Assembly: GCA_965221775.1 (NCBI GenBank)
Contig: CBDCSU010000006.1
Span: 1 to 64,000 of the forward strand
DNA: 64,000 nt
Origin: Candidatus Latescibacterota bacterium
GTDB lineage: Bacteria; Latescibacterota; UBA2968; UBA8231
Direction: 5' to 3'
Numbering within the stretch: position 1 is the stretch's first letter; every line of letters starts with the position of its first letter. A program made the position numbers and the translations under genes. The notes beneath the pieces are model-generated. The model searched no databases. It saw nothing but the letters and a program-made list of their open reading frames with translations, and was not told where the DNA came from. Shown piece by piece: positions 1 through 64,000 of the stretch.

Positions 1-1845
1 CCCTTCCTGGGGTGGAGCACCGCCTTCCTCGACTTCGACAACGACGGCTGGCTCGACCTGTTCGTCGCCAACGGCCACGTCTACCCGCAGCTGCGGGAGC
101 TGCCCTCCGGACTCCGTTACGCCCAGCGCAACCTCCTCTACCGCAACCTCGGCGGCCGCTTCGAGGAGGTCGGCGGCGAGGCCGGGGGGGACTGGCAGGC
201 CGAGGGCGTCAGCCGCGCCGCGGCGGTGGCCGACTACGACGACGACGGCGATCCGGACATCCTCTTCGTCAACCTCAACGACCGGCCGGCCCTGCTGCGC
301 AACGACGGCCGCGGCGGCAACGGCTGGATCGGACTGGAGCTGGCCGCCGGCCGCGGCGACCCCGAGGCGACCGGCGCCCGGGTGGAGCTGTGGTCGGCGG
401 GCCGCCGGCAACTGCGGGAGGTGCAGCGGGGCTACGGCTTCCAGTCCAGCCACGATCCCCGCCTGCTCTTCGGCCTGGGGCCGGAGTCCGCGGTGGACAG
501 CCTCGTCGTCTCCTGGCCCTCCGGGTCCCGCGAGAGGGTGGTCCCGGAGGCGGCGAACCGCTACTGGCGCCTGCGCCAAGGCGAGGGACGGCTGCAGCCG
601 GCGTACGCGGCCCCCGCCCCGGCCCCCGCGGCGCCGGCGGCCCTTCGCCGGACCATCGCTCCCTCGCCGCCGCCGGCCGCCTCCCCCGACCCGGGGGGAG
701 AGGACTGGAGCGCCGAGCGCTACCGCGAGACCGGGGAGGACCTCTACCGCCGGGGCCGCTACGCCGAGGCGAAGGCCGCCCTCGAACGGGCGATCGACCT
801 CGATCCGGAGGGGCTCGGCTCCTACGTCAACCTCGGGCTGGTGCTGGCTTCGGGACTCGGCGAGGAGGAGGACGCTCGAAGGGTGCTGGAGGAGGCCGTG
901 TCCCGGGACCCCGGGCACGCCGGCGCCAACCACGTCCTCGGCAAGCTCTACCTGAACCAGGGCCGGCTGCCCGAGGCCGTCGCCGCCCTGGAGGCGGCGC
1001 GGCGCCTCGCCCCGGGGTCGTGGGAATACGCCGACTGGCTGGGTATGGCCTATCTGCGGGCCGGCCGCCCGGACGACGCCGAGGCCGCCTTCCGCCAGGC
1101 CGCCCGGGCGGCGCCCTGGAGCCCGGCCCCCCGACTCCACCTGGCGCAGTTGTACGACCGCCGGGGCCGCCCCGGGGAGAGCGGCCGGGAGCGGCGGATC
1201 TTCGCCCGCCTGCGCCCCCTGCAGGACCGCGCCGAGCTCTACGAGGGCAAGGTCGGCGACTATCCGGACAGCCCCCATGCGCGCCAGCTCCTCGGGCTCC
1301 TCTACCTCGAGCAGGGGCGGGTCCCGGAGGCCCTTGAGCAATTCCGGGAGATCCTGAGTCTCGATCCCGGGTTCGCCGCCGCCCACCACGCCATCGGGCG
1401 GGTGCTGCAGGCCCGGGGCCGGCTGGCCCAGGCGGTCCGCTCCCTGGAGCGGGCCTGCGAGCTGGACCCGGAGCTGCTGGATGCGCACGTCGATCTCGGC
1501 ACCGCCTACCACCGGTCGGGCCGCTACGACCAGGCGGTGGAGGCCTACCGGCGCGCCCTCGCCCTCGACCCGGAGCGGCCCCTCGTCTACAGCAACCTCG
1601 GGATGGCCCACGCCATGGCCGGCCGCTTCGAGGCTGCGGCCGAGGCCTTCCGCCAGGGCCTGGAGAGGGCCCCGGACTCCGTCGACCTGCACGAGGCCCT
1701 CGGCCAGGTCTACGCCCGCCAGGGGCGCCTGGAGGAGGCGGTGGCCGAGTGGGAGGAGGTCCTGCGCCTGGACCCCGGGCACCAGCGGGCCGCCGCCGCC
1801 ATCCGCGAGGCCCGCCGCGCCGCTGCGGGCGCTCAGACCCAGTAG
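1..1845 (+). CDS. CRTAC1/ASPIC-UnbV (FG-GAP) protein with C-terminal TPR array; 5'-truncated by the window
   Basis: Frame 1 is open from base 1: PFLGWSTAFLDFDNDGWLDLFVANGHVYPQ, ADYDDDGDPD, ASPIC motif GYGFQSSHDPRLLFGLG, then many TPRs (e.g. AHVDLGTAYHRSGRYDQAVEAYRRALALDP). Confidence 0.9.
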   Translation, partial: PFLGWSTAFLDFDNDGWLDLFVANGHVYPQLRELPSGLRYAQRNLLYRNLGGRFEEVGGEAGGDWQAEGVSRAAAVADYDDDGDPDILFVNLNDRPALLRNDGRGGNGWIGLELAAGRGDPEATGARVELWSAGRRQLREVQRGYGFQSSHDPRLLFGLGPESAVDSLVVSWPSGSRERVVPEAANRYWRLRQGEGRLQPAYAAPAPAPAAPAALRRTIAPSPPPAASPDPGGEDWSAERYRETGEDLYRRGRYAEAKAALERAIDLDPEGLGSYVNLGLVLASGLGEEEDARRVLEEAVSRDPGHAGANHVLGKLYLNQGRLPEAVAALEAARRLAPGSWEYADWLGMAYLRAGRPDDAEAAFRQAARAAPWSPAPRLHLAQLYDRRGRPGESGRERRIFARLRPLQDRAELYEGKVGDYPDSPHARQLLGLLYLEQGRVPEALEQFREILSLDPGFAAAHHAIGRVLQARGRLAQAVRSLERACELDPELLDAHVDLGTAYHRSGRYDQAVEAYRRALALDPERPLVYSNLGMAHAMAGRFEAAAEAFRQGLERAPDSVDLHEALGQVYARQGRLEEAVAEWEEVLRLDPGHQRAAAAIREARRAAAGAQTQ

Positions 1846-3782
1846 ATGCTGTTGCCGCTCATGCCGGTGAAGTGGTCGATCACCAGCCACAGCCCGGCCA
1901 CCGTGAACTGCCCGGCGATGAGGCCGAGGAAGAAGGGGCGGGCGGCGCGGTAGAGGGTGGGGCCGCCGTACTTGAGGATCACCGCCTTCAGGAGCCAGGC
2001 GAGGAAGACGCTGAAGGAGATGTGGTTCGTCAGGTAGGTGCTGGCGCTGACGGCGTAGCCCAGCGGGTGCAGGGGCCACCAGAAGAAGTGCTGGCGCGCC
2101 AGCATGAGCGCCGCCATGACGGCGCTGCCGACGCCGGTCGAGATCCACCCCACCAGGTCCGGCCCGTCCGGGGTGGCCGCCTCGCGGGTGACGAAGTTGA
2201 ACGGCACCTGGGGGCCGCTGAGGAAGAACCAGGGCTCCAGGTTCACGCCTCCGTGGGTATAGCTCCAGTACATCACCGCCCAGATCGACGAGACCAGGCT
2301 CAGGCCGATGGCCAGGACCATCGCCCAGAACAGGCCGCGCCGCCGTCTCCCGAGGTGCTCCTGGGCGAGCTTGAGGCCGTTGGCGCAGGAGGCCATGACG
2401 AAGGTGCGGATGTCGGCGGCCCACACGTAGGTGAAGCCCATGGCGGTGAGCGTCTGGGCCCCGAGGACGGCGCTGCCGAAGCCGGAGGTGACGAAGTCGG
2501 AGGCGATGAGCGGCGCCCGGGTGGCGGCGACCCCGCCCTCGGCCACGACGCGGGTGATGCCGGCGAAGAGCAGGAACATGGCGAAGAGGTAGATCGGCAC
2601 CACCCACAGGGCCATGCCGGCGTGCCAGAGCCAGGCGCCGACGAAGAGGGCGCTGGCCAGCAGCCCCAGCACGGCGGTGCGGTAGGAGAGGATCTCGTCG
2701 CTGTCGTCGACCTGCGGGTCGCCGCGCAGGGCCTTGCGCACCACCCGGCGGATGTGGCTTCGAGCCGTCCACAGGCCGAGGAGGACGAGGACGATCATCG
2801 CTCCCATCCCCTGGTGGGCGAAGATCGGGAAGGAGGCGAAGTTGAGGCGCTCGGTGCTGGCCACGCCGAGGATGCCGAAGGTCCCCTCCTGGACGCGGCC
2901 CACGAGGTTGAAGAACCAGATGCTGAAGGCGATGTCGAGGTTCACCAGGTAGGCGAAGCCGACCATGGGGAAGCTCACGGCGATCTTCTGCTGCGTCGTG
3001 CCCCGGAACAGAGGCACCATCGTCTCGAGGACGATGTCGGGGAAGAAGTCGTAGTAGTTGTGCAGCGCCTTGACGCAGCCGATGACGAAGGGGATGGCGA
3101 AGCCGGCCCACATGACCGGGTTGCGGAAGAACGGGTTCAGGGCGCGCGGACGGGGCCCCTCCTCGATCATCGCGCTCGGCACCTGCACGAGGGGGAAGTT
3201 CAGGCGCTCGGTCTCGATCCACGGGCGCCGCAGGACGACGACGATGCAGATCATGGCCAGGTACACCGCCAGGATCAGCGGGATCCAGTGGGCCAGCGGC
3301 ACGACCCACGCCTCCCAGGGCACGGGGGCGCCCTCGGGCAGGCCCTCGTAGAAGTCCTTCGCCGCCCGCGGCTCCGGGACCAGGCCGTCGCGGATGAAGG
3401 GGTGGACGACGGTGGCCCAGTCGTTCTCCGGGGTGGCGTAGTAGACGGCTCCCGCCGTGATCGGCAGGAGGTACTCGGTGAGCCCCATGCTCGGGATGGC
3501 GCAGCCCACCATGGCCATCACGTAGACGACGACGAGTTCCTCCCGCCGCAGTCCGAGGCCCGGGTGCAGCAGCCGCAGGGCCGTCTGCACCCCGAGGACG
3601 AAGAGGAAGAACAGGAAGATCGCCCCGGCGGTGCTGAAGTCGAGGGCGAAGTTGGAGCCCCGGAGGATCATGTTGCTGTAGGGGGCGCCGACGCCGATGC
3701 ACACCGTCATCAGCGAGCCCACCAGCAGGGAGCGGGGGGTGATGCCGGACCCGCGGGTGGCGTGGGGTGTCGAGGTCGACAT
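1833..3782 (-). CDS. Polytopic membrane protein, DUF6785/DUF6784-like putative peptide transporter (649 aa)
   Basis: Many TM segments with family-like motifs ELVVVYVM, WIETERLNFPL and WWPLHPLGY. Start placed at ATG 3782 because the longer ORF overlaps the divergent gene. Confidence 0.75.
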   Translation of the reverse strand: MSTSTPHATRGSGITPRSLLVGSLMTVCIGVGAPYSNMILRGSNFALDFSTAGAIFLFFLFVLGVQTALRLLHPGLGLRREELVVVYVMAMVGCAIPSMGLTEYLLPITAGAVYYATPENDWATVVHPFIRDGLVPEPRAAKDFYEGLPEGAPVPWEAWVVPLAHWIPLILAVYLAMICIVVVLRRPWIETERLNFPLVQVPSAMIEEGPRPRALNPFFRNPVMWAGFAIPFVIGCVKALHNYYDFFPDIVLETMVPLFRGTTQQKIAVSFPMVGFAYLVNLDIAFSIWFFNLVGRVQEGTFGILGVASTERLNFASFPIFAHQGMGAMIVLVLLGLWTARSHIRRVVRKALRGDPQVDDSDEILSYRTAVLGLLASALFVGAWLWHAGMALWVVPIYLFAMFLLFAGITRVVAEGGVAATRAPLIASDFVTSGFGSAVLGAQTLTAMGFTYVWAADIRTFVMASCANGLKLAQEHLGRRRRGLFWAMVLAIGLSLVSSIWAVMYWSYTHGGVNLEPWFFLSGPQVPFNFVTREAATPDGPDLVGWISTGVGSAVMAALMLARQHFFWWPLHPLGYAVSASTYLTNHISFSVFLAWLLKAVILKYGGPTLYRAARPFFLGLIAGQFTVAGLWLVIDHFTGMSGNSIYWV

Positions 3783-3852
3783 AGGTTTCGGCCGGTATTC
3801 CGGAGTTGAGATAGTGGCGGCGCCACCGGGTGACAAGCGCGCGGAGGAGAGG

Positions 3853-5940
3853 ATGACCACAGAGACGGGTACCGGGCTGCGGACCATCCGGCAGTCGTGG
3901 GAGGCGGAGGCGCTGTACGCCGAGGCCGAGTCGGCGGCCGGGTTGTGGAAGGGCGGCGGGGAGGAGGAGATCCACCTCTTCCGCGGAGAGGTGGCGGAGA
4001 ACGACTCCCCCGGCTCGGGACGCTCCGACGAGCCGGGGATCGAGCCTTTCGTGGAGCTGTCGGGAGAGAGGGTCTACCGCAAGCGCCTCCACCTCGACGA
4101 TGCCGCGTGCCACGGGGCGCAGCTCGCCTTCATCGCCCTCGAGGCCGAGGACAACTCCACCACGCTGTGCTTTACCGTGAACGGCCGCGAGGTCCGGCGC
4201 CCCCCCTCCACGGAGGCGGCCCCCGAGGCAAGGCAGTACCAGGAGCTGAACTGGAGCCGCTGGTACTACGTGGACCTCCCCGCCGGCGCCCTGCGGCCGG
4301 GGGAGAACGAGATCACCGTCCGGTGCGACGGCGGCGGTCCCGGGTGGCAGCTCATGGTCGCCGACTACCGCGACTTCCACAAAGGCATGGAGGACCCCGT
4401 CGTCCTGCCCCACGCCACGGAACGCAGCGACGACGGCGGCCGCACCTGGACCGGGGAGCGGGGAGAGCTCGTGCTCCGGCTGGCCCTCGACCGCTACCGC
4501 CCCTCCGGCCGCCTGCGTTCACCGGTTGTCGACGCCACCGGCGAAGGCGGTTCGGTGCTCCGGAGCCTTCATCGCGTGGAGTCCGCCCGCCTCGCCTGGG
4601 ATGCCGACTCCCCGGAGCCGGCCGGCCTGGACCTGGTCTGCCGCAGCGGCGCCGGGCCCTGTCCCGACGCCGGCGGCTGGAGCGACTGGCAACCCTGCGA
4701 GGCCGGCCGCCCCGTGGCCGACCTGCGGGGCCGCTACCTGCAGTGGGAGGCGCGCTTCCACACCGCCGACCCCACGGTGACCCCGGCCCTGCGCCGGGTC
4801 GAGATGGAGGCGGAGGTCCTGCCCGGCCCGGAGCCGGCGCCGCGCGTGGCGCAGAGCCACAATCCCGCCATCCTGCGCTCCTCCTGGGAGATGCCCCACG
4901 AGAACCCCCGCTGCCGGCCGCTGGTCCAGCTGCGCCGGGAGTGCGAGCTGGATGCCGTCGTCGCTGGCGCCCAGACCGAGTTCGAGGCGATCCAGCGGCT
5001 GCACCGCTGGGCCTACCACATCCCCCTCGGGGACTGCCGCCACTTCCCCTGGGACGTGCTCTCCTGGATCGACGTCGAGCGCGGGCCGGACTGCCAGATC
5101 GTGATGAACGAGTACTCGCAGCGGCGGCGGGACCGGATGTGCCTCTACCCCAACGTGGTGCTGGTGGCCGCCCTGCAGAGCTTCGGCATCCCCGCCCGCC
5201 ACCTGAACTTCCACAGCGAGGGCATGACCGGCCACGAGATCGCCGAGGTCTGGTCCAACGACCACGGCAAGTGGATCCACCTCGACGCCACCCGCGACTA
5301 CTACTGGTATGACCGCAGGACCCTGGTGCCGCTGGACACGGAGGAGATCCACCGCGCCCTCGTGGACCGCCTCGACCGCGTCGAGCGCTGGGACCGCCCC
5401 TACCTCTACTACCAGGATCTCGACAAGCTGGTGGAGGACCTGCCCATCGCCTACTGGGACGGCGACTACGAGCACCCCTGCAACGCCGGCGACCACGGCG
5501 CCCTGTTCCTGTTCCGCAGCTTCTGCCACTTCCGCGTCGTGCCGCGCTTCGACGTCTTCAGCCGCCAGCGGCCCCTGCCGGTGAGCCAGGGGACCGAGGT
5601 CTGGTCCTGGGACGGCTACCTCAACTGGGCCGACGACGAGGTGCCGCCGTTGCCGCACTTCTCCCACCACACCAACCGCCGCGCCGACTTCTACCCCACC
5701 CTCAACCAGACCCGCCTGACCGTGGAGACCACCGCCGACCCCATGATGGCGCGGGTGCACCTGGAGACGCGGACGCCCGACTTCGCCGCCTTCGAGGCGC
5801 GTCTCGACCGGGGCCGCTGGCAGGAAACGGCAGCCCCCCTGGAGTGGCCGCTGCGCGCGGGGATGAACACCCTGGAGGCGCGCAGCCGCAATCGCTCCGG
5901 GTGGACCGGCGTGGTCAGCTCCGTGAGCCTGGTGGCATGA
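3853..5940 (+). CDS. Transglutaminase-like (Cys-His-Asp) domain protein with N-terminal beta-sandwich modules (695 aa)
   Basis: GGAGGAG RBS before ATG 3853. Motif MCLYPNVVLVAALQSFGIPAR...GHEIAEVW...KWIHLDAT. Asp-box SDDGGRTW. Confidence 0.8.
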   Translation: MTTETGTGLRTIRQSWEAEALYAEAESAAGLWKGGGEEEIHLFRGEVAENDSPGSGRSDEPGIEPFVELSGERVYRKRLHLDDAACHGAQLAFIALEAEDNSTTLCFTVNGREVRRPPSTEAAPEARQYQELNWSRWYYVDLPAGALRPGENEITVRCDGGGPGWQLMVADYRDFHKGMEDPVVLPHATERSDDGGRTWTGERGELVLRLALDRYRPSGRLRSPVVDATGEGGSVLRSLHRVESARLAWDADSPEPAGLDLVCRSGAGPCPDAGGWSDWQPCEAGRPVADLRGRYLQWEARFHTADPTVTPALRRVEMEAEVLPGPEPAPRVAQSHNPAILRSSWEMPHENPRCRPLVQLRRECELDAVVAGAQTEFEAIQRLHRWAYHIPLGDCRHFPWDVLSWIDVERGPDCQIVMNEYSQRRRDRMCLYPNVVLVAALQSFGIPARHLNFHSEGMTGHEIAEVWSNDHGKWIHLDATRDYYWYDRRTLVPLDTEEIHRALVDRLDRVERWDRPYLYYQDLDKLVEDLPIAYWDGDYEHPCNAGDHGALFLFRSFCHFRVVPRFDVFSRQRPLPVSQGTEVWSWDGYLNWADDEVPPLPHFSHHTNRRADFYPTLNQTRLTVETTADPMMARVHLETRTPDFAAFEARLDRGRWQETAAPLEWPLRAGMNTLEARSRNRSGWTGVVSSVSLVA

Positions 5941-6782
5941 CGGCGCCCCGCCGGCACAGGCCGGATCCGCCGATCGCGAGGGAGGCTCCGCGCCTCGCCG
6001 CGGCCGCCGCCCTGCTGGCCCTGGCCGCCCTGCCGCTGCGGGCCGGCGACGACCTTCCCGGCCGCGTGCTCCCGGCTCCGTCGGAGCTGCCCTCGTACAC
6101 GATCGAGCGCGTCTCCTCGGGGATCACCGTCGACGGCCGCGCCGACGAGGAGGACTGGCAGGCCGCGGCCCCCATCGAGCTGATCGTGCCCTGGCTCCAC
6201 GACGCGGCCGAGCCCGTGCAGGCCACCGAGGTGCGCATGCTCTGGAGCGCGACCGACCTGTTCATCGTATACAAGTGTGCAGACCCCTACATCGGCGCCG
6301 AGATCGTCGACCACGACGGGGCCACCTACCTAGAAGACACGGTGGAGATCTTCGCCACCCCCAACCCCGATCACGTGTTCAATTACTATGGCTACGAGAT
6401 GAACGTCCTCGAGACCCTGCTCGACTACATCACCTTCTGGCGGGACGGCCAGCGGCTCACCGGGGGAGCCGGGTGGCAGAGCGAGGGGGTGCGCATCGCC
6501 ACCACCATCGACGGCACCCTCAACGACCACTCCGACCGGGACACGGGCTGGGTCCTCGAGATCGCCATTCCCTTCGACAACTTCCGCCATCTCGGGGGCC
6601 GCATCCCGCCGCGGGACGGCGACCGCTGGCGCCTCAACCTGAACCGCTGCGCCGGCCGGACGGCGGGTCAGTACGCCATGTGGTCGGACTCGGGGACGCC
6701 GAAGCCCCAGTTCCACGTCCCCGAGCGGTTCGGAATCGCCGTGTTCTCCGGGCGCCCGGCCGGGTCCGCCGGCTCCCGCTGA
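5937..6782 (+). CDS. Secreted CBM9-like (carbohydrate-binding family 9/DOMON-like) protein
   Basis: ATGA overlap with the upstream stop. Signal peptide. Motifs ITVDGRADEEDW, TEVRMLWS, DTVEIF, WVLEIAIPF, WRLNLNR, FHVPERFG. Confidence 0.85.
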   Translation: MTAPRRHRPDPPIAREAPRLAAAAALLALAALPLRAGDDLPGRVLPAPSELPSYTIERVSSGITVDGRADEEDWQAAAPIELIVPWLHDAAEPVQATEVRMLWSATDLFIVYKCADPYIGAEIVDHDGATYLEDTVEIFATPNPDHVFNYYGYEMNVLETLLDYITFWRDGQRLTGGAGWQSEGVRIATTIDGTLNDHSDRDTGWVLEIAIPFDNFRHLGGRIPPRDGDRWRLNLNRCAGRTAGQYAMWSDSGTPKPQFHVPERFGIAVFSGRPAGSAGSR

Positions 6783-6797
6783 GGGCAGGAAAATCGC

Positions 6798-6826
6798 TTG
6801 ACTTCCACCGGCAGGTGACCTACCGT
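6798..6826 (+). promoter_or_regulatory. Putative sigma70 promoter
   Basis: TTGACT-17 bp-TACCGT in the intergenic region upstream of ATG 6945. Confidence 0.55.
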
Positions 6827-6944
6827 TCGGTCTGTTTTCCCCGGCCCGGCCCGACGCGGGCCCTGGCCACAGCCCGTAACTGACTGTTTTCGCGCGAGAT
6901 CGCTCACCATCATCCTTTCCATCCACTTCCGGAGAGACAGTCCC

Positions 6945-8837
6945 ATGCAACTCAGACGCATCGGCATCGCGGGTGCGGCAACGCTCCTGTTCCTCGCAGG
7001 GACCGCGAGTGCCCAGTTCCTCCACGCAGGCAACCCCGACGTCACGTCCCTTTCGGACATGACCAGCGGCGGCGCGCCCACCGTGCTCAAGATCGAAGGC
7101 CTGTCGGACTTCCCCGACTATGCCTTCGACGGCTCGGATCTCGAGGTCAACTTCACGCTGGAAGGCAGCGGGGCCACCGTCTGGCTCATCGTCTACACCT
7201 CCGGCCAGAACCCGCCCCTGACGATCGAGGGCGAGGGCGATGCTCCGTACAAGGATCCGGTGCGCAACCAGCCCGGCTGGCACGTGTACGAGGGCGTCGA
7301 CTACCTCGTGTACAAGTCCGTCGGCGAGCGCATGGACGAGGGCGACAACACGATCACCTGGAACGGCCGCGACAACGCCGGCAACGTAGTCGGGCCTGGT
7401 TCCTACACGCTGCACCTGGCCGCTTTCGACGACGAGGCCTTCCCCCACTTGGTGGCCGGCGCCGTCTTCCGCAAGCTGGGGGCCCCCGGGCGCCCGTACT
7501 GGGACCTCGGCCGGGAGCAGATCTTCGACTTCAACTTCGTCAACGACATGAACAACGACTGGGTCGAGAACTTCGAGGGCTACGACACGATGGACTTGGC
7601 GGCCGTCAGCGATGCCGGCGGCGCCAGGCCCCTTTCGGCGGTCTTCCTCAATGACGACTTCAGCGAGGCCATCGCCATCGGCCAGAGCAACTGGCTCGAG
7701 CGCCTGACCATCGACTGGGACGCCAACCGCGCCGCCACCGTCGAGGACTGGGGCGAGGACTTCGGCGGCGTCAACGGCGTCATCAACGTCGAGGACCTCG
7801 GCGGCAGCGCCGGCCAGCGGACGATCGCCAGCAACCCCGACAAGACCATCGCCTACCTCACCGCGGGCGTGTCGGGCACCGAGGCCCAGCTCGCCGCGTA
7901 CTCGATCGAGACGGGCGAGAAGGTCGACAGTTGGGACATGACCGACCTCTTCCTGTACGACAACAAGGGCGCCGACCGCGTGGGCGGGCCGATGGAGCTG
8001 GCCGCCTTCTACGACGGCAGCCCGGATCCGTGGGGGCTCACCATGACCTCCCACCACACCTCGGTGATCGCCCGCTTCGACTACGACGGCAACCTCAAGT
8101 GGGCCAACCGCAACGGTGACGGCTTCGGCGACACCCAGGCCTACAACAGCGCCGACGGCACCTTCGGCGACCTGATCTACGGCCACACCGAGGCCCCGAA
8201 CTTCAAGTACTCCCTGTTCTCGGCCCCCGACGGCTGGGTCTCGGTCTGCGAGAACGGCCGCGACAACACCAGCTTCGGCGCCATGCTCGGCTCGGACGGG
8301 TCGGGCCTGTTCAAGTTCGAGCCCAAGAACACGCCTCTCACCTGGTCCCAGTACGTCTGCATCATCGACGACGACACCGACTGGGACGGCCTGCACATGC
8401 AGATCGGCGGCTTCGGCGACGCCATCCCGTCCAACGACTGGGTCTCCGACGACATCACCATCTCGCCGCACCATCCCCTCGCCCACTATCCGTACGACCA
8501 GCAGAAGGTGAGTCTGGGGATGTCCACCGACGTGGCCGAGGTGGGAGGGACGGTGCCCGCCGGCTACTCGGTCAGCGACGCCTACCCCAACCCCTTCAAC
8601 CCGGAGACCACGGTCCGCTTCTCCCTGCCCTGGGAGGCGGATATCCGGGTTACGGTCTACAACGAGCAGGGTCAGAAGGTGGCCACCCTGGCCGACCAGC
8701 GCCTCGGCCCGGGCAACTTCGACATCACCTGGGACGGCACCGACGACAACGGGGCCGCCGTCGCTTCCGGTGTTTACCTCTACAAGATCGAGGCCCCCGA
8801 TCTGAGACTGAACAAGAAGGTCACCCTCCTGAAATAG
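6945..8837 (+). CDS. Acidic secreted protein with N-terminal FlgD-like Ig domain and C-terminal FlgD/T9SS type A-like sorting domain (630 aa)
   Basis: Signal peptide (ASA|Q). TITWNGRDNAGNVVGPGSY near the N-terminus. C-terminus YPNPFNPET...WDGTDDNG..VASGVYLYKI...KKVTLLK. Confidence 0.85.
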   Translation: MQLRRIGIAGAATLLFLAGTASAQFLHAGNPDVTSLSDMTSGGAPTVLKIEGLSDFPDYAFDGSDLEVNFTLEGSGATVWLIVYTSGQNPPLTIEGEGDAPYKDPVRNQPGWHVYEGVDYLVYKSVGERMDEGDNTITWNGRDNAGNVVGPGSYTLHLAAFDDEAFPHLVAGAVFRKLGAPGRPYWDLGREQIFDFNFVNDMNNDWVENFEGYDTMDLAAVSDAGGARPLSAVFLNDDFSEAIAIGQSNWLERLTIDWDANRAATVEDWGEDFGGVNGVINVEDLGGSAGQRTIASNPDKTIAYLTAGVSGTEAQLAAYSIETGEKVDSWDMTDLFLYDNKGADRVGGPMELAAFYDGSPDPWGLTMTSHHTSVIARFDYDGNLKWANRNGDGFGDTQAYNSADGTFGDLIYGHTEAPNFKYSLFSAPDGWVSVCENGRDNTSFGAMLGSDGSGLFKFEPKNTPLTWSQYVCIIDDDTDWDGLHMQIGGFGDAIPSNDWVSDDITISPHHPLAHYPYDQQKVSLGMSTDVAEVGGTVPAGYSVSDAYPNPFNPETTVRFSLPWEADIRVTVYNEQGQKVATLADQRLGPGNFDITWDGTDDNGAAVASGVYLYKIEAPDLRLNKKVTLLK

Positions 8838-8847
8838 GAGGGCCTCG

Positions 8848-8889
8848 GAGGTGCCGCCGGCCACGCGCCGGCGGCACCTCTTTTTTTTT
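8848..8889 (+). terminator. Rho-independent terminator
   Basis: 14 bp stem GAGGTGCCGCCGGC/GCCGGCGGCACCTC followed by T9, directly after the stop at 8837. Confidence 0.92.
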
Positions 8890-9006
8890 CTTCCCCTGGA
8901 CGACTGGCCGGCAGCGGCGAGTCGATACGCCCTGGATGGCGATGACCCGGTCGCAAGGGTCGATCCAGCGGCGGCGATCCACCCTCCTCCACGCGAGGTT
9001 CTCACC

Positions 9007-11145
9007 GTGAAGACTGCCAGACTCAACTGGGCCCGACCCCTGGCTATGGCCGGACTCCTCCTGTGCTGTGGCAACCTCCACGCCCAGGACCTGTCCAGCC
9101 TCTCCATCTCCACCTGGCCCTCCACGACCCAGTATCTCGGCTTTCCCGAGTTCCTCGAGAAGCAGGACGGCCAGATCCGGATCACCGCGGGCGGGTCGTA
9201 TACCCTGTACCTCAACGGAGAGCTGGTGGGCAGCGACGCCGATCCCGCCACCGTGGAGGTCTGGACGGACCTCTCCTTCAAGAAGAAGGAGAACCAGGTG
9301 GCCGTGGTGGTGGACCACGACGGCACTCTGACTCCGTACGGCGTCTATCTCGTCGTTGACGGGGAGCAGGAGCAGTTCGTCAGCTCTCCCACCGACCGCG
9401 CCATGCCGTGGTTCTGGTCCGGCGACGCCCTGCCCAACGAGGAGGACGGCTGGACCAAGCTGAAGCTGAGCAAGCTCGGAGAGCACGAGGAAGACGGACG
9501 GCTCATCACCTGGCAGGCGGCCCAGCGCGGCACCCTCGAGCCGGGGGACTACGCCGAGTTCGAGGACCTCGACCTGACCCGCGCCGGCAGCGTCGCCGGT
9601 TTCCCCGGAGGCCTGTCCGGCCAGGAGCAGGGGCTGCAGCTGCGCAGCCTGGCGGGGCAGAACATGGCCCTCAACTCGCGCACCTCCGACCCCAATCTGG
9701 TCGATGGCGACATCACCAGGGGTGTCGCCTTCCGCAAGGGAGCCGCCTCCCTGGGCCAGGGAGTGGCTACCGACCTCGGCCGGCTCCTGCTGCTGGAGCG
9801 GGTGCGCGTGATCACCCAGCCGCCGGGCCGCAACGACACCTACGAGGACCTCTCCATCCGGGGGTACAGCGTCCTCATCAGCAGGAACGGCATCAGCTAC
9901 CGCGAAGCGGGGGCCCGCAACCAGATCACCACCTACCGCGAGAGCGACATCGTGTTCTCGCCGACCCCGGCCCGCCACGTGAGCCTGAGGATCACCGAGT
10001 TCTCCTCCCGGGACGCCAATCCGAAAATCGGCGAGTTGGAGGTCTTCGCCCAAGGGAGGGACGACCGCGGCGGATACCTCTCCCAGCCGCTGGACCTGGG
10101 CTCCTCCGAGGTCAAGAACTTCGAGCGCGCCGTCCGCCATGGCGAGGTGCCCGCAAACACCGAGATGGACCTGCGCTTCCGCAGCGGCGACGATGGCGAG
10201 AGCTGGAGCGACTGGTCGCCGTGGAGCTCCCTGGCCGAGGTCGGACTGAACGTGCCCGAGCCGCGGAACTACCTCCAGTTCGAGGCGCGCATGCTGAGCC
10301 GGGTCCTCGACGCCACGCCGCGGCTCGACAGCCTCGTGGTCTGGTTCGAGGAGGGTCCCTTTCCGGTCTCCAGCGCCCTCGGCTCCATCTCGCCGGCCCG
10401 CGCCTCCATCGGCGTCGACACCGTGTTCACCTATACGCTGCAGCTGGAACTGGCGGAGACCGATGCGGGCGTAGGGCGCCTGGCCATCCTCACCCCCTGG
10501 CCGGCCCGGCTCGATGCCGGCGGCGTGCACGGTCTGGGCGACGCGGCGATCGCCTCCAGCTACGCCACCGCCGATTCCCTCGTGCTGATCCTCGATCCGC
10601 CGATCACCTCGGCCACGGGGACGACGGAGGTCGTCATCCCCTTCACCACGCGGCTGCTCTCCGCCAGCCACGACTTCCAGGGCCTGCTCTACGCTCCCGG
10701 GAGCGCCGCCTCCCTTCAGGTCGGGACGCGGGAAGGCACCGATCCGGCGACCGAGCTGCCGTTCACCTCCATCACCGAGGCGGCGGACTTCGGCATTCCC
10801 ATCCTCGACCACGTGCAGGCCCTGCCCGCGGTCTTCACCCCCAACGGCGACGGCGTCAACGACTCCGCGGTCCTGGCCTTCACCCTCGGGCGCGTCTCCG
10901 GGTCCTCGGTCGGCTTCGAGATCTACGATGTCGGCGGGACGTTGGTGCGCAGCCTGCCGCCGAGTCGTCTCGATCCCGGCAGCTACTCCCCCATCGGCGG
11001 CCGGGACGCCGGCCTGCCCGGACGTTGGGACGGCCGCGACGACGAGGGCAACCTGTTGCCGCCGGGCCTCTACCTGTACCGGATCGTCGTCGACCTGGAA
11101 CCGGATGACGAGGTGGCCACCGGCGTGGTCGGACTCGCCTACTGA
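9007..11145 (+). CDS. Secreted discoidin-like + FlgD-like CTD protein ('cargo' paralogue 1, 712 aa)
   Basis: GTG start after GAGG. Signal peptide. TDLGRLLLLERVRV...IGELEVF. C-terminus FTPNGDGVND...WDGRDDEG..LPPGLYLY...VVGLAY. Confidence 0.8.
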   Translation: MKTARLNWARPLAMAGLLLCCGNLHAQDLSSLSISTWPSTTQYLGFPEFLEKQDGQIRITAGGSYTLYLNGELVGSDADPATVEVWTDLSFKKKENQVAVVVDHDGTLTPYGVYLVVDGEQEQFVSSPTDRAMPWFWSGDALPNEEDGWTKLKLSKLGEHEEDGRLITWQAAQRGTLEPGDYAEFEDLDLTRAGSVAGFPGGLSGQEQGLQLRSLAGQNMALNSRTSDPNLVDGDITRGVAFRKGAASLGQGVATDLGRLLLLERVRVITQPPGRNDTYEDLSIRGYSVLISRNGISYREAGARNQITTYRESDIVFSPTPARHVSLRITEFSSRDANPKIGELEVFAQGRDDRGGYLSQPLDLGSSEVKNFERAVRHGEVPANTEMDLRFRSGDDGESWSDWSPWSSLAEVGLNVPEPRNYLQFEARMLSRVLDATPRLDSLVVWFEEGPFPVSSALGSISPARASIGVDTVFTYTLQLELAETDAGVGRLAILTPWPARLDAGGVHGLGDAAIASSYATADSLVLILDPPITSATGTTEVVIPFTTRLLSASHDFQGLLYAPGSAASLQVGTREGTDPATELPFTSITEAADFGIPILDHVQALPAVFTPNGDGVNDSAVLAFTLGRVSGSSVGFEIYDVGGTLVRSLPPSRLDPGSYSPIGGRDAGLPGRWDGRDDEGNLLPPGLYLYRIVVDLEPDDEVATGVVGLAY

Positions 11146-11180
11146 GCCCCGAGGATCCAGGGTCCACCCGACACGAATCC

Positions 11181-13877
11181 ATGCGCGCCTCTCTCGCCTC
11201 CATCTTCCTGATCCTGCTGGCCTCGGCGCCGCAGCCGTCGGAGGGACAGTTCCTGTCCCGGGACTTCCGGCGGCTGTGGGCCAACCAGATCTTCGAGAAC
11301 TACGGGGCCGCGGGGTACCGGGACTACGACCTGGAGGAGGAGAACCGGCGCTTCGACCTCTTCGGTGATCTCCTCATCGACGGCGTCGACATCATCGAGT
11401 ACAGCGAGATCCGGCGGGACGCCCCCGGCATCCGGGGCAGCTTCGAGACCCGCAACGCCCGCTACGAACGCTTCTTCAAGAAGCTGGTCATCGCCAACGA
11501 GGGGTTCGGCAACTGGTCGACGCGCCTGATCATCGGGGACCACATCCGCACCTTCTTCACCCCCATGACGCTGAACCTGCCCAACTACAACGGCATCCGC
11601 TGGGACGGCGCCTCCCGCAAGAGCCGCTTCAGCGTCATCGCCAGCCACCTGAGGGATCCGGTGGTGCTGGGCGGGGGGCTGTCGGTGGACCAGAACATCG
11701 AGGAGCGCCGGATCTGGGGGGGCAGCCTCTTCGGCGTCCACTGGGAGAGCCAGATCGGCGGCCTCCTCAAGCTCGGGACCACCTACGTCAACGTGCACCG
11801 CTTCGACTCCGAGGCGGCGGCCAGGGTCAACAGCCTCAAGGGCACGATCCCCGGCGTGATGCAGGGCGGGCTTCACAAGGTCTACGTGTTCTTCAGCGAC
11901 GACTCCCCCCACGACGCCTTCGCCGGCGCCGCCGTTCACGACCTCACCATGACCGTGGACGGGATGCCGGTGATGCCCCTGCGGGTCGGACGGATCGACG
12001 GGCTCATCGAGCAGATTCCCGTCACCTCCGATCCCACCAGCACGATCCTGCTCGAGCCCCACGAGGTCGACTACCTGCGCCGCAACCGCTCCTGGCTGCG
12101 CGCCGTGGTCGAGGCCAGCCGCGACCGGTTCTTCTCCTCCCTCCTCGACAAGATCACCACCGACATCAGCGCCGCGGCGATGGCCTCCAGGGGCGCCCCC
12201 CTGCGCGCCGACGGGACCGACGTCATCTTCTTCGAGTACGAAGTCCCCGACACGGTGAGTTCCATCGACTTCAGCGCCGTCCTCGCCGACGACTACAACG
12301 TCGACGTGGTGGGGGCCATGCAGGTGCCGATCCTGGCCCCGGGGGACGACGACTTCTACTACGACTGGTACAACGCCCGGCGCGCCCGGGGACAGCCCGG
12401 GCACGGGTCGAACCGGCACCGGGTCGACTTCCGCTACGGTTTCCCCACGGGGCTGACCGTCGCCGGCCTCGACTGGGACCTCGAGGCCCTCGGCTTCCAC
12501 CTGGAGGGGGAGTTCGCCCGCAGCCTGCGGTTCCTCCAGGTCCCCAACCGCGACGCCCAGCGCCACCGCCGGGAGAGCTCGACCTTCTACTTCCGCCTCA
12601 CCCGCCCCTTGCGCGACCGGGCGGAGCTGGGGTTCGAGTACTTCGACATGCCCGACGACTACACGACGGAGTTCCCCCTCTTCCTCAACCAGCGCACCAC
12701 CAAGTCGGTCGGCGGCCGGCTCTACACGCCCTTCGCCCTCGTGGAGGACAACGACGATCTCGACTTCTGGCCGGACCGGATCGAGCACAACGATCCGCTG
12801 GCTCCGTACTCCGATCCGCTGGCCAGCCGGTTCGGCTACCCCGGCAAGGGTGTCTACCCCGGCCTGGACCCGGACGACGACGGCGTCCTGGACTACAACC
12901 TCGACCTGGAGTTCGGCTCCGACTCGAGCCAGCCCTTCCTCGGCTACTACTCGGAGCCGTCCGGTCTGGTCTACGGCGACGACTTCGACAACAACGGCGT
13001 CGTCGACTACCGCGAGAACGACAACCTGCCGGACTACGCCTACCCCCTCGATCACCGGGGATTCCACGCCTACGGCACGGTGGAGGTGAACCAGCGAACC
13101 CAGCTGAAGACGGGGTTGTACCGGGTGCGCCAGCCGGTCATGGGCGGGCGCAACGACACCGAGTACGTGGAGGGACAGTACCGCCGGGACTGGCCGGGAC
13201 TGGGGTACCTGCGGCTGAACCACCGGGTCAAGTGGATGGAGGACACCATCCGCAACACCGTCTTCAACTTCGGCAGCGTCGGCTCCCTCCGGCCCGACCG
13301 GCTGGGCAGCCGCGACACGGTGAGCAACTACACCTTCTTCGAGACCGGCCTGATGGCGGTGCCCGACGTCAACCTGCGCAACATCATCACCTTCGGCTTC
13401 TCGGAGCTGGTCGGTGGTCCCGTGGCCGATCCCTTCATCACCAGGCCGGGCCGCTACACCGGCGTGACGGTGATGAACAAGATCGACTACACCTGGAGGC
13501 GGGGACGGCTGACCGTGCGGCCCCAGTTCAAGCACATCTACTCGCGCAGCACCTCGCCCGAGGAGACCCTGCCCTCTTCGCAGAGCCGCCAGGTGCGGCC
13601 GATCCTGCGGGCCGACTACCGGCTCACGCCCAAAACCGAGCTGAAGACCGGCATCCAGGGGTTGCCCTTCTGGCCTGAGAAGACCACCTACGCGGTGCGG
13701 CCCGAGAGCCAGTACACGCGCATGACCTACACGGCGATGATCCAGAACCGGAGCAACTACCTCGGCTACGATCTGGTCCTGCTCATGGGCACCTACCGCA
13801 CCGAGATCGACTACGCCGGCTCCGACCGGCCGGGCAACGGCTACCTCCAGTACTTCTTCCGGGTCTTCATCGGCTGA
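11181..13877 (+). CDS. Large secreted hypothetical protein, predicted outer-membrane beta-barrel with Asp-rich loop ('barrel' paralogue 1, 898 aa)
   Basis: Signal peptide, amphipathic strands, LVEDNDD...GVYPGLDPDDDG...RENDNLPDY. Ends YLQYFFRVFIG. Strong codon bias. Confidence 0.8.
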   Translation: MRASLASIFLILLASAPQPSEGQFLSRDFRRLWANQIFENYGAAGYRDYDLEEENRRFDLFGDLLIDGVDIIEYSEIRRDAPGIRGSFETRNARYERFFKKLVIANEGFGNWSTRLIIGDHIRTFFTPMTLNLPNYNGIRWDGASRKSRFSVIASHLRDPVVLGGGLSVDQNIEERRIWGGSLFGVHWESQIGGLLKLGTTYVNVHRFDSEAAARVNSLKGTIPGVMQGGLHKVYVFFSDDSPHDAFAGAAVHDLTMTVDGMPVMPLRVGRIDGLIEQIPVTSDPTSTILLEPHEVDYLRRNRSWLRAVVEASRDRFFSSLLDKITTDISAAAMASRGAPLRADGTDVIFFEYEVPDTVSSIDFSAVLADDYNVDVVGAMQVPILAPGDDDFYYDWYNARRARGQPGHGSNRHRVDFRYGFPTGLTVAGLDWDLEALGFHLEGEFARSLRFLQVPNRDAQRHRRESSTFYFRLTRPLRDRAELGFEYFDMPDDYTTEFPLFLNQRTTKSVGGRLYTPFALVEDNDDLDFWPDRIEHNDPLAPYSDPLASRFGYPGKGVYPGLDPDDDGVLDYNLDLEFGSDSSQPFLGYYSEPSGLVYGDDFDNNGVVDYRENDNLPDYAYPLDHRGFHAYGTVEVNQRTQLKTGLYRVRQPVMGGRNDTEYVEGQYRRDWPGLGYLRLNHRVKWMEDTIRNTVFNFGSVGSLRPDRLGSRDTVSNYTFFETGLMAVPDVNLRNIITFGFSELVGGPVADPFITRPGRYTGVTVMNKIDYTWRRGRLTVRPQFKHIYSRSTSPEETLPSSQSRQVRPILRADYRLTPKTELKTGIQGLPFWPEKTTYAVRPESQYTRMTYTAMIQNRSNYLGYDLVLLMGTYRTEIDYAGSDRPGNGYLQYFFRVFIG

Positions 13878-16693
13878 TGGCGCGCATCCTTCGACATACG
13901 GCGGCTGCGGCCACGGCCTGCTGGCTGATGACGGGAGCTGTCTGTCCGGCGCAGGCGCAACTGCTGTTCAAGCCCGGCGAGCCGTACGTCAACTACGCCT
14001 ACGAGGGCTACCGGAGCTACCAGAACCTGATCTTCGCCCGGGACCGCCTGCCCGTCTTCGATCCCCTCGGCCAGTTCGTTATGAACGGCACCCAGGTCTT
14101 CAAGCTCCAGGAGACGCGGACCGTCGCGCCCGCGCCAGGCACCCTCATCTCCAAGCCCAGGCTCTACCAGAACTACCTGAACCGCCTGCTCATCGCCGAC
14201 GACGCCTACGCCGGGGCCACGAGCAAGCTCATCATCGGCGACCACGTGCGCACCAAGTTCACCTCCCTCACCCTCGACATGGCGTCGATGAACGGACTGC
14301 GCTTCGACACCAGCTTCGAGAGCGGCTCCGCGATCCTGGCGGTCTCCCGCGTGGACCGGCCGATCTTCGAGGCCCTGGGGCAGCAGAACGTCGACCACCG
14401 GGTCCACGGCGTGGAGGAGCGCTACGAGACCCGGCCGCGATGGTCGACCTACCTTCTCGGCGGCGACCTGCGCACCCAGTTGCCGGGCCTCGACATGGGG
14501 TTGAGCTGGGTCAACCAGTACCGCACCGACAGCTTCAAGGATCTGAACGACAACAGCTGGAAGGGCACCCTCCCGACCACCGGCGCCCCTCCCGAGTGGA
14601 TCGTGGTGCGCGTCGCCGACCAGGAGCCCGACGACGAGGTGGGAGTGCGCGTCAAGGTGCCCACCATCACCCTCAACGGCCGCCGGCTGCAGCACCATCT
14701 CGGACCCTACGACAACCTGGATCCGGACGCGCCCACCCTCACGGTGACCGAGCACTCCGACCGGACGATCATCCCGCCGATCCTCTGGCGGGATGCCCAG
14801 GATCCGATCATCGAGCACGACCACGTCTCCCCCACACCCCAGGGCTTCTACGAGACCCGGGGTCCGGGGAGCCTGCTGTTCTGGTTCCGGGTCCCCCACA
14901 CCTTCGATGACGCCGCCGAGGCCGAGGTGATCAACCAGGCGTACGTCGATCTGGACGTGGCGGGGGACTACGTGATCGAGCTGTCGGAGGTCTTCGACGG
15001 CATCTCCAACAACCCGGCGACCTATTTCTACACCGCCGCCCGGTCGCGGGGCCGGCCGGACAACCTCGCCGACTTCCGCCGCGTGCGGGCCCACTACGGC
15101 CGCCAGACCGGCCGCACCCTGGCCAGCGCCCACCTGAACCTGGACGTCAAGGGCTTCATGCTGCACACGGAGTACGTGCGCAACTTCGCCTTCCGCGCCT
15201 ATCCGGCGCTGTTGAGCACGGAGCTGGAGCACTACCAGAACGAGAGTCAGGCGTGGTTCGCCGTGGTCCGCCGCGACTGGAACGGCTTTGCCGTCGGCGG
15301 CGAGGTGTTCAACGTGGACGCCGCCTATTCCACCGTGCTCACGGTGCAGGACGACGCCTTCAACACCAGCGCCGGCTTCCCCTCCGCGCCCTTCAACTAC
15401 CCGCAGCAGATTCACGAGCCGCGGCTGCCGACGAAGGTCGGCCGCAACATCACCGACCAGACCTACACGCGCGAGTTCGACACCGTCGACGACAACGACG
15501 ACAAGGACCAGTACCCGGACACCTACTACCTGCGCAAGACCACCAACCCGGAGACCGGGGGGCGCTTCATCCAGGATCCGGACGGCGTCTTCCCGGGGCT
15601 CGACGCCGACCTGAACGGCCGGCCCGACATCAACGAGAACAACAACCTGATCCCCGACTACTACGAGCCCTTCCTGCTCTACAAGGTCAATCCCGACGCC
15701 TACGAGTGGGGCGAGGACCTCAACAACAACGGCAAGATCGACGAGCGCGAGAACGACCTGAAGTCCGACTACCCCTACGACATCGACCGCCGCGGATTCC
15801 ACGGGTTCTCCCGGCTCCTTCACGGCCGCGCCACCGTGACCGTCGGCCACCACAGGTCGTGGGCGCCCTTCGGAGGCGGCCGCGCCGAGTCGACCTACGG
15901 CAAGGTCGAGTACGAGCGCCGGATCCCCTTCCTGGCGGAGATCTACGGGGTGGAGCGGCTCAAGCGCGTGCGCGACGACGTGGCCGACGACATCTTCGGC
16001 CTGGGGCGGGACCCGATCTACTTCGAGCCCGACATCATATCGATCGTGCCCCTCACCGAGGAGCAGATCTTCAATCCCCTCGGCGAGGCCCAGCTGCTCA
16101 AGGACCCGCTGACGATGCGCGACAGCTGGGTGAACACGCTCTACACGCGGACGCGCTACATCGGCGCGCCGAACCTCAACGTGGAGCTCTCGGTCAAGTA
16201 CGAGACCAACCTCCAGCAGAGCACCTCCCTGCAGCCGGAGAACCGCGTCTCCGACCTGGCCACGGTGGTCAAGGCCGACTACACGTGGAACCCCTGGAGC
16301 CGGCTGCGTGTCGTTCCGCAGCTCAAGTGGATGCGCCAGCGCCTGCAGGACGACGAGGAGCGGATCCTGGAGATCGCCGAGGACTACCTCTACCCGATCC
16401 TGAGGCTGGAGTACCCCCTCTCCTCGCGCACCGAGATCAAGCTAGGCGCCCAGGGCTTCCCCTTCCTTCCGGGCACCTACCGCAACGAGGCGGCCCCGGG
16501 GGTGGACTTCGATTCCCAGGTGTACCTGGCGCTGCTGAGCAACACCTCCACCTACGTGGGCTACCAGATCAACGTCAACCTGGGCTACGAGAAGCGCATC
16601 CGGACCTTCCTCGACGAGAGCCGGTCCGATCAGGACATCGACCTGTCGCGCCTCTTCCTGCGCGTCATCGTCGGCCTGAGGCCGCAGTTCTGA
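13877..16693 (+). CDS. 'Barrel' paralogue 2 (938 aa)
   Basis: TGATG coupling to the upstream gene. Signal peptide (AQA|Q). Colinear motifs LIIGDHVRTKFTSLT, VDDNDD, GVFPGLD, RENDLKSDYPY. Confidence 0.8.
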   Translation: MARILRHTAAAATACWLMTGAVCPAQAQLLFKPGEPYVNYAYEGYRSYQNLIFARDRLPVFDPLGQFVMNGTQVFKLQETRTVAPAPGTLISKPRLYQNYLNRLLIADDAYAGATSKLIIGDHVRTKFTSLTLDMASMNGLRFDTSFESGSAILAVSRVDRPIFEALGQQNVDHRVHGVEERYETRPRWSTYLLGGDLRTQLPGLDMGLSWVNQYRTDSFKDLNDNSWKGTLPTTGAPPEWIVVRVADQEPDDEVGVRVKVPTITLNGRRLQHHLGPYDNLDPDAPTLTVTEHSDRTIIPPILWRDAQDPIIEHDHVSPTPQGFYETRGPGSLLFWFRVPHTFDDAAEAEVINQAYVDLDVAGDYVIELSEVFDGISNNPATYFYTAARSRGRPDNLADFRRVRAHYGRQTGRTLASAHLNLDVKGFMLHTEYVRNFAFRAYPALLSTELEHYQNESQAWFAVVRRDWNGFAVGGEVFNVDAAYSTVLTVQDDAFNTSAGFPSAPFNYPQQIHEPRLPTKVGRNITDQTYTREFDTVDDNDDKDQYPDTYYLRKTTNPETGGRFIQDPDGVFPGLDADLNGRPDINENNNLIPDYYEPFLLYKVNPDAYEWGEDLNNNGKIDERENDLKSDYPYDIDRRGFHGFSRLLHGRATVTVGHHRSWAPFGGGRAESTYGKVEYERRIPFLAEIYGVERLKRVRDDVADDIFGLGRDPIYFEPDIISIVPLTEEQIFNPLGEAQLLKDPLTMRDSWVNTLYTRTRYIGAPNLNVELSVKYETNLQQSTSLQPENRVSDLATVVKADYTWNPWSRLRVVPQLKWMRQRLQDDEERILEIAEDYLYPILRLEYPLSSRTEIKLGAQGFPFLPGTYRNEAAPGVDFDSQVYLALLSNTSTYVGYQINVNLGYEKRIRTFLDESRSDQDIDLSRLFLRVIVGLRPQF

Positions 16694-16778
16694 TGCCATG
16701 AGAGCCGTGATCGCACACAGGGCCGGGGACCGGGGGAGGCGCCGCCGTGGAGGCCGTCCCCGAGGGTGGGAGCCCTCC

Positions 16779-19700
16779 ATGGTGTGTTGGCTGCTGGTGG
16801 GCCTGCTGCTGGTGACGCTCGCTCCCGTTTCCGCCGAGGACGAGGAGAAGGAGGACCGGCCCGAGCACCCGGCCCTGGGGCCGGTGCGCCTGATGCCGGA
16901 TCAGCCCTTCATCGGCCGCATCGGGCGGCAGCATTACCAGAACTACGGCTTCGAGGACTACTCGCGGCGGCCCGTGGCCACCAGCAACCTGAGCCACCGC
17001 TACAACTACCTCGGCGACCCGCTGGTCTACGGCACCCAGTCGATCCGCTGGGTCGAGTCGCGGGGCCTGGGCACGTCCCGAGGCTACAGCTCGGTCAGCG
17101 AAGGCGGATCCCACGGCACCGGCCGGGGCGGCACCGACTACGCGCCCCCCGGCGGCAGCTTCGCCAACCTCTTCAACTATGTCATGGTCGGCTCCGACGG
17201 CACCGACTCCTGGCAGGCCCGGGCGATCTACGCCAACGAGCTGCGCTCCAAGTTCACGCCCCTCACCTTCAAGATGTCCAACGTCGACGGCCTGCGCCTC
17301 GACGTGGGCACCGAGCACGACAAGTTCTCCGCCCTGTTCTCCAACCTCACGCCCACGGGCGGCGGCTTCATCGTGCCCACCACCATGCTCGGCGCCCACT
17401 ACGAGCGCAAGGTGGGGTTCCTCAACTTCGGCGCCAGCTTCGTCAACGCCCATCAGTACGAGCACCAGATGTCGAACCGCCACCAGTCCCTCAAGGGCTC
17501 GGTGGGCAACATCCAGCGCCCCACGGCGATGGTGGCCGTCCGCATCTCCGACGGCTCGCCCCAGGACGGCCGCGACGGGCCGGTGCTCCACGGCTTCAGG
17601 GTCTACGTCAACGGCGAGCTGCGGCCGGAGGCCGATGTCTTCGTCCTCCGTCTCAACCAGAGCGGCGCCGGCCGCAAGACGTACGTGGCCGGCCTCCTCG
17701 ACGAGGGCAAGGACAACGAGCGCCGCAGGCCCCTGGAGCCGGACTACCAGACGATCAACAAGGGGGCGGTCTTCAACAGCTTCGCCGTGTACATCAACTA
17801 CGCCGCCTTCGACACCGACGCCTACTACAGGGGCTATGAGCACCCCTACTTCATCGACCACCTCTACTACCGGGACTTCGCCCGCTACGGCCCGGACCAC
17901 GAGTACGAGGAGGGCGTCACCGTCCACAACCAGTTCGCCCACGAGCTCGCCGAGCCCGACGGCGCCTTCGCCCTGATCACCGAGGCCGACCTGCCCCAGG
18001 CCTTCGACGGCGAGGAGTACGCCGTCCTCTACGTCGATCTGGAGCCCTTCCAGGAGCAGATCAACTCCGTCGACATCGACCTGGAGCTGTCCCGGGACTA
18101 CCACGTGGAGGTCTCGGAGATCGATCTGGCGGGCAAGCCGGACGACCTGTTCTTCCTGAACCCGCGGGAGCGCTACAACTACGCCAGCTTCTTCCGCACC
18201 GTCGCCTCGGCGCCCGGCAACTCGAGCAGCGACACGATCGACAGGGTGCGCGTCGAGGTGGGGGCGTCTACCGGACTGAGCCTCTACAGCGCCAACGTGT
18301 ACGGCGTCTTCAAGGGCTTCGAGATCGACGGGGAGTTCAGCCGCAGCCACAGCTACTACCAGTACGCCAGCGGCGTTCCCGGGCCGCGGGTCTACCCCAC
18401 GGACGGCGGGCAGACGGTGAACGCCCTGCGCCGGGAGGAGAACCCGGGGGTGCACTCCAACATCGACGACAACGCCTACTACCTGACCATCAAGCGCGAC
18501 TTCCGGAGATTCGGCGTGGGCGGCGAGGTGTTCTCCATGGGAGCCCACTTCAACACCGAGCTGCGCTCCCACATCGGCCGCAGCGAGGTCAGCTTCGGCA
18601 ACCCGGTGGTCTACAACAACACCTACCTGCACCGGCTGGTGGAGGACAACGACGACAACGACCGGTACCCGGACACGTGGTACACCAACCGGCCCTTCAT
18701 CTGGAACGGCCAGTCCGACCTCGACGGCGTCTTCCCCGGTCTCGACGAGGACAACGACGGCGTGCCCGACACCAACCGGGACTTCGACGCCACGCCGGAC
18801 TACCTCGAGCCTTTCCTGACGTACGACGTGGACCCGCAGATCTTCGACTACGGCGCGGACCTCAACCACAACGACTATATCGACGCCAGAGAGAACGACC
18901 TGCAGCCGGACCTGCCCTACGACCCGGGGCTGCGGGGGCGCCACATCTACGGGACCTTCAAGCCGATCACGGGGGCCCAGATGACCCTGGGTCTGCTCGA
19001 CGCCGAGCAGATCGCCGCCGGCGACCCGAACGAGTCCCTCTACGCCAAGGTCGGTTACCAGCGCCGGATCCCGAGCCTGGGGCGGTTCCAGGGCGCCCTG
19101 TTCACCGAGCGCGTGCGAGACGGTGTCGAGGATCCCCTCAGCGTCTACAGCGACGAGGTCCTGACGGCGGCCGAGCAGCTCCGGCGCGAGTTCGGCGGAT
19201 TCCAGCGCAACATCCGCATCTCCCCCTTCCTCGAGGTGCCGCGGGAGGATCCGCTGCTGTTCAAGAACAGCACCTACTCGCGTTTCTTCGTCGACGCGCG
19301 CTGGACGACCCTGCCCGGCCTCAACCTCCACAACAAGGTCAAGTACGAGATCAACCAGCAGCACGACGGAGAGCTCTACGACGGCACTCTCCAGGAGGGC
19401 CGGACCCTGTCGAGGTGGGCCATGGTGCACCGCTTGGACTACCTGTGGCCGATCCGGCCCAAGCTGAGCCTGTTCTCGGGGCTCAAGTACCGCTTCCTGC
19501 GGGAGTGGCAGACGGGAGACGTGACCACGCAGCACGAGCGGCATATCATCCCCATCCTCAAGCTCAACTACGACCTGACCTTGAGGACCCGCCTTCAGTT
19601 CGGGGTGGAGGGTCTGGGCAGCCTCCTGCCCTACTCGGTGGTCGACCTGGCCCAACCCGAGAACGACTTCGAGCAGTACGACTACGTGCTCATGCTGACC

Positions 19701-19859
19701 AACAACTCCAAGTACTTCGGCTACATCCTCTCCACCAACGCCGGCCTCAGCCGCAGGAACCGGGTCTTCGACGAGCCGGCGGTGGCCGAGGTCAAGGACG
19801 AGAAGTTCACGGCGGTCTTCATCAACGTGATCCTCGGCTTCGAGGAGGAAACCTACTAG
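16779..19859 (+). CDS. 'Barrel' paralogue 3 (about 1026 aa; alternative start 16698)
   Basis: Signal MVCWLLVGLLLVTLAPVSA. Motifs LRSKFTPLTF, LVEDNDD, GVFPGLDEDNDG, RENDLQPDLPY. Confidence 0.8.
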   Translation: MVCWLLVGLLLVTLAPVSAEDEEKEDRPEHPALGPVRLMPDQPFIGRIGRQHYQNYGFEDYSRRPVATSNLSHRYNYLGDPLVYGTQSIRWVESRGLGTSRGYSSVSEGGSHGTGRGGTDYAPPGGSFANLFNYVMVGSDGTDSWQARAIYANELRSKFTPLTFKMSNVDGLRLDVGTEHDKFSALFSNLTPTGGGFIVPTTMLGAHYERKVGFLNFGASFVNAHQYEHQMSNRHQSLKGSVGNIQRPTAMVAVRISDGSPQDGRDGPVLHGFRVYVNGELRPEADVFVLRLNQSGAGRKTYVAGLLDEGKDNERRRPLEPDYQTINKGAVFNSFAVYINYAAFDTDAYYRGYEHPYFIDHLYYRDFARYGPDHEYEEGVTVHNQFAHELAEPDGAFALITEADLPQAFDGEEYAVLYVDLEPFQEQINSVDIDLELSRDYHVEVSEIDLAGKPDDLFFLNPRERYNYASFFRTVASAPGNSSSDTIDRVRVEVGASTGLSLYSANVYGVFKGFEIDGEFSRSHSYYQYASGVPGPRVYPTDGGQTVNALRREENPGVHSNIDDNAYYLTIKRDFRRFGVGGEVFSMGAHFNTELRSHIGRSEVSFGNPVVYNNTYLHRLVEDNDDNDRYPDTWYTNRPFIWNGQSDLDGVFPGLDEDNDGVPDTNRDFDATPDYLEPFLTYDVDPQIFDYGADLNHNDYIDARENDLQPDLPYDPGLRGRHIYGTFKPITGAQMTLGLLDAEQIAAGDPNESLYAKVGYQRRIPSLGRFQGALFTERVRDGVEDPLSVYSDEVLTAAEQLRREFGGFQRNIRISPFLEVPREDPLLFKNSTYSRFFVDARWTTLPGLNLHNKVKYEINQQHDGELYDGTLQEGRTLSRWAMVHRLDYLWPIRPKLSLFSGLKYRFLREWQTGDVTTQHERHIIPILKLNYDLTLRTRLQFGVEGLGSLLPYSVVDLAQPENDFEQYDYVLMLTNNSKYFGYILSTNAGLSRRNRVFDEPAVAEVKDEKFTAVFINVILGFEEETY

Positions 19860-19861
19860 GG

Positions 19862-22800
19862 ATGGGCCTGACCCTGTTCCTCAGCCTGCTGGCCGCCGCC
19901 GGCACCTACCTGGCCACCCGCACTCCCACCGAGAGCGAGCTGGTCAGCTCCTTCCAGGAGGCCCAGCGGTTCTACGCCGAGGGCGCCTACGACCAGGCCA
20001 TCGACGAGTACACCGACGTCTCCCGCGTGCGCAGCCGGGTGCTGGCCGTCGAACAGGTGCAGGTGGTGGTGGGCGAGGAGAGCTTCCCCCTCCAGGAGGC
20101 CGCCGCCTACCAGATCGGGAACGCCTACTCCAAGCTCTACGAGGAGTACGACCGGTTCGCGGAAGAGGCGCGCAACGCCGCCCGAAGGGCCGAGTACCGC
20201 TCCCTGGCGGACACCTCCTTCGCCCGGGCCATCGCCGCCTTCCGCCGGGTCATCGCCAGCGGCGGCAACGAGGTCCTCACGGTGCAGGCCCACGGCCGCC
20301 TCATCGATCTCTACTTCAGCGCCGAGGCCTATCCCGACGTCATCATCGCTTCCCGCGAGATGACCGCCGCCCACTCCGACGACCCCCACGTCATCGTCGC
20401 CTACTACAACACCGGCTGGGCCTACTACGAGACCAAGCGGTTCGCCCGCGCCATCGAGTCCTTCCAGGCCCTGCTGTCCCGGTTCACCAGCGGCTACCGC
20501 GCCGACCGCAGCCTCTTCCAGATCGGCGAGTGCCACCGCGAGCGCGGCGAGTTCGAGGAAGCGATCGAGGCCTACCGCCGCCTCGTGGAACGCCAGCGCA
20601 TCGGCGAGCTGACCGACGAAGAGCTGCTGCAGATGAAGCGCGAGAAGCTCGCCGGCCTCGTCGACGAGACCGCCCTCGAGCTGGCGGCCAAGGCCGAGAT
20701 CCGGGTGGGCACCTGCTTCACCAGCCTCGGACGCTTCGACGAAGGGCTGGAGGCCTACCAGCGCGTGATCTCCCTCTTCAGCACCGAGCGCCAGCTGGTG
20801 GAGGAAGCCTACCTGCGCCTGGCCGACCTGCACCAGGCCCGGGGCGACGAGGACGCGGCCCTGCGCACCTACCGCGAGGCGATCGACGAGTCCCAGGACC
20901 GCACCCTGAGGGCGAGGATCCAGTACGCTCTCGCCGAGCGCCTCTTCGGCCAGGGGGACTACGAGCGGGCGATCCAGGAGTACCGCATCTACCTGCAGGG
21001 ATACGGCGACATCGCCCGGAGCGCCGGCTTCAGCGAGGGCCGGGTGCGCTACCGCGTGGGCAGCGGCTACCAGCAGCTGGCCCAGCCGCACCTGCAGTCG
21101 GGAGACGCGCCGGCGGCGGCCTCGTGGCTGGACCTCGCCATCGCCCAGTACGACACCCTGTGCGCCGATCCGGCTTCCCCCTACTTCCTCGACTCGCAGT
21201 TCAACCGCGCCGTCGCCTTCCAGGCCCTCGGCACGCCGGCGGCCATGGCCAGGGCCCGCGGCGAGTTCGAGGCGATCATCGATGCCGCCGGCGACGAGCT
21301 CTACGTGCAGCGGTCCCTCGGACAGCTCGCCGAGCTGCTCTTCGACTTCGGCGACTACCAGGGGGCGGTGGAGCGCAGCCGGCAGCTTCTGAGGCAGTTC
21401 CCCGGGACCGACTTCGCCGACGAGGCGCACATGCGCATCGGTCTGGCCCACCAGGCCTCCGAGCAACTGGAACCGGCGGTGGGAGCCTTCCTCCAGGTCG
21501 CCGCGGACTCCCCCTTCTTCGTCCGCAGCCGGACCGGCGCCGGCCACGTGCTGCTCGCCCAGCGGCGCTACGCCGACGCCATCCCCGTGCTCCTGGCGGG
21601 ACTGGCCCCGGCCGAGGACCCGGCCCAGCAGGGCAGCCTCCACTACCTGCTCGGGCAGGCCTACAACGGCGAGGCCGAGCACGCCCGGGCGGTCAACCAC
21701 TTCACCGAGGCCCTCGCCAGGCCCGCGACCCCCCGGCTGGTGGAGGCCCTGCGCCTCAACCGGGGCAGCGCCGCCCTGGCCGCCGGGGACCTCGCCCAGG
21801 GCGAGGAGGACCTGCTGTGGGTGGTGGCCAACGTGGCCGATCCCGACAAGGTGCGCTACGCCCAGGACGCCCTCGCCTTCTCCTACGTGAGGCGGGACCG
21901 GGGGACCGACGCGGTCCGGATCCTCGAGGAGATGGTGGCCGCCGCCCCCAGCGACGAGCAGCGCGCCGACCTGCTGAACCGCATGCTCGACCTCTACTAC
22001 GAGGAGGAGAGCTACCCCCAGACGATCGAGGCCGCCCGGCGCCTCATCGCCCTCGACTTCGACGACGCCGCCGTCGCCCGCGGCGGCTACGGCACCAAGG
22101 AGAAGGCCTACTACCTCCTCGGGGACGCCCTCATGCGGCTCAACCGCGGCTCGGAGGCGGTGCGCACCTTCCGCGAGGCCCTGCGCGCCCATCCGAACTC
22201 GCCCTTCGCCCTGGACATCCGCCTGACCCTGGGCGCCTTCCACTTCGCCGAGGGAGAGCTCGACGAGGCCAAGGCCCTCTTCCAGGACCTGTCGGGGGGC
22301 GACATGACTCCGGAGCAGGCCCTGCTCGTCTCCTTCTACCTGGCCAACACCCACTACAGCCTGAGGGAGTTCGAGGAGGCCCGCACCCTCTTCCAGCGAC
22401 TCCTGGCCGGCAATCCGGACGCCCGCGAGCTGCCGGACATCCTCTTCGGCGTGGCCGAGAGCAACTACCAGCTCGGCGCCTTCGACCGCGCCATCGGACA
22501 CTACCGGCGGCTCATCGACGAGTTCCCGGGAGAGACGACGGCCGACGATTCCCAGTACAACATGGCCTGGTGCCTCATCGAGCTGGACAGGCAGGACGAG
22601 GCCATGGCCAGCTTCCGCCGGCTTCTCGACCGCTTCCCCGGCAGCGAGTACGCCGCCTCGGCGCAGTTCACCTTCGGGGACCACGCCTACAACCTCGGCC
22701 GCTACCAGGAGGCGATGGAGGCCTACCTCCTCGTTCAGCAGCGCTATCCCGACGCCGAGATCACGGCGGAGGTGCCCCGGCTCGTGGCCGAGCTCAAGGA

Positions 22801-23110
22801 GGCGATCGCCTACGAGCGTTACGAGCGCGGGATCGCCCTGATGGACTCGGCCGAGGCCGGCGGACAGAGCGAGTACTACCAGCAGGCGATCGAGGTGTTC
22901 CAGGACGTCATCGCCAGGTACCCGGGCACGGAGAGCGAGATCGGCGCCCTGAGCAACATGGGCGTCTGCCTGGAGGAACTCGGCCGGTGGCAGGACGCCG
23001 TCGGGGCCTACGACCGGGTCATCGGCATGTTCGAGGAGGAGCGAGCCACCCGGGACGCCTTCCAGTTCGCCAAGGCCCACCGGGACTGGATCGTGAGCGC
23101 GCGGCTGTGA
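19862..23110 (+). CDS. Giant TPR protein (BamD/CpoB-like repeats) with N-terminal signal or anchor (1082 aa)
   Basis: ATG 2 bp after the upstream stop. Hydrophobic N-terminus. Repeats such as SQYNMAWCLIELDRQDEAMASFRRLLDRFPGSEYA. Confidence 0.88.
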   Translation: MGLTLFLSLLAAAGTYLATRTPTESELVSSFQEAQRFYAEGAYDQAIDEYTDVSRVRSRVLAVEQVQVVVGEESFPLQEAAAYQIGNAYSKLYEEYDRFAEEARNAARRAEYRSLADTSFARAIAAFRRVIASGGNEVLTVQAHGRLIDLYFSAEAYPDVIIASREMTAAHSDDPHVIVAYYNTGWAYYETKRFARAIESFQALLSRFTSGYRADRSLFQIGECHRERGEFEEAIEAYRRLVERQRIGELTDEELLQMKREKLAGLVDETALELAAKAEIRVGTCFTSLGRFDEGLEAYQRVISLFSTERQLVEEAYLRLADLHQARGDEDAALRTYREAIDESQDRTLRARIQYALAERLFGQGDYERAIQEYRIYLQGYGDIARSAGFSEGRVRYRVGSGYQQLAQPHLQSGDAPAAASWLDLAIAQYDTLCADPASPYFLDSQFNRAVAFQALGTPAAMARARGEFEAIIDAAGDELYVQRSLGQLAELLFDFGDYQGAVERSRQLLRQFPGTDFADEAHMRIGLAHQASEQLEPAVGAFLQVAADSPFFVRSRTGAGHVLLAQRRYADAIPVLLAGLAPAEDPAQQGSLHYLLGQAYNGEAEHARAVNHFTEALARPATPRLVEALRLNRGSAALAAGDLAQGEEDLLWVVANVADPDKVRYAQDALAFSYVRRDRGTDAVRILEEMVAAAPSDEQRADLLNRMLDLYYEEESYPQTIEAARRLIALDFDDAAVARGGYGTKEKAYYLLGDALMRLNRGSEAVRTFREALRAHPNSPFALDIRLTLGAFHFAEGELDEAKALFQDLSGGDMTPEQALLVSFYLANTHYSLREFEEARTLFQRLLAGNPDARELPDILFGVAESNYQLGAFDRAIGHYRRLIDEFPGETTADDSQYNMAWCLIELDRQDEAMASFRRLLDRFPGSEYAASAQFTFGDHAYNLGRYQEAMEAYLLVQQRYPDAEITAEVPRLVAELKEAIAYERYERGIALMDSAEAGGQSEYYQQAIEVFQDVIARYPGTESEIGALSNMGVCLEELGRWQDAVGAYDRVIGMFEEERATRDAFQFAKAHRDWIVSARL

Positions 23111-23134
23111 GCAACTCCCATTCGTGAGGTTCGC

Positions 23135-23692
23135 ATGGTTTCGATAGATTACCGCCGTCTCTTCCCGCTGGTCCTGGCAGCGACCCTGCTGACCGGCGAT
23201 CTGGCCCTGGGCCAGGCTCCGGAGGAGAGGTTCCAGGTACGCGAGCAATACGCCTCCAGGAAGCAGGCCGTCGCCCTCGCCGTGGCCTTTCCGGGTCTCG
23301 GTCACCTGGCCACGGGACACCGCGGGAAAGGCACGGCTCTCGTGGCCGCCGAGATCCTCGGCCTCGTGGTCTGGCTGACATCGCACGCCGACTACAAGAC
23401 CCAGTCCGAGCAGATCGACGTGGAGAAGGCGCTCTACCTGTCGATTCGCGAGGGCGGGACCTACGAGGGGGCGGAGGAGAGCTGGCAGCGCCTGAACAGG
23501 CTCAGGGAGGATGCCGACGGATCCCACCTGCGGCGGCGGCTCTTCGGGGTCATCGCCATCGGCGTCTACGGCTACAACCTCGTGGATGCCCTGCTCCTCG
23601 GGGGGCTGGAGCCGCCCGGCGGCGGCCGCGTCGGGCTGGTGCCGACGGCCACTCCGGAACGGACGGGCCTGGCCCTGGTGACCCGCTTCTGA
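23135..23692 (+). CDS. Hypothetical exported/membrane protein (DUF5683-like)
   Basis: GAGG RBS, signal peptide, AFPGLGHLATGHRGKG motif, C-terminal Phe. Confidence 0.65.
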   Translation: MVSIDYRRLFPLVLAATLLTGDLALGQAPEERFQVREQYASRKQAVALAVAFPGLGHLATGHRGKGTALVAAEILGLVVWLTSHADYKTQSEQIDVEKALYLSIREGGTYEGAEESWQRLNRLREDADGSHLRRRLFGVIAIGVYGYNLVDALLLGGLEPPGGGRVGLVPTATPERTGLALVTRF

Positions 23693-23717
23693 TGCCGGAA
23701 GGGAGAAGGGAGTCCTC

Positions 23718-24104
23718 ATGTTGAAGAGAGCGGGCGTGAGCATCGCCCTGGCGGGCGTCATCCTCGCCTGGGGGTGCAGCGACGACATCGAGCTGCCCAC
23801 GGCCTACCACGAAGGCCTCCTGCCGAGGCCCTCCGACGTGGCCGCCTCCGTGGAGGACGGCGCCATCCACGTATCCTGGGCGATCGCGTCCGAGGCCAAC
23901 GTGCAGGGCTTCGTCGTCGGCTTCACCGATTCCAGCGGCGCCGAGCACACCCGGTCGGTGGAGGACCCGGCGGCCAGGGCCCACTCGGAGCAGGAGCTGG
24001 ACGTCAGTCCGGGACTCTCGTACCTGGTCCGGGTGTGGGCCTTCGATGCCCGGGGCTTCTTCGGCCCCCGGTCCGTGGCCGACACCCTGGTGGTCCAGGA
24101 GTGA
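23718..24104 (+). CDS. Lipoprotein with fibronectin type III-like domain
   Basis: Lipobox LAWGC. PSDVAA..IHVSW...PGLSYLVRVWAFD..G.FGPRS. Confidence 0.8.
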   Translation: MLKRAGVSIALAGVILAWGCSDDIELPTAYHEGLLPRPSDVAASVEDGAIHVSWAIASEANVQGFVVGFTDSSGAEHTRSVEDPAARAHSEQELDVSPGLSYLVRVWAFDARGFFGPRSVADTLVVQE

Positions 24105-24139
24105 GGCTGGGGGAATGACCTTGGCGACCCCGCATCAAG

Positions 24140-25381
24140 GTGGTGAGCATGGCTGACTCGCGGCGCTTCAGCGCGCCCAGTGACGGCCTCGACCTGCAGC
24201 GCCTGTGGCGCGACACGGTCACCTACACCGCCCGCGGGCTCCTCATCGGCTTCGCCGTCGTGGCCGGCGTCCTGCTGTATCTCGTGCTGAGGGTGGAGGA
24301 GAGGGCGGCGCCGCCGCCGGCGGTGGCCCGCCTCATCATCCGCAAGCCCCGGTCGACCAAGTCCTTCACCCTCAAGCGCCAGCGCCTGCGCCCGCGGGCC
24401 CTGACCAAGCAGGTCACCGCCCTCACCCCCCGGCTCTCCCTGCCGTCGGCCCGCCGCCTGGCGGGGCCTTCGGTCTTCGGCACCGTGCAGACCTTCGACT
24501 ACGCCCCCGACACGGACGTGCAGATCAACCTCCAGTCCGGTCCCATCGAGCTCTCCGCCGCCACCATCCGGGGCACCAAGGAGCCGGGCAAGCGCATCGC
24601 CATGCGCGAGGAGCTGATCGACCTGAACGCCCTCGACACGGGCAAGTACAAGGGGCTCATCATCCAGGACCCGACGGACCGGCGCAACGTCAAGGGCTTC
24701 GTCTACCTGGGGACGGCCTGGGCCAACGACCTGGAGCCGACCTTCGACAGCGCCGCCCGCGCCATCCCCAACCTGGTGGACGCCCTCAATGCCCAGACGG
24801 GGATCACCGCCAAGGTGGACGCCCACCTCTTCCTCGACTCCCAGGAGCTGTTCCGCACACCCTTCGTGTACGTCACGGCCGAGGAGGCCTTCGAGCTGAC
24901 GGAGCGGGAGTTGCGCAACCTCGGGGAGTACCTGAGGCGGGGCGGGTTCATCTTCGTCGACAACGCCACCCCCCTCACCGAGTTCAGCCAGGGAGAGGCC
25001 TCCCTGCGGCGCATCTTCCGGGACGCCCTCGGGGCCGAGGGGCAGCTGCGGCCCATCTCCAACAACCACCCCATCTACCACACCTTCTACGACTTCGACG
25101 GCCCGCCGGTGGGCACGGAGATGGAGAACCCCACCTTCACCGAGCAGAGGGAGCGCGACTACCTCGTCTTCGCCCAGCAGACCTACTATCTCGAAGGGGT
25201 CTTCCTGGGCGACCGGCTCGTGGGCGTGTACTCCGACAAGGGGTACGTCCACATGTGGGCGCGAAACTTCGGCAACGAGCCCCAGTTGCGGTTCGGCATC
25301 AACGCCGTCGTCTTCGCCCTCACCCAGGAAGGCTCCATCGCCCAGCAACAGATCGACTTCTTCAGCCAGCGCACCCAGTGA
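24140..25381 (+). CDS. DUF4159 domain protein with N-terminal TM anchor and extended basic linker
   Basis: TM segment GLLIGFAVVAGVLLYLVL. PFVYVT..FELTERELRNLGEYLRRGGFIFVD, HPIY..FYDF, FGINAVVFALT. Confidence 0.85.
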   Translation: MVSMADSRRFSAPSDGLDLQRLWRDTVTYTARGLLIGFAVVAGVLLYLVLRVEERAAPPPAVARLIIRKPRSTKSFTLKRQRLRPRALTKQVTALTPRLSLPSARRLAGPSVFGTVQTFDYAPDTDVQINLQSGPIELSAATIRGTKEPGKRIAMREELIDLNALDTGKYKGLIIQDPTDRRNVKGFVYLGTAWANDLEPTFDSAARAIPNLVDALNAQTGITAKVDAHLFLDSQELFRTPFVYVTAEEAFELTERELRNLGEYLRRGGFIFVDNATPLTEFSQGEASLRRIFRDALGAEGQLRPISNNHPIYHTFYDFDGPPVGTEMENPTFTEQRERDYLVFAQQTYYLEGVFLGDRLVGVYSDKGYVHMWARNFGNEPQLRFGINAVVFALTQEGSIAQQQIDFFSQRTQ

Positions 25382-25395
25382 GAGAGAGGGTGGCC

Positions 25396-26175
25396 ATGCG
25401 TTCGACATTCCTTCTGCCGCTGCTGATCCTCGGCGGCTGCAGCCACTTCCAGCCCGAGACGATCCTCTACTCGAACGAGCTGGTGCCCAGTTCCCACCAG
25501 GCCGGCGAGGACCGCTACGCCGTCGACGAGGGCGGGTCGGTCACATACGTTCTGGAGGGGCTCCGCGTCCGGGTCGAACCGATGGAGGACGACGAGCTCA
25601 ACGCCATCTTCCCCGAGGAGTCGACCCGCGGCCAGTTCTCCACCAACCCCTACACCTACGGAAACTGGATCGACCCCCTCGTGGGGCACACGCCCAAGCG
25701 CTTCACCGTCTTCCGGGTCACGATCATCAACGACATCTACGCCAAGGTGCTCCTCGACCCGATCAAGGCGATGCTCTACACCGACCAGGGCGAGGTCCTG
25801 CATTCCTACGGCCTGCCGTCGGTCTCTCCCCACAACAGCTTCGAGCGCTACTACCGGGCCATTCGCGGGCAGAGCGGCAACGAGTTCTACCGCTTCGACC
25901 TGCGCATGGGGAACGTGCGCAGCACCGCCTATCTCGAGGACGTGAGGGTCTTCAAGGGCGAGAGCTACTCCGGACTGCTCGCCTTCAACCCTCTGAACGA
26001 AGAGGTCCGGCAGGTCCGGCTGACCCTGAGGGACTTCGTCACCAAGTTCGACGCCTCCGGTCAGCCCCTGGAGTCGGTGGACATCTCCATGGAGTTCGAC
26101 CAGGAGATCGACAGGAGAGTGGCGCCGCAGACCGCGGCGAGGCAGGTACCGCCGGGCGGTGGCCAGGCTCCGTAG
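25396..26175 (+). CDS. Hypothetical lipoprotein, paralogue of 49631..50416 (259 aa)
   Basis: Lipobox LGGC. Motifs STNPYTYG, RFTVF, KVLLDP, ERYYRA, GNEF. Confidence 0.8.
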   Translation: MRSTFLLPLLILGGCSHFQPETILYSNELVPSSHQAGEDRYAVDEGGSVTYVLEGLRVRVEPMEDDELNAIFPEESTRGQFSTNPYTYGNWIDPLVGHTPKRFTVFRVTIINDIYAKVLLDPIKAMLYTDQGEVLHSYGLPSVSPHNSFERYYRAIRGQSGNEFYRFDLRMGNVRSTAYLEDVRVFKGESYSGLLAFNPLNEEVRQVRLTLRDFVTKFDASGQPLESVDISMEFDQEIDRRVAPQTAARQVPPGGGQAP

Positions 26176-27085
26176 ATGGACCCCGGCGATCCTCCTCGCC
26201 TCGGCCCTCGGCCCGGCCGCCGACGAGGAGATCGCCCAGCCGCCGCCCTTGAGCATCGCCCTGCTCGACTTCGAGGATCGGGCCGGGTTTCAGGGCCGCT
26301 GGAAGCTGGCCCGGGACGTTCCCGAGTTCCTGGGCCGGTACCTGGACGGAGAAGACGCCTTTGACGTGGTGTCCGCAGAGCGAGTGGTCGAAGCCCAGGC
26401 CGACCCCGGCCTCTCGGGGCTGCAGGGCCGGGACCTGGCGGTGGCCGCCGGCCGCCTGCTGGAGGCCGACATCGTCATTCAGGGGGTCGTGGAGACCTTC
26501 GGGATGCGCCGGGTCACCGCGGGAGACCCGAACCTGGCGGGATACAAGTCCTACCACTCGAGAGTCCGCATCGGCGAGGTGGAGGTGATTCGCGTGGCCA
26601 CCGAACAGCTCCTGGGAACCGTCGAGGTGAGCCGCGACTCCACGGAGACGCCTCTCGGCCTCGACCTCTTCGGACGCCCGCGCCGGCAGGACCGCGAGTT
26701 CCGGGAGCTGTTCCACCTCGAGTTCGGTTCCGAGCGGTTCTACAAGCTGCCCCTGGGCATCGTGGCCGACGCCGCCTTCGAGGAGTTGCGCAGGCAGATC
26801 GGCGCCCTGCTGACGGAACGCCCGCCCATCGACCTGACGAGTGACAACGCCGTGGTCCTGGCGGTGGACGGGACAGAGGTGTTCCTCGGGATCGGACTCG
26901 AGGACAACGTCGAGTACGGAGACCTGCTGCCCCTCTACCAGGACAGCCTGCGAGTGGCCCTGGCGAGGGTGAGCGAGGTGATCGGCCCCCACCTGAGCAA
27001 GGCGGTGATCGTCGACGGCGCCGCCCGGGTCGAGGCGGGGTCCAGGATCGGGCAGCGCCTCTCGAGGACGGGAGTCGTGGAGTGA
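26159..27085 (+). CDS. Periplasmic CsgG/TolB-N-like protein with FlgT-C-like C-terminal domain
   Basis: Signal peptide. IALLDFED...FDVV...AGRLLEADIVIQG. C-terminal VLAVDGTEVFLGIG..DNV..GD...ARVSEV. Confidence 0.65.
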   Translation: MARLRRWTPAILLASALGPAADEEIAQPPPLSIALLDFEDRAGFQGRWKLARDVPEFLGRYLDGEDAFDVVSAERVVEAQADPGLSGLQGRDLAVAAGRLLEADIVIQGVVETFGMRRVTAGDPNLAGYKSYHSRVRIGEVEVIRVATEQLLGTVEVSRDSTETPLGLDLFGRPRRQDREFRELFHLEFGSERFYKLPLGIVADAAFEELRRQIGALLTERPPIDLTSDNAVVLAVDGTEVFLGIGLEDNVEYGDLLPLYQDSLRVALARVSEVIGPHLSKAVIVDGAARVEAGSRIGQRLSRTGVVE

Positions 27086-27141
27086 GGACCGCCTCGGAGC
27101 ATCAAACCTGAACTTCCAGAAGTTCACAAGGAGACGGACAG

Positions 27142-27885
27142 ATGTGGGAGGTCATTCAGAGCGGTGGACCCCTGATGGTTCCCCTGGCCGCTTGTGCCAT
27201 CCTGGCCATCGGCTATTCCATCGAGCGGTTCTGGGTCTTCAGCCAGCTGCCCTCGCACGGGGAGGCCCAGGAGAGCCTGGAACGCCTGGAGCACGCCCTG
27301 CGGGACGGCGGCACGGCCCAGGTCGTGGCGGAGTGCAACGAGGGCAGGGGGTTGCTGAACTTCGTGTTCGCCTCTCTCCTGCGGCGCTACGACACCCTGA
27401 GGATCGAGCAGCAGGAGTTCAAGGAGACCAACGAGGAGATCATGCGCCTGGCCCAGGCCGGCGGCGGCGGCGAGGTCAGCCGCTTCATGGTGATGCAGCG
27501 GGAGCTGACCGATCTCAAGGACGAGCTGGTCATCGAGACCGAGGAGTCCGCCCGGGCCTATCTCGGCAAGCACCTGCCGATCCTGAACACGATCGGCAAC
27601 ATCAGCCCCCTCATCGGACTCCTCGGCACGATCCTCGGCATGATCATCGCCTTCGAGTCGATCGCCGTGGCCGGCGCCGGTGATCCCAGGGTGGTGGCGG
27701 GAGGCATCTCCCAGGCGCTGGTGACGACGGCGTCGGGCCTGATCATCGCCATCCCGACGATCGTCTCCTACCGCTACCTGGCCCGCAGGGCCGACAAGAT
27801 GCTCGAGCACGTGGAGATGTACGGCCACGCCTTCTCCAACGCCCTGATCACCACCGGCCAGCGACAGGAGGCCGCCGGGCAGTAG
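27142..27885 (+). CDS. exbB: MotA/TolQ/ExbB proton channel family protein
   Basis: AAGGAG RBS. GGPLMVPL, ISPLIGLLGTILGMIIAF, GISQALVTTASGLIIAIP. Confidence 0.93.
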   Translation: MWEVIQSGGPLMVPLAACAILAIGYSIERFWVFSQLPSHGEAQESLERLEHALRDGGTAQVVAECNEGRGLLNFVFASLLRRYDTLRIEQQEFKETNEEIMRLAQAGGGGEVSRFMVMQRELTDLKDELVIETEESARAYLGKHLPILNTIGNISPLIGLLGTILGMIIAFESIAVAGAGDPRVVAGGISQALVTTASGLIIAIPTIVSYRYLARRADKMLEHVEMYGHAFSNALITTGQRQEAAGQ

Positions 27886-27903
27886 GCTCCCGGCGCGCGG
27901 ACC

Positions 27904-28317
27904 GTGGGCAGACATCGCAGACTGAAGGGTTTCGGCGAAGAGGGGGGGCCGGACCTCGCCCCTCTCATCGACTGCGTCTTCCTGCTGCTCATCTTCTTCA
28001 TGGTGACCACGGTCTTCCTGCACACCAAGGGGCTCGAGGTGGACATGCCCGCCAAGAGCGAGGCCACGGAGGAGCAGAAGAAGGACATCAACGTGGTCCT
28101 CGACCGCGAGGGCAGGATCCAGATCAAGGGAGAGGAAGTGGCCCCCCAGGAGCTGGGTGACCGCCTGGCGACGGCCATGGAAGAGGCCAACAACGAGAAC
28201 ATCATCATCCAGGCCGACGGCGACTGCCCCCAGGAGCACGTGGTCTTCGTCGTCGACACGGGCAAGAGTGTGGGAGTGGCGGGAATCGCCTTCGCCAGGG
28301 AGCAGGAGGAGGAATAG
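27904..28317 (+). CDS. exbD: ExbD/TolR family protein 1
   Basis: DLAPLIDCVFLLLIFFMVTT with the conserved TM Asp; IIIQAD. Confidence 0.93.
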   Translation: MGRHRRLKGFGEEGGPDLAPLIDCVFLLLIFFMVTTVFLHTKGLEVDMPAKSEATEEQKKDINVVLDREGRIQIKGEEVAPQELGDRLATAMEEANNENIIIQADGDCPQEHVVFVVDTGKSVGVAGIAFAREQEEE

Positions 28318-28727
28318 TGCCCAGACGCCGGTCCGTGTACGAGGAGGATGGCATGGACATGACGCCGCTCATCGACTGCGTCTTCCTCCTCCTGGTGTTC
28401 TTCATGGTCACCACCGTGTTCAAGCAGCCCTACAGTCTGCAGGTGGAGCTGCCCGAGGCGACGCAGGCCAAGGTGGTGGAGGAGAAGAAACTGGTGGCCT
28501 CCATCACCGCCGACGGCCGGATGGAGATCAACCGCCACCCCGTGACCCTGGAGAACCTCGAGCAGGTGCTCCTGCGCGAGAAGTCGGGCACCCACAGCCT
28601 GACCTTGGTGGTGCGCACCGACAAGAAGACCCGGCACCGGCACCTGCTGGACCTGTTCGAGGTGGCCAAGCGGGTCGGGATCGAGAAGATCCCCCTGGCC
28701 ACGGACGACCTCAAAGGGGACGACTGA
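28317..28727 (+). CDS. exbD: ExbD/TolR family protein 2
   Basis: TAGTG overlap. DMTPLIDCVFLLLVFFMVTT, VELPEA, VVRTDK. Confidence 0.93.
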   Translation: MPRRRSVYEEDGMDMTPLIDCVFLLLVFFMVTTVFKQPYSLQVELPEATQAKVVEEKKLVASITADGRMEINRHPVTLENLEQVLLREKSGTHSLTLVVRTDKKTRHRHLLDLFEVAKRVGIEKIPLATDDLKGDD

Positions 28728-28868
28728 CTCCCACGGGGACGGGGATTCCCGTCCGGCCTTCGGGTGCTCCAGCGTCCCCCCCCGGGCATCGACGGGCTCC
28801 TGGTCCGGATTCCCTTGCCAGGGCCACTTGACTCTGGTCATCTCAACATGCGCTGAGAAGGCTCCGCA

Positions 28869-30512
28869 ATGGTATCCCTGGCCCGGCCCCTCGCAGTCCT
28901 GACCCTCCCTGTCTCCTCCATCCTCTCCGGCTGCGGAGAGGGTGACGCGGTGGCGAGAGTCGATGATGAGCCGATCACCGCGGCCGACCTCCGTGAGTTC
29001 GTCGACAACCTCCCTTCCGGCCTGAAGAGCCCGGACCGCGGTGCCGACGCTCGCCGCCAGTACCTCCAGTCGCTGATCGACCGCCGGCTGTTGCTGATCG
29101 AGGCCCGCTCCCGCGGCCTCCCGGAAGACCCGGCCATCGCGGGCCTCGCCGACAGGACCATCCGGTCCAGGCTGATGACCATGTACCAGCGAGCCGTGGT
29201 GGCGCCGCGGGTGCAGATCCACGAGAGCGACCTGCGCCAGCGCTTCGCCGACCTCGGGCTGCAGCGCCAGCGCCGGCTCAACGCCATCCTCGTGCGGACC
29301 CGGGAAGAGATCGACGCCATCTCCGCCCGGCTGCGGCGGGGCGCCTCCTTCGAAGAGCTCGCCCGGGAGCACTCTCTCGACAGGAGATCGGCCGCCAATG
29401 GAGGGGAGCTGGGGTTCATCGACGCCGAGGCCGCGCAACGGATCCACGTCCCCCGGGACGTCTTTCTGGAGCTGCCCACCGGCCAGGTCTCGGAGCCGAT
29501 GGCCGCCGGCACCAGCTGGCACCTCGTCCGCTTCACGGAGGAGCGCGCCTCCGACCTGGCCGACTACCGGCAGCGCCTGCAGGACGAGCTTTTCGCCGTG
29601 GGCCTGAGGCGGGCCGAGGCCGAGGAGATCGAGACCCTTCGAGCCCGCTACGGGGTCAGCCTCCTCGACGAGGGTTTCTCCCACCTCCTCGAGGCGTACC
29701 GCCTGCGGCAGACGGCCGGACTCGACACCAGCTCCCTCGGCCTCTACGCGGGGCAGGACCTGGCCATCACCGTGGGCGAGGCCCAGAAGGCCCTTCTCGG
29801 CCGGGTGAAGGTCCTCTCCCCGCCGGCGAGGGCGAAGGTGATTCTCGAGCAGACCGTGCTGCGCCCCCTGCTCTTCGAGCGCGCCGCCCGCGAACAGGAA
29901 CTGGTCGAGGCCTCGGAGCTGGAGCACCGGCACCGGCGACTGTTGGAGGACGCGCTGCTGGAAGCGCTGCGCCGGCAGGAGACCGCGGGGACCCGCGAGG
30001 TCTCCGAGATCGAGGTGCGTCAGTACTACGACGACCACCCCGAGCTGTTCGTCCACGAGCGGTCCGTCTGGGCGGAGGAGCTTCTCCTCGCCTCCCAAGC
30101 GGAAGCTCACCAGGCGCTGCGTCTGATCGAGGAAGGGGCCGACTTCGCCGAGCTGGCCTCCCGCAGCCTGCGGCCGGAGGCCGCCCAGCGCGGCGCCCGC
30201 CACCACTATCACCCGCACGAGAGCGCTCTCTATCCGCGCCTGCTTCCGGCCCTGATGGAAGCGGAGGCCGGGGCCCTCACCGGGCCGGCGGAGGTGGAGG
30301 GCGGCTGGTCGATCTTCCGCGTGGCCCACTTCGACGAGGGCGGTCTGGAGCCTTTCGAGCGCGCGGCCCGCCGGGCGCGGGCCCTGCTGGTGAGGAAACG
30401 GCAGCAGGAGGTCTTCAGGGCTTTTCTCCAGAGCCTGCGGGAGAGCTACGGCGACCGGGTGCAGATCTACGCAGAGCGCCTCGACGAGGCGCTGCCCGAC
30501 CAGGTGATGTAG
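28869..30512 (+). CDS. SurA/PrsA-like lipoprotein peptidyl-prolyl isomerase with two parvulin domains
   Basis: Lipobox LSGC. VARVDDEPIT, FEELAREHSLD..SAANGGELGF, second FAELA..S domain. Confidence 0.88.
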   Translation: MVSLARPLAVLTLPVSSILSGCGEGDAVARVDDEPITAADLREFVDNLPSGLKSPDRGADARRQYLQSLIDRRLLLIEARSRGLPEDPAIAGLADRTIRSRLMTMYQRAVVAPRVQIHESDLRQRFADLGLQRQRRLNAILVRTREEIDAISARLRRGASFEELAREHSLDRRSAANGGELGFIDAEAAQRIHVPRDVFLELPTGQVSEPMAAGTSWHLVRFTEERASDLADYRQRLQDELFAVGLRRAEAEEIETLRARYGVSLLDEGFSHLLEAYRLRQTAGLDTSSLGLYAGQDLAITVGEAQKALLGRVKVLSPPARAKVILEQTVLRPLLFERAAREQELVEASELEHRHRRLLEDALLEALRRQETAGTREVSEIEVRQYYDDHPELFVHERSVWAEELLLASQAEAHQALRLIEEGADFAELASRSLRPEAAQRGARHHYHPHESALYPRLLPALMEAEAGALTGPAEVEGGWSIFRVAHFDEGGLEPFERAARRARALLVRKRQQEVFRAFLQSLRESYGDRVQIYAERLDEALPDQVM

Positions 30513-30514
30513 GG

Positions 30515-31990
30515 ATGCGCGCCAGCTGCCGCAGCATGGCCGCGGCCATGGCCCTGTGGAGCTGCGCCACCGAAGCCCCCGACACCGGCTCGGCCCCCGC
30601 CGGAGGCGGTTCCGCGCCCTCCAGAGAGGCCCTGGCCCTCAGCAACCGCGGCGCCATCTTCCTCCAGCAGAACAGCCCCCGGCGGGCCCTGACCGCTCTC
30701 CGGAGGGCCGTCGATCTCGCGCCCGGGCTCCCCGACGCCCACTTCAACCTCGGCCTGGTCCTGGCGCGGCTCGGCGAGCACGCCGAAGCGGTCACCGCCT
30801 TCGAGCGCGCCGGCCATCTCGGCTTCGAGGGCATCGGGCTGCACCTGGCCATGGGCACCTCGCTGCGCGCCCTGAACCGCTACGCCCAGGCCGGCGCCGC
30901 CTTTGCGCGCGCCCTGGCCCTGGCGCCGGGGCGCGCCGACCTCCATCTGAGCCGCGGCGAGGTCCTGCGGGCCATGGGCCGGCTCGACTCGGCGCTGGCC
31001 GCCTTCGAGAACGCCGTCGCGCGGGATTCCACCCTCGGCGCGGGACACCGCTACCGCGGTGAGCTGCTGGCCGCCTCGGGGCGGCTCGACGAGGCCGCGG
31101 CTGCCTACGGCCGGGCGATCGCCCTCGAACCGGGCCACCTCGGGGGCCTGCTGGGCCGCGCCGAGGTCCTGCGCCGCTCGGGAGACCTCGACGCCGCCCT
31201 GGCGGACCTTGCCGCGGCCCTGGCCTTGGACCCGCGCAGCGATCGCGCCCACTACCTGCGGGCCAGCGTCGCCGACGAGCAGGGGCGTCCCGCCGCGGCC
31301 GCCGAGTCGCGGCGCGCCTTCCAGCGCCTGACAGCCGCGCGCCGTCACTTCGACCAGGGGCAGGTCTACGCCGGCCGGTCTCGGAGACCCGCCGCCGAAG
31401 CGGAGTTCCTCCGCGCCCTCGAGGTCGATTCGACCTTCGCCGAAGCCTGGCTGCAGCTGGGCGTCCTCCGTCTGGCGGACGGCCGCCCGCACGACAGCCT
31501 GGAGCCTCTGCAACAGGCCGCGGGGCTGCGGCCCCGGGGGTCGAGGGCCCACGAGCTGCTGGGCGAAGCGCACCTCCGCCTCGGCAGCCCCGAGGCGGCC
31601 CTGGGCTCCTTCGCCGCCGCCGAGAGCCTGGTTCCGTCGTCGGCCCCGGCGATCTCAGGTCGGGGGCGGGCCCTCTTCGCCCTCGGGCGGGACGAGCAGG
31701 CGGCCAGCGTCTTCCGCCGCCTTCGGGAGCTAGATCCCGACGCCCTGGCCGCCTATTTCCACCTCGGCCTGATCTACGCCCGCCAGGGCAGGGCCCGGGA
31801 GGCTGCGGCCAGTCTCCGGCAGAGCCTCGCCGTGGACCCGGATCACATCGAGGCTCACTATGCCCTGGGGACACTGCTGGCGGAGTCGGGTGATGCCGCC
31901 GGCGCCCGCAGGCACCTGTCCCGGGTCCTCTCCCTCGACCCCGGCCACTCCCGGGCGGAGGAGAGACTGGCCGCCGTCGCTGCCCCGTGA
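30515..31990 (+). CDS. TPR-repeat lipoprotein
   Basis: LWSC lipobox; about 12 TPRs (AHFNLGLVLARLG, AYFHLGLIYARQG). Confidence 0.85.
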   Translation: MRASCRSMAAAMALWSCATEAPDTGSAPAGGGSAPSREALALSNRGAIFLQQNSPRRALTALRRAVDLAPGLPDAHFNLGLVLARLGEHAEAVTAFERAGHLGFEGIGLHLAMGTSLRALNRYAQAGAAFARALALAPGRADLHLSRGEVLRAMGRLDSALAAFENAVARDSTLGAGHRYRGELLAASGRLDEAAAAYGRAIALEPGHLGGLLGRAEVLRRSGDLDAALADLAAALALDPRSDRAHYLRASVADEQGRPAAAAESRRAFQRLTAARRHFDQGQVYAGRSRRPAAEAEFLRALEVDSTFAEAWLQLGVLRLADGRPHDSLEPLQQAAGLRPRGSRAHELLGEAHLRLGSPEAALGSFAAAESLVPSSAPAISGRGRALFALGRDEQAASVFRRLRELDPDALAAYFHLGLIYARQGRAREAAASLRQSLAVDPDHIEAHYALGTLLAESGDAAGARRHLSRVLSLDPGHSRAEERLAAVAAP

Positions 31991-34326
31991 GCCCCCGGCG
32001 GTCCCCCTGGAGGGCGGTCCTGGCCCTGTGGCTGGCCGCGGCGGCGGGCTGCTCGACCCCCGAGCCACCCCCCGGCCCCGCGGGCGACCCCCGGCTGCGC
32101 CACGCCCTGCAGCTGACCCGCCAAGGTCGGTTTGCGGCCGCGGCGGACTGTCTGCAGGCCGCCGCGCGGGAGGGTGCCGATCCGGCCGAGGTGAGCCTCA
32201 GGCTCGCCGAGGCGCATCTCGGAAGCGGCCGGCGGCAGGCGGCCCTCGAGCAACTGGAGAGCCTGCCGGCAGAAACGCGGCAGAGACCCCTCTACGGCGT
32301 GCTGCGGGCGTGGGTGCGGGCCTTCGACGGAGAGGCGCTGCAGGCCCGGAGCGAGACCGAGGGGATCCTCGCCCGCTCGCCGGATTCCGTCGAGGGCCGG
32401 GTGCTGCTGGCCAGCCTCTCCCTGCAGGCGGCGGCCACGATGGACCTGGAAGCGGCGGCTCGATGGAGCGCCGAGGTCCTCGAAGAGGTGCCCGGGCATC
32501 GCGTCGCCGAAGGCATGCTGCTGCAGGCCGAGTTGCGGCTCGGCCGGTTCGAGGCGGCCGCCGAGCGGGGGCGCGAGCTGGCCCAGCGGCACTCCGACGG
32601 GCAGTTGTGGATGCTGGCGGGCACCGCCGCCCTGTGGGCGGACGATCCCCAGGGGGCCATCGGCGCCCTTCGCCGGGCCGTCGATCTCTCCGGCGAAGCC
32701 GCCCTCCAGCGGCGGCGGGCCCTGTGGCTGCTGAGCCTGGCGTGGGAGGCGGCGGGATCGCCGGGTTTGCCGGAACCGCGCTACCAGTTCACGCCCTATG
32801 CTCCTGCCCCTCCTCCCCCTTCGGTGCCCCGCTTCGTCGACGTCGCCGTGGCTGCCGGCGTTGCCAAGGTCGACCGCGGCCGGGGCAGCAGCTGGCTCGA
32901 CTTCGACGGCGATGGCGACTGGGACCTGTTCAGCGTCGGCATCCACGTCCCGCATTCCCTCTACGAGAACGTGGGTGGGCGGTTCGACGACGTCACCGGA
33001 ACCCGGGGCCTCGACGATCCCCGCGGCGGCTGGGGGGCCTCCACCGCCGACGTGGACGACGATGGCGACCCGGACCTCTTCGTCACGCGCGACGCCTGGG
33101 AGGGGGCGGCGCCGAACTCCCTCTACCGCAACGACCGCGCCTCGGGGTTCGTCGATGTCGCGCCGGAGGCGGGGCTGGCGGGGGCGGAGGCCAGCTTCAC
33201 CGCCGCCTGGGGCGACTTCGACATCGACGGCCGGCTCGACCTCTACGTCGCCAACGGCGTCATCGCCGACGGAGGCGCCAACGGCCTGCACCACAACCGC
33301 ACGGCGCCCGGGGGGGCGATCCTGTTTTCCGACGTCGCCCCGGAGGCGGGGGCCGACGACTCCCTCAAGAGCATCGGCACCGCCAGCGGCGACTACGACG
33401 GCGACGGTCTCCCCGACATCTACTGCGCCAACATCGGCGGGCCCAATCGCCTCTATCGGAACCAGGGAGGAATGCTCTTCGAGGAGACCGCCGCCGCAGC
33501 CGGGGTGGTCTTTCCGGTCGAGGGCGGCTACATCTGTTTCTTCCTGGACTTCGACAACGACGGCCTCCTCGACCTCTTCGTCTCGACCATGAGCGCCTTC
33601 GACGATGTCCTCCACAGCGCCGTGAACGGGCGGGCGGTGGAGCCCAACCGGCCCTTCCTCTATCGCAACGAGGGAGACGGCACCTTCACGGACGTGGCCC
33701 GGCCCGCCGGCCTCGGACGTTCCTTCGGCTCCATGGGGGCCGGCGTGGGCGACGTCGACAACGACGGGTTTCCCGACCTCTATCTGGCCAACGGGGGGCC
33801 GGAGATGTTCCGGCTGGAGCCCAACGTGATGTTCCTGAACCGGGGAGACGGGACCTTCGCCGACATCTCCCGGGCCGCCGGGGTGGCCAACCTCGGCAAG
33901 GGCCACGGCGCCACCTTCGCCGACTACGACGAGGATGGGGACCAGGACCTCTATGCCGGCCTCGGCGGGCACTACGACGCCGATCTCTGGGCCAACGCCC
34001 TGTACCGCAACGACGGCCCCGCGGGGCGCTCGATTTCCGTACGCGCCCTGTCGGGGCCGCGTGACGCCCCGGGGGCCCGGATCCTGGTCGAAGCCGGCGG
34101 CTCCCGGGTCCACGCGCAGGTGGCCAGCGGCTTCGGCTTCGGCTCCTCCAACGCCGCTGCCGTCACCGTCGGCCTGGGCACGGCGGAAGAGGTGGACCGC
34201 CTGGAGGTCGTATGGCCCGGCGGCCAGCGCCAGAGCTGGGGGACCCTGCCGGCCGGGGCGCAGGTGCTGGTTCGCCAGGGGCGGGCCGAGGCGGAGATCG
34301 GCCAAGCCGGCTCCGGACCGCCTTGA
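31987..34326 (+). CDS. Lipoprotein with N-terminal TPRs and CRTAC1/ASPIC-UnbV FG-GAP propeller
   Basis: GTGA overlap, AAGC lipobox. Repeated WLDFDGDGDWD/WGDFDIDGRLD/GDVDNDGFPD; GKGHGATFAD; GFGFGSSN. Confidence 0.88.
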   Translation: MSPRRSPWRAVLALWLAAAAGCSTPEPPPGPAGDPRLRHALQLTRQGRFAAAADCLQAAAREGADPAEVSLRLAEAHLGSGRRQAALEQLESLPAETRQRPLYGVLRAWVRAFDGEALQARSETEGILARSPDSVEGRVLLASLSLQAAATMDLEAAARWSAEVLEEVPGHRVAEGMLLQAELRLGRFEAAAERGRELAQRHSDGQLWMLAGTAALWADDPQGAIGALRRAVDLSGEAALQRRRALWLLSLAWEAAGSPGLPEPRYQFTPYAPAPPPPSVPRFVDVAVAAGVAKVDRGRGSSWLDFDGDGDWDLFSVGIHVPHSLYENVGGRFDDVTGTRGLDDPRGGWGASTADVDDDGDPDLFVTRDAWEGAAPNSLYRNDRASGFVDVAPEAGLAGAEASFTAAWGDFDIDGRLDLYVANGVIADGGANGLHHNRTAPGGAILFSDVAPEAGADDSLKSIGTASGDYDGDGLPDIYCANIGGPNRLYRNQGGMLFEETAAAAGVVFPVEGGYICFFLDFDNDGLLDLFVSTMSAFDDVLHSAVNGRAVEPNRPFLYRNEGDGTFTDVARPAGLGRSFGSMGAGVGDVDNDGFPDLYLANGGPEMFRLEPNVMFLNRGDGTFADISRAAGVANLGKGHGATFADYDEDGDQDLYAGLGGHYDADLWANALYRNDGPAGRSISVRALSGPRDAPGARILVEAGGSRVHAQVASGFGFGSSNAAAVTVGLGTAEEVDRLEVVWPGGQRQSWGTLPAGAQVLVRQGRAEAEIGQAGSGPP

Positions 34327-34414
34327 CAGACCGGAGGGCCCTTCACTAAATCTCGCCCTGACCCGCCCTCGCAGCGGTAGACCCGCGGCCCCGAGACGGC
34401 CGCAGAGACGACCG

Positions 34415-37400
34415 ATGCCAGCGCCTGATTCCCGCCCCCACTCCCTCGCCCCCTGGCTGCTCATCGCGGCCATCGCCTGGGCCCTGATCCCACCCGATCC
34501 CGCCCAGGCCCAGCGTCGTACGGGCTACCGGCTCACCCAGGACGCCATCGTCGTCGACAGCCACCGGCACTGGCAGCGGTGGAGCGTGCCCGTTCACGCC
34601 GTCGACCTGGACCGCGATGGCACCGCGAGGCCCCACCGGTTCCGCGATCGCTTCAACATCCTCGACGACCGCGAGACCTTCACCCGCACCCTGCCCGGGC
34701 TGAAGAGGAAGAAGGGCGAGACGGCGATCCTGAACGTGGACAGCACCGAGACCCTCGACGTGCGCGGCGAGATCATCCTCGACCGCAAGGACAACCCGAT
34801 CTACACCTATTTCCTGCGTCCCGGGATCAGCCGCGTCGGCTCGAACCCGGAGGCCGCCGCCAATGTCCTCGACGGCGATCCGAGCACCTATTGGGAGCCC
34901 GACCCCCGCGACCCCGTCGACGACTGGTGGCTGGAGATCGACCTGGGGCGGGTCGTCCCGGTGGACACGCTGCGGCTCCACTTCGTCGAGGAGGACCTCG
35001 GCGATCCCTTCCGCCAGTTCCGCCTCCTCGCCGCCCCCGATCAGGAACCCGTCACCCAGGACGCCGACCGCATCGACTTCTTTCGCGTCGGGGGCACCGC
35101 GGCGCCGAACGAGAGCCGGCGCACCTTCTCCTTCGACTTCCCGCGGGACAGGTCCAGCGCCGAGTGGACGGGACGGATGGTGCAGACGATACGGGTCGTG
35201 GTCACCGATTCGCGTCAGGGGCGCGGCCAGCTCCTCGACGGCGAGGAGGCCTGGCTCGCCCTGGACCCGGGGGACCGCGGCGACATCCTCTACTACATCC
35301 GTGACCTGGCCGGCACGGAGGAGCCGGTGGAGCGGGAGGTCTACGAGTCCCTCGGCACCGACCGCCAGGGGCGCCGCGACTACTACCGGCGTGAACGCCC
35401 GCGCCTGGCCGACATCGAGATCTGGGGAGCGGGGGACAACATCAGCCCCGGCATCATCGAGGGCGGCGGCAGCATCTTCCTCACGGGCGGCACCTTCGCG
35501 CCCGGCCCGGGCTTCGACGGCGATTACTCCACCAATTTCCTGCACCTCGTCTGGTCGCCCACGATCGACCGCGGGGTCCTGACCGTCGACCTGGCCGCCA
35601 CCTTCTGGCTCGACGCCATGCGCATATCCACCTCCCGCCCGCGGCCCTACATCGACGGCTACATCGTGCGCGCGTCGGACGGCTCTCTCGACGCCAACGG
35701 CCGGATCAAGTGGACGCGGATCAGCCCGCGCAGCCGGGAGGACAACAGCGTCTCCGGCTTCCGGAATCTCCTCGACCCGTACGACCTGCCGCCGCTGCGC
35801 TTCCTGGAGGTGAGCATCGTCTCCGTCGACCCGAGGCGGCGCGGAGGCTACAACACCGGCCCCACCATCGCCGAGTATCAGCTCTACTCGAAGGGACATC
35901 CCGCGGAGGTCCTGTTGACCTCCGACCTCATCGAGCTGCCCGGGCCGCGCCACTTCGGCGCCATCACCTGGGATGGCGACGTGCCCCCCGGCACCGGCAT
36001 GGAGATCCGCACCCGATCCGGCGACCTGCTGGGCCGGATCGTGCGCTACTTCGACAAACAGGGACAGGAGATCGCCTTCACCGCCTGGAAGAACCTCATC
36101 GGCAGCTTCAAGGGCCCGGTGGACACAACCCTCGTGCCCACCGCCGGGTGGTCCTCCTGGAGCCGGGCCTATGAGCGCCAGGGAGACCGCGTGACCTCGC
36201 CGGGGCTGCGCCGCTTCGCCCAGATCCAGGTGCGCCTGACCACGACCGACCGGGACCTCGCCTCCGCCATCCGCTCGATCCGCATCGAGCTCCTCGACCC
36301 GGTGGCCGAGCGCATCCTGGCGGAAATCACGCCGACGGAGGTCCCCGCCGTGGGTGTCCTCGACACCTTCGACGTCTTCATGCAACCGACCTTCATCTCG
36401 AGGCCGGAGGCCAGCCTGGGCTTTGACGAGGTCCTGCTGGCCATGCCCGCCTCCGGCCGCATGGAGCTGATCGAGGTCGAGGTCGACGGCGGCCAGGAGG
36501 GAGGTCGGCGCCACTTCCGCCGCGGGGGCGACGGCGGCTACGCCGACGGCGGCGGGAGTCGCCTGACCGTCTTCCGGCAGCAGGCCGACTCGATCTGGGT
36601 GCGCCTGCCCGAGGCGGTGACGCTGCTGCCCGACACCAGCCGGGCCTACTACCGGATTACCGCCGACAGCACCCAGGTCCCGGTGACCCAGGACGGCATC
36701 CCCCTGTCGGCCGCCTCGTGGGGACTGCTCGACGACGACGAGCAGGGGAGAGTCCTCTACTTCAGGAGGCTCGAGTCCGGGGAGCTGGAGGAGACCGACC
36801 AGCGATCATGGGAGGAACTGGACGAGAGCGAGCGGCTGGCGCGCTACTTCCGCGTGCTGGAGGGAGACGGCGCCCAGTACCCCTTCGACGAACGCGGCGA
36901 CTCCCTGGACGCCAGCGACTACTCCCGTCTCTCCAGCCAGGAGCGCGGCCGCGTCGTCGGCCCGGGCCCCCGGGTGCGCGTCCGCTTCCAGGCCCCCGTG
37001 CTCCTCAACGGCACCACCCTCGGCCTGGCGGTGCGCAACGCGGGGGTGGACCCGGACGCGAGTTGGCAGAGCGTGGAGGCCGGCGATGCGGTTCCGGAGA
37101 TGGAGTCGAATACCCTGACCCTCTCCGTCCCCCTGGACGGCAAGGCGGTGGAAGACGTGAGGATCTCACCGAATCCCTTCTCGCCGAATGGGGATCTGAT
37201 CAACGACCGCACCGAGATCGGCCTGTCCGTCTTCCGCATCACCGATGAGCGCAGCCTGCGGGTGAGCATCCACACCCTGGCCGGCCGCCGGGTCTGGCAG
37301 CAGGAGCAGACCGTCACCCCCGGATTGCGGTCCATCTCGTGGGATGGACGCGACGACAGGGGGAACCTCGTTCCCCCGGGGATCTACCTGGTCAAGCTGC

Positions 37401-37465
37401 ACCTCGACATCGACAGCAGAGACTCGGGCAGATCCGTGGTGCGCACCCTGGCCGTCGCCTATTGA
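34415..37465 (+). CDS. Secreted discoidin-like + FlgD-like CTD protein ('cargo' paralogue 2, 1016 aa)
   Basis: Signal peptide (AQA|Q). DGDPSTYW...WWLEIDLGRVV. PNPFSPNGDLIND...WDGRDDRG..VPPGIY...TLAVAY. Confidence 0.85.
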   Translation: MPAPDSRPHSLAPWLLIAAIAWALIPPDPAQAQRRTGYRLTQDAIVVDSHRHWQRWSVPVHAVDLDRDGTARPHRFRDRFNILDDRETFTRTLPGLKRKKGETAILNVDSTETLDVRGEIILDRKDNPIYTYFLRPGISRVGSNPEAAANVLDGDPSTYWEPDPRDPVDDWWLEIDLGRVVPVDTLRLHFVEEDLGDPFRQFRLLAAPDQEPVTQDADRIDFFRVGGTAAPNESRRTFSFDFPRDRSSAEWTGRMVQTIRVVVTDSRQGRGQLLDGEEAWLALDPGDRGDILYYIRDLAGTEEPVEREVYESLGTDRQGRRDYYRRERPRLADIEIWGAGDNISPGIIEGGGSIFLTGGTFAPGPGFDGDYSTNFLHLVWSPTIDRGVLTVDLAATFWLDAMRISTSRPRPYIDGYIVRASDGSLDANGRIKWTRISPRSREDNSVSGFRNLLDPYDLPPLRFLEVSIVSVDPRRRGGYNTGPTIAEYQLYSKGHPAEVLLTSDLIELPGPRHFGAITWDGDVPPGTGMEIRTRSGDLLGRIVRYFDKQGQEIAFTAWKNLIGSFKGPVDTTLVPTAGWSSWSRAYERQGDRVTSPGLRRFAQIQVRLTTTDRDLASAIRSIRIELLDPVAERILAEITPTEVPAVGVLDTFDVFMQPTFISRPEASLGFDEVLLAMPASGRMELIEVEVDGGQEGGRRHFRRGGDGGYADGGGSRLTVFRQQADSIWVRLPEAVTLLPDTSRAYYRITADSTQVPVTQDGIPLSAASWGLLDDDEQGRVLYFRRLESGELEETDQRSWEELDESERLARYFRVLEGDGAQYPFDERGDSLDASDYSRLSSQERGRVVGPGPRVRVRFQAPVLLNGTTLGLAVRNAGVDPDASWQSVEAGDAVPEMESNTLTLSVPLDGKAVEDVRISPNPFSPNGDLINDRTEIGLSVFRITDERSLRVSIHTLAGRRVWQQEQTVTPGLRSISWDGRDDRGNLVPPGIYLVKLHLDIDSRDSGRSVVRTLAVAY

Positions 37466-37502
37466 AGGCCCAGGCCTCTTGAAGCCAAATCAGGAGAGAC
37501 CC

Positions 37503-40178
37503 GTGTCCCCAAGGAAGACCCTGATCCACCTGGCCACCCTCGGCGCCCTCGGCCTCCTGGCGCCGGCAGCGCCCGCCGCCGCCCAGGACTACGGCGCACG
37601 CATGGGAGACATCCAGCGCGGCGGCGAGGTCTCCTTTCAGCCCCAGGGTCCGGGTGTGCTCCACGGCGCCCTCGACCCGGCCGTCCGCAGGTGGTACGTC
37701 CCCCAGGAGCTGTTCAACGAGTACCGCTGGCGGCAGTGGGATTACTCGAACTACGCCCGCGACCACTACCAGCGGTACGTCAGCGTCACCCGCGAGGGCG
37801 ACTTCTACTACGATCTCTACGGCAACTTCGTCACCAAGGGCTGGCTGATCTTCAACAACTCCCAGACCCAGCCCAAGCAGTTCGGCTCGTCGGTGCTCAA
37901 GAGCGCCAACTTCAGCCGCTGGTTCGACGGCGTCCTGATCTCGAGCGACTCCAAGGGGCAGCACCACTATGCCCTGACCATGGGCGCCAAGATCCGCACG
38001 ACCCTGACGCCCATGACCTTCTCCAAGCCCCAGTGGGACGGCGTGCAGTTCGACTATGCCTCCGACAAGTACCAGGGCACGGTCCTCTACTCCCGCCTCA
38101 GCCGCACCGGCGGCAGCAGCACGAACGACCAGGAGTCGCTGGTGACCAACCTCACCTCCCTCGTCGGCGGCCGCGGCACGGTGCAGGTGGGCGACTTCGC
38201 CACCCTGGGACTGACAGCCGTCAACTCGCACCAGTCCAACACCCTCATCGACGGCTTCACCGGCAACCCCATCAGCGGCGAGCTCACCGTCGACCAGAAC
38301 AAGACCCTGTCCCTCATCGAGGTGATCCTGCGCGACGACTCCCCCGAGGACGGCGGCGGCGCATCCTTCTTCCCCGCCGGTTCGGACATCATCATCACCT
38401 TCGACGACGGCAGCGTCGACCGGGGCAAGCAGATCGGCTTCGCGCCGGTCATCGAGGGCGGCTTCGAGCGCGACGGCTACCTGGCCGCCGACGGCCCCGA
38501 GGAGATCCGTCTGCGCTACAACTTCGACAGCCCCGGTTTCGTCAACCACGCCAGCGGCTCGAAGGAGGAGATCGTCGGTATCGAGTTCCGCTATGTCCTG
38601 GGCAACGACTACCAGGTGTGGATGACCTCCGACAACCAGCTCAACCAGTCGGAGGGCAACGTGGCGCTCCTGGTGACCCAGGCGGAGGGCAACGTCCAGG
38701 ACAACACCAACCTGCGGATCGTCTCCTTCGAGTACGGGCTGCCCACGGCCACCCAGATCTGGGGCGCCACCCTGGAGTTGAAGAAAGTCGCCGGTTTCGA
38801 CGTCTACGGCGAGTACGACCTCAGCTACAACTACCGCAAGTACCCGAGCGTGGTGAGGAAGGGCCACCGCACCGCCTCCGGAATCCGCGGCGACCGCGCT
38901 GCCGAGGCCTGGATGGTCAACATCTCCCGCAACCGCTATCCGTGGTTCGCCTGGGGAGAGCTCTACAGCATGCACCCGCGCTACTCGACCAGCACCTACG
39001 TCGCCCAGGGCGACGGCTTCATCGATTACGAGGACAAGCGCATCCACGTAGTCGAGCTGGTGGAGGACAACGACGACCAGGACCAGTTCCCGGACACGGT
39101 GCGCAAGGACTGGCAGGCCGGAGATCCCACGGTCTTTCCCGGCTGGGACGAAAACAACGACTTCATCTCGGACTTCAACCAGAACGACAACCGCTTCATC
39201 AGCAACTCGATCCCCGACTACGACGAGCCCTTCCTGCGCCACAACGTGGACCGCCCCGAGTTCCTGTACGGGGTAGACCTGAACAACAACTTCTGGATCG
39301 ACCGCTTCGAGAACGACGAGGAGCCCGACTATCCGTACCGGCGAGACCATCGGGGCTTCAACCTCTACGGGGGCGTGAACGTCACTCCCGACGTCCGAGT
39401 CAGCGTCGGCATCCTGCGCGAAGGGCTGATCTCCTCGAACCAGCGGAACAACGCCGACTACGCCCTCCTCAGCATCGACCGGGACGTGGCCGGCTGGGGC
39501 CGGTTTCGCCTCTTCGACATGATCAAGTCGGTGAAGGACGACATCCCCAACGAGCTGGTGCAGTGGCTGCCGAACGCCAACATCCGCACCGGCGAGGCGA
39601 CCAAGATCGAGGACCTCCTGCTGGCGCGCGACGCCATCGTCAACTCCCTGTGGGCGGGCCACGCGTACGACTACCGGGGACTGAAGACGGACAACTTCCT
39701 GAAGTGGGATCTCTTCCAGTCCCGCCTCGACGCCGAGGAACGCTCGCGGCTGAGCCAGCGGAAGACGAACTACTTCTTCGGGGTCATCAACCGCGTCAGC
39801 TACCGCTTCGACGTCGGCCGGCTCCGCTTCGAGCCGCGGTGGAAGAGCATCTTCCGACACCAGACGATCGATGTCGTCTCCAACGAGCGGAAGCGCTCCC
39901 TCACCGAGCTCGGCGGCCTGCTGGTGGGCTTTCCCCTGCTGCGCTCCACCGACCTGCAGGCCGGCCTGGAGCTGACCCTCCACAACGACATGCTGCGCGA
40001 CTCGCGGGACTTCCGCGGCGTCGTCGGCGCCGTGCAGTTCACCAACCTGTCCGCCTACCTGGGCTACGGGGTGACGACCCAACTGGGCATGCAGATCGAT
40101 CGGCAGGTTCCCAAGGTGGGCGAAACTCTCACCATCAACACGATCTTCCTCTCGGCGTACGCCGGCATCGACCTGTAG
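37503..40178 (+). CDS. 'Barrel' paralogue 4 (891 aa)
   Basis: AGGAG then GTG. Signal peptide (AAA|Q). IRTTLTPMTF, LVEDNDD, VFPGWD, FENDEEPDYPYRRDHRGF. Confidence 0.82.
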   Translation: MSPRKTLIHLATLGALGLLAPAAPAAAQDYGARMGDIQRGGEVSFQPQGPGVLHGALDPAVRRWYVPQELFNEYRWRQWDYSNYARDHYQRYVSVTREGDFYYDLYGNFVTKGWLIFNNSQTQPKQFGSSVLKSANFSRWFDGVLISSDSKGQHHYALTMGAKIRTTLTPMTFSKPQWDGVQFDYASDKYQGTVLYSRLSRTGGSSTNDQESLVTNLTSLVGGRGTVQVGDFATLGLTAVNSHQSNTLIDGFTGNPISGELTVDQNKTLSLIEVILRDDSPEDGGGASFFPAGSDIIITFDDGSVDRGKQIGFAPVIEGGFERDGYLAADGPEEIRLRYNFDSPGFVNHASGSKEEIVGIEFRYVLGNDYQVWMTSDNQLNQSEGNVALLVTQAEGNVQDNTNLRIVSFEYGLPTATQIWGATLELKKVAGFDVYGEYDLSYNYRKYPSVVRKGHRTASGIRGDRAAEAWMVNISRNRYPWFAWGELYSMHPRYSTSTYVAQGDGFIDYEDKRIHVVELVEDNDDQDQFPDTVRKDWQAGDPTVFPGWDENNDFISDFNQNDNRFISNSIPDYDEPFLRHNVDRPEFLYGVDLNNNFWIDRFENDEEPDYPYRRDHRGFNLYGGVNVTPDVRVSVGILREGLISSNQRNNADYALLSIDRDVAGWGRFRLFDMIKSVKDDIPNELVQWLPNANIRTGEATKIEDLLLARDAIVNSLWAGHAYDYRGLKTDNFLKWDLFQSRLDAEERSRLSQRKTNYFFGVINRVSYRFDVGRLRFEPRWKSIFRHQTIDVVSNERKRSLTELGGLLVGFPLLRSTDLQAGLELTLHNDMLRDSRDFRGVVGAVQFTNLSAYLGYGVTTQLGMQIDRQVPKVGETLTINTIFLSAYAGIDL

Positions 40179-40211
40179 TCCCAAAGGCCGCCGGAGCCTC
40201 CCGACGCAGCG

Positions 40212-42431
40212 TTGGCCACCGATGTCTCCCGGAAGTCTGTCCGTTGGGCTCTCCTCGCCGGCGCCCTGGCCCTGGCCGTACGCCTCGGCTACCTCTTCGA
40301 GATCGACGAGACGCCGCTCTTCCACGCCCCCGTCGCCGACGCGGCCGCCTGCCTCGACGACGCCCGCTACCTGACGGAGGTCTCCTGGGCCGGCAGGCCC
40401 GAGCCCTTCCGCCAACCCCCGCTCTATCCGTATCTGCTCGCGGCCCTGTGCCCCGTGAGCGAGTCCCCGTGGCTGCCGCGCCTGCTGCAGGCGGCCCTTG
40501 GCGCTGCCTCGTGCGGGCTCCTCGTGGTGGTGGGCAGCCGTCTCCTCCCCGCCCCGGTGGCCGTGGCCGCCGGCCTGGCCGCGGCCCTCTACGGGCCCTT
40601 CGTCTACTTCGCGGGGGAGCTGCTGCCCGTCACGCTGGCGGCCTTCCTCGGTCTCCTCCTGCTGTGGACTCTGCTGCGCACGCCGGCCGCCCCCACCTGG
40701 AGGTGGGCCCTCCCCGGCCTGGTGCTGGGGCTCTCGGCCCTGACGGCGGCGGGCATCCTCCTGCTGGCCCCCTTCGTGCTCTGGTGGTTGTGGCGTCTGC
40801 CGCCGGAGAGGGAGGTGCGCGGACGGCGCTGGCAGCGGGGGTTGTGGTTCGCTGCCGGGTGCGCGCTGATAATGGCGCCGGTGACGGTGCGCAACCTGCT
40901 CCTGGGCGGCGACTTCGATCACGACCGCACCGTGGCCTTGGATACGCCCCGGCGGGAGGCGGCTATCGAGCCGCCCTCGGCGCGCTCCCGGTACTTCCAG
41001 GAGCGGTCCTGGGAGTTCGTCCGGGGCGAACCGTGGACCTGGGCCGGCCTCATGGCGCGCAAGGCGTACCTGTTCTGGCGGGGGGAGGAGATCCCCCGCA
41101 ACCTCGACCCCTACTTCGCCCGGGCCGATTCCCGGATCCTCGCGGTGCTCCTATGGGACTGGGGCCTGGCCTTCCCCTTCGGCCTGGTGGCGCCTCTGGC
41201 CCTCGCCGGGCTGGTGTTCTTCGTCCGCCGGCGGACAGGCGATGCCTCGGGCGCAGCTGCCGGGCGCACGCGGGAAGGGATCCTCGTCGTCGGTTTCGTC
41301 ACCGTGTACGCGGCGGCGGTCGTCCTGTCCCACGTCACCTCCCGCGATCGCCTGCCCGTGGTGCCACCCCTGTTGCTGATGGCCTGCTACGGCGCCTTCG
41401 TCCTGACACGGCGGCCGCTGCGCCGGGGGGCCCTCGCCGCAACCGCCCTCGCGGGGGTGGCCCTCAACGCCGGAACGACGCCCCTGGCGGTGGCCAGTCC
41501 CGCCCGCGAGCACTACTGGCGGGGCCAGGCCCTGGAGGCGCTGGAGAGGCCTGTCGGGGCCGCCCGGGAGTACCGCGCCGCCCTGCGCCTCGACCCCGCG
41601 CTGCCGGAGGCGCTGGCGCGCCTGGCCACCCTGGAGGTGGAGCGCGGCGATTCGCGCGCCGCCGTCGACCTCTACCGCCGCCGCCTGGCCATCGCTCCCG
41701 ACTCGGTGCCCCTCCGCCGGGACCTGGCCGACGCATTGCTCTCGGGCGGCCGTGCCGTCGAGGCGGTGGCCGAGTACGAGAGACTGGTGGAGATGCTCCC
41801 GGAGCGGGCGGACCTTCACGGCAGCCTGGCCTACGCCAGGCTCATGGCCGGGCGCCCCGGCACCGCCGCCCGGGCCTACCGCCGCGTCCTCGAGCTCAGA
41901 CCCGACTCCCTGCTCGTGCGCTACCAGCTCGCCCGGCTGCACCAGGCTCATGACCGCCCCGACTCGGCCGCCGCCCACTACCGGGTTCTGCTGCGGGCGG
42001 AGGGCCACCGGGCCCGGGCCCATCTGGGGCTCGGAGAGGCGCTCGTGGAGTTGGCTGCGGAGGGCCGCACCGGGGTGAGCCTGGAGGAGACGCCCCGGAC
42101 GCTGCGGGCGGAGCATCACCTGCGCAGGGCCGTTCAGCTCGACCCCGCGTCCCTCCACGCCCGCTGGAGCCTGGGCCTGTTGCTGGCCCGTCAGTCGCAC
42201 CGGTACGCCGACGCGGTGCCCCACTTCGAGCGCATCCTCGAGCTGGCTCCCGAGGACCACGCGGCCCACCTCTTCCTCGGGCACCTCTACCAGCGCACGG
42301 GCCGGACCGAGGCCGCCGCCACTCAGTTCGAGCGCTACTCGGCGGCCAAGCGGCGCCGGCGGATGCAGTCGGAGGCAGAGGCGCAGACGCGCGGCCTCGT
42401 GGAACAGCTCTTCGAGAAGGGTGGAGGGTGA
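40212..42431 (+). CDS. GT-C fold (GT39/PMT-like) membrane glycosyltransferase with C-terminal TPRs
   Basis: Multiple TMs; PFRQPPLYPYLLA, LYGPFVYF.GELL, RDRLPV; C-terminal TPRs. TTG start is uncertain. Confidence 0.78.
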   Translation: MATDVSRKSVRWALLAGALALAVRLGYLFEIDETPLFHAPVADAAACLDDARYLTEVSWAGRPEPFRQPPLYPYLLAALCPVSESPWLPRLLQAALGAASCGLLVVVGSRLLPAPVAVAAGLAAALYGPFVYFAGELLPVTLAAFLGLLLLWTLLRTPAAPTWRWALPGLVLGLSALTAAGILLLAPFVLWWLWRLPPEREVRGRRWQRGLWFAAGCALIMAPVTVRNLLLGGDFDHDRTVALDTPRREAAIEPPSARSRYFQERSWEFVRGEPWTWAGLMARKAYLFWRGEEIPRNLDPYFARADSRILAVLLWDWGLAFPFGLVAPLALAGLVFFVRRRTGDASGAAAGRTREGILVVGFVTVYAAAVVLSHVTSRDRLPVVPPLLLMACYGAFVLTRRPLRRGALAATALAGVALNAGTTPLAVASPAREHYWRGQALEALERPVGAAREYRAALRLDPALPEALARLATLEVERGDSRAAVDLYRRRLAIAPDSVPLRRDLADALLSGGRAVEAVAEYERLVEMLPERADLHGSLAYARLMAGRPGTAARAYRRVLELRPDSLLVRYQLARLHQAHDRPDSAAAHYRVLLRAEGHRARAHLGLGEALVELAAEGRTGVSLEETPRTLRAEHHLRRAVQLDPASLHARWSLGLLLARQSHRYADAVPHFERILELAPEDHAAHLFLGHLYQRTGRTEAAATQFERYSAAKRRRRMQSEAEAQTRGLVEQLFEKGGG

Positions 42432-42460
42432 GGACGGGCCCCGTGTGGCGGGACCCGTCC
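42432..42460. terminator. Hairpin between convergent stop codons (possible bidirectional terminator)
   Basis: GGACGGGCCCCG-TGTGG-CGGGACCCGTCC fills the gap; no U tract. Confidence 0.5.
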
Positions 42461-44547
42461 TAGTAGACCACGGCGACGAGGCGGTGCACCTCGTCGTTCC
42501 GGTGGTCGCCGTCCACGGCGACCCTGAACAGGTAGAGACCGGGGGGGACGAGCTGTCCTGCGTCGTCGGTGCCGTCCCAGGCCTTGTCCTCGTAGCGCCC
42601 GTTGCTCTCCAACCCCTGGCTGACGACTCTCACCAGCCGGCCGCCCAGGTCATAGACCTTCAGCGCCACCTGGCGAGGCGCCTCCAGCGACAGCAGGCTG
42701 TAGCTCAGGGACATGGCGTCGTTGACGCCGTCGCCGTTGGGGCTGAAGGGATTGGGCCGCAGCTCCACCTGCCCGAGCAGCCGCCCGCCCAGCAGGGTCG
42801 GACTCAGGACCGTGGTGCCCGACAGGGCCGCTTCGTCCCCCGGGGCCAGCTGGCCCGTGTCGCCCCCCACCAGGGGCTGGATGGCCGGCTCACCCACCCC
42901 GTCCGCCGGCGACAGCTTGGCCGACCCGGTGAAATCGGTGCTGTAGGTGAGGACGTCGCTGCGGAAGTGGATGCGAACCTCGGTCCCGTCCCGAGAGATG
43001 GGGGGGAAGCCGATCTCGAAGCGGTCCTCCCTGACCTCCACGATGCGGAAGCCGCCCTCGTCGAGGGTGTCCGCAAGGCTGGAGAACGTCCGGCCGGATA
43101 CCGGCTGTCCCTCGCTGTCGAGGACCCGCACCTCGTCGATCGCCGCGACTCGCAGGGGCGTGCGGATCTCCAGGCGGTCGAATCCCAGCAGGTCCTCCGA
43201 CTCGAAGCGGGCCCGCACGGCGAGGGTGAAGGGCACCGCGCGGATCTCGTCCACCTCCCTCGGGAAGACCTCCGCCTTGAGCGAATCGGCCAGCGGCGAG
43301 CGGAGCACATCGAAGCTCAGGGACTCGATCGCCCTCGCCGCCTCCAGGTCGCTGCTCTCGAAGGCGATCTGGAACTGCATGTAGCGCCGCGGGCTCGGGG
43401 AGGTGATCAGGGCCCCCGGGGTGTTGGCCACCTCGGCGTCGAAGGGCGTGCTGAAGGGGCTCCAGTTGACCAGGTCGTCCTTGACGGGGCCGGCGTTCCA
43501 CTGCTGGCCCTGGGCGTCGAAGACGGGCAGCTTCTTGTACTCCTCCAGGCTCAACTCGAGCGAGGGGTCCTCCACCGACAGGGGGATCTCCTCCGGGTCG
43601 GCCTGCCCGTGGAGGGTCCGGGTGAAGACGAAGGGATCGGCGTCGGTGCCGGTGCGGGTGCGGATGCTCACCGCCGAGAACCGGGGGTCTCCCAGGACCT
43701 GCTCCGTCCAGCGGAGCTGGTGCCACACGGCCGGCTGTCCCGCGTCGAAGATGTCGGAGACGTAGGCGGCCGTGGCCAGGAACCCGGTGCCGAAGACCTC
43801 GAACTCGTCGATCTCGTAGGAGATCGTCGACTTGGAGCGCAGGCGGATGTGCTGAACGTACCGCGGCGGGTCGAGCCGCACATCGACGACGGGTTCCTTG
43901 TTCTCCTCCTCCGCCGCCACCGGCTCGCCCCAGATCGGCAGGCCCGCCTGGGTGAGGGCGAGGCCGTCGTTCGTGTACAGCTCGAAGGAGCGCAGGAAGT
44001 CGTTCTGGAACGGTGTCGCCGGCGCTATCTGCACCGTGTTGCGCGGATAGAAGCGGATCCTCTCGACTCCGAAGCGGCCCCCCAGGTTGAGGATGACCAG
44101 GATACCGAGGGAGTTGAGGTTCTTGCGCTCGAAGGCTTCCAGCTCCCCGCCCGGGGTGATCAGCTCCTCCAGGGCCTGCTTGAGGTCGAGGGGCTTGAAG
44201 GTGCCGCTGAAGTCGAAGACGTTGGGAGCGGTGATCTCACCGCCGCGCTCGAGGGTGCCGTGGGCCACGTTCTGGCCGGGCGCGATGCGCAGGGGAAGGA
44301 TGGCGCCGGGGTGGTCCTGGCTGTCGAAATCGAGGAGGGCTCCCGGGGCGTTGCCCTCGAGGAGGTTGTCCGACTCCAGCAGGGAGCGGTGCCGGGCGGG
44401 GATCGTGGCGACCACGGCGGAGCCCCCTCCGGCCCAGCCGAACTCGCCGCCGGCGCCGATGGTGACCGTCTCCGCAGCCGGCGCGGCCTCCGACAGGCCG
44501 ATGCCGGCCAGGACCGCCGCGGCGATGAGAGGAGATGTGCGATTCAT
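42460..44547 (-). CDS. Secreted discoidin-like + FlgD-like CTD protein ('cargo' paralogue 3, 695 aa)
   Basis: Signal MNRTSPLIAAAVLAG. NLGGRFGVERIRFYPR, IDEFEVFG, PNPFSPNGDGVND...LVAVVY. Confidence 0.85.
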   Translation of the reverse strand: MNRTSPLIAAAVLAGIGLSEAAPAAETVTIGAGGEFGWAGGGSAVVATIPARHRSLLESDNLLEGNAPGALLDFDSQDHPGAILPLRIAPGQNVAHGTLERGGEITAPNVFDFSGTFKPLDLKQALEELITPGGELEAFERKNLNSLGILVILNLGGRFGVERIRFYPRNTVQIAPATPFQNDFLRSFELYTNDGLALTQAGLPIWGEPVAAEEENKEPVVDVRLDPPRYVQHIRLRSKSTISYEIDEFEVFGTGFLATAAYVSDIFDAGQPAVWHQLRWTEQVLGDPRFSAVSIRTRTGTDADPFVFTRTLHGQADPEEIPLSVEDPSLELSLEEYKKLPVFDAQGQQWNAGPVKDDLVNWSPFSTPFDAEVANTPGALITSPSPRRYMQFQIAFESSDLEAARAIESLSFDVLRSPLADSLKAEVFPREVDEIRAVPFTLAVRARFESEDLLGFDRLEIRTPLRVAAIDEVRVLDSEGQPVSGRTFSSLADTLDEGGFRIVEVREDRFEIGFPPISRDGTEVRIHFRSDVLTYSTDFTGSAKLSPADGVGEPAIQPLVGGDTGQLAPGDEAALSGTTVLSPTLLGGRLLGQVELRPNPFSPNGDGVNDAMSLSYSLLSLEAPRQVALKVYDLGGRLVRVVSQGLESNGRYEDKAWDGTDDAGQLVPPGLYLFRVAVDGDHRNDEVHRLVAVVY

Positions 44548-44554
44548 GCCCGCT

Positions 44555-44617
44555 AGGAAAAACCGCCGCGGGAGGACTGTCAATTGCCTTGTCCCCCCGG
44601 CATGGCCGCCGTACCGT
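44555..44617. promoter_or_regulatory. Back-to-back divergent sigma70-like promoters
   Basis: Plus strand: TTGTCC(44589)-17-TACCGT(44612). Minus strand: TTGACA(44583-44578)-17-TTTCCT, with a weak -10. Confidence 0.45.
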
Positions 44618-44671
44618 TTTGCCCCGAAGCCGGTCCGGAGCCCGGCCTTGCCTGACGGAGAGACCTCGCCC

Positions 44672-46825
44672 ATGCGACACCTCCTCGACTGCTGCCTCAT
44701 CCTCGGCCTTTCCCTCCAGGCCGGCGCCGCCTTCGCCCGAACCGAGTACGTCCTCGGCGGCGCCGAGGGCAACCCCTGGCAGGCGGCCCTGTCCGAAGAC
44801 GCCGCCGGCGAGTTCGTCGTCTTCGACGAGGAGGGTGCGGCGGTGCGCCGCGTCGCCGTGCCCACAACCCCCTACGGCGAGGGGGGTGACCGCGTTGTCG
44901 AGTACGAGGCCTCTCCGGGCAGCATCCTCCCCCTGTACCTGCATCCCGAACAGAACCTGGCCCTCACCGATCCCGACTCCCCCGAGATCAGGATCCCCCT
45001 TCCCATCACCCGTGGACTCGCCTGGACGACGGACGGCTGCTCCGCCATCGACGATCAGATCCGGGCGGTGAAGAGACAGTTCGACGGCGATGTCACCACC
45101 GCCCATTTCCGCCGGTTCACCCCGGGGACCAGCATCTTCGCGGGCGGCGGCCGCATCGTCGCCGGGGTCACCGGCGAGGGTTGGAAGAACGCCGTGGTCC
45201 TGAACTTCGGCGCCGCCGTCCCCGTCAACCGGATCCGGTTCTTCCCGCGCCTGAGCCGCGTCGAGGACCGGCTGCTGATCGAGGAGCTGCAGGAGCCGAG
45301 CCCCCCCCTCGAGGAGTTCGGCGAGAGCAGCTTCGCCGCCAACTTCGTCGAGGGCTACGAGATTCGGGTGGCCGACGACAGCCAGCGCTTCGCCAACAGC
45401 CCCTGCGACGCCGTCGGCTTCTCCCGCGGCCTGCGCTGGATCCGGACCGGCGACGCCAGTCTCGAGGTCCTGGAATCCAGGCCCGAGAACCTCGAGCGTG
45501 TCGTCGACCTGACCTTCCCCACCCGGTCGGTGCGCTACATGACCTTCAAGACCTTCCCCCTGCGCAACTGGGAGGTGGCGGAGTTCCAGGTCTTCGGCGA
45601 GGGCTACGTGGAGCACACCTCCTTCCGGACGCAGATACTCGACTTCGGCCAGGACTCGGGGAGCGCCGTCAACTGGGGCAAGATCCGCTGGAGCGGCGAG
45701 GCCCCCGAGGGCACGCGCGTCGAGATCCGCACGCGCACGGGGCACACACCGGACCCCAACTTCTACGTCGCCGAGAGCGTCAACGGCGACATCCGCAGGA
45801 TTACCACCGAGGAGTACTTCGCCATCGACGCCACGGGGCGTCTCGACCCCCGGCCCGACGTGGACAACTGGAGCTTCTGGTCGCCGCCGTACACCTTCGA
45901 GGCGGGCCTGCGCGACTCCTCGGCCGCCGCCGAGAGCTGGGAGGACGGCACCTCACTGCTGTCCCCGGGGCCGAGCCGGTACCTGCAGATCGACATCCAG
46001 CTGTACAGCACCTTCACCCGGGCGGCGCGCCTGGACCAGTTGTGGCTCCAGTTCAGCGAGTCCCCCCTGGCGCGGGAGGTCCTGGGCGAGATCTGGCCCA
46101 CGGAGGTGACCTCCTTCGATCCCACCCCCTTCACCTACGTGGTGCGGCCCGACTTCGAAGCCTCGGACCTCGGCTTCAACCGCCTGGAGATCCTCACCCA
46201 CAGTCCCGTCGATCCCGATCGCCTCTCCCTCTCCGTCGACGGCGCGCCGGTCGACTTCGATCTCCATCCCCCCGACCTGCGGGAAGACCGGCTCATCCTG
46301 TCCTTCGACGAGCTCAAGGGACGCTCCGACCGCCTGAAGCCGATCGAGGCGACCTTCGAGGTTCCGGTCCTGCGCTATGGAGCCGAGTTCCGCGGCTGGG
46401 TCTTCCACAGCGACGACCCGGACCGCATCCGCCAGCAGGTTCGTCCCGGCAACGCGACCTTCCGGTTCGGCGGCAACGTGCTGGCCGTGGCCACGCCCCT
46501 GGAGGGCGGTCTCCTCGGCGATCTGACCGCTTCGAGCCGGGCCATCTCCCCCAACGGGGACGGCGTGAACGACGAGCTCCTGCTCACCTACGAGCTTCGC
46601 CAGTTGACCGTGCAGCGGCCCGTGCAGCTGCGCATCTACGATCTGGGGGGCCGCCTGGTCCGCGTCCTGGAGCCCCGCTCCGGGGCCAGCGGCCTCGGCA
46701 GCCAGAGCTGGAACGGAAGGGACGGCGCAGGTGAGTTGGTGGCGCCCGGAACCTACCTCTACGAAGTAGCCCTCAGCGCCGAGGAAACCGAACGCCGGGT
46801 CGGCGTGGTGTCCGTGGTGTACTGA
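44672..46825 (+). CDS. Secreted discoidin-like + FlgD-like CTD protein ('cargo' paralogue 4, 717 aa)
   Basis: GGAG RBS, signal peptide (AFA|R). NFGAAVPVNRIRFFPR, VAEFQVFG, ISPNGDGVND...VVSVVY. Confidence 0.85.
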   Translation: MRHLLDCCLILGLSLQAGAAFARTEYVLGGAEGNPWQAALSEDAAGEFVVFDEEGAAVRRVAVPTTPYGEGGDRVVEYEASPGSILPLYLHPEQNLALTDPDSPEIRIPLPITRGLAWTTDGCSAIDDQIRAVKRQFDGDVTTAHFRRFTPGTSIFAGGGRIVAGVTGEGWKNAVVLNFGAAVPVNRIRFFPRLSRVEDRLLIEELQEPSPPLEEFGESSFAANFVEGYEIRVADDSQRFANSPCDAVGFSRGLRWIRTGDASLEVLESRPENLERVVDLTFPTRSVRYMTFKTFPLRNWEVAEFQVFGEGYVEHTSFRTQILDFGQDSGSAVNWGKIRWSGEAPEGTRVEIRTRTGHTPDPNFYVAESVNGDIRRITTEEYFAIDATGRLDPRPDVDNWSFWSPPYTFEAGLRDSSAAAESWEDGTSLLSPGPSRYLQIDIQLYSTFTRAARLDQLWLQFSESPLAREVLGEIWPTEVTSFDPTPFTYVVRPDFEASDLGFNRLEILTHSPVDPDRLSLSVDGAPVDFDLHPPDLREDRLILSFDELKGRSDRLKPIEATFEVPVLRYGAEFRGWVFHSDDPDRIRQQVRPGNATFRFGGNVLAVATPLEGGLLGDLTASSRAISPNGDGVNDELLLTYELRQLTVQRPVQLRIYDLGGRLVRVLEPRSGASGLGSQSWNGRDGAGELVAPGTYLYEVALSAEETERRVGVVSVVY

Positions 46826-46862
46826 AGGTGCGAAGGGGCGCTGGCAGGCCCGTCCAGAAATC

Positions 46863-46891
46863 TTGATTTTCTGCCGGCCCGTTGGTAAGTT
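46863..46891 (+). promoter_or_regulatory. Putative sigma70 promoter with extended -10
   Basis: TTGATT-17 bp-TAAGTT preceded by TGG. Confidence 0.55.
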
Positions 46892-46966
46892 GGTGCCCTG
46901 CATTGGAGTCTCCTATCCCCCCAAGAGCGGCCTGTGGCCGCATTTCGCAATCAGGAGGATCCCGCC

Positions 46967-47857
46967 ATGAAACGCTTTGTCCTGTGTGCGTCGCTGGTCG
47001 TCGCCGTATCCGCCGGTGCCCACAATCCGCCGGGAGAGCTGTTCTTCGCCGCTCAGTTCCCCGACAACCTCGTGCCCCAGATGGACGGCGATCTGTCCGA
47101 CTGGGACATCGTGCCCATCGATGGCCCATACTGGGTCGGCAACGACCGGCTCTACTCCCCCGTGGCCGACATCCAGCCGGTGGGCCGGGGCGAGATCGAC
47201 GCCAGCGATATCAACATCCGCAACATCATCGGCTGGAACGACAACCTCAACAAGCTCTACTTCGCCACCTCCGTGTTCGACAACGTCCACAACCTGGACC
47301 GCGAGAACCCCTCGGCCTTCTGGCAGGACGACGCCTGGGAGGTGGAGGTCAATCCCGACCACACGCCCACGGAGGAGCACAACCTCGAGGGCGAGCCAGC
47401 CAACAATTTCAGCTACAAGTGGGCCGTGCCCCCTGTGGAAGGCGCCTACCAGTTCTACCGTCCCAACCGGGCCATCCCCTGGTTCGTCGACGGTTCCCAG
47501 TGGATCGAGTTCGGCTGGGACTTCGACGGCGACCAGTTCGGCGAGAGCACCTACTACTACGAACTGGCCATCACCCCCATCCTGAGCATGCCCAGGGGTG
47601 ACGACGTCGACGAGAGCAGCGTCGTCGTCCACGACCTCTCGGAGGAAGAGGTCATCCACATCTCCGTGACCGTAGGCGACTTCGATGAGCCTTGCACCGA
47701 GTGCGCCCTGGAGAGCTACCAGGGCTTCTGGACGATGTCGCCCGAGAGCTGCTGCACCGCCACCAACGACGTCGTCATGGCCCAGGTGGAGCCCTCCATC
47801 GCCGCCCTGACCGCCGTCGAGGACATCAGCTGGGGCCAGATCAAGGCCGCCCACTGA
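46967..47857 (+). CDS. Acidic secreted CBM9/DOMON-like protein with C-terminal TAVExxSWGxIK tail (296 aa)
   Basis: AGGAGG RBS, signal peptide. PQMDGDLSDW, GWND..NKLY, DAWEVEV, YYYELAI. Ends TAVEDISWGQIKAAH. Confidence 0.8.
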   Translation: MKRFVLCASLVVAVSAGAHNPPGELFFAAQFPDNLVPQMDGDLSDWDIVPIDGPYWVGNDRLYSPVADIQPVGRGEIDASDINIRNIIGWNDNLNKLYFATSVFDNVHNLDRENPSAFWQDDAWEVEVNPDHTPTEEHNLEGEPANNFSYKWAVPPVEGAYQFYRPNRAIPWFVDGSQWIEFGWDFDGDQFGESTYYYELAITPILSMPRGDDVDESSVVVHDLSEEEVIHISVTVGDFDEPCTECALESYQGFWTMSPESCCTATNDVVMAQVEPSIAALTAVEDISWGQIKAAH

Positions 47858-47868
47858 ACAAGCACCGC

Positions 47869-49581
47869 TTGCGCCGCCGCATCCGTGGCAGCGACTCCTC
47901 CCCCGGGCGCCTGCTCCAGGCGCCCGGGGGCTTTTTCTTTGCCCTGGCGACAATCCCCTCCCTGCTGTCGTGCGCCGACCCGGTCCCGGACCGGGCAACG
48001 GAGGGAGGCCCGCTGTTCGTCGACGTGGCCGACGATGCGGGGCTGCACCGGCCCCACGTGGGCGGCACGGCGGAGAAGGGCTACATCGTGGAGGCCAAGG
48101 GTGGAGGCGTCGCCGTCCTCGACGCCGAGGGCGACGGCGATCTCGATCTCTACTGGGTGAATGGGGCGACGCTGGAAGATCCCCTGGGGGCGGGAAACGC
48201 CCTCTACCGCAACGACGGCAAGGAGGGGTTCCGCGATGTGGCCGCCTCCGCGGGCGTCGTGGGCCGCGGCTGGGGCATGGGGGCCCTCGCCGCCGACTTC
48301 GACAACGACGGTGACTCCGACCTCCACGTCACCTGCCTCACCCACAACCTGCTGTTCCGCAACGACAGCGGCCGCTTCGCGGAGTGGGGGTCCCGGGCCG
48401 GTGTGGACCTGCCCCTGTGGAGCACGGGAGCAGCGGCCGGCGACTACGACCTGGACGGGGATCTCGACCTCTACGTGGCCAACTACGTGGACTTCGACCC
48501 CGACAGCGTCGCCCACCTCGGCACCCGCTGGAAGGGTGTTCCCGCCTTCATCGGCCCCCTGGGCCTGCGCGCCCTCCCCGACCGCCTCTACCGCAACGAG
48601 GGCGACCGGTTCACCGACGTGAGCGCTCCCTCCGGCGTGACCGGCGTGGACCCGGGTTACGGGCTGGGCGTGCTCTTCGCGGACCTCGACGTCGACGGCG
48701 ATGCCGACCTCTACGTGGCCAACGATTCGTCGCCCAACTTCCTCTTCAGCAACGATTCGCGTGGCCGGTTCAGCGAGACGGGCCTGGGGGCGCGCGCAAG
48801 CCACGGCGCCATGGGCAACGCCCAGGCCGGCATGGGGGTCGCCGCCGGCGACTTCGACGGCGACGGACTCCCCGACCTGCTGGTGACCAACTTCGACGAC
48901 GACTACAACACCCTCTACCAGAACCGGGGCGGCGCCACCTTCGAGGATGTCAGCTTTGCCGCCGGCCTGGGGCGCGAGGGCCTCCCCTTCGTCGGTTTCG
49001 GGGCCGCCTTCCTCGACTACGACCGCGACGCCGACCTCGATCTCTTCGTCGCCAACGGCCACGTCTACCCCCAGATCGACACGTCGGGCACGAACTCGAC
49101 GTACGCCCAGGCCGATCACCTCTTCGCCAACGTCTCGGGCCGCTTCGAGCGGGTCCTCCACGACGGTTCGGACCCCTTCGGCCCGCCTCGAGTCAGCCGC
49201 GGAGCGGCGGCCCTCGACTTCGACGACGACGGCGACCTCGACCTGTTCGTGGCCCACCTCGACGACAGGCCCGCCCTCTACCGCAACGACGCGCCGGGAG
49301 GCAACTGGCTGGGACTCCGGCTGGTGGGTGTTCGCAGCAACCGGGAGGGGATCGGGGCCCGGGTGGCCGTCCACGCCGGAGGCCAGCGGCAGGTTCGTGA
49401 GAGCCGGCGCGGCAGCAGCTTCCTCGGCAGCGAGGACCCACGCCTCCACTTCGGGCTGGGCGCGGCCACTCTCGTCGACAGCCTGACCGTCCACTGGCCC
49501 GGGGGCGGCGTGCAGGTCCTCACCGCCGTCTCGCCGAATCAGTACCTGGTTGTGACACAAGCGGCTTCCGCCAGCCGTTGA
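47869..49581 (+). CDS. CRTAC1/ASPIC-UnbV FG-GAP protein, probable lipoprotein (start uncertain)
   Basis: LFVDVA, YIVEAKGGGVAVLD, GWGMGALAADFDND, AGMGV, NGHVYPQ, SEDPRLHFGLG; LLSC lipobox. Confidence 0.85.
   Translation: MRRRIRGSDSSPGRLLQAPGGFFFALATIPSLLSCADPVPDRATEGGPLFVDVADDAGLHRPHVGGTAEKGYIVEAKGGGVAVLDAEGDGDLDLYWVNGATLEDPLGAGNALYRNDGKEGFRDVAASAGVVGRGWGMGALAADFDNDGDSDLHVTCLTHNLLFRNDSGRFAEWGSRAGVDLPLWSTGAAAGDYDLDGDLDLYVANYVDFDPDSVAHLGTRWKGVPAFIGPLGLRALPDRLYRNEGDRFTDVSAPSGVTGVDPGYGLGVLFADLDVDGDADLYVANDSSPNFLFSNDSRGRFSETGLGARASHGAMGNAQAGMGVAAGDFDGDGLPDLLVTNFDDDYNTLYQNRGGATFEDVSFAAGLGREGLPFVGFGAAFLDYDRDADLDLFVANGHVYPQIDTSGTNSTYAQADHLFANVSGRFERVLHDGSDPFGPPRVSRGAAALDFDDDGDLDLFVAHLDDRPALYRNDAPGGNWLGLRLVGVRSNREGIGARVAVHAGGQRQVRESRRGSSFLGSEDPRLHFGLGAATLVDSLTVHWPGGGVQVLTAVSPNQYLVVTQAASASR
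47900..47940 (+). terminator. Rho-independent terminator
   Basis: 14 bp stem CCCCCGGGCGCCTG/CAGGCGCCCGGGGG followed by CTTTTTCTTT. Confidence 0.85.
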
Positions 49582-49606
49582 CAGGTCGAACCCCTCCCCG
49601 TAACGT
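49578..49606 (+). promoter_or_regulatory. Putative sigma70 promoter
   Basis: TTGACA-17 bp-TAACGT, followed by a GGAGG RBS and ATG 49631. Confidence 0.6.
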
Positions 49607-49630
49607 GGTCGCAACGCCAGGGAGGATCCG

Positions 49631-50416
49631 ATGCTTGCCGAGACCGTCCACCGCCGACTGCCTACCTGCCTCCAGGGCCTGCGGGCTGCCACGGCGGTCC
49701 CAGCCCTCGCCTTGGCGCTGCTCACCGCCTGCGGGGGCGGCTACCACCACTACGCCGGCCCCTTGCGTCCCATCGACGACCAGGACCCCGCCATGACGAT
49801 CGCCGATGACGGCGGCGTCACCTACGTGCAAGGCCGGCTCGAGGTCCGGATGCGGCCCCTGACCGATGAAGAGCTGAACCGGCAGTTCGCCTCCCTGTCG
49901 AACTCGGGACCGCGGTCGACCAACCCCTACACCTTCGGCGACCACCAGTTCTACGAGGGCCAGGAGACCCGCCAGCGCTTCACGGTCTTCAGCCTCGGCG
50001 TCAAGAACTACGCCTACCCCAAGGTGCAGCTCGACCCGACACGCATCGAGCTGGCCGCGTCCAACGGGCGCACTTACTGGAGCCTCCGCCACAAGCAGCT
50101 CGAGCGCTACTACCGGGCCTACGCCATCGGCTTCCGGGGCAACGAGTACGCCCGGTTCCGGGCGCGCCAGGATCTGCTGCTCAACACGATGTTCCCCTCC
50201 GAGCCGATCTTCAGCGGCCAGGAGGTCGGCGGATTCGTGGTCTTTCCCGCCCTCCATCCCGACGTGGACCACATGCGGGTCGTCCTCCACGGTGTCAACC
50301 TGCGCTTCGACTACCGCAACGAGCCGGTCGAGAGCGTCGACATCGCCTACGAGTTCGTGCGCGACGTGGGCCGCCTCTACGCCGACGGCACCGTGGAGCT
50401 CACGGCGCGGGACTGA
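49631..50416 (+). CDS. Hypothetical lipoprotein, paralogue of 25396..26175
   Basis: Lipobox LTAC. Motifs STNPYTFG, RFTVF, PKVQLDP, ERYYRA, GNEY. Confidence 0.82.
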   Translation: MLAETVHRRLPTCLQGLRAATAVPALALALLTACGGGYHHYAGPLRPIDDQDPAMTIADDGGVTYVQGRLEVRMRPLTDEELNRQFASLSNSGPRSTNPYTFGDHQFYEGQETRQRFTVFSLGVKNYAYPKVQLDPTRIELAASNGRTYWSLRHKQLERYYRAYAIGFRGNEYARFRARQDLLLNTMFPSEPIFSGQEVGGFVVFPALHPDVDHMRVVLHGVNLRFDYRNEPVESVDIAYEFVRDVGRLYADGTVELTARD

Positions 50417-50426
50417 TTCCCCGGGC

Positions 50427-51614
50427 GTGGACGTGGCGACCTCCGCCGAGTTCTACACCTACCCGTGGGACCTGTCGGATGAGGGCGTCGAGGCGGCCTC
50501 CGGGGTGATCGCCGACACCCTCGGCCCCGGAGGCGGCGTGCTCCTGACCCTCAGCTACCACGTCTCCACCTACTTCTCTCCCCACAACCCGACGCGGAAG
50601 ATCTACTTCGGGGAGGAAGGCGCCGTCTATTTCCAGCCCGACGAGGGCCTCTACGGCCGCACCGAAATCCGCCCCCTCGTATCCCATCTCGTCAGCGGCC
50701 CCGACTACATGCCCGGCCTGGTGCGCGGCATCGGCGAGAGCGGGCTGGAGTTCTCCGCCTGGGCGATCTACCTCTACAACCACCACCTCTCCCAGGCCTT
50801 CCCCGGCACGGCCCGGCGCGACTGCTTCGGCCAGCCCCACCTCGGCCAGTTGTGCCCCGCCCATCCCGACGTGCGCGCCTATGCCGTGGCCCTGACCCGC
50901 GACATGGTCCGCTTCGCTCCGCGGCACGTGCAGATCGAGTCACCCGGCTACCTGGGCTTCGGCTACGGCTTCCGCAACCCGAAGGTGGCCGTGGCCATCG
51001 ACCCCTTGCACCAGTTCCTGATGGGGTTGTGCTTCTGCCGCCACTGCATCGACGCCGCCAACGGCGCCAACCTCGACGGAGAGCGGTTGCGGGCGGAGGT
51101 GGCACGGGATCTGGACCGCGACCTGCGCCCGGACCCGGGGCACGGAGCGGCCCACAAGGGAGACCGGGAGGACTGGATCGAGGGCGCCTACGATGGCCGG
51201 CTCAAGGGCTACCTGGAGGCCCGGGTGGACACCGCCACCTCTCTCTTCGAGGAGGTCTCCGCCGCCGTGCGTGAGGGCGGCGCCGGGGTCACCTTCTTCG
51301 GCTCCCTGGACCGTGGCGTCACCGGCCTCGACCGGCACCGGGTGCTGGCCTGCGTCGACGCCGTGTACACCTCCGTGCCCGGCCCGCCGGAGGAGGCCGA
51401 CCAAGGGGTGCAGCAGCGGCGGGACGAGCTGACGCCGGAGGTGCGCCTGGTCTCCATCGTGCGTCCGGGCGGCTTCGAGAGCGAGTCGTACACCCGGCGG
51501 CTGATCCAGGCCCAGGCCGAGGCCGGGGTGGACGGATTCGCCTTCTACACCTACGGGCAGCTGCGCGAGCATCACCTCCACTGGATCCGGGGAGCCCGTG
51601 ACGCCTGGTCCTGA
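50427..51614 (+). CDS. Putative glycoside hydrolase-like TIM-barrel protein (GTG start 50427 or 50433)
   Basis: FYTYPWDL.DEG, LSYH, LCPAHPDVRAY, CFCRHC, GFAFYTYG. No signal peptide. Confidence 0.65.
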   Translation: MDVATSAEFYTYPWDLSDEGVEAASGVIADTLGPGGGVLLTLSYHVSTYFSPHNPTRKIYFGEEGAVYFQPDEGLYGRTEIRPLVSHLVSGPDYMPGLVRGIGESGLEFSAWAIYLYNHHLSQAFPGTARRDCFGQPHLGQLCPAHPDVRAYAVALTRDMVRFAPRHVQIESPGYLGFGYGFRNPKVAVAIDPLHQFLMGLCFCRHCIDAANGANLDGERLRAEVARDLDRDLRPDPGHGAAHKGDREDWIEGAYDGRLKGYLEARVDTATSLFEEVSAAVREGGAGVTFFGSLDRGVTGLDRHRVLACVDAVYTSVPGPPEEADQGVQQRRDELTPEVRLVSIVRPGGFESESYTRRLIQAQAEAGVDGFAFYTYGQLREHHLHWIRGARDAWS

Positions 51615-53010
51615 GCTGATCCGGCTCTGCCGGTGGACGGCGCCGTGGCTGGTGTGGGCCGGTACGCTGGCCGCGGAAGACGACCACGAGCGGTTCCGCG
51701 GCGGAGACGTCGTCGCACTGGGCGGTCCCGCCCTGCTGCAGGCCCCGGACTCGGTGTCGGCCGCCGACTTCGGATACGTCCCGGCTGCAGAGGCGCCGCG
51801 GGTCGACGCCGTCCTCTACCCGGTCCCGCTGCGGGAGGAGGGCAACCTCTGGTCCCAGTGGGGCGACGGCCTGATCGCCAGCGACGGGCGGTTCTGGTCC
51901 GCCATCGGCGACCACGGCGGCCCCGGGGGCCGCAGCTACGTCTACGCCTACGACCCGGAGGACCGCCGCCTGGAGCTGGTCTTCGACCAGCAGCAACTGC
52001 TCGGGCAGCGGCAGGGGGACTGGGGGTTCGGCAAGATCCACTGCCGCCTGGAGGAGCTCGAGGACGGCCGCATCTGCTGGGGAACCTACTGGGGCAACGC
52101 GCCCCCCGAGGACTGGGAGCAGGAGAACGAGCACCACGGCATGGTGGTCGCCGCCGATCCCGTCTCCCGCCGCCTCGACGTCCTCGGGATCCTCCGGCGG
52201 CCGTACGTGATCCCGGCGGCCATGGCCGACACCCGCCGCGGCCTGTTCTACGCCCTGCCCTGCGACCGCAACTGGCAGGGGCAGGGGTTCGCCGTCTTCG
52301 ACCTGCGCCAGGGGCGCACGATCTACTACGGACATGTGGAGACCGAGGCCAGCCGGCGCTTCGTCCTGGTCGACGAGGCCGGCGGCGGCGCCTGGTTCTC
52401 GGTGCGCCCCGACACGTCACGGCAGGTGTGGCTGGCCCGCTACGACGCGGCCACCAACACCGTGGAGGAGCGCGCCCTGCCCCTTCCCGAGGGCTACGGC
52501 CCCATGCGCGCCGGCACCGAGAAGCGCGACGGCCGCGGCTTGTTCTACGGCGTCTGCGAAGGCCGCCTGGTGCGCATCGACCCGGAGGGGCGAAGCTCCG
52601 AGCCTCTGGGCGCGGTCTGGCCTGACCGAGGGGGCCTCCGCGAGAAAGGCGCGCACCGCGGTGCCTACACCACGGCCCTCGAGATCAGCCCCGGGGGCCG
52701 CTATCTCTACGCCGTGCCGTGGGCCCACGGCCAGGCCTGGAGCCACGGCGCCCCGGTGGTGCAGTTCGACCTGAAGACGCGTCAGCGCAAGGTCCTGGCC
52801 TTCCTCGGCCCCCTCTTCGAGAGCCGCTTCGGCTACCGCGTGGGCGGCTCCTACTGCCTGGAGCTGGACGCCGGCGGCGAGCGTCTGTTCATCGGCATGA
52901 ACGGACAACTGCTCGAGCCGGATGCGCGGCCGCCCGAGAGCGCCTTCGGCCATCCCGCCTGCATGGTCCTCCACATCCCTGCCCCGGAGCGCCTGAATGA
53001 CTCGCCCTGA
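51598..53010 (+). CDS. Secreted hypothetical protein, probable beta-propeller
   Basis: GGAG then GTG; signal-like N-terminus. ASDGRFWSAIGDH, VYAYDP, GKIH, ISPGGRYLY. Confidence 0.7.
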   Translation: MTPGPELIRLCRWTAPWLVWAGTLAAEDDHERFRGGDVVALGGPALLQAPDSVSAADFGYVPAAEAPRVDAVLYPVPLREEGNLWSQWGDGLIASDGRFWSAIGDHGGPGGRSYVYAYDPEDRRLELVFDQQQLLGQRQGDWGFGKIHCRLEELEDGRICWGTYWGNAPPEDWEQENEHHGMVVAADPVSRRLDVLGILRRPYVIPAAMADTRRGLFYALPCDRNWQGQGFAVFDLRQGRTIYYGHVETEASRRFVLVDEAGGGAWFSVRPDTSRQVWLARYDAATNTVEERALPLPEGYGPMRAGTEKRDGRGLFYGVCEGRLVRIDPEGRSSEPLGAVWPDRGGLREKGAHRGAYTTALEISPGGRYLYAVPWAHGQAWSHGAPVVQFDLKTRQRKVLAFLGPLFESRFGYRVGGSYCLELDAGGERLFIGMNGQLLEPDARPPESAFGHPACMVLHIPAPERLNDSP

Positions 53011-53758
53011 GAGACTCCTCGTCCCGTTGCTGGTCCTGGCCTGCAGCCCTCCGCCGCTTCCCGCCGAGCCGATCCCCGACCACGTGCCGCGAGCCGTGGT
53101 GCAGCGCACGGCGGGTCCGATCGCCGTGGACGGCGTCCTCGACGAGCCCTCGTGGGCCGCGGCGCCGATGATCGACAGCTTCGTCTTCCCCTGGTACACC
53201 TCCGGGGCCAAGGACCGCACCGAGGCCCACCTGCTGTGGAACGACGAGGCTCTCTACGTCGCCTTCCGCGCCTTCGACCCCCACATCTCCGCCGTCCACA
53301 CCGAGCGCGACGACCCGGTCTCCAGGGACGACTGCGTCGAGGTCTTCATCGCCCCCGACACGGCCGACGTGAGCATCTACTACAACTTCGAGTTCAACGC
53401 CCTGGGCACGATTCTCGACCGCTCGCCGCGGGACGGGCGCAGCTCCGAGTGGAATGCCGAAGGCCTCCAGGTCGCCATCCGGATCGACGGCACCCTGAAC
53501 CAGGAGGACGACGTCGACAGCCTGTGGACCACCGAGATCGCCATCCCCTTCGACACCTTCGAGGGATTCGCGCCGAGGCTTCCCCCCGAGGACGGCGACG
53601 TGTGGCGCCTGAACCTCTACCGCACGGGCGGCGCCGTGAACCTGCAGTACATCACTTGGTCCGACACGGGCACCGAGAAGCCCCAGTTCCACGCGCCGGA
53701 GGGCTTCGGCGTGGTGCGGTTCTCCGATGGTCCAGTGGGCGCTCGCGGCACTCCGTGA
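52997..53758 (+). CDS. CBM9-like lipoprotein, paralogue of 5937..6782
   Basis: VLAC lipobox. VDGVLDEPSW, DCVEVF, EIAIPF, WRLNLYR, KPQFHAPEGFG. Confidence 0.85.
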   Translation: MTRPERLLVPLLVLACSPPPLPAEPIPDHVPRAVVQRTAGPIAVDGVLDEPSWAAAPMIDSFVFPWYTSGAKDRTEAHLLWNDEALYVAFRAFDPHISAVHTERDDPVSRDDCVEVFIAPDTADVSIYYNFEFNALGTILDRSPRDGRSSEWNAEGLQVAIRIDGTLNQEDDVDSLWTTEIAIPFDTFEGFAPRLPPEDGDVWRLNLYRTGGAVNLQYITWSDTGTEKPQFHAPEGFGVVRFSDGPVGARGTP

Positions 53759-54031
53759 ACGGGCGACGCCTCGAGCCCGGCCGGACTACGGGGGACCCGA
53801 CCCGGAGGTTTGTCCCCATGCAGGGTCGAGGTGATATTCCTCTTCAGCCACCACCGGAACCCGTGATCCCCCGAATTCGCCCCCCGGCGGCGCATCTGTG
53901 ACGAACGCGGTCCGTCGTCACGGACCTTCCGGGACATCTCCCAGGCACCCCGCGGGAGGAGCGCCCCACCCCGAAGGCGGAGACCCCGGCTCCACCGGGG
54001 TTCGTCGGGAGGAGATGCGGAGCCCTGGCGG

Positions 54032-55300
54032 ATGAACTTCCTCCGCGGTTTCTCGCTCACCGCCGTCTCGACCGGACTGGTATACACTCTCGGACTGGCA
54101 AACCAGTGGCTGCTGGCCAACCATCTCGGCAAGAACGGCTACGGGAAGCTGGCCCTGTGGTCCACCGCCGCCGTTGTCGGCGCCACCCTTCTGGGGGAGT
54201 GGCTGCGCCGCGGGACCACCTACGTGGTGGGGCGGGAAGAGGCCGGGGCCGAGGCGCGCGACAACGCGTTGATCTGTCTCCTGGTGCTTCTTGCGGCCAG
54301 CCTGGGGGGCGCCTTCCTCGGCGCCGGAGTGGTCTCTCGCCATCTGGGCCCGGAGGCCCTCTCCTGGTGGCCGCTGCTGGCGGTGCTCCCCACCCTCATG
54401 GTCCTGCAGCGTGCAGGCCAGGCGATCCTGCTGGGCATGGATCGCATCCGCCTGTACGCGGCGGTTCCCGTGATCTTCATCGCCGTCTACCTCGGGGGCA
54501 ACGCGGCGCTCCTGGCCGCGGGCGAGCTGCGCCTGCCGAACGCGCTGATCGCCTGCGCCGGGGGCGCCGGGCTGTCGGGTCTTGCGGCGTTTGCCGCGCT
54601 GAGCGGCTCGGGGAGGTTCACATGGGGCCACCGCCGGCTCCTGCAACGGACCCTGGCCGTGGGATGGCGCGGCGCCGTCTCCGTGTCGCTGGTCCTCCTG
54701 CTCCTGCGGGGGGACATCTTCGTGATCAAGCACTTCCTCGACGATGCCGCCGTCGGCAGCTACCGGGTGGCGCTCAACTTCGCGGAGATGATGCAGCGCG
54801 TGCCCGACGTGGCCGGCGCCGTGCTGCTGGCCAAGGTGGTGCGCGGCGAGGACGGTCAGTTGAGCCTGCGCGTCGCCAGGGGAATTCTGCTGTTCTCCCT
54901 GGTCGCCGCCGTCGCCCTCCTGGCGGCGGGCAGGCCCCTGATCGGCTGGTTCTTCCCACCCTATGGCGAAGCCTTCCTGCCCCTTGCGTGGATGCTGCCA
55001 GGGCTGGTCTTCCTGGGACTGGGCTCGGTCTGCAACACCAAGCTGGCGGGGCAGGGGTATCCTGCGGTCACCATGTGGGCGGCGGCCCTCGCTTTCGCCC
55101 TCAATGTCGGCCTCGGCCTCTGGCTCATCCCCGGGTGGGGACTGGTCGGGGCCGCCTGGTCGAAGTCGATCGCCTACACCGCCTGGGCCTTTCTCATCGG
55201 ACGACGCTACCTGCGCTCCGAGGGCGTTGGGTGGGGCGCGTTTCTCGTCGGTGGTGCGCGGCGCCGGCCATGGACCCGCGAGGCTGATCCCGGATCATGA
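54032..55300 (+). CDS. Oligosaccharide flippase (Wzx/MOP family)
   Basis: About 12 TMs; LGKNGYG, RGDIFVI..F...AVGSY, LIPGWGLVGAA. Confidence 0.85.
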   Translation: MNFLRGFSLTAVSTGLVYTLGLANQWLLANHLGKNGYGKLALWSTAAVVGATLLGEWLRRGTTYVVGREEAGAEARDNALICLLVLLAASLGGAFLGAGVVSRHLGPEALSWWPLLAVLPTLMVLQRAGQAILLGMDRIRLYAAVPVIFIAVYLGGNAALLAAGELRLPNALIACAGGAGLSGLAAFAALSGSGRFTWGHRRLLQRTLAVGWRGAVSVSLVLLLLRGDIFVIKHFLDDAAVGSYRVALNFAEMMQRVPDVAGAVLLAKVVRGEDGQLSLRVARGILLFSLVAAVALLAAGRPLIGWFFPPYGEAFLPLAWMLPGLVFLGLGSVCNTKLAGQGYPAVTMWAAALAFALNVGLGLWLIPGWGLVGAAWSKSIAYTAWAFLIGRRYLRSEGVGWGAFLVGGARRRPWTREADPGS

Positions 55301-56740
55301 GCACCCTGGCCGACAGAGACTCGAGGGCCTTCTTCGACCGCCGCTGGTTCGTCCTCTTTCTCGTTCTCCAGGCCGCCCTGGCGGCGGGCAGCCTCTTCCT
55401 CACCTGGCTGCTGCCCGTCTTCGTCATCGGCGCCGTGTGCGCGGCGGCCTATCTCCTCGCTTCGCTGTCGAAACCCTGGCTCATCGTTCCTCTCGTGCTG
55501 CTCACCACCGGCCTCGACAGCACGGGCCGGCTCTTTGCCGAAGCGGGCAAGGTGGGGGGCAGCTTCTACCTGACGGGGTTCCACCTCGCCTTCGCCCTGC
55601 TGATCGTCGCCATGGCGGTGCACATCTGTCTGACGCGGCGTACCCGCTTCCCCGACTTCGAGATCAAGGCACCGCTGATCCTGTTCCTGGGTTGCATCGC
55701 CGTCTCCCTCACCTACTCGCCGAACCAGCCGGAGGCGACGGTCAGCTTCTTCAGACTCTGCGCCCTGGTGCTCTTCACCTACATGATCCAGATCGTCATC
55801 GACTCGAGGCAGACGGTGTCGGTGACCATCTGGTCGATCGTCGTCCTTACCGTGGCCGGGGCGGTCATGGGGACCTATCAGGTCCTGACCGGCCAGTTCC
55901 ACCTGCCCGCCGAGGTCATCACCGCCCTGGGGGGCAACGTGCCCAGGGCGACGGGCACGTTCCACAACCCCAACATCTTCGCCATCTTCATGATGGGCGG
56001 CGTGGCCGCTCCTGGCGGTGTTGCTCAACTTCCGCCAGCCCCTGTGGCAGCGGTCGCTCTTCGGCCTGGCGGTTCTGATCGGCGTCGGGGGACTCCTGGC
56101 CTCCTTCAGCCGCTCCAGCTGGGTGGCGATGGCCGTGGGCGTGATGGTCATGCTCTGGCTGAGCGGAAAGCTCCGCTACTTCTTCATTCTCGTCATCGCG
56201 TCGATCGTCCTGGTTCTGGGGATGAAGGAGTTCGTGCCCTTCGCCCAGTACATCTTCGAGCGCTTCATCTCCATCTTCACCCTCTTCGAGGAGTTCGGCA
56301 CCATCGGCCGCGCCTCCAGCACGGCGCGGATCTACCTCGTCATCGCCTCCCTGGACATGTTCCTCGACCATCCGGTCCTCGGCATCGGCTGGCGGGCCTT
56401 CCCCCACGTCTTTGCCGAGTACGCGCCGCCCGGGTATCCCCACTGGAGCTACGTCAACGAGCCCCACACGGTGGTGACCATGGTCCTGGGCGAGCTGGGC
56501 ATCGTCGGCTTCGCGGCCTTCATGTGGTTCGTCGGGCGGACCTTCTTCCTGAGCCTTCGTCGATTCCGAGAGATGGAGGACCCCTATCTGCGGGCCGTGA
56601 CCATCGGACTGATCTCCACTTTCGCGGCCTTTCAGGTCAACCAGTCCTTCAACGGCGACCTGTCCAACAACATGTTCTGGTTCTACATCGGGATGCTGTT
56701 CGCCGTGCAGCGCATAGAGGCCGCCTCGCGCTCCCCGTGA
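55297..56740 (+). pseudogene. O-antigen ligase/Wzy polymerase family gene with a frameshift at about 56008 (real or sequencing error)
   Basis: Frame 1 gives TMs up to RATGTFHNPNIFA..GVA. Frame 2 continues LLAVLLN...SFSRSSW...STAR..HPVLGIG...PHTVV..LGELGIVG to the TGA at 56740. Confidence 0.85.
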
Positions 56741-57903
56741 AGGTCCTGGTCACCTCCCGTCTCTATCCGAGCTCCCCCCTTCCCACCCGGGGGACCTTCG
56801 TTCACGAGCAGGCGCGCTTCCTCAACACCCACTGCCGGGTCGAGGTCGTCTCTCCCACGCCGTTCTCCCTGCCCCTTCGGGGCCTCGGGCGCCGGGCCGT
56901 CTACGCAAGGATCCCGGGTTCCGAACTTCTTGACGGGCTCGAGATCCGCTATCCCCGCTACCTCTCGCTGCCCCGCCGGCTGCTGTTCTCCCAGGCATGG
57001 CGCTTCTACCTGGCGGCGCTGAAGGGGGCCGTCCGGACTCGGCCCGACCTGATCCACGCGCACCTCGCCTATCCCGACGGTCTGGCCGCCGTGGAGTACG
57101 CCCGCCAACTCGGCTGTCCCGTGGTCATCTCCGTACACGGCCACGACGTGCGGGAGATCCCCGAAGCAAGGGCGAGCTGGCGCGCCCTGGTCGCAAGGGC
57201 CCTCGGTCAGGCGGCAGCGGTGATCGCCAGCAGCGGGGACATTCGGGAACGGGTCCGTGCACTCGGCGTGGAAGACGGACGCATTCGCGCCATCCCCCAG
57301 GGAGTCGATTGCAGGCTCTTCCGGATCGGCAAGCGCGTCGGAGGGGAGGGTGGCTGGCGGGTCCTCTACGTGGGGCGTTACGATCCGCGCAAAGGACTGG
57401 ATGTGCTGCTCGAGGCCATGCACCGGGTCCGGCAGCACCGCGGCGACGTGCGGCTGCAGCTCGTTGGCGCGAGCTCCCTGGGTGGAACCGCTGCCGCCTA
57501 CGGCCGAACCATCGACGACCTGGGCCTGGGCGATTGCGTCGAGTTGGTGGATGAGCAGCCCCACGAGGAGATCCCGCGTTTCATGGCCGAGGCCGATCTC
57601 TTCGCCCTGCCCAGCTACTACGACAGCTTCGGTGTGGTGGTGGCAGAGGCGATGGCCTGCGGCCTTCCGGTGGTGGCCACTCGGTGCGGCGGGCCCGAGG
57701 AACTGGTGGAGGAGGGATCGGGGAGACTTGTGGCCGTAGGCGACGCCGAGGATCTCGCCGCCGGCATCCTTGCGGTCATCGAGGGCTACGGCCGCTATGA
57801 CCGACCGGCCATTCGCCGGCGTGCCGAAGGGCTCTGGGACTACCGCGGGATAGCAGCCCGCATCCACGCGCTCTACGAGGAGATCCTCGAGAGCAACGCC
57901 TAG
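56737..57903 (+). CDS. Glycosyltransferase family 4
   Basis: GTGA overlap. VKVLVTSRLYP, DLIHAH, YVGR..RKG, DSFGVVVAEAMACGLPVV. Confidence 0.9.
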   Translation: MKVLVTSRLYPSSPLPTRGTFVHEQARFLNTHCRVEVVSPTPFSLPLRGLGRRAVYARIPGSELLDGLEIRYPRYLSLPRRLLFSQAWRFYLAALKGAVRTRPDLIHAHLAYPDGLAAVEYARQLGCPVVISVHGHDVREIPEARASWRALVARALGQAAAVIASSGDIRERVRALGVEDGRIRAIPQGVDCRLFRIGKRVGGEGGWRVLYVGRYDPRKGLDVLLEAMHRVRQHRGDVRLQLVGASSLGGTAAAYGRTIDDLGLGDCVELVDEQPHEEIPRFMAEADLFALPSYYDSFGVVVAEAMACGLPVVATRCGGPEELVEEGSGRLVAVGDAEDLAAGILAVIEGYGRYDRPAIRRRAEGLWDYRGIAARIHALYEEILESNA

Positions 57904-57910
57904 GGGCCCC

Positions 57911-59026
57911 TCAGGAGTTGCCGGCCTTCAGGATGGTCTCGTAGAGGCGCACCAGCTTCTCCGCCTGCGAATCCCAGTTGTAGGTGGTTCGCGCCGCCTC
58001 CCGCCCCTTTTGCCCCATGCGCCGCGCCACCTCCGGATTCTCCCACAGGTAGCGCACCGCGGCCGCCGCCTCTTCGGCGTTCTGCGGATCGACGCAGATC
58101 CCGCATTCCGTCTCTTCGACGATCCTGCGCAGGTTGGGGAAGTCCGCGCACAGCACGGGAATACCGAAGGCCATGTACTCGAAGATCTTGGTCAGCTCCT
58201 TGCGCCGGGTGTGCGGGCCGGGGGGGAAGAGAGCCAGACCGGCGGTCCAACTCTCCCGGAGATAGTACGAGACGATGCGCTCGTGGGGCACGTAGCCGCC
58301 CACGCCGTCGAGGTGGAGGCGGCTCCCATCGCCGTGAGCCTGCACTTCGGAGGCCATCTCCGGATCGCAGCGGCCCACGAGGAAGAGCTCGGCATCGGGC
58401 AGGTGCTGCAGGAGCCGCCCGTGGAGGTGCGCCCCTCGGTAGGACTTGACGTTGCCGGTGTAGATGAGGCGCGGGACGTGCCCGCGGGGCCGGGCCGCCA
58501 GCCGGTCCTCGTCGAGACGGGGGAAGCGGACGTAGTTCAGGACCGCCTCACCCCGGGGGAAGCGCTCGGCGTAGTAGCGCTCGGCCAGGACGAGGTGGAA
58601 GTGCCGGCTCGCACCTTCTTCGATCCACCCGAGAGGCCCGGCGAAAGCGGCGCGGAGCCACGGGGGCAGGTACTCCCGTTCCTGGAGCGCGGTGCGGTTG
58701 TCCTCGTGGATGTCGTAGACCACCCGCCTGCCCAGCAGCCGCAGCAGCAGACCGGCGGGAATGAGCTCCGGGTCGTGGAAGTGGTAGAGCTCGGCCGGCG
58801 TCGCCAGGGCCTTGAGGAATGTGCGCGCCACCCCCAGGCTCATGCGGACGAACCGGTTGCCATGGCGCGGCAGGCCGCCGACACGGATGCCCTCCGTCAC
58901 CGTGCCCTCCCCCGGGGCCAGGAGCACCACCTCGTAGCCGGCGTCGGCCAGGCTCCTGCATTCGCGGTGGAAGACGCGGTTGTCGAAACGGTCGTGGACG
59001 GTGGTCAGGTGGACGACTCTGGGCAC
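57911..59026 (-). CDS. Glycosyltransferase family 4
   Basis: GGAGG then GTG 59026. HLTTVH..DNRVF, HFHDPEL, YDIHED, KIFEYMAFGIPV. Confidence 0.9.
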   Translation of the reverse strand: MPRVVHLTTVHDRFDNRVFHRECRSLADAGYEVVLLAPGEGTVTEGIRVGGLPRHGNRFVRMSLGVARTFLKALATPAELYHFHDPELIPAGLLLRLLGRRVVYDIHEDNRTALQEREYLPPWLRAAFAGPLGWIEEGASRHFHLVLAERYYAERFPRGEAVLNYVRFPRLDEDRLAARPRGHVPRLIYTGNVKSYRGAHLHGRLLQHLPDAELFLVGRCDPEMASEVQAHGDGSRLHLDGVGGYVPHERIVSYYLRESWTAGLALFPPGPHTRRKELTKIFEYMAFGIPVLCADFPNLRRIVEETECGICVDPQNAEEAAAAVRYLWENPEVARRMGQKGREAARTTYNWDSQAEKLVRLYETILKAGNS

Positions 59027-59145
59027 ACTGCCTCCCGGACCGGGACAGGCCGCAGGCGACGAGCGGAACCGGACCCTCACGACGGCTGACGAGCCGCCGG
59101 CTCTCCTGCCCGGCAGGCAGGGCCCCGTCCCGGGGCCGTGCCCCT

Positions 59146-60342
59146 CTACGGGCCCGCCGCCGGCCGCTCCTGCCAGTGCTGCCCGACGGCCCGCACGTAC
59201 CCCGCCCCCAGGGTGTAGCAGATGGTGGCGAAGAGGCTGAGAACGCCGGTGATGAGGACGATGAGCAGCCGCTGAGGACGGGCCTTGATCTCGGGCGGCA
59301 CGGGTGGATCGAGGACCTGAACGGTGGACGTCGTGTTGTTGGCCTCGATGAGCGCCTCGGCCTCCTGCTGCAGCAGGAGCTGCAGCAGGGCCTTCTGGAC
59401 CAGCACGTCCTTTTCCAGGGTGGCGAACTCCTGGGCCACGCCCGGGATCTTCCTGAGCGGGAGGAAGAGGTTCTCGTCCAGCTCGAACTGCAGCGTCTTG
59501 TCGCGGAGCAGGTCGTCGGAAGCGCCTTCGAGGCCCTCGCGCAGCACCACCATCCACATCTCCCGCAGCCTGATCTCCTGCTGAAGCTTCTTGACCCTGT
59601 CGTGGTCGGGGTCCAGCCCCGAGAGGATCAGGCCCAGCCGGGCGACCTCCAGCTCCATGGCCTCGGTCTGCATGCCGGCGGCGGCCCCGATCACCGCCCT
59701 GGCCTGGTCCTCGATGGAGATGGCGTTGTACTCCGACTGGAACTCCTCCAGCTTCTTCATCTTCGCCTCGAGCTTGTCGTCCTCCTGCTGGAGGAGGGTC
59801 CCGATGAAGTCGAGACGCTCGGAGGCGGTCTTCTGTGAGATCTGCTTGTTGGTGAGGTCGAGGAGCTCGATGTAGTGAGTGGCCATCTCGGCAGCCCTCT
59901 GTGGATCCTGGTCGAGGACCGCGATTTCGATCGTTCCCTCCTCCGTCTTGTCCACGGTCGTCTTGCTGCCCAGGATCTCGATGGCATCGGTCATGGTCTC
60001 GACTTCGTAGCGATGCAGCAGCCCGAACTTGTCGACCATCTGGCGCCGGATCCTCTGGCTCTTCAGCGTGGCGATGAAGATGTCGGCGGGGGTGCCCTTG
60101 TCGCCCAGACGCAGGGTCGGGATGGGCAGGGCCGAGAGCAGGTCGGAAAAGCCGAATCCCTGCTTCTGCTCCTTGGGGGGAAGGATCTGGGCCCTGGCCT
60201 CGTACTCCACCGGTATCAGGAAGCTGACCGCCCCGGCCAGGATGCAGAGCATCAAGGTTCCACCCAGGATGAGGCGCCTGCCGGCGTAAAGGGCGGCGAG
60301 GAGGTCGAGGAAATCGGCTTCCTTCTGTCTTTCCGTCTCCAT
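59146..60342 (-). CDS. Polysaccharide co-polymerase (Wzz/GumC-like, no kinase domain)
   Basis: N-terminal TM plus YEARAQILPP; coiled coil; VQVLDPPVPPEIKARP plus C-terminal TM. Confidence 0.88.
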   Translation of the reverse strand: METERQKEADFLDLLAALYAGRRLILGGTLMLCILAGAVSFLIPVEYEARAQILPPKEQKQGFGFSDLLSALPIPTLRLGDKGTPADIFIATLKSQRIRRQMVDKFGLLHRYEVETMTDAIEILGSKTTVDKTEEGTIEIAVLDQDPQRAAEMATHYIELLDLTNKQISQKTASERLDFIGTLLQQEDDKLEAKMKKLEEFQSEYNAISIEDQARAVIGAAAGMQTEAMELEVARLGLILSGLDPDHDRVKKLQQEIRLREMWMVVLREGLEGASDDLLRDKTLQFELDENLFLPLRKIPGVAQEFATLEKDVLVQKALLQLLLQQEAEALIEANNTTSTVQVLDPPVPPEIKARPQRLLIVLITGVLSLFATICYTLGAGYVRAVGQHWQERPAAGP

Positions 60343-60368
60343 TTGAGCTGGGCTCCTTGGTTTACCGG

Positions 60369-60438
60369 AGGGACTGCACCAGGACCACCAGGGTCAGGGT
60401 CTCAGGGACTGCACCAGGACCACCAGGGTCAGGGTCTC
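60369..60438. repeat. Perfect 35 bp tandem duplication
   Basis: AGGGACTGCACCAGGACCACCAGGGTCAGGGTCTC at 60369-60403 and 60404-60438. Confidence 0.97.
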
Positions 60439-62169
60439 GGCGATGGTGCGCATCGTCGACTGGGTCGCTTCCCAGAAGTCGACTCGCTCCTTCTGCGGCA
60501 CCCAGATCTCGTCTCCGGGCTCGGCTTCGAGATCGAAGTCCAGCCTCTCCCGGATCCCGGTGCGCGCCCGGATGAGCCGGGCTCCTCCCTTGTCGGCGTC
60601 ATACGAGTAACCGCCGGCCTTCTCCATGTAGTAGCCGACATCGCTCCCGGGCACGAAGTCGATGAGACCGGGCTTCTGCACTTCGCCGCTGACGCTGACC
60701 GTGCGCCGCTGCGGAGGGATGTAGATCACGTCGCCGCTCTCGAGGAAGATGTTCTGCTCCTCGTCATCCTCTCTGAAGAGCCGCTCGAAGTCGACCGAGG
60801 CCCGCCCCTTCTCCTCGCGGCCCTTGGTGCGGAGATAGGCGCGGTCCTCCTTGCTCATGTCGGCCATTCCCGTCACCCTGGCCAGGGTCTGCAGGCGATC
60901 GAGCTCCGGATCGATCTGGGTCCGCATCTTGGTGCGGATCACCTTGGACCCCACGAGGGAAGCCTGGTCCGTCAGGCCCCCGGCCATGGCCACCGCGTCC
61001 TTGATGCGCGAGACCCCGGGCACGACCCGGTAGCGGCCCCGGTAGCGGACCTCGCCCAGGACCATGACCGTGGGCATCAGCTGCCACTGGGCGCGGGCGC
61101 GGATGAAGACCATGTCGTTGGCTTGCAGCTCGACGCCGCGTATGTCGTCGTAGCCGAACCCCGCCTCCCCGGGCTCGTTGCTGCCCAGCAGGATGACCTC
61201 GTCTTCCTCGGTCCCCTCCTTGAAGCGCCACAGCTCGGCCCGGATCAGGGGCGCGTCCAGGCGAATCCCCTTGGCCAGGTTCACCAGGTCCTCCACCGTG
61301 TCCCCCGGCCGGTACTCCTGCTCGCCTTCCTGGTTGACCGCGCCGAAGATGTAGACGGCGGTGTCGCGGTATCTCACGTGGATCACGTCGCCCATGCGCA
61401 CGTAGGGGTTGTGGGCGACGTCGCCGGTGGAGAGGAACATGTCGAGATCGACCGTCTCGGTGGTGCCGTCGCGGTGATGCAGCCGGATCGAGCGCCGGGC
61501 GGTGGACTGCTCGATGATCTGGCGCACGCGGGTGACCTTCTTGCCCCCCACCTCGTCCTGGAAGGTCGTGCCCCGCAGCTCGTCGGTGAACCCTCCCGCC
61601 AGCTCGATCAGGTCCGAGACCCGCGTGGTCGGGTGGATGATGTAGCCGCCCTCGTTGAGCACGGCGCCGGTCACGTAGGCTGTGAAGAACCGCATGCTCG
61701 CCAGGGTCAGGGTGATCTCCACGGCCGGGTACTTGTCCTCCGCCGCCGCGAGGATGCGCCTCTTCGCCTCGGCCAGGGACAGGCCCGACACGTGGAAGGC
61801 GCCCACCGTGGGGACGAGGACGCTGCCCACCGGGTCGACCTGAACCATGTACGAGAGATCGAACTCCCCCCAGATATAGAGCTGCAGCGCGTCCCCGGGA
61901 CCGACGATGTAGGTATCGGGGTCGACCTCCCGGTCCTGGCTGATGCGCAGCTTCTCCACCTCCTCGCCGGTGGGCAGGCGGAGCTTGCCGGAGACCAGGT
62001 CCTGGCCGAGCCCCTGCAGGTCGGCCCCGGGGATCTGCTGCAGTTCGGCCTCTTCCTGCTCCCCCTGGTCGACCATCCGCTGCAGCTCTTCCTCGTCCTG
62101 GGAATGGGCGGGACCCGCCATACCTTGCAGTGTCAGGGCGAGTGCGAGGCCGAGTAACCATGTCAGCAT
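60394..62169 (-). CDS. Polysaccharide export protein with multiple SLBB domains (Wza/KpsD-like, 591 aa)
   Basis: AGGAGG then ATG 62169; signal peptide. YIVGPGD.L, VTGAV..EG, AGG, VSGEVQKPG, PGDEIWVP. Confidence 0.9.
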   Translation of the reverse strand: MLTWLLGLALALTLQGMAGPAHSQDEEELQRMVDQGEQEEAELQQIPGADLQGLGQDLVSGKLRLPTGEEVEKLRISQDREVDPDTYIVGPGDALQLYIWGEFDLSYMVQVDPVGSVLVPTVGAFHVSGLSLAEAKRRILAAAEDKYPAVEITLTLASMRFFTAYVTGAVLNEGGYIIHPTTRVSDLIELAGGFTDELRGTTFQDEVGGKKVTRVRQIIEQSTARRSIRLHHRDGTTETVDLDMFLSTGDVAHNPYVRMGDVIHVRYRDTAVYIFGAVNQEGEQEYRPGDTVEDLVNLAKGIRLDAPLIRAELWRFKEGTEEDEVILLGSNEPGEAGFGYDDIRGVELQANDMVFIRARAQWQLMPTVMVLGEVRYRGRYRVVPGVSRIKDAVAMAGGLTDQASLVGSKVIRTKMRTQIDPELDRLQTLARVTGMADMSKEDRAYLRTKGREEKGRASVDFERLFREDDEEQNIFLESGDVIYIPPQRRTVSVSGEVQKPGLIDFVPGSDVGYYMEKAGGYSYDADKGGARLIRARTGIRERLDFDLEAEPGDEIWVPQKERVDFWEATQSTMRTIAETLTLVVLVQSLRP

Positions 62170-62225
62170 GATTCCTCCTGTCGCCGATTGGCGTAGTGGC
62201 ATTCGCGGGCAGGAACGGTTCCGGC

Positions 62226-63158
62226 TCAGGGCTCGTACGGCGCGCCCGTGCGCCGCAGGGACCTGGTCACCGCCAGCTGCACGGTGATGTAGCCGCCCGG
62301 ATGGGGACGGCCGCGGACGTTCAGATCCCCCGCCGAGTAGCCGGGGCGGGCGTCGGCGATGGTGCCGACGATCAGGTTGGCCTGCTCCACGGTGCAGTCG
62401 TAGCGGTCGGCGATGAGGGCCACCATGTCGATCCAGGCCGCCTTCACCGCCTCCTGCCAGTTGCCCCCCTGGCCGCTGGTGAGCCACTCGTCGCCGTCCT
62501 CGACGTGGCGGCTCTTCTCCACCACCGGGGCGTGGCAGGGAAATCCCGGGGACCGGTCGACCTTGAGGGTGACGGCCGAGTCGATCTCCACGCCCGTGGC
62601 GGTGAGCTCGCCGTCGCCCATGCGGGCGTGCACGTCGGTGAGCAGGAAGAGGCCGCCCTTCTTCTGGGCGCGGATGTGGACGGTGCTTCCGGGCTGGACG
62701 GAGTTGTAGTCCAGGTTGCCGCCGGTATCGATCTCGTACGGGGCCACCGACTCCAGGCGCACGTAGCCGATCATGGGACGGACGGGCACGACGAAGTCGG
62801 GCGGGAAGTGCACCAGCCCGTCGCGCACCGGGGCCACGCAGCGCATGCTGCCCCACAGGGGTCCGCCGTTGCGGTAGAACCCGTAGGGCCCGACCTCAAT
62901 GTCGATGATCTGGAGGGAAAGCCAGTCGCCGGCCTCGATCCCCTCCACGAAGAAGGGGCCGCCCTGGCGGGAGTCGCGTTTCTCGCGGACCTCGAAGACC
63001 GCCCCCGGCCGGAGACTGTCCTGGTTGGCGTAGTCCTGGTCGTGGCCGCCCACCGTCTCGATGACCACCGTCTCTCCGAGCTGAAGCCGGCCGCGTACCT
63101 GGCCGCGCTCCGGGTCGTCGGGACCGGTGTAACAGGGCGTGCGGGTGAATCGTCTCAA
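62226..63158 (-). CDS. Acetamidase/formamidase family protein (TTG start uncertain)
   Basis: GPFFVEGIEAGD.L, PMIG, GGNLD, DVHARMGDGE....GVE. Confidence 0.88.
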   Translation of the reverse strand: MRRFTRTPCYTGPDDPERGQVRGRLQLGETVVIETVGGHDQDYANQDSLRPGAVFEVREKRDSRQGGPFFVEGIEAGDWLSLQIIDIEVGPYGFYRNGGPLWGSMRCVAPVRDGLVHFPPDFVVPVRPMIGYVRLESVAPYEIDTGGNLDYNSVQPGSTVHIRAQKKGGLFLLTDVHARMGDGELTATGVEIDSAVTLKVDRSPGFPCHAPVVEKSRHVEDGDEWLTSGQGGNWQEAVKAAWIDMVALIADRYDCTVEQANLIVGTIADARPGYSAGDLNVRGRPHPGGYITVQLAVTRSLRRTGAPYEP

Positions 63159-63288
63159 GGGGTTCGTGTGGTGGTGGGCCCTCGGGCCTGGACGTGGCGG
63201 GAGGAGGACGGCGCAGGATCCTGCCGCCCCTCGGGCCATGCGAAACTCCGCAGAGACGGCCGTGAAGGCAAGGCGGCGCCCCCTGGCC

Positions 63289-64000
63289 TCACCACGGCAG
63301 GGGCACGTCGAGGTACTCGCTCAGATCCCTGGCCGCCCGCTGCTCGTGCTCTCCGAAGCGGATCCCCTCGCGGCGGTGCAGCTCCATGATCCGTTCCTCC
63401 ACGTGCCCGGGAAGGAGGACCTCGTCGTACCCGGGCAGGGGCGCGTAGTTGTCGCGGATGGCGCGCACGTAGCGGTCGACCTCGGCGTTGAAGGCATCCC
63501 CGGGCAACAGGCTGTCCACGTCGATGGCCAGGACCAGGCCGCCGAGATTGGCCCCCGGCCAGCGCTCGACGACCTCGTCCGCCTCGGGCAGGGTGACCCC
63601 CGCCAGGGCGCCGCCCAGAAGGGTGGCCGCCGCCACCAGACCCATGCTCTTGAAGAACGTGGCCGGCACCCGCTCCAGCAGGTCCTCCACCTTCTTCGGG
63701 CCCTCGCCCGAGACGGCGTGGGCCACCATGTCGAGGACGATGCCGGGCTCGCCGCCGGCGGGGATGGCGAAGGACATGGGGGGCGCCCCGGTCCATCCGG
63801 CGGAGGGCTTGGGGTCCTGGCCCGGCTGGCCGCCGGCGCCGCGGTACCCCTGCACCGAGAAGCCGACGCACCCGGCCTCCATGCACCGGCGCGTGTAGTG
63901 CCCCGCCGACCCGTAGTGGCCGATGCCGCGCACCAGCCCGATGCCGACGCCGGCGGACTTCGCTTTGTCGACGGCCTGGTCCGCGGCCAGCATGGAGGGG
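63289..64000 (-). CDS. Ldh_2 family (malate/L-lactate dehydrogenase type 2) oxidoreductase; 5'-truncated by the window
   Basis: AVDKAK..GVG....GHYGSAGHY, VLDM, LAID, VLLPG..E. Confidence 0.85.
   Translation of the reverse strand, partial: PSMLAADQAVDKAKSAGVGIGLVRGIGHYGSAGHYTRRCMEAGCVGFSVQGYRGAGGQPGQDPKPSAGWTGAPPMSFAIPAGGEPGIVLDMVAHAVSGEGPKKVEDLLERVPATFFKSMGLVAAATLLGGALAGVTLPEADEVVERWPGANLGGLVLAIDVDSLLPGDAFNAEVDRYVRAIRDNYAPLPGYDEVLLPGHVEERIMELHRREGIRFGEHEQRAARDLSEYLDVPLPW

Follow-up and report, generated by a model that had tools for sequence, protein, structure and literature searches.

A predicted trans-envelope machine of the Ton, Tol and Agl-Glt class in Latescibacterota

A 64,000-nt stretch of DNA from an uncultured Latescibacterota bacterium (the window) holds a conserved gene cluster at 6945-28727 that we predict to encode a new trans-envelope machine of the Ton/Tol/Agl-Glt class, a reading to which we assign a probability of roughly 55%. 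This core encodes a pair of surface proteins (A and B) ending in T9SS C-terminal domains (CTDs), three predicted barrels (C, D and E), the giant TPR protein F, the small exported proteins G and H, the anchored DUF4159 protein I, lipoprotein J, K, and one TolQ-like and two TolR-like subunits. It is followed at 28869-50416 by an accessory cassette. No description of the system was found in the searchable literature.

As the G+C content of the window is about 69%, genes were chosen by third-position GC and reading frame. Families were assigned in the window by matches to Pfam and NCBIfam profiles (Table 1). The source MAG has an estimated contamination of 7.75%. All genes listed in an earlier note on this DNA were present, and W and X also lie between V and Y. 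The unit begins one gene before the start given there (9007), with A. Apart from U, which is divergent from V, the genes form the co-directional run that had been described. No intergenic gap from A through N exceeds 56 nt. Overlaps occur at C/D and M/N (1 nt each) and at J/K (17 nt), and 141 nt separate N from O.

Table 1. Genes of the predicted core (A to N) and of the accessory cassette (O to Y).
Gene	Position	Strand	Assignment	Basis
A	6945..8837	+	Exported; two FlgD_ig-like domains and T9SS type-A C-terminal sorting domain	Pfam, NCBIfam
B	8851 or 9007 to 11145	+	Candidate surface protein, B/R/U/V family; weak CHU_C/FlgD_ig CTD	Pfam, paralogy
C	11181..13877	+	Giant outer-membrane barrel, position-1 type (predicted)	Paralogy, tree
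D	13877..16693	+	Giant outer-membrane barrel, position-2 type (modelled)	AF2, tree
E	16698..19859	+	Giant outer-membrane barrel, position-3 type (predicted)	Paralogy, tree
F	19862..23110	+	1082-aa TPR protein, hydrophobic N-terminus; proposed periplasmic scaffold	Pfam, NCBIfam
G	23135..23692	+	Small membrane/exported protein, weakly DUF5683-like	Pfam
H	23718..24104	+	Small lipoprotein, AWGC lipobox	Sequence
I	24140..25381	+	N-terminal TM helix, basic/Pro-rich linker, C-terminal DUF4159; proposed TonB/TolA-like transducer	
J	25396..26175	+	Beta-sandwich lipoprotein, short form	AF2, structure search
K	26159..27085	+	Exported, CsgG/FlgT_C/LpoB-like, lineage-specific	ESM-Atlas features only (0.93)
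L	27142..27885	+	MotA/TolQ/ExbB-family stator subunit	Pfam MotA_ExbB, 99.4 bits
M	27904..28317	+	ExbD/TolR-family subunit	Pfam ExbD, 94.9 bits
N	28317..28727	+	ExbD/TolR-family subunit	Pfam ExbD, 106.8 bits
O, P, Q	28869..34326	+	Cassette start, three lipoproteins	Pfam
O	within 28869..34326	+	SurA-like PPIase lipoprotein	Pfam
P	within 28869..34326	+	TPR lipoprotein	Pfam
Q	within 28869..34326	+	TPR and FG-GAP/ASPIC lipoprotein	Pfam
R	within 34415..40178, before S	+	F5/8 type C domain plus CTD	Pfam
S	37503..40178	+	S-type giant barrel (predicted)	Paralogy, tree
T	40212..42431	+	Polytopic N-terminal part (weak PMT_2), plus TPR	Pfam
U	42460..44547	-	CTD protein, divergent from V	Frame analysis, Pfam
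V	44672..46825	+	CTD protein, paralogue of U, B and R	Pfam, paralogy
W	46934..47857	+	CBM9-like, weak	Pfam
X	47869..49581	+	FG-GAP/ASPIC	Pfam
Y	49631..50416	+	Short J-type lipoprotein	Paralogy

Gene order was compared across 25 Latescibacterota loci fetched with 10 kb on either side of I-orthologues. I and J were adjacent at every locus showing both, except L021. L, M and N lay within these 10 kb in 20 loci, L only in one and none in four; K-L-M-N was moved and inverted in two more of the 25. Among the 20 loci holding a barrel, D-E-F lay upstream in 19 (L025 was rearranged). F was downstream of the barrels in 19 of these 20, as it was in L033, L035 and L037. Five loci showed no barrel, four being cut on that side and the fifth (L006) rearranged. 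H kept its position after G in most loci. Four loci from distant families (G006, G027, G019 and G001; GC 43-59%, 24-58% identity) shared the order (B)-C-D-(E)-F-G-(H)-ExbB-ExbD-ExbD-I-(I)-J, with the motor inside the cluster and directly upstream of DUF4159. There too G follows F, and K was not detected. A second set of paralogues in the order A'-B'-C'-D'-E'-F'-I'-J' occupies C5:352705-371097, and contig C3 has a partial copy. Both on C3 and at C5:369091-371097 an A paralogue stands before a B-like gene; L033, C3 and the C5 locus each have a B-like gene upstream of the barrels.

Profile searches detected the barrel in 94 and J in 92 of 151 phylum genomes, and I-type DUF4159 in 35 of 61, all three in the same 10 of 14 sampled families. 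None was found in f2 (barrel and J 0/30, DUF4159 0/16), f3 (0/19, 0/19 and 0/3) or f8 (0/5 each), nor were barrel or J in f4 (0/2 each), a family outside the 61-genome sample for I. These counts overstate the support because relatives are not independent. The co-occurrence and linkage proposed for barrel, lipoprotein and DUF4159 families were borne out, in that they occupy the same families and the core is syntenic across Latescibacterota. A single envelope machine, as the earlier note envisaged, fits the motor, TPR scaffold, DUF4159 protein, lipoprotein and barrels, which are co-inherited, but not 28869-50416, which is separate. In Armatimonadota, ExbB-ExbD stood directly upstream of a DUF4159 ORF at 5 of the 13 DUF4159 places read, 2 of them with a giant TPR gene in front.

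C, D, E and S are paralogous to one another (24-32% identity, E 1e-32 to 1e-71) and belong to no Pfam or NCBIfam family; a search of 18,950 NCBIfam models returned zero matches at E up to 0.1. The AF2 model of D (pLDDT 73.4, pTM 0.74) has about 28-30 strands by manual count on its DSSP line. Its best Foldseek matches were SlpA (E 1.7e-11) and MtrB (E 1.8e-8), with VIA-align Z-scores of 14.5 and 12.9, and TM-scores against known barrels were only about 0.2. The model supports assignment of these proteins as very large outer-membrane beta-barrels, as previously suspected, and not as soluble proteins. No Plug or TonB_dep_Rec match was found in them with Pfam. About one third of the model is of low confidence, including the N-terminal segment, which is conserved but poorly modelled and could possibly be a TonB-box analogue. 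The barrels also carry Asp-rich loops of calcium-binding type. In the barrel tree, C-type (6 rows, support 98), D-type (5 rows, support 100) and E-type (4 rows, support 99) sequences formed clades by position, each with members from this genome and from distant families. S fell in a 12-member clade of cassette barrels (support 100).

The motor subunits are generic. The best NCBIfam match of L was tolQ (86.7 bits; cut-off 221) and its nearest solved structures were TolQ (60 bits), then ExbB (48); M and N, 32.5% identical, matched tolR best, under cut-off. At scores so far under the equivalog cut-offs, these TolQ/TolR-like subunits could serve another system. F matched many TPR families and was YfiO/BamD-like in Pfam. 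It reached the tol_pal_ybgF cut-off through its repeats (209.8 bits) and scored 103 bits against PorW/SprE (cut-off 250). G scored 23.6 bits against DUF5683 (cut-off 26.7), I matched DUF4159 at 105 bits, and neither H nor K had a Pfam or NCBIfam family. The AF2 model of J (pLDDT 88.4) is a YcdA/YjhA-like sandwich (Z 8.6). Long J orthologues end in an AgmX/PglI-type TonB_C-like domain: five of seven were at or above the NF033768 cut-off of 40 (61.8, 62.2, 53.6, 40.3 and 63.8 bits), and the other two scored 31.8 and 35.6 bits. The second-best match of this tail was the GltG C-terminus, and Pfam TonB_C exceeded its cut-off in two of eight long forms. Profile searches found no such tail in the window's J or any other window ORF, so the proposed link from motor to barrels would here depend on I, J and K alone.

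The cassette stands apart from the conserved core, since it recurs at about ten loci of the genome and most other genomes do not carry it next to the core. Copies number about 8-10 per genome. O, P and Q follow N in only the 3 closest relatives among the 25 loci, and at 6 further loci an O-like gene neighbours an S-type barrel. R/U-like genes lie next to S-type barrels at other cassettes, and T has paralogues in 4 other cassettes. T scored 17.4 bits against PMT_2 (cut-off 26.1) and matched TPR strongly. U matched FlgD_ig (35 bits) and CHU_C (31.6 bits), with a signal peptide at its start. The N-terminal domain of V was detected in 20 of the 61 genomes sampled from the phylum but in 0 of 13 from family f10, which has the core; U/V-type cassette proteins thus do not track the barrels. 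Y is 37.6% identical to J (E 1e-32), and of 8 J/Y-family ORFs in the genome 6 are Y-type (short and tail-less). The cassette would be a multi-copy client, with S-type barrel, SurA-like chaperone, CTD proteins, short J-type lipoprotein and accessories. It may draw on the core motor in the way that a single Ton system serves many receptor loci.

In the mechanism that we propose, the motor gene set of L (TolQ-like), M and N (TolR-like) would form a proton-driven inner-membrane stator acting on I. I has the build and gene position of TonB/TolA, with a membrane anchor, a basic/proline-rich linker and a globular domain that is DUF4159 instead of TonB_C. It would work with its constant neighbour J and with F as periplasmic scaffold, passing force to the three non-redundant giant barrels, which may pair with surface proteins A and B. 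Tentatively, and only slightly ahead of uptake in probability, the machine would hold, gate or move these lectin-like proteins in adhesion, gliding or display.

A scored 68.7 bits against Pfam FlgD_ig and 29.9 bits against Por_Secre_tail TIGR04183 (cut-off 23). B, with start candidates at 8851 (good RBS) and 9007/9046 (signal peptide), has ESM-Atlas neighbours in clusters bearing F5_F8_type_C plus CHU_C/FlgD_ig. The earlier note favoured the barrels as a new ExbBD-powered secretion pore for such FlgD-tailed proteins. Indeed, a CTD gene directly adjoins a barrel gene at 10 of 11 barrel loci in gene-order maps of the genome, the barrels have the size for it, being similar to SlpA and MtrB though smaller than SprA, and Oar/PopC offers a precedent for Ton-powered protein export through a barrel (PMC6434023). 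However, the tails match T9SS sorting-domain models, with A above the TIGR04183 cut-off, and outside the window the genome encodes SprA, a PorV-like protein with two PorU (both above cut-off) next to it, and no fewer than 48 further matches to the PorU-type C-terminal domain. SprA_N was found in 143 of 151 phylum genomes, including 29/30 of f2 and 19/19 of f3. These families have no barrel match, so T9SS-type secretion in the phylum does not require the barrels. Judged from these sequences, A and B are most likely exported by the separate T9SS, and a role of the barrels in their export, which is not borne out, is improbable. In whole-genome searches no TonB_C, TonB-dependent receptor barrel, SprA_N or PorV-like match fell inside the window, and PorU-model matches there were limited to the CTDs of A, R and U. 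The absence of TonB, receptors, SprA and PorV noted earlier therefore holds within the window but not genome-wide: other parts of the genome encode about 24 TonB-dependent receptors and have a canonical ExbB-ExbD-TonB locus as well.

Almost as probable as this output, and already allowed for in the earlier note as an uptake complex, is that the machine instead gates its barrels for PUL-like powered uptake. The giant barrels would be importers of large substrates (glycans, proteins) captured by discoidin/CBM9-like CTD proteins and opened by motor, I and J as by TonB; each cassette would be a receptor set for its own substrate, and the inner-membrane step would fall to the DUF6785/6784 membrane protein. 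The TonB_C-like tail of long J forms, the ExbB-ExbD genes directly before I, the ratio of about ten S-barrel cassettes to 2-3 motor loci per genome, F5_F8_type_C in R and the nearest clusters of B, CBM9 in neighbours, and recurrent DUF6785/6784 genes beside cassettes are consistent with this, as is the saccharolytic and proteolytic capacity described in a published Latescibacteria genome analysis (PMC4454575). Yet Pfam identified no family of glycoside hydrolases, lyases or peptidases in core or cassette, the barrels lack a Plug match, the genome already has its canonical Ton locus and receptors, and T9SS tails suggest surface-anchored partners over soluble binding proteins. Very unlikely, in our view, is a Tol-Pal-like envelope-integrity/division system, in which L/M/N, I, a CpoB-like F and J would tether the outer membrane to the wall and the barrels would be abundant structural proteins like SlpA. 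Although the tolQ and tolR matches, the TolQ structure, the tol_pal_ybgF score of F and the top structural rank of SlpA point this way, and TolB_N was not found in the genome (controls were detected), so that canonical Tol-Pal may be missing, the set was not found in 4 of 14 families, near-complete genomes included, which is odd for a housekeeping function. It is also present in 2-3 copies with surface-protein genes attached, and Pfam and NCBIfam searches of the core and cassette-region proteins detected no wall-binding domain of SLH, OmpA or Pal type.

The predicted machine resembles several known systems. Agl-Glt of Myxococcus xanthus (and its Nfs paralogue) combines one TolQ-like and two TolR-like subunits with very large TPR proteins, several outer-membrane barrels and a surface adhesin, a composition that the core is predicted to share. 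The comparison, drawn earlier from gene content, gains a sequence-level link in the AgmX/PglI-type end of long J orthologues. Unlike in Agl-Glt, this domain sits on a lipoprotein and not a transmembrane protein, the barrels belong to a different, far larger family, the surface proteins use T9SS tails, and GltG and GltE equivalog cut-offs were not approached (at most 38 versus 650 and 50.9 versus 225). We know of no counterpart of DUF4159 in Glt. Like the Ton system, the predicted machine has ExbB/ExbD genes and, directly after them in the distant families, a gene whose product combines a membrane anchor, a long linker and a C-terminal globular domain; it also has outer-membrane barrels as targets, and many barrel loci for few motor loci. 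It differs in its DUF4159 domain in place of TonB_C, in barrels of about 28-30 strands that lack a Plug or TonB_dep_Rec match, and in coexisting with a separate canonical Ton locus. In the T9SS/gliding pairs of Bacteroidota, an adhesin with a type B CTD has a PorP/SprF-like barrel as its neighbour, and a GldLM-driven track moves it (PMC9143113; PMC12635249). That system shares with ours the CTD surface-protein gene beside its cognate barrel gene, in many copies per genome, and a 5:2-type motor working on outer-membrane proteins. In contrast, the barrels here are about three times larger, with no NCBIfam match, and the motor is TolQR-like, not GldLM. C and S lack cysteine, which makes an SprF-GldK-like disulfide tether impossible for them. 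Deinococcus SlpA and Shewanella MtrB rank first in structural comparisons with the D model, but SlpA_C matched only weakly in three homologues (20-27 bits; cut-off 35), and no protein of the locus has a CxxCH motif. The core would add a new member to the group formed by the Ton, Tol and myxobacterial gliding machines.

We read the core of this locus, genes A to N, as a trans-envelope machine of the Ton, Tol and Agl-Glt class. This reading is predicted from genes and models, and we put its probability at roughly 0.55. The window corresponds to positions 1-64000 of contig C6 in the source assembly (G000; 5.36 Mb, 6 contigs), which is 96.8% complete with 7.75% contamination; close homologues carry Latescibacterota names, with a few MAGs labelled otherwise. 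Genes were picked by third-position GC and frame, since a G+C content of about 69% fills mechanical ORF lists with shadows. The gene list of an earlier note on this DNA holds on Pfam and NCBIfam assignment and on comparison of paralogues. The unit that it outlined contains the genes it named but begins one gene earlier, as A also belongs. Its description of a co-directional run is correct except at U, which lies on the minus strand, divergent from V. No gap between genes exceeds 56 nt from A to N, where three gene pairs overlap, and the gap from N to O is larger (141 nt).

Features of the window and of the source genome (G000; C4 and C5 are contigs of G000)
Feature	Location	Strand	Remark
A, first gene of the core	window 6945-8837		
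Divergent intergenic region U(-)/V(+)	window 44548-44671		124 nt; sole strand switch in the interval of the earlier note
DUF6785 + DUF6784 membrane protein	window 1833-3887	-	433.8 and 106.6 bits
CBM9-family protein	window 5844-6782		
CBM9-family protein	window 52997-53758		
Polysaccharide biosynthesis/export locus	window 54032-63239		downstream, outside the finding
SprA	G000:C5:95050-101562		
PorV-like and PorU	G000:C5:943115-948131		PorV-like 148 bits; PorU above curated cut-off
Second PorU	G000:C4:1166543-1169647		above curated cut-off
Small ExbB-ExbD-DUF4159 unit	G000:C5:282963-288846		adjoins a cassette
Further ExbB-ExbD-ExbD locus	G000:C5:336699-345671	-	
FGE-sulfatase-family gene	G000:C5:351862-352701	-	148.6 bits
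Paralogous core copy	G000:C5:352705-371097		

Proteins A and B carry C-terminal domains of the FlgD_ig, CHU_C or Por_Secre_tail families. They are followed by the barrels C, D and E, the TPR protein F (1082 residues), the small exported proteins G and H, the DUF4159 protein I, the lipoprotein J, K, and the motor proteins L, M and N. Downstream of this core lie a PPIase (O), TPR and ASPIC lipoproteins (P and Q), and R plus S, T, U, V, W, X and Y. Pfam and NCBIfam searches yielded no family for C, D, E, S, H, J, K or Y, and matches of R and U to PDB sequences were confined to the FlgD-like tail.

Mapping the window proteins onto the source genome revealed the order A-B-C-D-E-F-I-J again on contig C5, and in part on C3. 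In the C5 copy, the place of K after the J paralogue (J') is taken by a gene of the FGE-sulfatase family, the fold family of GldK/PorK. Among 25 Latescibacterota loci around orthologues of I, I and J were adjacent wherever both were seen, with one exception. L, M and N lay within 10 kb in 20 of these loci, L alone was seen in 1, and in 4 no motor gene was seen at that distance; in two, the K-L-M-N block was inverted and a few kilobases off. Only the three closest relatives had O-P-Q after N. Four loci from other families (GC 43-59%, 24-58% identity) had the order (B)-C-D-(E)-F-G-(H)-ExbB-ExbD-ExbD-I-(I)-J, with the motor in mid-cluster immediately before the DUF4159 gene and no K detected.

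About ten loci of the source genome carry a loosely organised cassette of the genes O to Y. It comprises a PPIase resembling SurA, S-type barrels (one or two), C-terminal domain (CTD) proteins of the R/U/V type, W (CBM9-like), X (ASPIC), the short lipoprotein Y and T (TPR). Of 61 genomes, 20 matched the N-terminal domain of V; the 13 from f10, a family that has the core, gave no match. This patchy distribution marks the cassette cargo as accessory. The proposal of a single system therefore stands for A to N, which form a conserved unit, but not for O to Y, a separate recurring cassette.

The core components are inherited together. The barrel profile matched 94 of 151 phylum genomes and J matched 92 of 151, while the DUF4159 of the I type matched 35 of 61; all three were present in the same ten families. 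No match to any of them was found in families f2, f3 and f8, and f4, which lies outside the 61-genome sample, had none for barrel or J (0 of 2). Because relatives are not independent, co-occurrence was read at the family level only, with ten families having all three and four having none. The co-occurrence and gene-order comparisons suggested by the earlier note were thus positive for the core. The source genome has 4 matches to the I-type DUF4159, and the domain is strongly multiplied in some families, often in tandem (29, 15, 12, 14 and 13 matches in G001, G003, G012, G032 and G046).

The barrel profile identified 20 full-length paralogues in the source genome and one fragment at a contig end. 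We placed 28 barrels in a quick maximum-likelihood tree (IQ-TREE, SH-aLRT support), which separated an S-type clade (12 barrels, support 100) from a core clade (16 barrels, support 100). The core clade divides by gene position into C-type (6 barrels, 98), D-type (5 barrels, 100) and E-type (4 barrels, 99). As every position clade holds members from both the source genome and distant families, the three core barrels are old, non-redundant subunits.

The model of D (pLDDT 73.4, pTM 0.74) forms a barrel of about 28-30 strands from near residue 58, by manual count of the DSSP line, in contrast to the Plug and 22-strand TonB_dep_Rec receptor of Ton systems. A beta domain is inserted in it, and an Asp-rich stretch is poorly modelled. 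Residues 27-57, which have low model confidence, show conservation across the family, Y37 and Y45 being nearly invariant. An Asp/Asn-rich stretch is conserved in the middle third of C, D, E and S (e.g. residues 538-625 of D), also with low model confidence, and the Asp-rich loops contain DxDxDG-like patterns resembling calcium-binding loops. The best fold match of D was Deinococcus SlpA (Foldseek E 1.7e-11, VIA-align Z 14.5), followed by Shewanella MtrB (Foldseek E 1.8e-8, VIA-align Z 12.9), with TM-scores of only about 0.2 to either. The resemblance in fold to SlpA/OmpM-type barrels is real. However, SlpA_C scored below its cut-off of 35 bits in three barrel homologues (20.1, 22.7 and 26.6), and the window barrels matched neither SlpA_C nor SLH. 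A porin-cytochrome (MtrB-like) reading was discarded, as no protein of the locus contains a CxxCH motif. At E up to 0.01, Pfam gave C, D, E and S no family and no Plug or TonB-dependent-receptor match; NCBIfam gave them no family at E up to 0.1. The latter search thus gave no PorP/SprF match, for which we take the library to include a model. The barrel family comprises 964 clusters at 50% identity among 1.84 billion proteins, and the source names seen were only Latescibacterota, Handelsmanbacteria, MAGs labelled Gemmatimonadetes/Gemmatimonadota and unclassified 'bacterium'.

The motor proteins belong to the families found in the Ton system, with L matching MotA_ExbB and M and N matching ExbD in Pfam (99.4, 94.9 and 106.8 bits). 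None reached the equivalog cut-offs of exbB or ExbD. Their best matches were tolQ for L (86.7 against a cut-off of 221) and tolR for M and N (62.4 and 58.9 against 127.3), all far below these Tol-Pal equivalog cut-offs. TolB_N, from the Tol-Pal protein TolB, was not found in the whole source genome (96.8% complete), with positive E. coli and Caulobacter controls, and no OmpA-family match occurred among the window proteins scanned. A single TolQ-like and two TolR-like genes recall Myxococcus Agl-Glt, and the same set is found in distant families; such a set is perhaps usual for FCB Ton loci as well. A further ExbB-ExbD-ExbD set on C5 is followed by genes for a 273-aa family-less protein, a TamB-like protein (1454 aa) and an Omp85/POTRA protein.

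Protein I consists of an anchor helix, a basic/proline-rich linker and a globular C-terminal domain, a build that, to judge from its sequence, it shares with TonB or TolA. Its sole match among PDB sequences was the uncharacterised 4i66. Complex prediction for I (residues 100-413) and J (residues 16-259), each with its own alignment, scored 0.00, which gives no verdict and weighs neither way. The search with I also led to an Armatimonadota MAG encoding a giant TPR protein, ExbB, ExbD and a protein with a transmembrane segment, long linker and DUF4159. DUF4159 occurs at 18 places in 12 of 41 Armatimonadota genomes, and ExbB-ExbD lies directly upstream at 5 of the 13 places covered. A similar small unit is present on C5 of the source genome. 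From both arrangements we conclude that DUF4159 in the gene position of TonB/TolA is no local accident.

The window J gave a confident model (pLDDT 88.4), a beta-sandwich of the YcdA/YjhA kind, and its fold search retrieved nothing beyond generic beta-sandwich lipoproteins. Longer homologues (about 400 residues), from distant families and including J', bear an additional C-terminal domain. Among 8 of these long forms, Pfam TonB_C was above cut-off in 2, weaker in 5 and unmatched in 1. The AgmX/PglI C-terminal domain (NCBIfam NF033768), as found in GltG/GltJ of Agl-Glt, reached at least its 40-bit cut-off in 5 of 7, J' included. The second-best match of the tail was the C-terminus of the gliding protein GltG, with a GltG equivalog score of at most 38 against a cut-off of 650. 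The window J lacks this tail, and the J-tail profile matched no ORF in the window, where the genome search likewise placed no TonB_C match. The missing tail is among the weakest points of the machine reading.

The genome encodes type IX secretion (T9SS) components, and all matches to SprA_N, full PorU genes and PorV-like proteins lie outside the window. The PorU-type C-terminal domain had at least 48 further matches genome-wide, among them A, R and U. The sorting domain of A scored 29.9 with TIGR04183 (cut-off 23). The tails of U and V scored 31.6 and 33.0 with CHU_C and 35 and 38.5 with FlgD_ig (cut-off 27), and the C-terminal domains of B and R were below cut-off. Of 151 phylum genomes, 143 had SprA_N, among them members of families without a barrel match. 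Given this distribution and the SprA, PorU and PorV-like genes elsewhere in the genome, the most economical view is that A, B, R, U and V are T9SS exports and that the barrels act with or beside them in some other way. The earlier note recognised no TonB, TonB-dependent receptor, SprA or PorV in the stretch, and the searches likewise placed none in the window. Export of the FlgD-tailed proteins by the machine, one of the options it named, gives way to this simpler route. Models of GldL, GldM (two) and GldN matched nothing in the genome and were silent in control genomes too. A role of L, M, N and I as a T9SS motor replacing GldLM was set aside as the main reading; SprA occurs in f2, f3 and f8, the families with no barrel, J or I-type DUF4159 match.

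In the machine that we favor, L, M and N would form a stator acting on I, and I, J and F would bridge the periplasm. The conserved N-terminal segment of the barrels would be the contact point, and the barrels would partner with A and B. Two outputs fit. One is the surface holding or movement of lectin-like proteins, for which the AgmX/PglI-type tail of the long J forms and the motor of one TolQ-like and two TolR-like subunits speak. So do the adjacent pairs of CTD protein and barrel, which resemble the Bacteroidota type B CTD proteins and their PorP/SprF-like barrel partners (PMC9143113; PMC12635249). The other is uptake, which would suit the TonB-like logic, the many cassettes per few motors, the carbohydrate-binding domains and a recurring DUF6785/6784 membrane protein; however, no degradative enzyme family was seen in the locus. 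Less likely rivals to the machine reading are a new secretion pore and an envelope system resembling Tol.

One such DUF6785/6784 protein is encoded upstream of A. Its paralogues adjoin several barrel cassettes of the source genome and lie near the core in other genomes, and it is a possible inner-membrane partner. Two CBM9-family proteins with 42% mutual identity flank the region, and CBM9-like W copies occur in the cassettes. The downstream polysaccharide locus encodes a membrane protein with a weak Polysacc_synt-like match, two GT4 glycosyltransferases, Wzz/GNVR and, on the minus strand, a Poly_export/SLBB protein.

The proposed machine is of a known kind, in which a stator driven by protons is joined by a transducer and barrels of the outer membrane. 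Its transducer domain, barrel family and lipoprotein family are not described in the full texts searched. There, the one paper to name DUF4159 is the Pfam database paper of 2015, and nothing was found on DUF4159 together with ExbB or on Latescibacteria together with type IX secretion. The accessible part of the Latescibacteria SAG paper does not describe the system.

More speculatively, membrane-anchored DUF4159 proteins of at least two phyla may form a third class of energy transducer, next to TonB and TolA, for motors of the ExbBD/TolQR type. The Latescibacterota protein might act with a giant TPR scaffold and a lipoprotein bearing a TonB_C tail to drive plug-less, hetero-oligomeric barrels of 28-30 strands that carry or move lectin-like surface proteins delivered by T9SS. 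If this tentative proposal is true, the locus would encode either an apparatus for surface transport or gliding that was assembled independently, or a new kind of powered gate in the outer membrane, and its barrel/adhesin cassettes would be interchangeable.

Only a handful of output partners are known for the 5:2 stators driven by protons (Mot, Exb, Tol, GldLM, Agl and Zor), and DUF4159 adds a new candidate to them. The cluster gives this domain a function to test, and its very large outer-membrane barrels form a new family. Its layout is modular, with few motor loci and many cassettes of barrels and surface proteins, and it provides a concrete, testable hypothesis on how the cell surface may be handled in an uncultured phylum that is abundant in marine and sediment settings.
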